Shown piece by piece: positions 1 through 40,000 of a DNA stretch of 40,000 nucleotides (its first letter is position 1; each line of letters begins with the position of its first letter). The stretch is from Orbus wheelerorum (GTDB taxonomy: Bacteria; Pseudomonadota; Gammaproteobacteria; Enterobacterales; Orbaceae), in assembly GCF_036251935.1 (NCBI RefSeq), contig NZ_CP133967.1; one strand, 5' to 3'. The notes beneath the pieces are model-generated. The model saw nothing but the letters and a program-made list of their open reading frames with translations, had not been told where the DNA came from and searched no databases. The position numbers and the translations under genes are program-made.

Positions 1-666
1 GATCGCCAGGCGCTTGATTTAATCGTTGAAAAAGGTGCTTGTGCCCATGTGACAACGCAATCTGCAACCAAAGTTCATATGATGGAAGCGAATTATGCGA
101 CCCAATTTCAAAATATTATCGTTGAGGAAAATGGCTATTTAGAATATTTACCCGATCCAATAATTCCTCACCGTAACTCACGATTTATTACCGATACTCA
201 CATTACTATTCACCCAAGTGCTACGATGATTTATTCTGAAATACTTATGTCCGGTCGTAAGTATCATCACCTTGATGAACAATTTGGTTTTGATATTTTT
301 TCATCACTCATTAGAGCTGAGTCATCTTCTAATAAAGCGTTATTTGTCGAAAAATATATTTTAGAACCCAAAAAAAATCAATTAAATCTAGCCGCCGTTA
401 TGGGCGCGTTTGATACATTTGGTAATGTAATTTTATTAACACCGAAAAAATATCATAGTCCTATTTTAGAACGCCTAGATGCCATTTATGATCTCACAAA
501 TGACATTGCTTTTGGTGCAACGCAATTACCTAATGACGCTGGGATCATCTTTAAGGTATTAGGGATTAATAGCCCAAAAGTAAAAGATGCCGTGAGATAT
601 TTTTGGCAAATAGCGCGCGAAGAAATAAAAGGGGTCTCATTACAAAAGCCATTTCTATGGCGCTAA
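1..666 (+). CDS. ureD: Urease accessory protein UreD/UreH, 5'-truncated by the window edge
   Basis: Frame 1 is open from base 1 (DRQALDLIVEKGACAHVTTQSATKV...), so the GTG at 49 in the ORF track is probably internal. The translation looks like the C-terminal two thirds of UreD (SEILMSGRKYHHLDEQFGF..., GNVILLTP). A urea channel gene follows directly, as in ureABCEFGD-yut type loci. Confidence 0.8.
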   Translation, partial: DRQALDLIVEKGACAHVTTQSATKVHMMEANYATQFQNIIVEENGYLEYLPDPIIPHRNSRFITDTHITIHPSATMIYSEILMSGRKYHHLDEQFGFDIFSSLIRAESSSNKALFVEKYILEPKKNQLNLAAVMGAFDTFGNVILLTPKKYHSPILERLDAIYDLTNDIAFGATQLPNDAGIIFKVLGINSPKVKDAVRYFWQIAREEIKGVSLQKPFLWR

Positions 667-682
667 GTTAGGGGCAATAAGA

Positions 683-711
683 TTGCAACGTTAATACTTA
701 ATTTTTATAAA
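683..711 (+). promoter_or_regulatory. Candidate sigma70 promoter for the urea channel gene
   Basis: TTGCAA (683-688), 17 nt spacer, TATAAA (706-711), about 75 nt upstream of the ATG at 787. Pattern match only. Confidence 0.4.
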
Positions 712-786
712 TGTTAATTTATTTCTTAATAATTAATAGTGTCGCACCTAAATACGACTCTATTTACATTTGTATTTAAGGAGCAA

Positions 787-1782
787 ATGATGGAAACCTC
801 AATAACAAACAAGTCTGCTTGGGCGCGATTCGTTGATAAAAATATTTTTATACAATTTTTTGATGTAACGTTACGTGGCTGTGCACAAGTTATGTTTCAA
901 AATAACCCATTAACAGGATTACTCTTTTTTATTGCTATTTTTACCGGTGCTTTTCTTGAAAAAATACCCGAGGTTGCTTTTGGCTGCTTATTAGGGACGG
1001 TAATTGCGACATTGACCGCTTATATTAGTAAATTAGATATAGATTCATTGCGTTCAGGGCTTTATGGTTATAATGGCTGTTTAGTTGGTGTTGCGCTTCC
1101 TGCTTTTTTAGAAAATACACCGTTTACGTGGTTATCGGTTATTTTAGGTAGTATTGTATCGGTTATTGCAACGATCTCTTTAATGGATTTTTTAAGAAGT
1201 TGGAAAGTATCGGCATTAACCGCCCCTTTTGTATTAGTATCATGGACCATTTTATTAGCGAGCTACAGTTTTTTAGGTATTAAAGGTGTGTCTTTACCAG
1301 AGCCAACACTTCCTCATCAGTACATTGAGCCTATTGGCCATCATCCATCAATTGATCTTGTTGTTGTGGTATTTCGAGGGGTATCAGAGGTCTTTTTATT
1401 AAATAGTGTGATCGTTGGCGTTATATTTACTATCGGTTTAGCCGTTAGCTCTATTTGGGCTGCCATTTTTGCTATATTAGGTTCACTTTTAGCTTTTAGC
1501 ATCGCGTCATTATTAAAAGCTGATATCGCAAGTATTCATGCCGGGCTATATTCTTTTAGTGCGGTATTAACAGCAATAGCATTAGGCTCGACATTTAATA
1601 AACCTAGTTGGCGAGGATTAATTTATGCCGTTATCGGTATTATTTTTACCGTTTTTGTGCAAGGCGCTTTAGATGTTGTTTTGAAGCCTTTTGGTATTCC
1701 AACATTGACTATGCCATTTGTTTTAGCATCATGGTTATTTTTAATACCTAACCAAGATATTATGCCTAACCACCGCCGATAA
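787..1782 (+). CDS. yut: Urea transporter, UT family (Yut-like channel)
   Basis: Polytopic membrane protein of about 331 aa with the UT-family N-terminal signature (VMFQNNPLTGLLFFIAIF). I prefer the ATG at 787, preceded by AAGGAG at 778-783, over the GTG at 739 given in the ORF track. It lies directly downstream of ureD. Confidence 0.85.
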   Translation: MMETSITNKSAWARFVDKNIFIQFFDVTLRGCAQVMFQNNPLTGLLFFIAIFTGAFLEKIPEVAFGCLLGTVIATLTAYISKLDIDSLRSGLYGYNGCLVGVALPAFLENTPFTWLSVILGSIVSVIATISLMDFLRSWKVSALTAPFVLVSWTILLASYSFLGIKGVSLPEPTLPHQYIEPIGHHPSIDLVVVVFRGVSEVFLLNSVIVGVIFTIGLAVSSIWAAIFAILGSLLAFSIASLLKADIASIHAGLYSFSAVLTAIALGSTFNKPSWRGLIYAVIGIIFTVFVQGALDVVLKPFGIPTLTMPFVLASWLFLIPNQDIMPNHRR

Positions 1783-1800
1783 GTTTAGTGGTGGTGTTTT
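1769..1800 (+). terminator. Weak candidate rho-independent terminator at the end of the ure-yut unit
   Basis: accaccgc (1769-1776) pairs with gtggtggt (1788-1795), including one G-U pair, and is followed by gtttt. It overlaps the yut stop codon and sits between convergent genes. Confidence 0.3.
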
Positions 1801-1832
1801 CTAATTTAGCCAATGCCATACGATATCAATTA

Positions 1833-2645
1833 TTAAGACGATGAGTCTTTCAGCGATAATTGTTGTATGGCTTTGGCAAATTGGTCAAACAATAAAACAA
1901 GTCCCATTAATGCAAGGCCAGGGAATACGGCAAGCCACCATGCCCCAGTATTGAGATAACGCAGTGCATCAGATAATAAAATGCCTAATGATGCGTCATG
2001 AGGCGATAGGCCAAAACCCAGAAAACTTAATGCAGCACTGTGTAAAATCGCATGGGGGAACATTAATAACGTACCGACAATCCATTGTGAAAGAATCATT
2101 GGTATATAGTGGTGCCAGCACCGATAAAAAGCACCATCACCAATGCGGCGTGATAACATAATATAGTCCGCCTGTTGTACTCTTAGCAGCTCAGAACGTA
2201 ATATCAGCGTTAGTTTTGGCCAATGAGTTAATGCTACCGCCCAAATCACGCCTGCTTTGCCGCCCCCTAGCGTGAAACAAATGAGTATCAACAATAATAG
2301 ATGTGGTAATGCTAATAACGAGTCAATAATGCCACGAACAAGGTAGTCCATCGCTTTATTAAACGATGATAAGCCGGTCATAATAAGCGCAATAAGGCCG
2401 CTTGATAGTGATGCAATTAGACCAATTTGTAAGCTAGTACTTAGGCCTTGAAACACCAGTTGCCATAAATCACGGCCTAAGTTATCAGTGCCAAACAAAT
2501 GCCCTAGTGATGGGCCTTGACGCCTATCAAGTAAATTGAGCGTAACATCGATGTGAGAAAGCCAAAAACCATAGCTTCCTAATATCACAAGACAAAATAG
2601 TGAGATAATTAATTTGATGAATGCTCGGTTAGGATTATAAGTCAT
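1833..2645 (-). CDS. ABC transporter permease, Nik/Opp/Dpp 'C' type (NikC/YntC-like)
   Basis: 270 aa with about 6 TM segments and binding-protein-dependent transport inner-membrane domain features. Its start overlaps the stop of the upstream permease gene by 4 nt (ATGA), indicating translational coupling. Confidence 0.85.
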   Translation of the reverse strand: MTYNPNRAFIKLIISLFCLVILGSYGFWLSHIDVTLNLLDRRQGPSLGHLFGTDNLGRDLWQLVFQGLSTSLQIGLIASLSSGLIALIMTGLSSFNKAMDYLVRGIIDSLLALPHLLLLILICFTLGGGKAGVIWAVALTHWPKLTLILRSELLRVQQADYIMLSRRIGDGAFYRCWHHYIPMILSQWIVGTLLMFPHAILHSAALSFLGFGLSPHDASLGILLSDALRYLNTGAWWLAVFPGLALMGLVLLFDQFAKAIQQLSLKDSSS

Positions 2646-3610
2646 GATTCTCTAATCACTCCTTTATTTACCTTTTTAAGCATAATATTCGCGATGTTGT
2701 TGCTAAAAAAGATGACTATCGCACATAACATAACGATTGCCATCAATAATGGTATATCACCTCGAAGCCCAGCATCTATGGTTGCTTGCCCAAGTCCCGG
2801 ATAGGCAAAAACCTTTTCAGCAAGTAAAGAGCCGCTAATTAGTTCGCCAATGGATGCAAATTGTAAACATATTGCTGGAGTGATGGCATGTTTTAAGATA
2901 TGAAAAAAAATCATTGCCCATCCTTTATCTCCTTGAGCTTTGGCGTAGTAAATAAATTCACTATTCATCACTTCGGCAATTTTTGAGCGAGTATGTAGCG
3001 CAATTGATCCAACGCCTGATATACCAAGCGCAATGACTGGTAATATCAGGTGATGTAACTTTTGTGATAAGTCAGATGTTTGCTCATCTAAACCTATTGG
3101 CCAAGCACAGCAAATGGGTGCCCATTGCAATGATACCGCAAATAAATAGAGTAGTAGTAAACCTATCCAAAATACAGGTGTAGAGGCTAATAAATAAGCG
3201 AGAAGTGAAATGATTTTATCAGGCCAACAATTTAAATAACGGCCAGCTATCAGCCCCATACCAAAGCCAACAATACCAGAAAAGATCCATGCTGAGACTA
3301 AGAGTGCCAAGGATGGAATAAGCCTACCTGATATTACCTGTAGTACTGGTGCATTATAGATCATGGAATATCCCATGTCGCCTTGCAGTAACTGCGAAAA
3401 CCAGCGCCAAAATTGTAGCCATAAGGGTTGATCAAGCCCCCAGCGTGCAGCAATTAAAGGATACTGTTCTGGGGGGATATACATTAAATCACTACCAATA
3501 TAAGCTTTAATCGGATCGATTGGCGAATAGCTTAGCAAAATAAAAACGCCAGCAGCGGTTATCACCAATGAACAAATAAACCGAAATATAAGCTTGATTG
3601 ATGTTTGCAT
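2642..3610 (-). CDS. ABC transporter permease, Nik/Opp/Dpp 'B' type (NikB/YntB-like)
   Basis: 322 aa polytopic permease. Its ATG shares one base with the stop codon of the binding-protein gene (TAATG at 3608-3612 on the minus strand). Confidence 0.85.
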   Translation of the reverse strand: MQTSIKLIFRFICSLVITAAGVFILLSYSPIDPIKAYIGSDLMYIPPEQYPLIAARWGLDQPLWLQFWRWFSQLLQGDMGYSMIYNAPVLQVISGRLIPSLALLVSAWIFSGIVGFGMGLIAGRYLNCWPDKIISLLAYLLASTPVFWIGLLLLYLFAVSLQWAPICCAWPIGLDEQTSDLSQKLHHLILPVIALGISGVGSIALHTRSKIAEVMNSEFIYYAKAQGDKGWAMIFFHILKHAITPAICLQFASIGELISGSLLAEKVFAYPGLGQATIDAGLRGDIPLLMAIVMLCAIVIFFSNNIANIMLKKVNKGVIRES

Positions 3611-5199
3611 TATTTACAGGTCCATCGCCATTCATCGACATTATTTAATACAGACCAAGAACCATGGATCTCTGGAGCGCTTTTACCTAATTCAACACAA
3701 TTATTTAATAAATAAATATGCTGCACATTAACTAACCAAGCCCAGGCCGCATCGCCTTTAATTCCTGTTCCAGTCTTACCATTCCAATCAACTTTTTGCC
3801 ATAGTGGTATCGCCATTTTTTGGTCGGCTTGGCGCAGTGCTTGTTCAAGTATTTCATCTACCTGAGGATTTTTATAGTAACCAGGATTATAATAGCCAAT
3901 CCCCGCCGCCTTGCTGCTGTAGTTATGTACTAGCTCCATCGGATCTAAGCTTCCCCAACCAAATAACGTTGGGTTTGCATGCATGTAACGCTCAACCGTT
4001 TCCCAACTTCCTGATTTTAGATCCATTTCAATGCCAATTGGCTTTAAGCTCGCTTTAATCGCTTGAGCTAAATCCCGACGAGTTGTATCACCACTTGCAT
4101 ACCACAATGTCAATTTTGCAATTTTACCGTTTTTTTCTCTTAAGCCATTTTGGTTTAAATACCAACCTGCTTGTTCTAGTACCGCTTTTGCTTTTGTAAT
4201 ATCGCCATCTTTGAAGGCTGAATCAGGGCTATTCCACGGCAGTCCTTCAACCCCGGTATAAGCAGGAATTGCAAATCCTTCTAAAATAGATTTTGATAAT
4301 AATTTTCGATCAATTGCATAGTTTATTGCCCGGCGAATAGCTACATCGGATGTGACATCATTACCGATAGGCGCACCTTGTGCATTTTTTTCACCTGCTG
4401 GAGGGATAGGAAATGAAATACCTCGATTTTCGACGCTTTGGCGTTCGATTAATTTCATATTTTTTATATCATGAGCGTCAGTTGCAACGGCTGCAGGTAT
4501 ACGTACGATATCTAACTGACCGCTTTGCCCTGCGGCAAAAGCAGTATCTTCATCAAGGAAAACGAATACCATTTTACCAAAATCATTTTTTGGGCCTGCA
4601 TAGTATGGATTTCTTTCAACGAGTAATTGTTGCCCGGGCTGAAAAGCGACTAAACGATATGGGCCCGCTCCTATCGGATTATGTGCATATTTTTTTGCAT
4701 CATATTTATCGGCTGGAATAATGCCTAATGAACCTAGCACATTGATAAAGGTACTTTGCGGTGATGATAATGTGATTTTTACCGTTAGGGGATCGATAAG
4801 CTCAGCCTTATCAAAATTACCCATATCAATTTTTCCGCCACTGAGCGCTGCATTATTATAGGTAAAAACAATATCTTTTGCGGTTAAGGGGGAGCCATCA
4901 GAAAATTTTAAGCCACCTTTTAGTTTAAGTAGCCATTGCATGCCATCATCACTATGTTGATAGTTTTCAAGTAAATAACTATGCCATGATAAATCTGCAT
5001 TTTGTTTCAGTAATGGGCTATGGAGAAGTAGATAACTACCATGGCTCCAACCTAACATCGGGTCAAACCCTTCAGTTGGCTCTGCGCCAATGGCTAAACG
5101 TAAAGTTTGCTCAGGTTTTGATTGGGCTGCATAGGCTTGTATCGAAAGCCCTACAAAGAAAATAGTTTGAATCGCGATTAAGATCTTTTTCTTTATCAT
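3610..5199 (-). CDS. Periplasmic substrate-binding protein, family 5 (NikA/YntA/Opp type). Nickel or metallophore specificity is inferred from context only.
   Basis: 529 aa with a signal peptide (MIKKKILIAIQTIFFVGLSIQAYA/AQ). Size and architecture fit cluster C, family 5 SBPs. It is the first gene of a three-gene minus-strand operon next to the urease locus. Confidence 0.8.
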   Translation of the reverse strand: MIKKKILIAIQTIFFVGLSIQAYAAQSKPEQTLRLAIGAEPTEGFDPMLGWSHGSYLLLHSPLLKQNADLSWHSYLLENYQHSDDGMQWLLKLKGGLKFSDGSPLTAKDIVFTYNNAALSGGKIDMGNFDKAELIDPLTVKITLSSPQSTFINVLGSLGIIPADKYDAKKYAHNPIGAGPYRLVAFQPGQQLLVERNPYYAGPKNDFGKMVFVFLDEDTAFAAGQSGQLDIVRIPAAVATDAHDIKNMKLIERQSVENRGISFPIPPAGEKNAQGAPIGNDVTSDVAIRRAINYAIDRKLLSKSILEGFAIPAYTGVEGLPWNSPDSAFKDGDITKAKAVLEQAGWYLNQNGLREKNGKIAKLTLWYASGDTTRRDLAQAIKASLKPIGIEMDLKSGSWETVERYMHANPTLFGWGSLDPMELVHNYSSKAAGIGYYNPGYYKNPQVDEILEQALRQADQKMAIPLWQKVDWNGKTGTGIKGDAAWAWLVNVQHIYLLNNCVELGKSAPEIHGSWSVLNNVDEWRWTCK

Positions 5200-5391
5200 T
5201 CTTCTCTCCTAATTTTTAGAGGTCTTTTACTCGTCATCAAATAATTTATATTATTTTTAGTTATTTTATCAGCGGTAAGCTGACATACGTTTTTGTAATA
5301 TCGCTATTACGAATCAAAAGGTGTGTTGAATATACTGATATTGTTTGCAATAGTGCTTTTTATTCTGCTTGCGTCAAAACAAACACCACAA

Positions 5392-5417
5392 CCAATCGCC
5401 ACGAGTATTGCGATTGG
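5392..5417 (-). terminator. Possible terminator hairpin downstream of amtB
   Basis: ccaatcgc (5392-5399) and gcgattgg (5410-5417) form an 8 bp stem with a 10 nt loop. On the minus strand it is followed by the T-rich ttgtggtgtttgtttt. It lies 38 nt after the amtB stop. Confidence 0.35.
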
Positions 5418-5454
5418 CCGTAGTTATCGATCTTAATAAATTAACAGAAGATTG

Positions 5455-6699
5455 TTATTCAGCTTTTTCTGTATAGGCATCTTCACCAAATTGATTAATA
5501 TCTAAATTATTACCGACAGCAGTTTGATTCACTTTAACTGGCGTAAATTTATTGATGATCCATAAAATAATCAGGGTGAAAACAAAAGACCAAACACTGG
5601 TAAATACGACAGCAACTATTTGTTTTACAACTTGCATTGCATTGCCTTCTAATAAGCCAGCAGGGCCTTTATCATTCCAAATAGTTGATGCGAAGATCCC
5701 AACTAGTATCGAGCCAGTTATACCGCCAACACCATGCACGCCAAAAACATCGAGCGCATCATCGAAATGACGTCTAACTAAAAAGACAGCGCAGTAGCAA
5801 ACAATACTTGCAATAATACCAATAATTGCAGCTGAGCTGATTGAAACATATCCTGAGGCCGGCGTGATGGTTGCAAGCCCTGCGATGGCGCCAGTTAAAA
5901 ATCCAACTAATTTAGGTTTACCAGTATGAATTTTTTCGATAATAAACCAAGTAATGCCGGCAAATGCAGCTGCAATATCGGTTGTAAGGAAAGCTGAAAC
6001 GGTAACAACATTAACGTTTAATTCGGAACCCGCATTAAATCCATACCATCCAAACCAAAGTAATGCTGCGCCTAAAGCTACAAAAGGAATATTATGAGTA
6101 CCATCAGAGCGAATTACTCTTTTACCAACATAAATTGCTGATGCAATAGCGGCAAATCCTGCGGTTGCATGAACAACAATACCACCTGCAAAATCGACCA
6201 CTCCCCATTTAGCTAAAATACCTTCAGGGCTCCATACCATATGGACAAAAGGGCAATAAACAAATAGTGTCCATAATGTTAAAAAAATCAAATAAGCAGG
6301 AAAATTAACTCTATTAGCAAAGGCGCCGGTAATTAAAGCGGGAGTGATTATTGCAAACATCATTTGATAGCCAAAATGGACTAGCAGCGGCAAGCCGCCG
6401 TTATTACCTGTATACATCGTATGCGGCGCAACATCATTTAAAAATGCATAATAAAAGGGATCACCAACGATACCATTGATAGAGGGGCCAAATGATAGCG
6501 AGTACCCAACAGCAAACCAAATGATAGCAACCCATCCCATAGAAAAAAAACTTTGTGACATAATCGTAATTACGCTTTTACGAGAAACTAATCCCCCATA
6601 AAAAAAAGCAAGCCCTGGAGTCATCAGCATGACGAGACTTGTGCAAAGTAGTATAAATGCGGTATTAGGAACATCTAAAAACGATAGTATATTTTCCAT
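5455..6699 (-). CDS. amtB: Ammonium transporter AmtB (Amt/Mep/Rh family)
   Basis: 414 aa. It carries Amt signatures including both pore histidine contexts (DFAGGIVVHATAGFAA and DVFGVHGVGGITGSILVG). It begins directly at TM1 with no obvious cleavable signal peptide. Confidence 0.92.
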   Translation of the reverse strand: MENILSFLDVPNTAFILLCTSLVMLMTPGLAFFYGGLVSRKSVITIMSQSFFSMGWVAIIWFAVGYSLSFGPSINGIVGDPFYYAFLNDVAPHTMYTGNNGGLPLLVHFGYQMMFAIITPALITGAFANRVNFPAYLIFLTLWTLFVYCPFVHMVWSPEGILAKWGVVDFAGGIVVHATAGFAAIASAIYVGKRVIRSDGTHNIPFVALGAALLWFGWYGFNAGSELNVNVVTVSAFLTTDIAAAFAGITWFIIEKIHTGKPKLVGFLTGAIAGLATITPASGYVSISSAAIIGIIASIVCYCAVFLVRRHFDDALDVFGVHGVGGITGSILVGIFASTIWNDKGPAGLLEGNAMQVVKQIVAVVFTSVWSFVFTLIILWIINKFTPVKVNQTAVGNNLDINQFGEDAYTEKAE

Positions 6700-7112
6700 A
6701 AATTCTCCAATATGAAATAGTCGTATATAGTACTAATCAAAATTATCTATTTGAATAAATATAACTTATTTGTCTTATCTTAGATCTTACTTATTTGCTA
6801 TTTAAAGGCGGCATTGTTTGTTGCTATTTAATCGTATAATAAATCGACTTATTGTATTTTACTAGTCTTAAATGGCCGTCATTGATTATTTGTAATAATT
6901 ATTTGATAAATTAAATTGATGATTTTTAATAAGATCATTGTTTAGAACGGATTTTTTATGCTTATCTTGATGTAACGTAATATCGGCATAAACTCAATTA
7001 AGTGATACATCGTATCAAGGTTAGACTATGATGAATTAGATGATAAATCTTTTCAATATTAGAGGATTTTAGCATTGTTGCTAGCCTAAATCTTAATCGG
7101 TAAAATGAGTTT

Positions 7113-7149
7113 TATTCATTGGCAATAATATGATATGTGCCAATGAATA
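7113..7149. repeat. Perfect 12 bp inverted repeat (tattcattggca N13 tgccaatgaata)
   Basis: Read directly from the sequence. Arms are at 7113-7124 and 7138-7149. It lies 52 nt downstream of the DUF2165-like gene stop and about 415 nt upstream of the amtB start. No adjacent T-run on either strand, so it could be an operator or a T-run-less terminator. Confidence 0.5.
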
Positions 7150-7201
7150 GTTACCTATATACACAGATCTTGATAAAAACGCTATCAATGCCCTAAATTG
7201 C

Positions 7202-7723
7202 TTAACGCTGTTGATGGTTTTCTTTTTGAGCTAATAATACAATAATTGCAGTTATACAAGGAAGTGCATATATCATTGCCCCTAATTGAGTATTTAATGG
7301 ATTTACTTTTGCTTGCCAAGCCATAAACCAATCGCCAGCAACAACCATAAAACCAACGCCCCAAACTAAGACTGCACAAGATGCTCCAAGCATCGCCAAT
7401 GCTTTTCCTTTGCTAAATAATAGATATGATTTATTGAAATTTTTAACCATGACAATTAATCCTAAGCTTGCAAATATTCCACCTAGCGTTTCCATGGTCG
7501 TAATTAGCGCAAGTCCAACATAGCCGGCCCAAGGTAGATCGATTGCTCGCCACATTAACCAACTATTATTTGCTGTATTTTCCATTGATAATAATGGCGC
7601 TACAGCATATTGTACCGTACCTGAAAAGCCAGCTAAATTATTTAAAAAGCTAAATAATCCCCATAAAGCAGGGAATAACGCCATTACTAAACAAACAAAC
7701 CGGGAAACTTTCACTTCACTCAT
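7202..7723 (-). CDS. Small integral membrane protein, DUF2165-like
   Basis: 173 aa with 4 predicted TM segments. The motif pattern (FLNNL...VAPLLSMENT...WRAI...METLGG...GDWFMAWQ) matches my recollection of the DUF2165 family. Function is unknown. Confidence 0.6.
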   Translation of the reverse strand: MSEVKVSRFVCLVMALFPALWGLFSFLNNLAGFSGTVQYAVAPLLSMENTANNSWLMWRAIDLPWAGYVGLALITTMETLGGIFASLGLIVMVKNFNKSYLLFSKGKALAMLGASCAVLVWGVGFMVVAGDWFMAWQAKVNPLNTQLGAMIYALPCITAIIVLLAQKENHQQR

Positions 7724-8518
7724 AATATTTTCCTTACTTAAATTTTATTAATTTAATTAATATGATTTTGTTATCATGATAACTTCCTGAATTATCTGAT
7801 AACGATCTTCATTATTAATGATCAAGTTTACGGTAATCCATTAATTTTATAACGTCAATAACATTGATTTATGTTGTGAGGTTTTATGCTTTAAATAAGC
7901 TTGAATTTTAATAACGAGATAAATCTTTGTTTTTACGGTGCTATTTTTATTATGAATTTCTTGTTTTATAAGCGGTAGTTTTATTGTTTAAATTTTCATC
8001 TCTAGCTTTTTATTGATCGTTTTTTGATCACTTAGTTGTCGGTATTTAATTTTTTTTGTCTATTAATAAAATAAATTTAAATGAAAAAAGCAGTCAATAC
8101 GATTATCTTTTTAATGCCATAAAATAGATGTTTAAATTTTCATTTTATTTAAATTATCAGTTATATATAAAATTTTTTAATATTTTTACTATTATTTAAT
8201 TGAGTAAATTAATTTATTTTTTATATATTATATCGATTATCAAAATCGTATTTTTCTTATGAAAAACACCGTAAATTCTAGCCCTACATGTGATTGACTA
8301 ATTTATTTTTTTGAGTAAACTCCGGCCTCCTCCCTCATGGATGGAGAGGTATTAACTATGCAATTTATATCAAAGAAACAATGCTAATTTATTATAGTGA
8401 CGATTTTTTGAGTACGTGATTTTTGTTCTGGTACTATTTTGTTATCGCGATATTCAAATTTTTAAAATAGATATAACTTGCTTTAATCATATTAAATTAT
8501 GTTATAAACGAGAAATTT

Positions 8519-9037
8519 ATGAAAATAAAAAATAAAGGTATTGCTGTATTTGCGTTAACTCTACTATTTGCATCTATGGCTAATGCTGATGATGGAACGA
8601 TTAACTTTACTGGTGAAATTGTTGCTGCAACTTGTACCGTAGCAGGCTCGTCAGGTTCAACGGTTGATGTACAACTTGGTAAAATTAATAAATCAGCTTT
8701 ACCAGCACCTGGCGCAACGGCATCAGCGACAATGTTTACTATTGGTTTAAGTGGCTGTGATAATGCAATTACAAAAGCTCAAGTTAGTTTTGATGGTGCT
8801 AGTGATTCAACTGACTCATCGTTATTAGCAGTTACTGGCGGTGCATCTGGTGTTGGGATCGGTATTTATGAAGCCGATGGCACAACTAAGCTTCCATTAT
8901 TTACTAAATCTAGGGCTGTTACGATTAGTAACGGTGCGGGAGCATTTAACTTTGTTGCTAAATATGTAGCAACTAATGCAAGCATCGTGGTCGGTAAAGC
9001 AAATTCATCTGCAACATTTGCAGTTGCCTATCAATAA
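8519..9037 (+). CDS. Major fimbrial subunit (type 1 / FimA-like pilin, chaperone-usher pathway)
   Basis: 172 aa. Signal peptide (MKIKNKGIAVFALTLLFASMANA), conserved Cys pair (ATCTV...LSGC) and the C-terminal pilin strand (ATFAVAYQ). Confidence 0.88.
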   Translation: MKIKNKGIAVFALTLLFASMANADDGTINFTGEIVAATCTVAGSSGSTVDVQLGKINKSALPAPGATASATMFTIGLSGCDNAITKAQVSFDGASDSTDSSLLAVTGGASGVGIGIYEADGTTKLPLFTKSRAVTISNGAGAFNFVAKYVATNASIVVGKANSSATFAVAYQ

Positions 9038-9088
9038 GTTGTAAGCTAATTATACTCGTTACTTAGGCTATAAATTAGTTGGTTAAAT

Positions 9089-9122
9089 ATTAGCACCAGA
9101 TAATGGTGCTAATTCTTTTTTC
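9089..9122 (+). terminator. Rho-independent terminator or attenuator after the major pilin gene
   Basis: 10 bp perfect stem, attagcacca (9089-9098) with tggtgctaat (9104-9113), 5 nt loop, followed by tcttttttt. This is the typical position for setting a high pilin to assembly-protein ratio. Confidence 0.7.
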
Positions 9123-9137
9123 ATTTAAAGGTATGGC

Positions 9138-9833
9138 ATGTTTAGAAAAATTTTAAGTGTATTTCTATTTTTAACTGTTGGTGTAAGTCACGTTTATGCC
9201 GAGCCTAATACCGGTATAACCTTAGGCTCGACAAGAATGATTTATAATGCGAGTGTAAGTCAAACGGCAATTGGTATTATGAACTCCGATAACCGAGCAT
9301 ATTTAATCCAATCATGGGTGTCTAAAACACCAGAAAGTAAATCTAAAGAAGACAGCTTATTTATTACGACTCCGCCGCTATTTCGACTTGAACCGGACTC
9401 AAAAAATTCTGTACGAGTTATGTATATCGGTAACTTATTGCCACAAGACAGAGAAAGTGTTTTTTGGCTTAATGTGAAGTCAATTCCATCAACTGAAAAA
9501 ACCAATAATAATACCTTAGTAATCGCGATAAAATCGCAAATAAAATTATTTTATCGGCCAATTGACTTACCTGGTGATCCATCTCGTGCTTATAAACAGA
9601 TTAAATTTTTAGTCAGAAATGACAAACTCGTCATTGATAATCCAACGGCATTTTCAGTTTCTTTTAATGAAATAAAAATAAATGGTATTTTGTTACAAGA
9701 TGCCGTTATGGTATTGCCTTTTTCTACACAAACTATCAATAAAAATGTTGCTCTCGGTCAAATGGTAACTTGGACTGTAATCAATGATTATGGTGGTATA
9801 ACACCCGTTGAGACGACCAAAATAATAAAGTAA
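9138..9833 (+). CDS. Periplasmic fimbrial chaperone (PapD/FimC family)
   Basis: 231 aa with a signal peptide. PapD-like motifs are present (GSTRMIYNAS, LFYRP, NPTAFSVSF). It sits between the pilin and usher genes. Confidence 0.9.
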   Translation: MFRKILSVFLFLTVGVSHVYAEPNTGITLGSTRMIYNASVSQTAIGIMNSDNRAYLIQSWVSKTPESKSKEDSLFITTPPLFRLEPDSKNSVRVMYIGNLLPQDRESVFWLNVKSIPSTEKTNNNTLVIAIKSQIKLFYRPIDLPGDPSRAYKQIKFLVRNDKLVIDNPTAFSVSFNEIKINGILLQDAVMVLPFSTQTINKNVALGQMVTWTVINDYGGITPVETTKIIK

Positions 9834-9864
9834 GCAAACTAAATAAAAAATAAAATAAAATAAA

Positions 9865-12339
9865 ATGCAAAAATATTTTAATAAATGCACAATCTTATGC
9901 GTTGTTATTTGTTCTGCCTTAAATATTAACCATAGTATAGCTGATGATTATTTTGACCCTAGCCTTATTGAAGGTAATTTAGATACTAGTACACCAATAG
10001 ATTTGTCCGTTTTTTCTAGAAAGGGCGGTCAATTGGCTGGTACTTATTTTACGAGTATTTATCTAAATCAAAATTTAGTTACAAATACAGATGTAAAGTA
10101 TGAATATATCGATAATAAAGATTTTTTATCTCCTTTATTAACCAAGAAAGAGTATATCGAATTTGGTGTACGTAAGGATGCAACACCTAATTTTAGTGCT
10201 TTAGCCGATGATGATACGATTGGTGATCTTAGTCAGGTGATCCCTGGTACCTTTTTTAAATATGACTTTAACCAAAATAAATTAGACTTATCAATTCCTC
10301 AAATATATATGAATCGGACCGTTCTTGGCCAAGTTGATGAAAAACTATGGAATGAGGGCATTAATGCTCTTTTTACTAGCTATTATTATTCAGGGGCGAC
10401 AACAAAATATCGAGGACAATCTGAAACGACGAATAATAGCTATTTAAATTTGAAAAGTGGTATTAATTTGGGGGCTTGGCGGCTTCGTAACTATAGTACC
10501 TATGTGCATTCAAGTAATATTAGTAAATGGAATAATTTGAGCAACTATCTTGAAAGAAATATTCTTTCGCTTAAAAGCCGATTAACGATTGGTGATAGTT
10601 ATACTAATTCAGAGATGTTTGATAGTTTTTCATTTCGTGGTATCAAACTCACCTCTGATGATGCGATGCTTGCTTCTAGCCAGCGAGGTTTTGCTCCTGT
10701 TATTCGTAATATCGCAAAAAGTAATGCTGAAATTACGATCCGCCAAAATGGCGTGATTATTAGGCAGTCCTACGTGCCAGCTGGCCCATTTGTGATTGAT
10801 GATCTGTATCCAACAGCAACAAGCGGCGATATGGAAATTACCATCAAAGAGGCTGACGGGAGTTCTCGAACTTTTATTCAACCGTTTTCATCAGTCCCAA
10901 TTATGTTACGGGAAGGGAACTTTAAATATTCATTAGCAGCTGGTGAATATCGAAAAGTCGGTACCGACAATATAAAAACGCCATATTTTATTCAAGCTAC
11001 CGGGATTTATGGTTTACCTTATGACACGACTATTTATAATGGTTCAATTATCTCAAAGGACTATCAGTCACTATTAGTTGGTTTAGGTAAAAGTTTAGCT
11101 GATTTTGGTTCGGTTTCTTTCGACGTAAGCACAGCAAAATCGACCTTGGAAAATCAAACTGATACAGGCAGCTCTTTACGTTTTCAATATTCGAAAGATG
11201 TGCTCGTAACAGGAACAAGCTTTTCATTTACGAGCTATCGCTATTCAACGGCAAAGTATCGAGATTTTTCAGACGTAAATGATTATACATATAACTATTG
11301 GAAGTATAGCCAAAATAGGAAAGATAAATTTCAGTTCGATATTAATCAAAATATTGGTGAAAATTTAGGTAATTTTCATTTAACGGGTTATCAAGAGCGC
11401 TATTGGAATAAAAAAGGTAAATCACAAAATATAAACGCTAGTTATAATAATATTTATCAGGGTATAAGTTATGCGCTTAATTATTCTTATACCAAAGACG
11501 ACGCTAGTGGTAATAAATCAAAACTCTTTTCATTATCACTCTCGATCCCCTTTGATGTGTTTTCTCCGACAACAAATATCAGCGTATCAAGTAGTATTGA
11601 TGACAATAATAAAACGCGCTCATCGGTAGGGCTTTCTGGCAATGTTTTTGATGATAATTCGCTATATTACAATATGCAGGCAGCTTATGCGTCCAAAACA
11701 AATGATAGTTCGTCCGGTAGTTTATCAATGAACTATCGACGCAGTTTTGGTGAATATCAAGTCGGTTATAATTATGACAAAACAGTTAAGCAGCTTAATT
11801 ATTCTGCTAATGGTTCAGTTGTTCTTCATCCTTATGGCTTAACATTTGGGCAGCCGATAGCGGAAACATTTGCTTTAATTAGAGCTAAAAATGCACATAA
11901 TTTGGCTGTCATGAATTATACCGGTATTTATACTGATGGACAGGGAAATGCGATTGTTCCTTATACTTCTCCCTACGAAAAAAATACCCTATCTTTAGAT
12001 ATCAAGAATATGGGCCCGAAAATTGATTTGATCTCTAACGTTAAAACGGTTGTACCAACTAGAGGTGCGATAGTTCTAGCTGATTATCCAACGCAAATTG
12101 GTTACAAGATTTTTGTAAAGTTAACGGGCGTTAATATTCCTTTTGGTGCTTTAACAACCCTTAAAAATGAAGGTTATCAATCAAATGGTATCGTTGATGA
12201 TGGGCAGGTGGTTTACTTAAGTGGCGCGCCAGTAGAGGGGGATATTCAAGTAACATGGTCTAATGGGCAATGTATCGCACCATATAAGTTAACTAATTTT
12301 GATGCAGATATTCATTTTTTATCTGCTACGTGTGATTAA
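9865..12339 (+). CDS. Outer-membrane fimbrial usher (FimD/PapC family)
   Basis: 824 aa with a signal peptide and an N-terminal usher motif (DDYFDPSLIE). The Tyr/Ser/Asn-rich beta-barrel composition is typical of ushers. Confidence 0.92.
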   Translation: MQKYFNKCTILCVVICSALNINHSIADDYFDPSLIEGNLDTSTPIDLSVFSRKGGQLAGTYFTSIYLNQNLVTNTDVKYEYIDNKDFLSPLLTKKEYIEFGVRKDATPNFSALADDDTIGDLSQVIPGTFFKYDFNQNKLDLSIPQIYMNRTVLGQVDEKLWNEGINALFTSYYYSGATTKYRGQSETTNNSYLNLKSGINLGAWRLRNYSTYVHSSNISKWNNLSNYLERNILSLKSRLTIGDSYTNSEMFDSFSFRGIKLTSDDAMLASSQRGFAPVIRNIAKSNAEITIRQNGVIIRQSYVPAGPFVIDDLYPTATSGDMEITIKEADGSSRTFIQPFSSVPIMLREGNFKYSLAAGEYRKVGTDNIKTPYFIQATGIYGLPYDTTIYNGSIISKDYQSLLVGLGKSLADFGSVSFDVSTAKSTLENQTDTGSSLRFQYSKDVLVTGTSFSFTSYRYSTAKYRDFSDVNDYTYNYWKYSQNRKDKFQFDINQNIGENLGNFHLTGYQERYWNKKGKSQNINASYNNIYQGISYALNYSYTKDDASGNKSKLFSLSLSIPFDVFSPTTNISVSSSIDDNNKTRSSVGLSGNVFDDNSLYYNMQAAYASKTNDSSSGSLSMNYRRSFGEYQVGYNYDKTVKQLNYSANGSVVLHPYGLTFGQPIAETFALIRAKNAHNLAVMNYTGIYTDGQGNAIVPYTSPYEKNTLSLDIKNMGPKIDLISNVKTVVPTRGAIVLADYPTQIGYKIFVKLTGVNIPFGALTTLKNEGYQSNGIVDDGQVVYLSGAPVEGDIQVTWSNGQCIAPYKLTNFDADIHFLSATCD

Positions 12340-12350
12340 ATGGAGTCATT

Positions 12351-13352
12351 ATGCGTATTTTAGTGTTATTTTTTATCTCTTCACCATTTTGGTTATTACC
12401 AAATATAGCTAATGCAGGGTGCACAGCCACATCAGGTATTACATTTGATATTTTTGTTGATACTATCTATCTTGATCTAATGCAATCATCGGGTAATAAG
12501 ATAGGGCCTGAATATTCCGCAACGATGGGAACCATCGCCAAGTGCTCAAATATGAGTTCAACTGATAATCTGGTTATTTCTATTAATGCTGCTGGTAAAC
12601 AAGTTTCATTACCTAATGGTAATCCTGATGGTCGATTTGTATACGAAACCAGTATAACAGGAGTCGGCTTTTCGATTGGAGCATCAGGACGAGGCTGCTC
12701 TAAGGAAGGGTGGGTAGCTAGTGGTTCCGGGGTTCAGAATAACCTTTTTTGCACATTATATGGTAAAAATATTCCAAGTGAAATCAAAGTTGCGCCCAAA
12801 ATCCAATTATATTCATTAGGTAAAACGATAAGCACCACACAATCACATTCATCAACTAAAAAAATTGGTTACACTTATGCTTTAGTCAATAAATCACAAA
12901 AACTTACGGAATTTCCTATTTATGTATCGATAAGTCCGATGCGTGCATCTTGTCGTGTTACAACCCCAACGGTAAATGTAAATATGGGATCGTTTAAAAC
13001 TACAATGTTTCAAGGTATTTTGACTGGGCCGTCGACAACGAGTGATTTTTCTATCGGTTTAAGCTGTAGCAATACCCCAACACCAATTTCATTACAAATT
13101 GATGGTGATATCGTCGCTGGAAATTTACAGGCATTATCTCTGAATAAAACATCTGACGTGGCAACAGGCGTTGGGATCCAGATTTTAAAAAGTGATGGCT
13201 CGGTTTTTAAATTGGCTTCACCTCAGTCGATGGGCACGCAACAAGGTACAAATGTGGTATTACCACTCAAAGCGAGGTATGTTCAAGTTGCAAATACCGT
13301 TACTGCAGGAAAAGCCAATGCCTCAGCAACGTTCACTATTGTTTATCAATAA
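12351..13352 (+). CDS. Two-domain fimbrial tip adhesin / minor subunit (FimH-like architecture)
   Basis: 333 aa, about twice pilin length. An N-terminal ~190 aa domain has no similarity I recognise. The C-terminal pilin domain ends GKANASATFTIVYQ. It is the last gene of the operon. Confidence 0.75.
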   Translation: MRILVLFFISSPFWLLPNIANAGCTATSGITFDIFVDTIYLDLMQSSGNKIGPEYSATMGTIAKCSNMSSTDNLVISINAAGKQVSLPNGNPDGRFVYETSITGVGFSIGASGRGCSKEGWVASGSGVQNNLFCTLYGKNIPSEIKVAPKIQLYSLGKTISTTQSHSSTKKIGYTYALVNKSQKLTEFPIYVSISPMRASCRVTTPTVNVNMGSFKTTMFQGILTGPSTTSDFSIGLSCSNTPTPISLQIDGDIVAGNLQALSLNKTSDVATGVGIQILKSDGSVFKLASPQSMGTQQGTNVVLPLKARYVQVANTVTAGKANASATFTIVYQ

Positions 13353-13504
13353 ATAACGCTATTTTAGTTTCAGTACCTTTTATTTAATGAAACTCAATGA
13401 CGTTTGCTGAGTTTATTTTTATGTTAAATACCAGCATTAACTTTGATTGAAAAGGCTAGTTAACAGCGTGAAAGTTAACAAGGTTTGACCGTGTCTTATC
13501 CATT

Positions 13505-14863
13505 TTAACGGTGAATTAGCTTATCTAAAATTGCCGTATATAGCGGTTTTTGACCTAAAGACTGTGCAATAAATATTGCGGCTAAACAGGTAATAATAAG
13601 TGGCAAGATCAGCAGATAATTACCTGTCATTTCCATTATTAATACAATTCCTGTTAATGGGGCTCGAATCGTTGCGGCAAATAATCCGGCCATACCAATA
13701 ATTGCGCAGGCACCTAATTCGACTTGGTAATAAGGAAAAAGTGATTGTAAGCCTAGGCCAAATAATACACCGACAATTGCACCAAGTGCTAAGGTTGGCG
13801 AGAATATTCCACCTGGAGCTCCAGAGCTAAAACATAAAATCGTCGCAATAAGCCTGATAGCTAAGATCGCAACTAATGGCCATAATCCATATAATTGGTC
13901 TACTACATTTGGAATAATATCAAACCCGCCACCAGTAATAGCCGGATAATATAAGCTTAATAAGCCAAATATTCCGGCAAGTAGGCCTCCTACTAGTAAA
14001 AAATAGTAAGACTTTAATTGATAAAATGATTGCAATTTATCTCGAAGCTTTAGCACACCTTGGTTAGAAATTGCGCCAATTAAACCAAGAATGCCTCCAA
14101 AGATAAAATAGATCCATAATGAACTTAGTGGCACTGCGGCATACATACTAAAATTAAATATTGGCGCAGTACTTATCATCACTCGATACATAATGCATGC
14201 ACCAACCACGCCAATAAAAATAGCTTTGATTGATGATAGGCTATAGGTAAACTCCTCTCGCATTTCTTCGATTACAAATAAAATTCCGGCTAATGGCGCA
14301 TTAAATGCCGTTGTTATTCCGGCAGCTGCGCCTGTTGCTAAAAAGGTATGTTTACTCTCTTTATTGTCGATTCTAAATAATTTAGCGATTAACTGACCTA
14401 AATTAGCGCCCATTTGAACAGTAGGTCCTTCACGGCCTAAAACCATGCCTGAGCCCAACGCACCAAGCCCGCCAAAAAATTTCACCGGTAAAACATGTAA
14501 CCACCTAACCGGCCTTTTATCAATAAGTGCACCTTCTATTTCTGGAATACCTGAACCACTTGCTTCTGGCGAGAAACGCTGAACTAAATAATAGGCAAAA
14601 ATCCCCATTAAGGCGGCAATAAAAAATGACCAAATATAGGTTGCCCAGTGATTACTAAATAAATTTAGGCTTAATTCAACACGTGAGCGCGAAACCCAAC
14701 TGACCGCATATTGAAAGAGTGAACCTACAAACCCTGTCACCATGCCAATAATGCCAGCAATAAAAATAACCACAAAGGGCATTCTATTTTGTAGAGTATC
14801 AATTTTATGAATGATGACACGCTCTTTTTGTTTAACGGTATCTTTAGACATAATATTATTCAA
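13505..14863 (-). CDS. clcA: ClC-family H+/Cl- antiporter (ClcA / ClC-ec1 orthologue)
   Basis: 452 aa. ClC selectivity and gating motifs are all present: GSGIPE, GREGPTVQ (gating Glu), GILFVIEEM (internal proton Glu), GGIFSPTLALG and MTGNYLLILPLIIT (central Tyr). Confidence 0.92.
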   Translation of the reverse strand: MNNIMSKDTVKQKERVIIHKIDTLQNRMPFVVIFIAGIIGMVTGFVGSLFQYAVSWVSRSRVELSLNLFSNHWATYIWSFFIAALMGIFAYYLVQRFSPEASGSGIPEIEGALIDKRPVRWLHVLPVKFFGGLGALGSGMVLGREGPTVQMGANLGQLIAKLFRIDNKESKHTFLATGAAAGITTAFNAPLAGILFVIEEMREEFTYSLSSIKAIFIGVVGACIMYRVMISTAPIFNFSMYAAVPLSSLWIYFIFGGILGLIGAISNQGVLKLRDKLQSFYQLKSYYFLLVGGLLAGIFGLLSLYYPAITGGGFDIIPNVVDQLYGLWPLVAILAIRLIATILCFSSGAPGGIFSPTLALGAIVGVLFGLGLQSLFPYYQVELGACAIIGMAGLFAATIRAPLTGIVLIMEMTGNYLLILPLIITCLAAIFIAQSLGQKPLYTAILDKLIHR

Positions 14864-15044
14864 TCAGTTATCAAGTTTACTTTGCTTTATCGTGACATCA
14901 TTACATTATTCAGTAATTAACTGTTTAGGAACATATCGCAATAAAACTCTATTGGTAAAGTATAGTATAAAAGCAAAAAAATGATTAATTTTTTATCATT
15001 TTTATTATTAATGCATTATTGGATATAAATTAGATTTATCTAAC

Positions 15045-15073
15045 TTGACAGTGATAATTAAAAAAAAGATACT
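15045..15073 (+). promoter_or_regulatory. Candidate sigma70 promoter for the three-lipoprotein operon
   Basis: TTGACA (15045-15050), 17 nt spacer, GATACT (15068-15073). It lies about 140 nt upstream of the ATG at 15214. Pattern match only. Confidence 0.4.
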
Positions 15074-15213
15074 GCACCGCCAATTATTATTGGGAAATAA
15101 TGGAGTATGAACTTATTTTGAAAATAAGCGTCGTATTTAGGGATAAAGTAGTTACTTGATTATCTATTCTTAAACAAGAAAATGGATGAAAATTAATTTA
15201 ATAAGGATGCCTC

Positions 15214-15891
15214 ATGAAATTTGATAAAAAAAATATATTATGTTTGGTGCTATTACCAGTAGTATTATTAACTGGTTGTGCAACGGAATCTTCACGAGTT
15301 GTAGCCGTAAATAAAACTCAATCTTATAGCTCTAATTATCAAGGTGTTAAAAGCCCTATTGCCATCGGTAAATTTGAAAATCGTTCAAATTATCAAAATG
15401 GTCTTTTCTCTGATGGTGTTGATAGATTAGGAAACCAAACTAAAACAATCTTAATTAGCCATTTACAACAAACTGGAAGATTTACGGTGCTTGATCGCTC
15501 TAATATGCAAGAGCTTAAAAATGAGTCAACAATTAGTGCTAAAAACCAGTCTTTAATAGGGGCTCGATATATTATTACGGGTAATATTACCGAATTTGGT
15601 CGAAAAGAAGTCGGTGACAACCAATTGTGGGGGATTCTTGGCCGTGGAAAAACGCAAGTTGCCTATGCCAAAGTTATTATTAATGTTGTAGATGTTAAGA
15701 CTTCGGCTGTTGTTTACACAGCGCCTGGTGCTGGTGAGTATAGTTTATCAAACCGTGAAATTATTGGTTTTGGTGGTAAAGCAAGTTACGATGCAACGCT
15801 AAATGATAAGGTAATTGACTTAGCTATTAATGAGGCTGTGAGTGATTTAGTATCAGGAATTGAATCTGGAGCATGGAGCCCAGTCAAGTAA
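15214..15891 (+). CDS. CsgG/HfaB-family outer-membrane lipoprotein (short CsgG-like)
   Basis: 225 aa with a lipobox (LLTGC). CsgG-family core motifs are present (IAIGKFENRS..., RFTVLDRSNMQELKNE, RYIITGNITEFG). Confidence 0.8.
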   Translation: MKFDKKNILCLVLLPVVLLTGCATESSRVVAVNKTQSYSSNYQGVKSPIAIGKFENRSNYQNGLFSDGVDRLGNQTKTILISHLQQTGRFTVLDRSNMQELKNESTISAKNQSLIGARYIITGNITEFGRKEVGDNQLWGILGRGKTQVAYAKVIINVVDVKTSAVVYTAPGAGEYSLSNREIIGFGGKASYDATLNDKVIDLAINEAVSDLVSGIESGAWSPVK

Positions 15892-15909
15892 TCTACAAGG
15901 ATAGTTTGA

Positions 15910-16260
15910 ATGTTTATCAAAAAATTATTACCACTACTACTCGTTTTATTGGTTGTTGGCTGCGCAAAAAAAGATATCTATAACTGGGATGATTATGAAG
16001 CTACGTTATATTTATATCACCAACAAGATAAGGTTAATACCGAAGAACAAATTGTATTATTAGAAAAAAATATTGATAAGTCACGCGCAAAATCACTATT
16101 ATCACCACCGGGTTTACACGCTCACCTTGGTTTGCTTTATAGTAATATTGGTAAGATAGATGAAGCGAAAAATCAATTTGAAATAGAAAAACAGCTATTT
16201 GTTGAATCGACGACGTTTATGGACTTATTACTTAATCAAGGAACGAGAAATATAAAATGA
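15910..16260 (+). CDS. DUF4810-like small lipoprotein
   Basis: 116 aa with a lipobox (LVVGC). The pattern (YNWDDYEATLYLY..., PPGLHAHLGLLY..., FVESTTFMDLLL) matches my recollection of DUF4810. Its stop overlaps the next gene's start by 4 nt. Confidence 0.7.
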   Translation: MFIKKLLPLLLVLLVVGCAKKDIYNWDDYEATLYLYHQQDKVNTEEQIVLLEKNIDKSRAKSLLSPPGLHAHLGLLYSNIGKIDEAKNQFEIEKQLFVESTTFMDLLLNQGTRNIK

Positions 16261-16880
16261 AAAAAGGAATTATTTTTCTAGGGATACTAATAGCTGTTTT
16301 TTTAACTGGATGTGCTAAACCTTGTGATTACAGTGCATTTAATGAAAGTAAACCAAAGTCAATCTTAGTATTATTGCCCGAAAATAAAACGGCAAATATT
16401 GATGCAACTAATGCATTTTTTTCGCAATTAACTCGGCCATTATCCGAGGCGGGCTATTATGTATTTCCAATTGCTTTAGTTGAGGAAACTTTTTATCAAA
16501 ATGGTGTCACGGTTGCAGGTGAAATGCGCAATGTGAGTACCGAAAAATTACGTCAAATTTTTGGCGCCGACGCTGTTTTGTATTTAGATGTTAATCAATA
16601 TGGTTATAGCTATGGAGTACTTGCTGGTGCACCAGAGGTCGCGGCGTCCGGCACTTTAGTTGATTTAAGAACCGGTAAAACAATATGGAATAACCAAATC
16701 ACTGTTCAAGGTGATAGTACCAGTTATTTTAATCTCCTTGGGCTTTTGATTAATCGAGTATTTGATACCATAAGTGATAAGTACTATCCGATGGCTGGAA
16801 TGGCTAATTCTACGTTATTTAATCCAGAATCAAATCGTTGTTTTATGTATGGACAGCGTTCACCACTCTATAAAGGTTAA
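16257..16880 (+). CDS. DUF799 / GNA1162-like lipoprotein
   Basis: 207 aa with a lipobox (FLTGC). It carries the motifs KSILVLLPENKT, PLSEAGYYVFPIALVEE and IFGADAVLYLDV, characteristic of the DUF799 (N. meningitidis GNA1162) family. Confidence 0.8.
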   Translation: MKKGIIFLGILIAVFLTGCAKPCDYSAFNESKPKSILVLLPENKTANIDATNAFFSQLTRPLSEAGYYVFPIALVEETFYQNGVTVAGEMRNVSTEKLRQIFGADAVLYLDVNQYGYSYGVLAGAPEVAASGTLVDLRTGKTIWNNQITVQGDSTSYFNLLGLLINRVFDTISDKYYPMAGMANSTLFNPESNRCFMYGQRSPLYKG

Positions 16881-17144
16881 GTATTATTTATTAAATAGTC
16901 CCTATCTAATAAATGACTACCACCAAGATTGGATGAGTACCTTCAATTTTGGTGGGATATATAATCATAGGCAAATATTTAAAAATTTTTGTTGCTCATC
17001 TTTAGTTATGTCACCTTTAGTTCCCTTTCAAATCTTTTGAATATTATTATCGCATTTTTTTATTGAGTTTCCCTTTATTCCAATCTAGTATGTCGGCCAC
17101 ATAAAGATAACAAATCTCGCGTTTGATTTGTTCAAATAGGAAAA

Positions 17145-17609
17145 ATGATGGAAAACAATGACACATTACGCAGTGTGCGTTATATGCTTAATCTTAGTGA
17201 TGCTCAAATGCTTGATATTATTAAGTTAGCTGGATTAGAGGTTGATATTCTTGAGATGAATGCTTGGCTAAAACCTGAAGATGCACCTGATTATAAAATA
17301 TGTTCAGATTATGTAATGGTTCACTTTTTAAATGGTTTAATTATTTTTCGTCGAGGCAAAGATGATCGTTTTCCTATTCCAGAAGTCGAGCCAACGGTTA
17401 CCAATAACATCATTATGAAAAAACTAAGAGCGGCTTTTGCTCTAAAAGATTGCGATCTTATTGATATATATACTTCGGTCGATTTTCGTGTTTCAAAGCC
17501 AGAATTAAGTGCTATCTTTCGTAAAGCAGATCATAAAAACTACCGTAAATGTGGCGATCAGTTATTACGTTATTTTCTAAAAGGGTTAACACTGAAAATT
17601 CGTGGTTAA
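17145..17609 (+). CDS. yehS: DUF1456 protein YehS
   Basis: 154 aa, co-linear with E. coli YehS as I remember it (NDTLRSVRYML..., FLNGLIIFRRGKDD, NNIIMKKLRAAFALK, ADHKNYRKCGDQLLRYFLKGL). Confidence 0.85.
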   Translation: MMENNDTLRSVRYMLNLSDAQMLDIIKLAGLEVDILEMNAWLKPEDAPDYKICSDYVMVHFLNGLIIFRRGKDDRFPIPEVEPTVTNNIIMKKLRAAFALKDCDLIDIYTSVDFRVSKPELSAIFRKADHKNYRKCGDQLLRYFLKGLTLKIRG

Positions 17610-17756
17610 TTAGCATTAGGCTTATTTGTCTCTGCTTGTTCTTATCTGATAACAATTGATGTAAAATTTTCACTATATTAAGGCGTTACAACAAAAAAAT
17701 AACGAATAAAAGCCTCTATTACAGAATAAATAAGCTAAGGATCTACTGCTCCTAAC

Positions 17757-18079
17757 TTAGTCGATGTTGTCTAAAAAGATATTATTTTTGATTGAAAATT
17801 GTTCATCTTTAATGTTGATATCTTGAACAGTAATAATGCGTTTAATCGATCGATAGAAAGAGTAAGAGTGAATTTGGCCAAATGTTGACGAGTCGGTAAT
17901 AATAATATTTTCACTATTTTACTTAAAATTGAATTAACCAGTTAAGTTCTCATTTGGCAGTGCCCTTAAAATCCAATGGTTTGAGTAAAACCATCAATAC
18001 CGAGAAATGTTTTTTCTAAACTTACACGTGTAATGGCTTGGAAATGGATTACTTTTGGTATAAAAGCTGCTTGCGAAAT
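17757..18079 (-). pseudogene. Decayed remnant of a DeoR-family regulator (C-terminal effector domain only, multiple frame breaks)
   Basis: Minus-strand translation gives ISQAAFIPKVIHFQAITRVSLEKTFLGIDGFTQTIGF* (18079 down to 17966). In another frame it gives ENIIIITDSSTFGQIHSYSFYRSIKRIITVQDINIKDEQFSIKNNIFLDNID* (17912 down to 17757). These match the DeoR C-terminal patterns (FLG.DG...G and ...DssKFg...id.iiT). Stops in every frame lie between them, and there is no N-terminal HTH part. Confidence 0.6.
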
Positions 18080-18102
18080 CTAAATATATTAATTTCGCAA
18101 GC
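18069..18102 (-). terminator. Probable terminator hairpin downstream of yagU
   Basis: 11 bp perfect inverted repeat, gcttgcgaaat (18069-18079) with atttcgcaagc (18092-18102). It lies 59 nt after the yagU stop. On the minus strand it is followed by agcttttatacc, a weak T-run. Confidence 0.5.
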
Positions 18103-18160
18103 ACTGAGCAAAATAACTGAGCTGATAGTTAAATCCGCTTTATATTTTACTTTATACCAA

Positions 18161-18709
18161 TTATTGGCGCCATACACCTCTAATTGGTCTTGCAAAATGG
18201 GCAAGGACGGCAATCATACAAATTTCAATCGATACACCCCAATAAATATGACCAAGAATTTCACTCCATAGCTCATAGCCATTAAGGTTCCATAACCAAC
18301 CTGTTGCGCCACTATCATATACTGGGTTTCTAAAGCCTAATAATGGAATTAAAAAACCATGCATAACAACCGTAATAACCAGGCCAAATAAAGCACCGTA
18401 CCATAATCTTACTTTGTTACAATAAAACGAACCAGCAGCATAGACAAATGCAAAAGCAAAGCTGAATAACCAGTGATAAAGTGTTACAGCGCCAAGCACT
18501 GACCCTCCTTGATAAACATAATCAAGGGAGTGAGAGTTAATGCCTAACCAACCAAGCCAAGCATCGATATGGGCTGCAGGAGGGGAGATTTCGCCAGGAA
18601 CACGAGGTGGCATATTAACCTCAGAGCCCCATTTTACTAACGAGCTGAAAAAGCCACCAATAATCGTTGTCCAGATGATGACTTGACGGTTAACTTTATT
18701 TCCAAACAT
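18161..18709 (-). CDS. yagU: Inner-membrane protein YagU (DUF1440), linked to acid resistance in E. coli
   Basis: 182 aa with about 3-4 TM segments. The conserved N-terminal motif SLVKWGSEVNMPPRVP matches E. coli FVKWGAEVPLPPRSP, and the C-terminal EILGHIYWGVSIEI matches EIFGHLVWFWSIEI. Confidence 0.8.
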   Translation of the reverse strand: MFGNKVNRQVIIWTTIIGGFFSSLVKWGSEVNMPPRVPGEISPPAAHIDAWLGWLGINSHSLDYVYQGGSVLGAVTLYHWLFSFAFAFVYAAGSFYCNKVRLWYGALFGLVITVVMHGFLIPLLGFRNPVYDSGATGWLWNLNGYELWSEILGHIYWGVSIEICMIAVLAHFARPIRGVWRQ

Positions 18710-18822
18710 AGTGGTATATCTCCTGAATTAAAATGGATTGGCATAATTGATTATATTTTAAAAATGATTTAGGTGAAAGAGACCGGTTATTATTTATTCG
18801 TTTTATCAATTTTAATACCAAG

Positions 18823-18877
18823 TGTCGATAATGTCATATGAAATGACATAAAATCAGCAAAAATGTCGAAATGTCAT
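18823..18877. promoter_or_regulatory. Cluster of three related repeats (tgtCGATAATGTCAT / GAAATGACAT / tgtCGAAATGTCAT). Candidate enhancer (UAS) for a sigma54 activator of FhlA/HyfR type.
   Basis: Read directly: 18823-18837, 18840-18849 (inverted relative to the first) and 18864-18877. They lie about 225-290 bp upstream of the candidate -24/-12 promoter and 115-170 bp upstream of the divergent yagU start. The CGAAATG core resembles the FhlA UAS half-site as I remember it. This is unverified. Confidence 0.45.
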
Positions 18878-19099
18878 TTTTTTAATCTAAAAAAAGCATC
18901 TACTATTATTTTCTTAAGTTAGTTTTAGTGCTCCATCGAATCGTTTATTAGATTTAAAAATCATCCCCTATGCTGCCAGTTTTTAACTTTAACATTATGA
19001 TTATTTTATGGTTAATATTAACTATAAAATAATCTTAGCCTCTTTTTTCTGCTCATAATTTTGCTATTAATTAAAGCACGCAGTACTCATTTTTAAAAT

Positions 19100-19115
19100 T
19101 GGTATAAATTTTGCT
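19100..19115 (+). promoter_or_regulatory. Candidate sigma54 (-24/-12) promoter of the hyf operon
   Basis: TGGTATAAATTTTGCT has GG (19101-19102) and GC (19113-19114) separated by exactly 10 nt, fitting TGGCAC-N5-TTGCW. It lies about 60 nt upstream of the hyfA ATG. The E. coli hyf and hyc operons are sigma54-dependent. Confidence 0.6.
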
Positions 19116-19176
19116 ATCTATATTAGTTAGTTACCATAAGCAAAAACTCAAACTAAAATAAAGGAGTATTCATGTT

Positions 19177-19794
19177 ATGAATCGCTTTGTGATAGCAGAG
19201 CCAAGGAAATGCATTGGTTGTAATACTTGCATGGCGGCTTGTATTGAAGTTCATAAAGAGGTCGGGCTCGTTGATCATGCAAGATTGACAGTCGTGCGAG
19301 ATAACAACAACGGAACCGCTCCCGTGCTATGTCGTCATTGTGAGGATGCGCCTTGTGCAAAAGTTTGCCCCGTGAATGCGATAACACATTTTGATCACAC
19401 TATTTTATTGAATGAAAGTTTATGTATTGGCTGCAAATTATGCGGACTTGCTTGTCCATTTGGCGCAATTACCCCAGCGGCAAGCGATCCTGTCGATAAA
19501 CCCCAATGTTATGAGCAATATATACCTGAGTCGATGCTTAATCAATTACCTTCAAGTCCTGCGTCAATGAGCCCTTTTTTGGTTTGGAATGCAGGTAAAA
19601 AGACCATAGCTGTCAAATGTGATTTATGTCATTTTTCGCCATCAGGACCTGCTTGTATAAAGAGTTGCCCAACTGATGCACTTTTTCTAGTTAGCAATGA
19701 TACGATTGATAACGTGGCTAAAATTAAACAACAAACCGTTGCCCTTTCAGCTCAATTAGTTGATGACAACGTTGTTAAGTTGAAAGGGGACTAA
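19177..19794 (+). CDS. hyfA: Hydrogenase-4 component A, multi-[4Fe-4S] ferredoxin-type subunit
   Basis: 205 aa, the same length as E. coli HyfA. It starts MNRFVIAEPRKCIGCNTC and has four Cys clusters (CxxCxxCxxxCP type). It is the first gene of the hyf cluster. Confidence 0.9.
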   Translation: MNRFVIAEPRKCIGCNTCMAACIEVHKEVGLVDHARLTVVRDNNNGTAPVLCRHCEDAPCAKVCPVNAITHFDHTILLNESLCIGCKLCGLACPFGAITPAASDPVDKPQCYEQYIPESMLNQLPSSPASMSPFLVWNAGKKTIAVKCDLCHFSPSGPACIKSCPTDALFLVSNDTIDNVAKIKQQTVALSAQLVDDNVVKLKGD

Positions 19795-19796
19795 TT

Positions 19797-21833
19797 ATGC
19801 CATCAAGTTTTAGCTTATTATTACTCTCTATTGTTATTTATGGGCTCGGCGCGCTCGGTTCGCTTTTATTTACCAAACAGCAACGAGCCTCCATCTACCT
19901 TGCCGGTATTTTTGGTATAACGGCAGCTGTGGTCGGATTGCTTGCTGTTTTTCCAACACTGCTTTTTGGTGATATTTATCAGTATTCTTTAACGAGTCCT
20001 TTTGCTTTTTCTGACTGTCCATTATTACTCGATCGGCTTGCTGCCTTTATGATTGCAGTTATCTCTTTATTAGCGTTAATCACTTCGTTGTACTCGTTAT
20101 CTTACGTTCAAGAATATATTGGTAAGGGCGCTAGTGCGATGGGCTTTTTTATGAATTTATTTATCGCATCAATGGTGATATTGATGGTGGTGGATAATGC
20201 ATTTTATTTTATTATTTTTTTTGAAATCATGTCACTTGCGTCATATTTTCTTGTTATTTCAGAACAAGATGAAAAGGCGATTAAAGCTGGATTTATCTAT
20301 TTTCTTATTGCGCATGCTGGCTCAGTGCTAATTATGGCATCGTTCTTTTTACTCTATCAACAATCAGGTAGCTTTAATTTTGCCAGTTTTCGTATATTAG
20401 ATTGTTCACCTGCTATATCTTCAATAGTCTTTTTGTTAGCATTTTTTGGCTTTGGTGCTAAAGCTGGCATGATGCCACTACATGGTTGGCTACCCAAAGC
20501 TCACCCAGCAGCCCCTTCTCATGCCTCAGCACTTATGTCTGGCGTGATGGTTAAAATAGGGGTATTTGGCATTATAAAAGTTGGTATCGATTTATTAGGT
20601 GCAACGCAGCTATGGTGGGGGATTGTGGTATTAGCATTTGGCTCTATTTCTGCCGTACTTGGTGTTTTGTATGCATTAGCTGAGCATGACATAAAACGTT
20701 TGCTTGCTTATCATACCGTTGAAAATGTCGGTATTATTTTAATGGGCGTTGGCGTTGGTATGATAGGCATTTCACTCAATTCACCAATATTAGCGGTACT
20801 TGGTCTATTAGGGGCACTATATCATTTATTAAACCACGCAATTTTTAAAGGATTACTATTCTTAGGTGCTGGGGCTGTTATTTATCGCTTACACACTAAA
20901 GATATGGAAAAAATGGGAGGGCTAGCCAAAATGATGCCTTATACCGCAATGGCATTTTTAATTGGCTGTATGGCTATTTCTGCTCTCCCTCCTTTAAATG
21001 GCTTTATTAGTGAATGGTATACCTATCAATCGCTTTTTAGTCTAACTAACGCAAGTCATCTATTTCTCAAAATTGCAGGTCCAATCGCAATTGTCATGTT
21101 AGCAATAACTGGCGCACTCGCTGCAATGTGCTTTGTTAAAGTCTATGGGATCTGTTTTTGTGGCAATCCTAAAACAGAACAAGCCGCTAAAGCAACGGAA
21201 GTGCCATTTTCTATGATTAGTGCAATGTTGCTGTTAGCTCTACTATGCCTTGCACTTGGTATTGGGGCTTTTATGGTTGCGCCGCTGATTTCAGATATTG
21301 CCATACAATTAGTTACGCCTCATATGTTGCAAGGTACTAATAATATTGTTGTTAATCACGGGACAATGCTGATCCCTGGCGACGTTGCACAAGCTCAGCT
21401 TTCACCTGTATTAATTTTTGTTCTATTAACTGGATTAATTATTTTACCGCTTATTATTTATGGCATAACACGTCGTTACCGCCTAGCGTTTCGCCATCAA
21501 GGTGATCCATGGGCATGTGGCTATCAATATGAAAATGATATGGCGCAGTCGGCAGGTAATTTTACTCAGCCGCTGCGTTTTATGTTTGCGCCGCTTTACC
21601 GCCTACGCCAGTTTTTTGACTTTGGTACTTGGTCTAAGGTTTGTGTTGATAAGTTGACCGATTGGGCAAGAAAAATTGAGCCATTATGGGATGGAAAAAT
21701 TATCGATAGAGTGGTCAATTTTGTCCAAGTTGTTGGACAGAGAGTACAAATATTGCAGCAAGGGAATTATAGAATTTATAGCCTATATATCGTCGTTGCT
21801 TTAGTTATTTTACTATTGCTAACCATGTTATAG
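19797..21833 (+). CDS. hyfB: Hydrogenase-4 membrane subunit HyfB (NuoL/HycC-like antiporter-type subunit)
   Basis: 678 aa polytopic protein (E. coli HyfB is ~672 aa). It has the Mrp/Nuo antiporter-like core (MPLHGWLPKAHPAAPSHASALMSG). Its start is 2 nt after the hyfA stop. Confidence 0.9.
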   Translation: MPSSFSLLLLSIVIYGLGALGSLLFTKQQRASIYLAGIFGITAAVVGLLAVFPTLLFGDIYQYSLTSPFAFSDCPLLLDRLAAFMIAVISLLALITSLYSLSYVQEYIGKGASAMGFFMNLFIASMVILMVVDNAFYFIIFFEIMSLASYFLVISEQDEKAIKAGFIYFLIAHAGSVLIMASFFLLYQQSGSFNFASFRILDCSPAISSIVFLLAFFGFGAKAGMMPLHGWLPKAHPAAPSHASALMSGVMVKIGVFGIIKVGIDLLGATQLWWGIVVLAFGSISAVLGVLYALAEHDIKRLLAYHTVENVGIILMGVGVGMIGISLNSPILAVLGLLGALYHLLNHAIFKGLLFLGAGAVIYRLHTKDMEKMGGLAKMMPYTAMAFLIGCMAISALPPLNGFISEWYTYQSLFSLTNASHLFLKIAGPIAIVMLAITGALAAMCFVKVYGICFCGNPKTEQAAKATEVPFSMISAMLLLALLCLALGIGAFMVAPLISDIAIQLVTPHMLQGTNNIVVNHGTMLIPGDVAQAQLSPVLIFVLLTGLIILPLIIYGITRRYRLAFRHQGDPWACGYQYENDMAQSAGNFTQPLRFMFAPLYRLRQFFDFGTWSKVCVDKLTDWARKIEPLWDGKIIDRVVNFVQVVGQRVQILQQGNYRIYSLYIVVALVILLLLTML

Positions 21834-21845
21834 GGGGAGAAAAGC

Positions 21846-22781
21846 ATGAATTTTGATTTAACATCTCTATGTTGGCTGCTAATTGGATTATTACAAGGAT
21901 TAATATTGATAATTATTGCGCCTTTAATGGCTGGCATATCTCGGCAAATCAAAGCTCGTATGCAGTCAAGGCGAGGCCCAGGCATATTACAAGAATATCG
22001 AGATATTATTAAACTATTTACAAGGCAAGATGTTGCGCCGAAGAATGCCGGTTTTATTTTTAGAGTAATGCCCTTTATTGTAATTGGTTCGATGCTATTA
22101 CTGGCAACTATTTTACCGATAATCACAGTCGGTTCACCCTTAGGCTCGATTGCTGATCTTATCGCGATTATTTATATATTTGCCATCTTTCGTTTCTTTT
22201 TCTCGTTATCAGGACTTGACTCGGGTAGCCCATTTGCTGGGATCGGTGCTAGCCGTGAGTTAATGTTAGGTATTTTGGTTGAACCAATTTTAATGCTTGC
22301 TCTTATTGTCGTTGCAATTATCGCTGGCACAACTAATGTCACACAAATAAACCTCTTTTTTATTGAGCAGTGGGGCGGTCAAGCGCCAACCGCGGCTATA
22401 CTCGCTTTAGCTGCATGTGCATTTGCAGTGTTTATTGAGATGGGTAAAATTCCATTTGATTATGCTGAGGCTGAGCAAGAGTTACAAGAAGGGCCATTAA
22501 CAGAGTATTCAGGTGCAAGCCTTGCATTAGTTAAAATTGGTTTAAGCCTAAAACAAATTGTTATTGTGAGCTTATTTTTAGCGATTTTTTTCCCATCACC
22601 TGACGTCAATATTTTTTTCTTGCTAGGGCTATTTTTAATTAAATTATTCGTTGTCTTTGTGATCGCTTGCCTGATTGAAAATAGCTTATGTCGAGGGCGC
22701 TTTTTACTGACGTCAAGAGTTACGTGGACGGGCTTTGGCGTGTCAGTATTAGCTTATGTTTTTTACCTTGTAAGCTTATAA
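21846..22781 (+). CDS. hyfC: Hydrogenase-4 membrane subunit HyfC (NuoH/HycD-like)
   Basis: 311 aa polytopic protein with a NuoH-like motif (PFDYAEAEQELQEGPLTEYSG). RBS GGGGGAG precedes the ATG. Confidence 0.9.
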   Translation: MNFDLTSLCWLLIGLLQGLILIIIAPLMAGISRQIKARMQSRRGPGILQEYRDIIKLFTRQDVAPKNAGFIFRVMPFIVIGSMLLLATILPIITVGSPLGSIADLIAIIYIFAIFRFFFSLSGLDSGSPFAGIGASRELMLGILVEPILMLALIVVAIIAGTTNVTQINLFFIEQWGGQAPTAAILALAACAFAVFIEMGKIPFDYAEAEQELQEGPLTEYSGASLALVKIGLSLKQIVIVSLFLAIFFPSPDVNIFFLLGLFLIKLFVVFVIACLIENSLCRGRFLLTSRVTWTGFGVSVLAYVFYLVSL

Positions 22782-22799
22782 AAAGGAGATCAAAATAAT

Positions 22800-24254
22800 A
22801 TGGAAAATATTGCAATTTTAACGGTCCTTGGCCCCTTTATCGGCGCATTTATTATCGCTTGTTTACCGTATAGTATGTCTCGCTTTTTAGGCGTAGTAGT
22901 CTCTTTATTTGCATCAATTGGGATCGCGCTATTAGGCTATATACTCTTAAACAGTCATGAAGTAAGTTATCACTTTATACTACTTAATATTGGTGAGACT
23001 GAAGTTTTAGGTATTGTCGCCGATAAAGTCAGTACTTTAATTGGATTTGCGGTGGTCTTTTTGGGATTTCTTATTTGTGTTTATTCCACCGCTTACCTGA
23101 CTAAACAAAATCGAGAACATCCCCATGAAGGAACAAAGCGCTATTACGCTTTATTAATGGTATTTATTGGTGCGATGGCGGGATTAGTTCTTTCATCAAC
23201 TTTAGTTGGTCAATTACTATTTTTCGAAATTACGGGAGGATGCTCCTGGGCATTAATTGGCTATTATCAAACAGCGAAATCACAGCGCTCAGCACTTAAA
23301 GCATTACTTGTTACTCATGTTGCCGCATTAGGCCTTTATTTAGCCGCCTCATGGTTATTTGTTGAAACGGGTACCTTTGCTTTAACATCGATTGCTCAAG
23401 TTAATGATACCGCTAAAATTATTATTGTTGGCGGCATTTTATTTGCTGCGTGGGGAAAATCAGCACAGCTACCATTACATGTTTGGTTACCTGATGCGAT
23501 GGAAGCACCAACGCCCGTAAGTGCTTATTTACATGCTGCGTCAATGGTTAAAGTCGGTGTCTATATTTTTGCTAGGGCAATTATGTCATCGGGTCATATT
23601 CCGATAATTATTGGTGAAGTTGGTATGGTCTTGTCCGCGATTAGCTTGGTATATGGATTTGTGATGTATCTACCACAAACAGATATGAAGCGTTTGTTAG
23701 CCTATTCAACAATCACCCAGCTTTCCTATATCTTTTTCGCTTTCTCTTTAGCTATTTATGGTTTTGGCACAGTATATGGAAAAATGGCTTTTGAAGGCGG
23801 CATTGTGTATATCTTCAACCATGCTTTTGCTAAAAGTCTCTTTTTCTTAGTTGCAGGGGCGCTAAGCTTTAGCTGTGGCACGCGAATGTTACCTAAATTA
23901 AAAGGTATTATTACCGTTTTACCGCTACTTGGTATTGGTTTTTGCGTTGCAGCTCTCGCAATTTCAGGTGTACCGCCTTTTAATGGTTTCTTTAGCAAAT
24001 ACCCTATTTTTGCAGCGGGTTTTGGTCTATTTAATGGTAATTGGCTCATTATGGCATTATTAATCATTATTTTAATTGAATCAGTTGGCAGTTTTGCTTG
24101 GTTTTTATATTGGTTTGGTAAAGCCGTGCCAGGTAAACCATCTGATGACGTTGCTAACGCATCACCGGTTCCTTTTGCGATGAAGGCGGTAATTATTATT
24201 CTTATTGTTATGTCACTGTGCTCAAGTGTGATTGCCTCACTCTGGTTAAATTAA
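22800..24254 (+). CDS. hyfD: Hydrogenase-4 membrane subunit HyfD (NuoM/N-like antiporter-type subunit, Hyd-4-specific)
   Basis: 484 aa with an antiporter-like core (LPLHVWLPDAMEAPTPVSAYLHAASMVK). RBS AAGGAG. Position in the operon is as in E. coli hyf. Confidence 0.88.
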   Translation: MENIAILTVLGPFIGAFIIACLPYSMSRFLGVVVSLFASIGIALLGYILLNSHEVSYHFILLNIGETEVLGIVADKVSTLIGFAVVFLGFLICVYSTAYLTKQNREHPHEGTKRYYALLMVFIGAMAGLVLSSTLVGQLLFFEITGGCSWALIGYYQTAKSQRSALKALLVTHVAALGLYLAASWLFVETGTFALTSIAQVNDTAKIIIVGGILFAAWGKSAQLPLHVWLPDAMEAPTPVSAYLHAASMVKVGVYIFARAIMSSGHIPIIIGEVGMVLSAISLVYGFVMYLPQTDMKRLLAYSTITQLSYIFFAFSLAIYGFGTVYGKMAFEGGIVYIFNHAFAKSLFFLVAGALSFSCGTRMLPKLKGIITVLPLLGIGFCVAALAISGVPPFNGFFSKYPIFAAGFGLFNGNWLIMALLIIILIESVGSFAWFLYWFGKAVPGKPSDDVANASPVPFAMKAVIIILIVMSLCSSVIASLWLN

Positions 24255-24268
24255 AAGGAAAACTAAGC

Positions 24269-24919
24269 ATGACTGAATCTTTTATTATCAATAATTTAGC
24301 TGGTATGTTGGTTGTGACATCGATTTTGCTTATTTTGGTCAAGCGATTGATCACATCAATTATCGTATTTTCACTACAGTCAGCGATATTAGTCACGATT
24401 TTTTTCGTTATCGCCTATTTTATGGATGCGCATGAGTTATATAGCTGGGCGATAACCTCAATTGTGACTAAAGTCATTTTAGTTCCCTCAATTCTTTATT
24501 TAGCTTTTCATAAGATAAAAGAGAGCAATGCTAGCTATAAGGCGATACCAATTCCCATTATCATTTTGTTAGCCGCAATCATTTTACTGGTTTGTTACTT
24601 TGTTGTTGCGCCAGTAAAACTCCCTTTAACGCAAACATTAAAACCCGTTTTAGCCGTTTCGCTAGCACTGTTCTTTATTGGGCTTATGTGCATTATTAGT
24701 CAACGCAATATTGTTAAACAAATTTTTGGTTATTGTTTAATGGAAAATGGCTCGCACTTAACGCTGTCATTATTAGCGTTTCGCGTACCCGAGCTAGTTG
24801 AAATTGGCGTCACAACTGATGCCATTTTTGCCGTCATCATTATGTCGTATTTTGCTAAACGCATTTATCGAGATTTAAGAACATTAGATGCAAATAAACT
24901 TAATGTATTAAAAGGATAG
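24269..24919 (+). CDS. hyfE: Hydrogenase-4 small membrane subunit HyfE
   Basis: I prefer the ATG at 24269 (RBS AAGGAAA), which gives 216 aa, the E. coli HyfE length. The ORF-track start at 24218 would overlap hyfD by 37 nt. The protein is polytopic and hydrophobic. Confidence 0.85.
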
Positions 24920-24924
24920 TTGTT

Positions 24925-26517
24925 ATGAACGGAACTGAAATTATCTATCTGTTACTTGCAACCCCATTATTGTTTGCAACGTTAGCCTTTTTAGCCTGTT
25001 TACTCGGTAAATTGGCAACGAGTTTGGTGACGTTAATCAATTTTATCGGTGTTTTGGTATTATTGATTTTATCTGGATTAACCGTTTATATCATTTTTTG
25101 TGAAGGTCAGATTTTATCAGCTAACTTATGGTGGCACGTTGACGCTTTGAGCGGCATATTCATCGCGCTTTTAGGTATAATCGGTTTTATTACCGCAATG
25201 TACTCGATTGGTTATATGAACCATGAACTTCGTCATGGTGAAATTTCTGTCCGCGGCCTTTGCTGTTATTACGGTTTTTTCCAGCTATTTTTATTCACTA
25301 TGTTACTTGCAATCACAACCAATAATTTGATTGTGATGTGGGTTGCCATTGAGGCGACAACACTTAGTTCGACTTTTTTAGTTGGATTATATGGGCAAAA
25401 ATCGTCTTTAGAAGCAGCATGGAAATATATCATTATATGTACGATTGGTGTGGCATTTGGGCTTTATGGCACAGTATTAGTGTATGCCGATGCGGCAAGT
25501 TTAATGACCGATCCGAGCCTAGCTGTTTTTTGGACCGAAGTTGTCAAGTATCCTGAAATTTTTGACCCAACATTAATGCATATTGCTTTTGTTTTTATAT
25601 TACTCGGGTTTGGTACAAAAATGGGGTTATTCCCAATGCATGCTTGGCTTCCTGATGCACATAGTGAAGCTCCTAGCCCAGCAAGTGCATTGTTATCTGC
25701 TGTGTTACTCAATTGTGCCCTATTAGTTGTATTGCGTTATTTTATTATTATTGCTGGTGTTATTGGCGATAGTTTTCCAAAAATGTTACTTCTAATATTA
25801 GGGTTTTTATCTGTTGGTTTTGCTGCATTTTTTATTATTGTCCAGCGTGATATCAAACGGTTGCTCGCCTATTCCAGTGTTGAGAATATGGGATTAATTG
25901 CGATAGCAATCGCTATAGGGGGACCATTAGGGACCTTTGCAGCATTATTGCATACCATTAACCATAGTTTAGCTAAGACTTTACTGTTCTGCGGATCGGG
26001 TAATATCTTATTAAAATATGGTACCCGTGATATGTCGGTAGTCAAAGGCCTATTAAAAATAGCGCCAATAACCTCAGTATTATTTATTGCTGGTGCCTTA
26101 GCGCTTGGTGGAATGCCGCCTTTTAATGTGTTTGTTAGTGAATTTATGCTGGTTATTGCATCCATTCAATCAGGTTCAATATGGCTAACGGTATTGTTAT
26201 TACTTTTATTGACGGTGGTACTTGGCGGCTTAGTTAAAATGGCTGCTAAAGTCAGTTTTGGTGTACCTCCCGAGGCAGTTTCTAAAGGAGAGCTTGGCTT
26301 TATGGCTGTTGCACCAATGGCGATATTGTTAGCATTAATGTTATTAATGGGCACCTATATTCCCCCTTCAGTAAAAGATTATATCCATCGAGCGACAGAG
26401 ATCATTATGATTTCATCTCAATTTGAGCTAGTTAAAGCTAGCGAACAACCGCTTCATAATCAAATTAATTTATCAAAATTAGAGCTAGTGTCATTAGGAC
26501 AAGGGAGCGCGCAGTGA
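24925..26517 (+). CDS. hyfF: Hydrogenase-4 membrane subunit HyfF (NuoN/M-like antiporter-type subunit, Hyd-4-specific)
   Basis: 530 aa with an antiporter-like core ([28 protein letters not shown]). Confidence 0.88.
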
Positions 26518-28259
26518 TGAAAAATTTAGGACAAACAGGGCATAATTCTAGAGATAAAAACCTGGGTGATAGCTACATTATTAGTGTTAGGCAACGTTTT
26601 CCACATGCGATTTTAGATGAAGAAAGGCAAACTTATAATCAGCTCACCATCACCGTTGATCTAAATAGTTTACCGAAGATTGTTGCTTATCTCTATTATG
26701 ATTTGGGCGGTTTTTTACCGGTGCTTTTTGGTAACGATGAAAGGTCATTACACGGTAATTTTGCTATTTATTATGCCTTATCAATGGAACAAGGTGAAAA
26801 ATGTTGGATAGTTGTTAAAGCATTCGTTGATCCTGTTAGCGCTGAATTTCCATCTGTAACGCCGCTTGTTCCTGCTGCAGTCTGGGGGGAGCGTGAAATT
26901 CGTGATATGTATGGTTTAGAGCCAGTTGGGATCCCTGATGCGCGCCGTTTAGTTTTGCCAGATGATTGGCCTGATGAGCTTTATCCATTACGTAAAGATT
27001 CGATGGATTATCGTCAGAGGCCAGCACCAACAACGGACAACGATACTTATCCTTTTTTAAATGAACTTGGCGATAAGAGTAATCGTATTGTTCCGATCGG
27101 CCCAATGCATATTACCTCTGATGAACCAGGGCATTTTAGGTTATTTGTTGATGGTGAACGGATTATTGATGCTGATTATCGATTGTTTTATGTTCATCGT
27201 GGAATGGAGAAGTTAGCTGAAAATCGGATGGGATACAATGAAGTCACTTTTTTAGCTGATCGCGTCTGTGGTATTTGTGGCTATGCGCATAGCGTTGCTT
27301 ATGCTAATTCAATTGAAAATGCGCTGGGGATCGAAGTGCCGATGCGTGGCCAAATGATCCGCAGTGTGTTACTTGAAGTTGAGCGCTTGCATAGTCATTT
27401 GCTTAATCTAGGATTGAGCTGTCATTTTACGGGTTTTGATGGCGGTTTTCAGCAGTTTTTTCGTGTGAGAGAAAAAGCCATGGTGATAGCCGAACTCCTC
27501 ACTGGCGCTCGAAAAACTTATGGTATGAATCTTATTGGAGGGATCCGCCGTGACATATTAAAAGATGCACGATTAGAAACAATATTACTCTTGCAAGAGA
27601 TGCGTAAAGAAGTGATGACACTAGTCGATATGTTAGTGAGCACGCCTAATTTTGAACAGCGAACGAAAGGTGTTGGCATTTTAGATAAAAAAATTGCCCG
27701 CGACTTTAGCCCTGTAGGGCCATTAATTCGAGCCAGCGGTTTTAAACGCGATGTCCGTTTTGATCACCCTTATACTGGTTATCAATTGCTGCCAAAAAAC
27801 TTAATTAGTTATGATAGCTGTGATGTAGCGGCGCGGGTATTTGTTCGCATCGAAGAGACATTAGATTCAATTGCGATGTGTGAATATGCCTTAGATAATT
27901 TACCGCAGGGGCCACTATTAGTTGAAGGTTTTACGTATAAGCCAAATAAATTTGCTTTAGGATTTACTGAAGCTCCTCGAGGAGAAGATGTCCATTGGAG
28001 CATGACAGGGAATAATCAAAAATTATTCCGTTGGCGTTGTAGGGCGGCAACTTATGCCAACTGGCCAGTACTTAAATATATGCTACGTGGTAATACGGTT
28101 TCAGATGCTCCATTAATTATTGGTAGTCTTGATCCTTGTTACTCTTGTACAGACCGCGTAACACTTGTTGACGTACGTAAACAAAAATCGGTTACGGTTC
28201 CTTACAAAGAAATTGAACGTTATGGAATTGAGCGAGTAAATTCTCCGGTTAAAGGATAG
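26517..28259 (+). CDS. hyfG: [NiFe] hydrogenase-4 large (catalytic) subunit HyfG, a NuoC-NuoD-like fusion
   Basis: N-terminal Ni-binding motif RVCGICGYAH. C-terminal motif DPCYSCTDR is followed by a 32-aa extension (VTLVDVRKQKSVTVPYKEIERYGIERVNSPVKG), as in HycE/HyfG precursors cleaved by HycI. The ATG at 26517 overlaps the hyfF TGA (TGATG). The in-frame GTG at 26514 is an alternative start. Confidence 0.93.
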   Translation: MKNLGQTGHNSRDKNLGDSYIISVRQRFPHAILDEERQTYNQLTITVDLNSLPKIVAYLYYDLGGFLPVLFGNDERSLHGNFAIYYALSMEQGEKCWIVVKAFVDPVSAEFPSVTPLVPAAVWGEREIRDMYGLEPVGIPDARRLVLPDDWPDELYPLRKDSMDYRQRPAPTTDNDTYPFLNELGDKSNRIVPIGPMHITSDEPGHFRLFVDGERIIDADYRLFYVHRGMEKLAENRMGYNEVTFLADRVCGICGYAHSVAYANSIENALGIEVPMRGQMIRSVLLEVERLHSHLLNLGLSCHFTGFDGGFQQFFRVREKAMVIAELLTGARKTYGMNLIGGIRRDILKDARLETILLLQEMRKEVMTLVDMLVSTPNFEQRTKGVGILDKKIARDFSPVGPLIRASGFKRDVRFDHPYTGYQLLPKNLISYDSCDVAARVFVRIEETLDSIAMCEYALDNLPQGPLLVEGFTYKPNKFALGFTEAPRGEDVHWSMTGNNQKLFRWRCRAATYANWPVLKYMLRGNTVSDAPLIIGSLDPCYSCTDRVTLVDVRKQKSVTVPYKEIERYGIERVNSPVKG

Positions 28260-28269
28260 AGAGGCTACG

Positions 28270-28824
28270 ATGTTAAAATTGCTAAAAATTCTCGCCAAAA
28301 CAGGTGATGTTACCGTTAAATATCCGTTTAAACCACTCGATTTACCCGATGGTTTTCGGGGTAAACCAAAATACCAACCGGATCAATGCATTGCTTGTGC
28401 TGCGTGTACGACGGCTTGCCCTGCTAATGCGTTAACGATGGAAACGGATCTAAAGTCTGGAACGCGTACGTGGCAACTTTTTGTTGGTCGATGTATTTTC
28501 TGCGCTAGGTGTGAAGAAGTATGTCCAACAAGAGCAATTGAATTATCTCAAGAATTTGAATTAGCCGTGACCAATAAGCAAGATCTGTATGAAACAGCAA
28601 TATTTAGTTTAACATCTTGCCGAGTATGTCGGCGCTACTTTGCCCCGCAAAAAGAGATCGACTATGTGATGGCTTTACTCGTTCAATCTGGTATGGATAT
28701 TAATGAAATTGAAAGTCGTCGGGACCAATTTGAAACCTGTCCTGATTGTAAGCGTAGGCAAAATGTTGTTGGTGAAGAAAATGTTATTTTAAGTCAACAT
28801 ATTGAGCTAGGAGTTAAGCTATGA
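28270..28824 (+). CDS. hyfH: Hydrogenase-4 2x[4Fe-4S] subunit HyfH (HycF/NuoI-like)
   Basis: 184 aa with two ferredoxin motifs ([12 protein letters not shown] and [12 protein letters not shown]), plus a C-terminal CxxC...CxxC pair as in HycF. Confidence 0.9.
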
Positions 28825-29621
28825 ATATGAAAAATAATCAATTAAATTCAAATTATGATCATCATCGTTTAACGCCAATAACCATTGATGAACACACTAA
28901 AAAATTAAAAGAAACATTATTAAAAAAAATCAAACGTTCAGCCTATGTTTATCGGGTTGACTGCGGTGGTTGTAATGGCTGTGAAATTGAGATTTTTGCT
29001 GCAATAACGCCACTTTTTGACGCAGAGCGATTTGGTATAAAAGTCGTTCCATCCCCTAGGCATGCTGATATTTTAATTTTTACTGGCGCGGTAACACGTT
29101 CAATGAGAATGCCGGCTTTACGCGCTTACCATAGTGCTCCTGATCCTAAAATTTGTCTCTCTTATGGCGCATGCGGTTGTGGTGGCGGAATTTTTCATGA
29201 TCTTTATTGCGTTTGGGGCGGGAGTGATAATATTGTGCCGATAGATGTCTATATTCCAGGCTGTCCGCCAACCCCCGCTGCAACAATATACGGTTTTGCA
29301 ATGGCGCTTGGTTTACTCGAACAAAAATTGCATGGCAAAACCAACGATCAGACTCACATAACTCATCCCTCATTGATTTACTCTGATATTCCTTTATCAA
29401 TTCGAGTAACCGTTGAACGTGAAGCAAGAATTTTAGCTGGTTATTATAAAGGCAAGCAAATTAGCGATAAAATTATGCAGATATTAGGGTCATCATCCCC
29501 TTACGAATTTGACAATCAAATTAGTCAATGGTTGTCGCAAGAAAGTGATCCTCGTTTGACAGAAATTGTCATCGCATTAAAAGAGACCTGCGCAAAAGCG
29601 CTACAAGGTGAAAGACAATGA
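28821..29621 (+). CDS. hyfI: Hydrogenase-4 small subunit HyfI (HycG/NuoB-like)
   Basis: 266 aa with NuoB-type cluster ligands ([26 protein letters not shown]). 4-nt ATGA overlap with hyfH. Confidence 0.9.
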
Positions 29622-30031
29622 CTGAGCATGTTTTATTTTATTCTTTAAATAAAAAATTTGTTGAGCAAGAAAACGATATTCCCGAGCATGCCCAGCAAGT
29701 GATGTATTACTCTTTAGCAATAGGCCATCATGTTGGTGTAATCGATTGTTTTCAAGCAGTAATTAACTGTCCAATTGCGCAGTATAAACAGTGGATTGAT
29801 TATATTGAGGATTCAAGGGAAGCTCATGCAAAGCTTGATAGGCTATTTAAGTTTGGCGAAATTACGGTTGATATTTCCCATGTTAATTTATTAGCTAATG
29901 CTTTTTTAGCCAAATACAAGTTAATCGATGAGCCATTTAAAACTTGGACCGATACTTTACTCTCGTTATTTCAGGCGATGACAAAAGAGCCGGCTATGTA
30001 CTTAATGATTAAACACATTGGGCGGAATTAA
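29618..30031 (+). CDS. hyfJ: HyfJ / HycH-family formate hydrogenlyase maturation protein
   Basis: 137 aa, the E. coli HyfJ length. Position after hyfI and the HycH-like sequence ([12 protein letters not shown]...[19 protein letters not shown]) support the call. 4-nt overlap with hyfI. Confidence 0.8.
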
Positions 30032-30033
30032 TT

Positions 30034-30519
30034 ATGCAAAAAAAAGTCGTGCTTACTGTTGGTAACTCTATGATGGGAGACGATGGCGCAGGTCCTTTAC
30101 TTGCAAAAAAAATGACGGAAAATCCAATTAGAGATTGGCAAGTTATTGATGGCGGAAGTTCACCTGAGAACATGGCTCATATTATTCGGCGAATTAAACC
30201 CAATTTTTTACTTATTATTGATGCAACCGTGATGGGGTTAAATCCCGGCGAAATCAGATTTATTGATGTGGATATGATAGCCGAGATGTTTTTAATGAAT
30301 ACACATAATATGCCACTCAATTTTTTAGTTGAGCAATTAAAGCCTGATGTTGAACGCATTTTATTTCTTGGTATTGAGCCTGATATTGTTGGCTTTTATT
30401 ATCCGATGACTCATGCAGTTATTAACGCGGTTGAAACGGTATATCAGGCACTACAAAAAAACGATATTACGACATCATTTAATCAATTACAAATAGATGA
30501 TATAGGGCAAAGTGCCTAG
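30034..30519 (+). CDS. hycI: Hydrogenase maturation endopeptidase HycI
   Basis: 161 aa, near co-linear with E. coli HycI (VGNSMMGDDGAGPLLA..., DGGSSPEN, IDATVMGLNPGEIRFID, THNMPLNFL, GIEPDIVGFYYPMT). Confidence 0.92.
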   Translation: MQKKVVLTVGNSMMGDDGAGPLLAKKMTENPIRDWQVIDGGSSPENMAHIIRRIKPNFLLIIDATVMGLNPGEIRFIDVDMIAEMFLMNTHNMPLNFLVEQLKPDVERILFLGIEPDIVGFYYPMTHAVINAVETVYQALQKNDITTSFNQLQIDDIGQSA

Positions 30520-30600
30520 CATTCTAAGTTCGCAACGAGGCGATGAAAAATAGTTACGAATTTAAATTATTAAATCTAAGTAGTGCAATAAGGATAAATT

Positions 30601-31125
30601 ATGAATAAATTTATTAATGCAGATGCCAGCGCATGTATCGGTTGTAAAACCTGCGAAATTGCATGTGTACTTGCGCATGGGGAAGAAATTAGAACGATAG
30701 AAAGTGCTCATTTTAATTCAAGATTAGATGTGATTGAAGTTGGTGATATCACGGTGCCTGTTATGTGCCATCAATGTGAAGATGCACCATGTATGCTTGC
30801 TTGTCCTAATGGGGCGATTATTCGTCAAAACAATCATATTAAAGTTTTACAAGAAAAATGTATTGGGTGTAAAACCTGTGTTTTAGCATGCCCATTTGGT
30901 GCGATGAAGGTAAAGTTAAAAATTGAAGACTTAATAGTTGCTGGGCATGCAAGAGGAAAACGATATAAGGCTCAAGCGATTAAATGTGATATTTGCTATT
31001 CCGATCCAAACGGCCCTGCATGTGTACGTACTTGCCCGACCAAAGCATTATCTTTAGTTGATCTTGATGATTTGATAAAAATTCAAGAAAAGCGCCAGCG
31101 TGATAGTGTTTTAGCGATTCGATAA
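30601..31125 (+). CDS. hydN: HydN-type 4x[4Fe-4S] electron-transfer protein (FDH-H-associated)
   Basis: 174 aa (E. coli HydN is 175 aa). It starts MNKFINADASACIGCKTCEIAC and has four Cys-cluster motifs. It lies immediately upstream of fdhF. Confidence 0.85.
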   Translation: MNKFINADASACIGCKTCEIACVLAHGEEIRTIESAHFNSRLDVIEVGDITVPVMCHQCEDAPCMLACPNGAIIRQNNHIKVLQEKCIGCKTCVLACPFGAMKVKLKIEDLIVAGHARGKRYKAQAIKCDICYSDPNGPACVRTCPTKALSLVDLDDLIKIQEKRQRDSVLAIR

Positions 31126-31171
31126 ATTAATTTTATCAAATTTTATCTTATAGAATATAAGAGGTAATCGA

Positions 31172-33358
31172 ATGAAAAATGTTATTGAAGTTTGTCCGTA
31201 TTGTGGCTCTGGTTGCAAAATTAATTTGAGCATTAACAATGGTAAAGTGATCGGAGCTAGCGGTGCTAATGGATTAACAAATGAAGGTGAATTATGTTTG
31301 AAAGGATTATACGGTTGGGATTTTATTCATGACACTAAAATTTTAACGCCTAGACTTAAAAATCCAATGATCCGCCGTGAGAAAAAAGGTGAGCTTGAAG
31401 CCGTTTCTTGGCAAGAGGCGATTGCATTTATCACAGAAAAATTTAAAGCAATAAAAGAGCAATATGGCGCAGATGCGATTATGTGCTCAGGCTCTTCTCG
31501 TAGCACGGGCAATGAAACCAATTATGTAATGCAAAAATTTGCTAGAGCTGCGATTGGTACTAATAATGTCGATTGCTGTGCAAGAGTATGTCATGGCCCA
31601 TCTGTCGCAGGTCTACAGCTTTCAGTCGGCGGCGGCGCTATGAGTAATTCAATTGTTGAAATTGATGATACTAAGTGTATTTTTATTTTTGGTTGGAATC
31701 CCGCAACATCACATCCTATTATTGCTCGACGTATACTTAGAGCCAAAGAAAATGGTGCAAAAATCATTGTTTGTGATCCGCGTAAGATTGAAACTGCAAG
31801 GATCGCTGATATTTATGTACCATTAAAAAATGGTAGTAATATTGCATTTTTAAATTCTGTTGCTTACGTTTTACTGGAAGAAAATCTTATAAATCGGTCA
31901 TTCATTGATAAATATACTGATGGTTTTGAGCAATTTAAACAAATCATTATGCAATACCCACCTGAATCAACGCAGGCAATAACAGGAATTGATCCTTTCG
32001 TTGTTCGTGAAGTTGCAAGAATGTATGCAACCTCTCCCACTTCTGGAATTTTTTGGGGAATGGGGGTTTGCCAGTTTTATCAGGGGGTTGAGACCGTGCG
32101 AGCATTGGCTAGCTTAGCGTTATTAACCGGCCAAATTGGCCGGCCAAATACAGGATTAGGGCCTGTTAGAGGCCAAAATAATGTGCAAGGTGCCTGTGAT
32201 ATGGGGGCATTACCTAATCAGTTTCCTGGTTATCAAAATGTTACCGATCCAGAAGCAAGAGCTAAGTTTGAGAAAGCATGGGGGGTTGAAAAACTTCCTG
32301 ATACGATTGGAACGTATCTTACCGAAATTGCGATGAAAGCGGAGCAAGGCTTACTTAAAGCATTTTATTGCATGGGGGAAGATCCTTTGCAAACCGAACC
32401 TGATTTATCGGCGGTAAGACATGGCTTTAGTAAGCTTGATCTACTAATTGTGCAAGATGTATTTATGACGAAAACCGCCGCAGTAGCTGATGTTATATTG
32501 CCTGCAACAACGTGGGGGGAGCATGAAGGCGTCTATTCTGCAGCCGATAGAGGTTTCCAGCGTTTTTATAAAGCAGTTGAGCCGGTTGGTGATGTCAAAG
32601 TTGATTGGGAAATTATTAGCTTGCTTTCAAGTGCTTTAGGTTATCCGATGCATTATAATAATACTCAAGAAATCTGGGATGAACTGCGTGAGCTGTGCCC
32701 TCAATATTATGGTGCAACCTATGAAAAAATGGATGCTAATGGCGGCTTAGGTTATGTGCAGTGGCCGTGCCCTACGCTTGACTCACCGGGCTCTCGTTAT
32801 TTATATAGTGACGGGCAAGGCGGCGTTAAATTTGACACGCCAAATGGTAAAGGGCAGTTATTTACCTGTGATTGGGCACATCCAGTAGAAAGAACTAATG
32901 ATGAATATCCACTTATTTTAACAACAGTGCGCGAAGTAGGGCACTATTCTTGCCGCTCGATGACGGGTAATTGCCGAGCTTTAGCAATCTTAGCTGATGA
33001 GCCTGGCTATGTACAAATAAATATTCAAGATGCTAAAGCACTTAATATTAAGGATGATGAGTTGGTTTGGATTGAATCTTGCCGTGGAAAAGTGATATCG
33101 CGTGCAAGTGTCAGTGATAGAACCAATAAAGGGGCCGTTTACATGACTTATCAATGGTGGATAGGGGCTTGTAATGAACTTATTGGCGAGCATTTAAGCC
33201 CTATTAGCCGAACGCCCGAGTATAAATATGTACCGGTTAAATTGACGTCAATTAATGATCAACAGTGGGCTGAAGGTTATGTGCTAGAAGAATATCATCA
33301 ATTAAAACACCGTCTTCGTTCTCAAACTGAAAACGCAACATTTCCATCCTATAAATAA
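31172..33358 (+). CDS. fdhF: Formate dehydrogenase H (FdhF), molybdopterin enzyme. Cysteine variant: Cys140 replaces selenocysteine.
   Basis: 728 aa, co-linear with E. coli FdhF, including the N-terminal 4Fe-4S motif (CPYCGSGCKINL). The active-site context is NNVDCCARVCHGPSVAG, where E. coli has CARVUHGPSVAG. Codon 140 is TGT at 31589-31591, and the ORF has no in-frame TGA. Confidence 0.93.
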   Translation: MKNVIEVCPYCGSGCKINLSINNGKVIGASGANGLTNEGELCLKGLYGWDFIHDTKILTPRLKNPMIRREKKGELEAVSWQEAIAFITEKFKAIKEQYGADAIMCSGSSRSTGNETNYVMQKFARAAIGTNNVDCCARVCHGPSVAGLQLSVGGGAMSNSIVEIDDTKCIFIFGWNPATSHPIIARRILRAKENGAKIIVCDPRKIETARIADIYVPLKNGSNIAFLNSVAYVLLEENLINRSFIDKYTDGFEQFKQIIMQYPPESTQAITGIDPFVVREVARMYATSPTSGIFWGMGVCQFYQGVETVRALASLALLTGQIGRPNTGLGPVRGQNNVQGACDMGALPNQFPGYQNVTDPEARAKFEKAWGVEKLPDTIGTYLTEIAMKAEQGLLKAFYCMGEDPLQTEPDLSAVRHGFSKLDLLIVQDVFMTKTAAVADVILPATTWGEHEGVYSAADRGFQRFYKAVEPVGDVKVDWEIISLLSSALGYPMHYNNTQEIWDELRELCPQYYGATYEKMDANGGLGYVQWPCPTLDSPGSRYLYSDGQGGVKFDTPNGKGQLFTCDWAHPVERTNDEYPLILTTVREVGHYSCRSMTGNCRALAILADEPGYVQINIQDAKALNIKDDELVWIESCRGKVISRASVSDRTNKGAVYMTYQWWIGACNELIGEHLSPISRTPEYKYVPVKLTSINDQQWAEGYVLEEYHQLKHRLRSQTENATFPSYK

Positions 33359-33380
33359 GTATTTATATCAGCAACACCAA

Positions 33381-33414
33381 AAACCAAGAAAACCTACTTT
33401 TCTTGGTTTTTTTA
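33381..33414 (+). terminator. Rho-independent terminator ending the hyf-hycI-hydN-fdhF transcription unit
   Basis: 12 bp perfect stem, aaaccaagaaaa (33381-33392) with ttttcttggttt (33398-33409), loop cctac, followed by a T-run. Confidence 0.75.
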
Positions 33415-33462
33415 TTTATAATAATTTACGTTGCAGGTGGATAAGTTAAAATTAAGGTATAA

Positions 33463-34089
33463 ATGATGAGTAGCTTAATAAAATCGACAATTAAAGTAGA
33501 TAATTTAACGATAAAGCAAGGTGATAAGACGCTATGGAGAGATCTCTCTTTTTGCTTACAAAGCGGCGATAGGTTAGGGATCTCAGCGCCAAGCGGCTTT
33601 GGTAAAAGTACACTAGGGCGAGTTATTGCACACTGGCAAAAAGTCTCATCGGGTAGCATTTTGCTTGATGGTAATGTTATCTCAACTAAAGGTTATTGCC
33701 CTATTCAGTTAGTTAATCAACACCCTGAACGAAGTTTTAATCCTTATCGCACTTTGCAGGCGAGCTTATATGATGCATGGAACCCTGCGCCTTGTTGGTT
33801 TGATAAATTATCGATTAAATCAACATGGTTGGCGCGCAGACCAAGCGAACTATCTGGTGGTGAGCTTGCTAGAATTGCTTTATTGCGAGCGTTAGATCCG
33901 CGTACTCAATTTTTGATTGTCGATGAAGCCACTGCGCAACTTGATGCTTATATTCAAGCAAAAATTTGGCAAATTTTAATTGATGAATCAGTCAAACGCC
34001 CTTTAGGAATGCTAATTTTTAGTCATAATAAAACATTATTACAAAAAGTCTGTACCAATATTCTCTATTTTGATGATGCTCGTGACTGA
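33463..34089 (+). CDS. ABC transporter ATP-binding protein, short Nik/Opp 'E/F' type (NikE/YntE-like)
   Basis: 208 aa. Walker A APSGFGKST, signature LSGGELARI, Walker B FLIVDEAT, H-loop FSHN. There is no permease gene next to it. An alternative ATG lies at 33466. Confidence 0.8.
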   Translation: MMSSLIKSTIKVDNLTIKQGDKTLWRDLSFCLQSGDRLGISAPSGFGKSTLGRVIAHWQKVSSGSILLDGNVISTKGYCPIQLVNQHPERSFNPYRTLQASLYDAWNPAPCWFDKLSIKSTWLARRPSELSGGELARIALLRALDPRTQFLIVDEATAQLDAYIQAKIWQILIDESVKRPLGMLIFSHNKTLLQKVCTNILYFDDARD

Positions 34090-34095
34090 ATTATA

Positions 34096-34866
34096 TTAGC
34101 CTATAAATTTATGTTCAGGCAATGCATCCCATAAACATAGTGACCACTCACTTGCTTGCCGCCTCTTTAGTTGACTTGGCGTTACGATTTCTTCAAGTCT
34201 ACCACCATGTAAAACGGCTATCCGATCTGCAAATTTAGCTGCCATGGCAAGATCATGCGTAACCCATAAGATCCCTCGGCCTTGTTCACATAATTTTTTT
34301 AGGTACGTTAGCAATTGCATTGCATGCTTGTCATCAAGCCAAGACGTTATTTCATCAGCCAATATGTACTGAGCATGGGTTAATGTTGCGTTACATGCTA
34401 ATACTCTTTTTGCCATTCCACCCGATAACTGCCTTGGATAAAAATTGACAATATTTTTTTGTAATTCAAATTGCTGTAAAAGATGTAAAACTTCATGAGA
34501 GTGCTTTTGTACCCCACTTAGTTTAGTCGTTCGTTTTAATTGTGGACCGATGCGGATAAGAGGGTTAAGTGCACTAACACCTTGAGGAACATAACAAATC
34601 GTATTACCGCGTAGTTGGCTTTTTTTTGCTTCAGTTATTACCTGACCATTGATTGAAATATGGCCACTAGAGCGCATATTGTTAGGTAATAAACCGAGGG
34701 TATTTTGCAAAAATATACTCTTACCTTCACCACTACCACCAATTAGTGCGACAACTTCCCCTGGATTAATTCCAATAGTTATATCCTTCAATAAAGGTTG
34801 CCAAGTTTTAACGCCTAACCACTTAAATTGAGCAATATCGATAGCGATATTTTCAAATGTTAACAT
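34096..34866 (-). CDS. ABC transporter ATP-binding protein, Nik/Opp 'D' type (NikD/YntD-like)
   Basis: 256 aa. Walker A GGSGEGKS, signature LSGGMAKRV, Walker B ILADEITSWLD, H-loop VTHD. It is convergent with the preceding ATPase gene, with stop codons 6 bp apart. Confidence 0.8.
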   Translation of the reverse strand: MLTFENIAIDIAQFKWLGVKTWQPLLKDITIGINPGEVVALIGGSGEGKSIFLQNTLGLLPNNMRSSGHISINGQVITEAKKSQLRGNTICYVPQGVSALNPLIRIGPQLKRTTKLSGVQKHSHEVLHLLQQFELQKNIVNFYPRQLSGGMAKRVLACNATLTHAQYILADEITSWLDDKHAMQLLTYLKKLCEQGRGILWVTHDLAMAAKFADRIAVLHGGRLEEIVTPSQLKRRQASEWSLCLWDALPEHKFIG

Positions 34867-35362
34867 TATCTAATCCTTACCTTTGATTAAACATCTATGA
34901 TTAAACGTAATGTTGCCAATTTGAGTATTGCTATTATTTATCAAAACTCAGTTTAGAATAGGCAAAATTTTCTTATTCAATCAATGTTAGAGCTAAGATC
35001 TCAATGATTAATAATATCTGTAATTAGGATATTATATAACCATTACCGATTAAAATGCAGTTTTATCATATGCACCAATAAAGCTGATGATGCCGCTGTC
35101 TGTAAACTTAATAAACGACAAGCGATTGTCGGCTAAGCTATTATTGAATTGCTTAAAACATGATGGCTATATAAAACATATCGAAAAGGACCGTCAAATC
35201 CCTCTCAAATTTCCATAAAAACTGACTAATTCATTGTATTATTTTAGATAATTTGTTGATTAAATAATATTAATTAGTTAATCTGTTATGGTAACCCATA
35301 TAAATAACTCTAATCATTCAATTCATTGGTTATCTTTTAGTGCTCAATTTTACGGCCCGGTG

Positions 35363-35390
35363 TTGCTTTTTTTCGAGCCGGGAATATTAT
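35363..35390 (+). promoter_or_regulatory. Candidate sigma70 promoter for gadBC
   Basis: TTGCTT (35363-35368), 16 nt spacer, TATTAT (35385-35390), about 70 nt upstream of the gadB ATG. The spacer contains the 3' arm of a GC-rich inverted repeat, cccgg (35356-35360) with ccggg (35378-35382). Pattern match only. Confidence 0.3.
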
Positions 35391-35461
35391 AAAAAAAGAA
35401 TTACACGTTTTTAATTTGATTTGATCCAGTTAATAAAGTTAATTATTTTATAGGAGCTTTT

Positions 35462-36868
35462 ATGAGTAACGTCAAAAATCATAGTTCGGATTCAGAAAAT
35501 GCAATTGATGATGTTTATGGTTCATCAGAATTAGTCTCATCATTACCAAAAAATAAATTTCCAGCCAAAGAAAAAAATCCACAACATATTTTTAATGCCG
35601 TACGTGATGAGCTAATGCTTGATGGTAATTCAAGACAAAATCTTGCGACTTTCTGTCAAACTTGGGTTGAAGATGAAGTTCGTGAATTAATGGATTTATC
35701 TATCGATAAAAATATGATCGATAAAGATGAATATCCACAAACGGCTGAAATCGAAGCGCGCTGCGTTAGAATGCTTGCCGATCTTTGGAACTCCCCAACA
35801 CCTGATACAACAATGGGATGTTCGACCATTGGTTCATCGGAAGCGGCAATGCTTGGTGGGCTTGCTTTAAAATGGCAATGGCGTAAAAAACGAATTGCCG
35901 AAGGAAAATCTGCGGATAAACCCAATTTGATTTGCGGACCAGTACAGATTTGTTGGCATAAGTTTGCGCGTTATTTTGATGTGGAGTTACGAGAAATTCC
36001 ACTAGAAGGCGAGCGCCTAATTATGAATGCTGAAGAAGTGTTAAAACGTGTAGATGAAAATACCATTGGCGTTGTACCAACATTAGGGGTGACATTTACT
36101 TGTCAATATGAACCCGTTAAAGCAGTTAGTGATGCATTAGATAAATTACAAAAAGATACTGGTTTAGACATTCCAATTCATGTCGATGGCGCGAGTGGTG
36201 GTTTTTTAGCGCCGTTTTGTGCGCCAGACATTGCGTGGGATTTTCGTTTACCGCGAGTCAAATCAATTAATAGCTCCGGACATAAATTTGGTTTAGCGCC
36301 ATTAGGTGCAGGCTGGGTTGTATGGCGTGAAGCAAAAGATTTGCCTGAGGAGTTAGTGTTTAAAGTTAACTATTTAGGCGGCGATATGCCAACATTTGCC
36401 CTTAACTTTTCTCGCCCTGGTGGACAAATTATTGCCCAATATTATAACTTCTTACGATTAGGTAAAGAAGGTTACGCAAAAATTCATAATGCTTGTTATA
36501 GCACTGCTCAATATCTTTCTGCCGAAATTGCCAAATTAGGGCCATTTGAGATTCTATTTGATGGCGATTCTCAAAAAGGGATCCCCGCTTTAGCATGGAA
36601 ATTAAAAAATGGCTCAACTATTGGTGGATATACTCTTTATGATTTAGCCGATCGTTTACGTATCCGCGGGTGGCAAGTTCCAGCCTACTCAATGCCAGCA
36701 AATAGAGAAGATCTCGTTGTTCAACGAATATTAGTTCGTCATGGTGTTAGTCGCGATTTAGCTAATTTGCTGTTAGATGATATGAAACGTGCACTGGATT
36801 ATTTTGCTAAGCACCCAGTGACAAATCCTCTTTCAGAAAAAGAAGCGAGTGGGTTTAATCATGGTTAA
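35462..36868 (+). CDS. gadB: Glutamate decarboxylase (PLP-dependent), GadA/GadB orthologue
   Basis: 468 aa (E. coli GadB is 466 aa) and co-linear with it. Matching segments include NLATFCQTW, the PLP-lysine motif [11 protein letters not shown], and [12 protein letters not shown] penultimate His (…FNHG) parallels E. coli …FKHT. Confidence 0.95.
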
Positions 36869-36938
36869 TGTCTAATTTATTTAGCATAACTATCGATTTT
36901 AATCAGCGTATTAATGATTTTATTTACGAGATGAAATA

Positions 36939-38372
36939 ATGAGCAATACAAATACTGTAAAAAAATTAAGCTTGTTTGGCTTCTTTGCCATCACAGCTTC
37001 AATGGTATTAACCGTATATGAATATCCAGCTTTTGCTGTATCGAAGATGAATTTAGTTTTTTATCTTTTGGTTGCTGGATTTTTGTGGTTTATTCCTGTT
37101 TCACTTGTTTCAGCTGAAATGGCAACGGTTAAAGGGTGGCAAAAAGGCGGGATTTTTACATGGGTTGAAAAAACTCTCGGCCCTAAATGGGGATTTGCCG
37201 CTGTGTTTTATCAATGGTTCCAAATAACGGTTTGCTTTATCACAATGATTTACTTTATTATCGGCGCATTTTCGATGGCCTTTGGTTGGAGTGAGCTAAA
37301 TAGTGATCCATGGCTTAAACTTGCGGCAGTCCTTGTTATCTTTTGGGTCGTGACTATATCACAATTTTGGGGAACGAAATGGACTGAAATTATTGCAAAA
37401 TTCGGTTTTATTTTCGGAGTATTTGGTTCAGGTATTTTATTATTCGTACTTGCTATCATTTATATATTGCAAGGTGGCGATATTCAAGTATCTTTCGGCG
37501 CTGATGCTTGGATCCCTGATTTTTCAAAATTTAACACCTTAGTTATTTTTGTGTCATTCATTTTAGCTTACTGTGGGGTTGAATCATCAGCAAGTCATGC
37601 AAATGAAATGAAAAATCCAGCAAGGGATTACCCATTAGCGATGTTATTGTTAGTTATTGTTGCCATTGGGATTGATATTTTAGGTGGTTTTACGATTGCC
37701 GCGACAATTCCACAAAGTGAGCTTGGATTAAATACCGGTGTTATTCAGGCATTTGAATATTTAATTAGCTATTTTGGTGGCGCAGCTTGGATTGTTAGTG
37801 CGATTGCAATTATTATTTGTATCGGTGTTATTGCGGAAATTGCATGTTGGGTTGTTGGGCCATCAGCAGCACTGTTAAATGCCGCGGAAAAAGGGTTATT
37901 GCCTAAATCATTAGCAAAAACAAACAAAGCTGCCGTTCCGGTTAATCTTGTTATTATTCAAGGTGTTGTTGTTTCGATTTGGGCTTGTGTGCTAACATTA
38001 GGCGGCGGTGGCGGCAATTTATCATTCTTTATTGCTATTGCCTTAACTGTTTGTATTTATCTTGTTGCATATACCTTGATGTTTATTGGTTATTTGAAGT
38101 TAACATATAAACAAACAGAGAAAGAGAGAGCATTTAGGATCCCTGGCGGTAAGTTTGGTAAAACAATTATTGCCTTAGTTGGGCTCGTAATTACTATTTT
38201 TGCATTCTTTATCTCATTCTTCCCACCAGCTAATATTGGTGGAAATATATCAGATTTATCTTATTTTGCGATATTAGTGATTTGCTGGGCTGCGATGGTT
38301 GCGGTGCCGTTTTTAATCTACCATTTTTATGGTAAAAAGCATTACCAACCAGACGTTGCAAGCGATAATTAA
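36939..38372 (+). CDS. gadC: Glutamate:GABA antiporter GadC (APC superfamily), with a short C-terminal tail
   Basis: 477 aa, co-linear with E. coli GadC from the N-terminus (KKLSLFGFFAITASMV..., NEMKNPARDYPLAMLLL). It ends about 10 residues after the last TM segment (…PFLIYHFYGKKHYQPDVASDN), whereas E. coli GadC is 511 aa. Confidence 0.9.
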   Translation: MSNTNTVKKLSLFGFFAITASMVLTVYEYPAFAVSKMNLVFYLLVAGFLWFIPVSLVSAEMATVKGWQKGGIFTWVEKTLGPKWGFAAVFYQWFQITVCFITMIYFIIGAFSMAFGWSELNSDPWLKLAAVLVIFWVVTISQFWGTKWTEIIAKFGFIFGVFGSGILLFVLAIIYILQGGDIQVSFGADAWIPDFSKFNTLVIFVSFILAYCGVESSASHANEMKNPARDYPLAMLLLVIVAIGIDILGGFTIAATIPQSELGLNTGVIQAFEYLISYFGGAAWIVSAIAIIICIGVIAEIACWVVGPSAALLNAAEKGLLPKSLAKTNKAAVPVNLVIIQGVVVSIWACVLTLGGGGGNLSFFIAIALTVCIYLVAYTLMFIGYLKLTYKQTEKERAFRIPGGKFGKTIIALVGLVITIFAFFISFFPPANIGGNISDLSYFAILVICWAAMVAVPFLIYHFYGKKHYQPDVASDN

Positions 38373-38416
38373 TTATTATCGTAACAGATAAATGGGTCTA
38401 AACTTCATTTAGTTAA

Positions 38417-38455
38417 TGTTAACTTGGTGATAATACCACCAAGTTAACAATTTTG
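38417..38455 (+). terminator. Rho-independent terminator after gadC
   Basis: 13 bp perfect stem, tgttaacttggtg (38417-38429) with caccaagttaaca (38437-38449), 7 nt loop, followed by attttgattt. Confidence 0.7.
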
Positions 38456-38561
38456 ATTTACCCTTAAAACCAATACTTTTAAATAAAATGCCATATATCA
38501 CAATGAAACATTTTATTCTAACTGAGCATCTAACTAATCTTTACTAGCATTATCCTTATCC

Positions 38562-40000
38562 TTAACCAATTGGCATCCCTGAATAGTATAACTTAGCATA
38601 GGCACCATTTTTATTTAATAATTGTTGATGGTTACCTTGTTCAAGGATATGACCATCATCAATGACAAGGATTTCATCTGCTTTTTCAATCGTTGATAGC
38701 CGGTGAGCAATCACAATTGACGTCCTATTTTTTTGTAACTCTTCTAATGCTTGTTGAATGGCTCTTTCTGATTCGGTATCAAGAGCTGAAGTTGCTTCAT
38801 CTAAGATTAAAATAGGATTATCTCTTAATAGTGCGCGAGCTATTGCAATGCGTTGCCGTTGTCCACCAGATAGTAGCACGCCATTTTCACCTACCCAAGT
38901 ATCAAAACCATTTTCCATTTTCATGATGAAATCATAAGCATAAGCATGTCGAGCTGACTGCTCGATTTGTTCTCGCGTAAATTTATTGCTACAACCATAA
39001 GTAATATTATTGGCGATAGTATCATTAAATAAATGGACATTTTGTGATACGAAGCCAATTTGTTCTCTTAAACTATATAAGGTGTAATCTTTAATATTTT
39101 TGTTATCAAGTAAGATTTCACCTTGCTCAATATCATAAAAACGCATCATAAGACTTGCAATGGTAGATTTTCCTGAGCCCGAACGCCCAACTAAAGCAAT
39201 GGTTTTACCTGCTTCAATTGAAAAATTAATATTTTTTAACGCGGGTTGTTGGCGAGTTGGATAGGTAAATGTAACATTTTTAAAGCCTATATTACCTTTT
39301 ACTCTATCAATATTTAAATGGCCGTCGTCTTTTTCAATCGGTAAATCAAATATCGCAAATAATGTTTGGCAGGCCGCCATTCCTTTTTGAAATTGCGCGT
39401 TAACATTGGTCAGGTTTTTAATTGGTTGCATCAGCGCAATCATTGACGAAAAAACAACGGTGAATGCACCTGGCGAAATATCAATACTTGGATTTGCAGC
39501 CATAAAAAGCATAAAGGCAATAGCAAATGAAATAACAACTTGAATTAACGGTGTTGATAGCGCTGTAACGGCGACCATTCGCATCCCGCTACGTCTAAAA
39601 TGGTTACTTGCTTTTATGAAATTTTTATCTTCAACTTCTTGAGAGCCAAAAAGAATAATATTTTTATGCCCTTTAAGCATTTGTTCAACTGAGGCGCTAA
39701 CACCTCCCATTGAATTTTGCATATTTTTTGCTAATTTCCGAAAACGAGTGGAAATTAAGGCGATCAATACAATAACAATCGGTGCTACGACAATCAAAGC
39801 GAGTGATAACTGCCAGCTATTTAAAAACATGGTAGTTATTAAGCCAATAATAAATGCAGTTTCACGAACGATGGTAATTAGTGAGCTTGATGTTGCAGAG
39901 GCGACCTGCTGAGTATCATAAGTGATACGTGATAGTAATTTACCCGTTGAGCTTTGGTCAAAAAAGCTCGTTGGTGATTCAACCAAATGGTTAAATAATT
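38562..40000 (-). CDS. msbA: Lipid A export ATP-binding/permease protein MsbA, N-terminus beyond the window edge
   Basis: The frame stays open to base 40000 (…[33 protein letters not shown]…), so the start shown in the ORF track is internal. The protein is near co-linear with E. coli MsbA, including [37 protein letters not shown] and [13 protein letters not shown]. Confidence 0.93.

Follow-up and report, generated by a model that had tools for sequence, protein, structure and literature searches.

Gene content of the locus

We analyzed a 40,000-nucleotide stretch (the window) of the chromosome of Orbus wheelerorum, a Drosophila gut bacterium of the Orbaceae. The binding protein and ClcA encoded in the window match proteins of this species at 100% identity. 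Open reading frame calls, translations, and family profile scans found every gene where the initial annotation had placed it, and profile scores make each functional module a credible member of its family. The window opens with the 3' portion of ureD, which ends the ureABCEFGD series (positions 1 to 666, plus strand, with the domain-bearing C-terminal part at 49 to 666; PF01774, 3e-35). It is followed by the urea channel gene yut (739 to 1782, plus strand; TIGR03441, 334 bits against a cutoff of 275), whose product is 77% identical to Providencia Yut and whose annotated start is probably 790, giving 330 amino acids. The minus strand then carries PepT-family genes for yntC-like and yntB-like permeases (1833 to 2645 and 2642 to 3610), which are NikB/C- and Opp2B/C-like, score below the Nik cutoffs, and are of the Providencia type; a yntA-like gene for a periplasmic nickel-binding protein (3610 to 5199; 866 bits to YpYntA, PDB 4OFL); and the ammonium transporter gene amt (5455 to 6699; TIGR00836, 405 bits, cutoff 343), with no glnK next to it in the window.

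Further along the minus strand are a shared backbone gene for a small DUF2165 membrane protein (7202 to 7723; PF09933) and, beyond a plus-strand chaperone-usher fimbrial operon (major subunit, chaperone, usher, and adhesin-like subunit; 8519 to 13352), the H+/Cl- exchanger gene clcA (13505 to 14863; NF003640, 563 bits, cutoff 350), whose translation shows the motifs GSGIPE, GREGP, IEEM, and GNY. A three-gene lipoprotein operon (CsgG-like, DUF4810, and GNA1162-like by Pfam matches; 15214 to 16880, plus strand) and yehS (DUF1456; 17145 to 17609, plus strand; PF07308) precede yagU (DUF1440; 18161 to 18709, minus strand; PF07274), which is divergent from hyfA. As first described, the fimbrial and lipoprotein operons, yehS, and the one DUF2165 gene are what interrupts the modules.

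The hyfA control region (18996 to 19115, plus strand) contains a palindrome (18996 to 19037) and a sigma-54-type -24/-12 element (19100 to 19115). Downstream, hyfABCDEFGHIJ (19177 to 30031, plus strand) encodes hydrogenase-4 (Hyd-4)/formate hydrogenlyase-2 (FHL-2): subunits B, D, E, F, and H exceed the Hyd-4 equivalog cutoffs, HyfJ belongs to the HycH family, and HyfG shows the NiFe motifs RVCGICGYAH and DPCYSCTDR. Genes for the HycI maturation protease (30034 to 30519; TIGR00142, above cutoff), a HydN-like 4Fe-4S protein (30601 to 31125; 3e-52), and formate dehydrogenase H (fdhF, 31172 to 33358; TIGR01591, 897 bits, cutoff 666) follow on the same strand, with a terminator-like hairpin 3' of fdhF (33379 to 33411). 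Two ABC ATPase genes of the native Orbus type, yntE-like (33463 to 34089, plus strand; 208 amino acids, NikE-like) and yntD-like (34096 to 34866, minus strand; 256 amino acids, NikD-like), converge with a 6-bp gap between them. The plus strand then carries gadB (35462 to 36868; TIGR01788, 645 bits, cutoff 380) and gadC (36939 to 38372). GadB keeps the PLP lysine and the penultimate C-terminal His, and GadC falls below its family cutoff (615 versus 673.5 bits) and is missing the C-terminal plug; against the E. coli structures, they score 629 and 494 bits, respectively. The window closes inside an MsbA-like ABC exporter gene (38562 to 40000, minus strand, partial), the first of a pair. Beyond it lie the second exporter gene, a gene for an FhlA/HyfR-type sigma-54 activator, and hypF, the latter two 4.6 to 6 kb past the window end. 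Regulators had been described as absent, which holds within the window, where none was found even in the intergenic gaps, but not 4.6 kb beyond its end, where the activator gene is located.

The initial annotation had read these genes as one composite acid-fitness supercluster without mobility genes. We found no tRNA, Rfam match, transposase, or integrase in the window, and no flanking repeats; outside it, however, an IS3-family transposase adjoins the far side of ureA in strain lpD03 of O. wheelerorum, about 6.5 kb ahead of the window's first position. The GC content is 0.368, versus 0.360 for the genome, GC3 is uniform (0.19 to 0.36 in all window genes), and the proposed composition profile is flat, with no break. 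The co-localization itself is real. The contrast drawn with scattered loci in E. coli spans two different bacterial orders. The chance of three to five independent modules all falling within 45 kb ranges from about 7e-4 to 3e-7 under uniform placement on a 2.9-Mb chromosome, a null that overstates significance because the theme was picked post hoc, two modules are known pre-assembled clusters, and the region is plastic. We found no paper with this gene arrangement, in agreement with the earlier statement that no described island of this exact composition was known; the individual modules were already known.

A nickel importer in two halves

A single Nik/Ynt-like importer had been proposed to supply urease and Hyd-4. 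Its genes are present, and the nickel link is stronger than the gene list alone showed: YntA is, by sequence similarity, a close relative of the structurally characterized nickel-binding protein YpYntA. The single locus does not hold, however: yntABC (1833 to 5199) and the ATPase genes (33463 to 34866) are 29 kb apart and differ in ancestry. YntA is 83% identical to its Providencia counterpart and 74% to that of Yersinia proxima, and YntB and YntC are 80 to 83% identical to Providencia versus 58 to 66% to the native operon of a related Orbaceae lineage, L083. Taken together, YntA, YntB, and YntC are only 58 to 67% identical to the L083 set, compared with 73 to 79% for YntD and YntE. YntE is 81% identical to O. 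sturtevantii and 73% to L083; YntD is 85% identical to O. sturtevantii, 79% to L083, and only 60% to Providencia. In L083, an intact yntABCD faces yntE and adjoins fdhF; Yersinia has a canonical co-directional yntABCDE.

These comparisons, which covered stretches of ±10 kb and leave room for partner ATPases of YntABC elsewhere in the chromosome, indicate a Providencia-type YntABC without its own ATPase and a native YntD/E whose original permeases and binding protein are missing. Purifying selection acts on both halves: between O. wheelerorum and O. sturtevantii, dN/dS is 0.07 to 0.11 for all five ynt genes (0.11 for yntE and 0.07 for yntD), and their dS is similar to that of backbone genes. 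The remaining split importer probably works as YntABC plus YntD/E.

A urea module in common with Providencia

Strain lpD03 has the full ureABCEFGD upstream of yut (contig L084). In Providencia, amt-yntABCD-ureABCEFGD-yut forms a single contiguous cluster, to which the amt-yntABC and ureABCEFGD-yut genes of the window or of lpD03 show 77 to 95% amino acid identity (88% for Amt, whose gene likewise adjoins yntA there), against an Orbus/Providencia baseline of 51 to 60% (ClcA, 51%; YntD, 60%). These values point to horizontal transfer, by one or more events in either direction, as the source of the common module. Since nucleotide identity is only about 75%, the exchange would be old or have passed via a third lineage. 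No hyf, gad, clcA, or yagU gene lies within 10 kb of the Providencia urea locus.

UreC has both residues reported to mark the acid-optimum ureases of Yersinia and Morganella (PMC2806259). Urease activity was measured in strains lpD03 and lpD04, and both the activity and the urease genes are absent from O. sturtevantii lpD02 (PMC11434166).

Synteny across relatives

Relatives were compared over ±10-kb stretches of a few genomes, so further copies elsewhere are possible. The proposed alignment revealed a core in common with O. sturtevantii, in the order yntABC-DUF2165-clcA-lipoproteins-yehS-yagU-hyf...fdhF-yntE/yntD-exporters-fhlA, at 79 to 96% amino acid identity and with a backbone dS of about 1.0 to 1.7. 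Within this core, DUF2165, whose gene directly follows clcA in O. sturtevantii, is 92% identical, the lipoprotein operon is 91 to 93% identical, and YagU is 93% identical to both O. sturtevantii and O. sasakiae. The variable part comprises ure-yut, amt, the fimbriae, and gadBC, none of which was found in the corresponding stretch of O. sturtevantii. The fimbrial operon was inserted as part of a window-specific segment (7754 to 13508) and is only 88 to 94% identical between the two O. wheelerorum strains, compared with 98 to 100% for the flanking genes. The gadBC segment, with breakpoints at 35066 and 38561, stands in place of selD-selB; among the 80 closest metagenomic gadB loci, none lies beside hyf, ure, clc, or ynt genes. 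O. sturtevantii carries other inserts, namely, a glycyl-radical enzyme cluster (a pyruvate-formate-lyase-like enzyme and its activase, between yagU and yehS), a flavin reductase gene, selD-selB, selA, and dsrE. The FdhF active site has Cys in O. wheelerorum (CCARVCHGPS) and Sec in O. sturtevantii (CCARV(TGA)HGPS). The sigma-54-type element is kept in O. sturtevantii inside an otherwise variable spacer; such a conserved promoter occurs only at hyfA, and we found no shared regulator, shared promoter motif, or evidence of co-regulation across the modules.

Conservation goes no deeper. Three other Orbus species (O. mooreae, O. hercynius, and O. sasakiae), two uncultured Orbaceae lineages, and about 25 Gilliamella genomes do not have the clcA, yagU, hyf, and ynt genes as neighbors, and the genes next to clcA or yagU are unrelated in these Orbus species, Frischella, the Gilliamella genomes, and Logan contig L090. 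The arrangement is kept in both known O. wheelerorum strains and in three metagenomic contigs of the species. The relatives thus show independently acquired modules and a full adjacency confined to one lineage, which largely refutes a single composite supercluster or island.

One observation weighs against a purely piecemeal origin. Two of the three function-adding differences from O. sturtevantii (ure-yut-amt and gadBC) are proton-consuming systems, and both landed beside a third proton sink (FHL-2) and ClcA. Such placement is more thematic than purely neutral accretion predicts.

Resemblance to known systems

Yersinia has the same ureABCEFGD-yut order (PMC2806259), the same acid-optimum UreC residues, and, in YntABCDE, a binding protein close to that of Orbus; in Providencia, as in Orbus, amt is directly beside yntA. 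Orbus differs from both in that its ure-yut block is flipped with respect to yntABC, the importer has no ATPase gene of its own, and convergent YntD/E-type ATPases of other ancestry lie 29 kb off. The experimentally validated FHL-2 cluster of Pectobacterium atrosepticum (PMC7384014) likewise encodes a complete Hyf set, three antiporter-like subunits included, along with its own maturation protease and a selenium-free (Cys) FdhF; hypF, an HyfR/FhlA-type activator gene, and a nickel transporter gene lie nearby. In Orbus, however, nickel supply is an ABC (Ynt) system rather than HoxN, gadBC and two exporter genes lie between hyf and the regulator gene, and the sister species O. sturtevantii still uses a Sec-FdhF and has selABD within the cluster.

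With the E. coli acid fitness island and Gad-ClC system, the locus has in common GadB and GadC homologs, a ClC-ec1-type exchanger, and the concept of several acid-protection genes grouped together. Yet Orbus has no gadE/X/W, hdeAB, hdeD, slp, or mdtEF, its GadC is without the plug, and the E. coli island does not include urease, FHL-2, or Ynt. The Orbus clcA gene is within 21 kb of gadBC, whereas in E. coli the two are not linked. Proteus mirabilis has a urease of the ureR-ureDABCEFG type, and we know of no report that its hyf and urease loci are adjacent. Like Orbus, it has urease together with a hydrogenase of the Hyf type and an activator of the FhlA type, and a published study ties its FhlA-dependent Hyf hydrogenase to urease activity and to acid tolerance via deacidification (PMC7658346). 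In Orbus, by comparison, the hydrogenase-urease link is positional only.

Assembly of the locus

The window is likely a plastic chromosomal stretch assembled stepwise from several self-sufficient, known modules. Pre-existing sub-clusters, together with repeated insertion and replacement in one flexible region, account best for the clustering; one island or one regulon does not explain it.

A possible but rather doubtful alternative is a theme other than acid, with anaerobic formate/hydrogen metabolism and its nickel demand at the center, a urea module with amt that scavenges nitrogen from host waste, and gadBC, clcA, and yagU as coincidental neighbors. The ancestral link, seen in L083, is indeed between the nickel importer and hyf-fdhF; hypF and fhlA flank the region, the O. 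sturtevantii insert encodes a glycyl-radical enzyme and activase, and amt accompanies ynt-ure in Providencia too. Bee-associated Orbaceae are also described as helping urea metabolism (PMC13372188). Yet a urease with acid-optimum residues together with Yut resembles the acid-protective Yersinia systems (PMC2806259), and gadBC has no known role beyond acid or GABA metabolism. The acid and formate/nitrogen themes are not mutually exclusive.

Less probable still is that selection in the acidic fly midgut joined three proton sinks, channels, and nickel supply into a co-inherited, perhaps co-regulated, unit. The host gut does have an acidic region, all modules are intact, the tested genes are under purifying selection, the UreC, GadB, and ClcA signatures are in place, and the arrangement persists within the species. 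The FHL-urease link reported for P. mirabilis acid tolerance would also fit (PMC7658346). However, the adjacency is limited to one species and extends only partly to one sister species, about one-quarter of the block consists of non-acid passengers, no regulator or promoter motif is common to the modules, and the nearest gadB relatives elsewhere never adjoin them. The pH range of O. wheelerorum (5.5 to 8.0) is hardly better than that of O. sturtevantii (6.0 to 9.0) and is surpassed by that of urease-negative O. mooreae (5.0 to 9.5), these ranges describing growth rather than survival. Uptake en bloc of a mobile island from another bacterium is highly improbable: the IS3-family transposase abutting ureA in lpD03 and the ure-ynt-amt part clearly common to Providencia would suit it, but it is contradicted by the missing integrase, tRNA, flanking repeats, and compositional break, by backbone genes that follow the species phylogeny, by the Providencia locus without the other modules within 10 kb, and by the unlike closest relatives of the modules.

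Stepwise assembly would have drawn on five kinds of modules. The first would be an FHL-2 regulon (hyfA-J, hycI, hydN, and fdhF, then fhlA and hypF further along) to which a nickel importer was natively attached, in the yntABCD-facing-yntE order that survives in L083. The second would be the Yersinia/Providencia-type urea module, amt-yntABC(D)-ureABCEFGD-yut, with an ancestry common to Providencia by horizontal transfer. The others would be gadBC, the single genes clcA and yagU, and unrelated passengers (fimbriae, lipoprotein operon, yehS, and DUF2165). Before O. wheelerorum and O. sturtevantii diverged, their ancestor probably already had a yntABC of the Providencia type, located about 30 kb away from the importer linked to hyf; complementary losses would then have removed the ATPase from the foreign importer and the binding protein and permeases from the native one. 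In the O. wheelerorum line, gadBC would have replaced selD-selB, selA would have been lost, FdhF would have changed from Sec to Cys, and the fimbrial operon would have been inserted. Two histories would fit ure-yut and amt: loss from O. sturtevantii with retention in O. wheelerorum, or a later gain.

Judging by homology, urea would enter through Yut and be split by an acid-optimum urease, and FHL-2, expressed from a sigma-54 promoter driven by the nearby FhlA-like activator, would convert formate and H+ to H2 and CO2. GadB would decarboxylate glutamate while GadC swaps glutamate for GABA, and ClcA could supply a chloride/proton shunt. Nickel for both urease and Hyd-4 would come from YntABC together with YntD/E.

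Comparison with related genomes

ORF calling, translation and family profile scans gave 36 ORFs across the 40 kb, and all gene assignments of the initial annotation were borne out by the family scans. That annotation read the neighbourhood as a single composite acid-fitness island, with urease, formate hydrogenlyase-2 (FHL-2; hyf, Hyd-4) and GadB/GadC as proton sinks. That reading finds only partial support. The modules are indeed present and co-located; among relatives, however, they come and go separately. Independent acquisition, which the same annotation had named as the outcome that would speak against its reading, is mostly what the comparison shows: relatives share only a core, the genes common to Orbus wheelerorum and O. 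sturtevantii, and modules were added to it separately.

The gene order in O. sturtevantii (CP133960.1; loci L082 and L086) runs, on the hyf side, fhlA, selA, dsrE, two exporter genes, selB, selD, yntD facing yntE, fdhF, hydN, hycI, hyfJ to hyfA, and yagU. From there it continues through genes for a radical-SAM activase, a PFL-like glycyl-radical enzyme and DeoR, then yehS, three lipoprotein genes, clcA, DUF2165, a flavin reductase gene, yntA, yntB and yntC, with unrelated genes beyond. Shared and specific segments were defined by DNA alignment of the window against this species. The shared ones are 1856-5217 (yntC to yntA), 7201-7753 (DUF2165; membrane protein gene at 7202-7723, minus strand), 13509-18038 (clcA, lipoproteins and yehS), 18069-20591 (yagU, hyfA and hyfB), 24162-34879 (hyf to yntD) and 38562 to the end (exporter). 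Within the third of these, a lipoprotein operon encodes CsgG-like, DUF4810 and GNA1162-like products (15214-16880, plus strand), followed by YehS (17145-17609, plus). Specific to the window are 1-1855 (ure, yut), 5218-7200 (amt), 7754-13508 (fimbrial operon) and 35066-38561 (gadBC), the last standing in place of selD-selB in the same orientation. The O. sturtevantii insert between yagU and yehS, by the hyf operon (L086 2716-7039; the glycyl-radical enzyme has 810 aa and DeoR is a regulator), points once more to an insertion hot spot; in this species the cargo leans towards anaerobic metabolism.

Strain lpD03 (CP133962.1) and three Logan contigs show a stable arrangement in O. wheelerorum. The family-5 binding protein and ClcA encoded in the window are 100% identical to proteins of this species. 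The window cannot be strain lpD03 itself, given a DNA identity of 95.6% over 15.2 kb and fimbrial proteins that are just 88 to 94% identical; it most likely represents the type strain lpD04. The chaperone-usher fimbrial operon (7754-13508, with four genes at 8519-13352 on the plus strand; 1866-6688 in L084, the lpD03 locus) shows this 88 to 94% amino acid identity between the two strains amid flanking genes at 98 to 100%, and the metagenomic contigs L087 and L088 end right after clcA, at the edge of the operon. These observations suggest a hypervariable or recombining adhesin locus.

Other relatives share still less of the arrangement. The neighbours of clcA in O. mooreae and in a Logan contig (L090; clcA 81% identical) are wholly different from those in the window, and no window gene lies within 10 kb on either side of yagU in O. 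hercynius, Frischella or about 25 Gilliamella genomes. In O. sasakiae, the only window gene next to yagU is yehS, and the orientation of the two relative to each other is reversed. YagU (DUF1440; 18161-18709, minus) is itself 93% identical to that of O. sasakiae, 87% to that of O. hercynius and 81 to 90% to those of Gilliamella. Our query of the genome collection joined DUF2165, YagU and a 208-aa ATPase, and all 80 loci listed are YagU matches, a result of the extreme conservation of this protein. Identity is 72 to 93% across Orbaceae, Neisseriaceae, Burkholderiales, Rhodobacterales, Rhizobiales and Enterobacterales, and the neighbours of yagU are always unrelated (L002-L081). Conservation this unusually high for such a patchy spread suggests frequent horizontal transfer of yagU as a single gene.

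A urea, nickel and ammonium module shared with Providencia

The window opens with the C-terminal part of UreD (49-666, plus) and the Yut urea channel (739/790-1782, plus; above the equivalog cutoff of TIGR03441); the complete ureABCEFGD lies upstream of the window start, as seen in the lpD03 gene table (L084). No ure genes occur in the syntenic region of O. sturtevantii. In one Providencia genome, amt, yntA, yntB, yntC, yntD, ureABCEFGD and yut are contiguous and all co-directional. Identities between the O. wheelerorum and Providencia proteins are 95% for UreA and UreG, 94% for UreC, 87% for UreB, 86% for UreD, 82% for UreF, 78% for UreE, 77% for Yut, 88% for Amt (5455-6699, minus), 83% for YntA and YntB, and 80% for YntC, against baselines of 60% for YntD and 51% for ClcA. 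At the nucleotide level, the module is about 75% identical and its codon composition is ameliorated; therefore, the exchange between Orbus and Providencia is either old or went via a third lineage. The clusters also differ in layout. Namely, ure-yut is inverted relative to yntABC in O. wheelerorum, and the ATPase gene found between yntC and ureA in Providencia is missing there.

The order of ureABCEFGD followed by yut is the same as in the Yersinia/Morganella-type urease locus. UreC of lpD03 contains ELFDMIMVCHNLNP, with Phe at position -7 and Asn at position +1 relative to the catalytic His, residues reported for the acid-optimum ureases of Yersinia and Morganella (PMC2806259). O. wheelerorum UreC thus follows the Phe/Asn rule of these acid-activated enzymes, and an acid optimum is predicted. 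The species, isolated from wild Drosophila, is urease-positive according to its description paper, which makes no mention of this region, of horizontal transfer or of Providencia. For O. sturtevantii, PMC11434166 is inconsistent: the species description gives urease as positive, while the results text and tables give strain lpD02 as negative, with the genes absent.

A putative nickel importer in two halves

Beside the urea genes lie two PepT-family permease genes (1833-3610, minus) and the gene for a family-5 binding protein (3610-5199, minus). The latter protein matches PDB 4OFL ("Extracytoplasmic Nickel-Binding Protein YpYntA") with 866 bits (E 7e-260) and reaches only 121 against the E. coli NikA equivalog, far under the cutoff of 393; therefore, it is Ynt-type, not Nik-type. 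In Yersinia proxima, the genes yntA to yntE show the canonical co-directional layout, and YntE is short, at 221 aa. In contrast, the window holds no single five-gene co-directional Ynt/Nik operon: yntA to yntC occupy 1833-5199, and the ATPase genes form a convergent pair at 33463-34866, made up of a NikE/YntE-like gene (208 aa; 33463-34089, plus) and a NikD/YntD-like gene (256 aa; 34096-34866, minus). The halves are 29 kb apart and of different ancestry, yntABC being Providencia-type and yntD/E native.

An uncultured Orbaceae contig (L083) carries selB and selD, then yntA-B-C-D facing yntE and fdhF (L083 5384-10127). In this lineage, the hyf-fdhF cluster has a full importer physically attached to it, and yntE is already convergent. 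Compared with this set, the window proteins are 79% (YntD) and 73% (YntE) identical in one half and 67% (YntA), 66% (YntB) and 58% (YntC) in the other. Neither O. wheelerorum nor O. sturtevantii retains the native binding protein and permeases next to yntD, and in both species yntABC of the Providencia type comes without an ATPase. Between these two species, dN/dS is low (0.07 for yntD, 0.11 for yntE and 0.08 for yntA/B/C; 0.07 to 0.11 overall); therefore, purifying selection has maintained both halves ever since these species diverged. Their dS of 1.1 to 1.7 is similar to that of backbone genes, 0.7 to 1.3. The simplest reading is that YntABC and YntD/E would now work together.

The ATPase genes are convergent in three Orbaceae lineages, with a gap of 6 to 9 bp or an overlap of 11 bp (34089-34096; L082 10771-10781; L083 9498-9508), whereas yntD and yntE of Yersinia are co-directional. 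Between fdhF and yntE there is a terminator-like hairpin with a 14-bp stem, as well as a promoter-like site. These features speak against joint transcription of the two genes, and we rejected a placement of yntE at the end of the hyf-fdhF operon.

Hydrogenase-4 and an apparent loss of selenium genes

Ten hyf genes (hyfA-J, 19177-30031, plus) include those for three antiporter-like subunits (HyfB, HyfD and HyfF) plus HyfE, absent from hyc. Scores against the Hyd-4 equivalogs were, in bits with cutoffs in parentheses, 860 (667) for HyfB, 681 (430) for HyfD, 279 (136) for HyfE, 782 (610) for HyfF and 292 (270) for HyfH; the family scan placed HyfJ in the HycH family. In translation, HyfG has the [NiFe] motifs RVCGICGYAH and DPCYSCTDR and then a 32-residue extension. 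The hycI gene (30034-30519, plus) scores 170 bits against the TIGR00142 cutoff of 119. A HydN-like ferredoxin gene (30601-31125, plus) precedes fdhF (31172-33358, plus), which comes after the hyf operon and scores 897 bits (cutoff 666). The subunit set, the [NiFe] large subunit with its HycI-type protease, and FdhF with a sigma-54 activator correspond to FHL-2 of the Hyd-4, hyf type, and the matching activity is predicted.

Codon 140 of fdhF encodes Cys in the window (CCARVCHGPS) versus TGA/Sec in O. sturtevantii (CCARV*HGPS; L082 6820-9700), where the gene is surrounded by selA, selB and selD. The selA gene lies between the exporters and fhlA in that species (L082 768-2108) and is absent from that spot in L001, a near-identical contig reaching past the window end. 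The selD-selB slot is filled in the window by gadBC. These sequences suggest that selenocysteine usage was lost recently and that FdhF was recoded along with it. A selenium-free FdhF works in the FHL-2 complex of Pectobacterium atrosepticum (PMC7384014).

gadBC and clcA

GadB (35462-36868, plus) scores 645 bits against a cutoff of 380 and 629 bits against E. coli GadB, with an identity judged by eye at about two-thirds; the SGHKFG lysine (PLP) is retained, and the protein ends in FNHG, with a penultimate His. The gadC gene (36939-38372, plus) begins 70 bp downstream. This pairing of a PLP decarboxylase carrying a pH-switch C terminus with a Glu/GABA antiporter is that of glutamate-dependent acid resistance, which the window would accordingly be predicted to encode. 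GadC has 477 aa, scores 615 bits, just under the equivalog cutoff of 673.5, and aligns to residues 7 to 470 of E. coli GadC (511 aa). Since the alignment ends at residue 470 of 511, window GadC is without the C-terminal plug (about 477 to 511) that gates transport by pH in the E. coli protein. The nearest metagenomic relatives of GadB are 80 to 86% identical and sit on contigs of 44 to 61% GC with unrelated flanks; the GadC of these loci is only about 50% identical to that of the window. None of the 80 nearest metagenomic gadB loci has hyf, ure, clc or ynt genes beside gadB.

In the E. coli acid fitness island, gadA is surrounded by gadE/gadX/gadW, hdeAB, hdeD, slp and mdtEF; none of these families was found among the 36 window proteins or the intergenic ORFs. 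O. wheelerorum belongs to the Orbaceae, and the contrast with the gene arrangement of E. coli therefore crosses bacterial orders.

ClcA (13505-14863, minus) matches NF003640 at 563 bits (cutoff 350), and its translation contains GREGP, IEEM and GNY, which we take to be the external gating Glu, the internal Glu and the central Tyr of ClC-ec1. With equivalog-level similarity and these gating residues, it is a putative ClC-ec1-type H+/Cl- exchanger.

Flanks, regulation and mobility

Mobility genes and regulators had both been reported as absent. Because a transposase and an FhlA-type activator lie just outside, both absences hold for the window, not for the neighbourhood. In strain lpD03, an IS3-family transposase (an HTH ORF and an rve ORF; L084 20572-21590) abuts ureA, some 6.5 kb ahead of where the window begins. 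At the other side, where the window ends in a partial MsbA-like ABC exporter gene (38562 to the end, minus), L001 continues with the full exporter pair, a 702-aa Sigma54_activat protein of the FhlA/HyfR type, whose gene lies 4.6 kb beyond the window end, and hypF. A small-ORF search of the intergenic gaps of the window found no hidden regulator-sized ORF, and an Rfam scan found no Rfam families or riboswitches.

A sigma-54-type -24/-12 element, TGGTATAAATTTTGCT, lies at 19100-19115, 62 bp upstream of hyfA, and is kept in O. sturtevantii as TGGCATAAATTTTGCT within a variable spacer. Searching the window revealed no such element before gadB, clcA, amt or the ynt genes. Motif matches across the window numbered 31 against 22 ± 4.5 expected by chance, and we rely only on the conserved hyfA site. 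About 80 bp upstream of this promoter is a 42-bp near-perfect palindrome (18996-19037), to which the FhlA-like activator may bind; it is less conserved in O. sturtevantii.

The region does not have the features of a mobile genomic island. A tRNA scan of the window found no tRNA, a repeat search found no flanking repeats or island boundary, and presence and absence vary module by module. Base composition is flat: GC is 0.368 in the window and 36.0% in the genome of type strain lpD04, and the composition profile that the initial annotation had proposed is uniform, with GC3 of 0.19 to 0.36 in all genes. The sole mobility gene found is the IS3-family transposase, outside the window and in another strain.

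Origin and significance of the arrangement

The arrangement is undescribed as such, as had been supposed, and consists of known parts only. Most likely the neighbourhood arose through several separate events, and the region has taken up different cargo in the sister species. One component is the FHL-2 cluster with a nickel importer, a regulator and hypF, and another is a urea cluster of the Yersinia/Providencia type that includes Ynt and Amt, each pre-assembled and already known. Further components are gadBC, the single genes clcA and yagU, and unrelated passengers.

Whether an organising theme underlies these events is a separate matter. Both function-adding sets of genes that set O. wheelerorum apart, ure-yut-amt and gadBC, encode proton-consuming systems and stand beside a third such system and ClcA, which is suggestive. 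Yet a theme of nitrogen scavenging combined with anaerobic metabolism of formate and nickel fits the ancestral core at least as well, and two or three events in so plastic a region do not distinguish a proton-consuming theme from chance. In the published growth data, O. wheelerorum (pH 5.5-8.0; species description paper) shows no striking acid tolerance beside O. sturtevantii, with a range of 6.0-9.0, and O. mooreae, which is urease-negative and grows at 5.0-9.5. A more far-reaching reading is, taken as a whole, improbable in our view: reciprocal loss between two nickel importers in the Orbus ancestor would have left a chimeric one, with foreign YntABC by urease and native YntD/E by hydrogenase-4, on which both nickel enzymes depend; gadBC, arriving later beside ClcA in exchange for the selenocysteine genes, would have rounded off a neighbourhood that selection in the acidic fly gut keeps co-inherited as a unit of pH and nickel homeostasis.

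The understanding of the individual systems is left unchanged; the worth of the region lies in a comparative and experimental entry point, with no new mechanism. Its main draw is a tractable host, in which conjugative Pathfinder plasmids function (strain lpD04; PMC11434166), combined with three case studies: an ABC importer, split and chimeric, that would have been kept functional despite complementary gene loss; an apparently recent Sec-to-Cys switch in FdhF coupled to the loss of selA, selB and selD, with gadBC in place of selD-selB; and a urea/nickel/ammonium module exchanged between fly-associated Orbus and Providencia. If the modules cooperate, O. wheelerorum would offer a compact, tractable model of a gut symbiont that passes an acidic region with urease, formate hydrogenlyase and glutamate decarboxylase.
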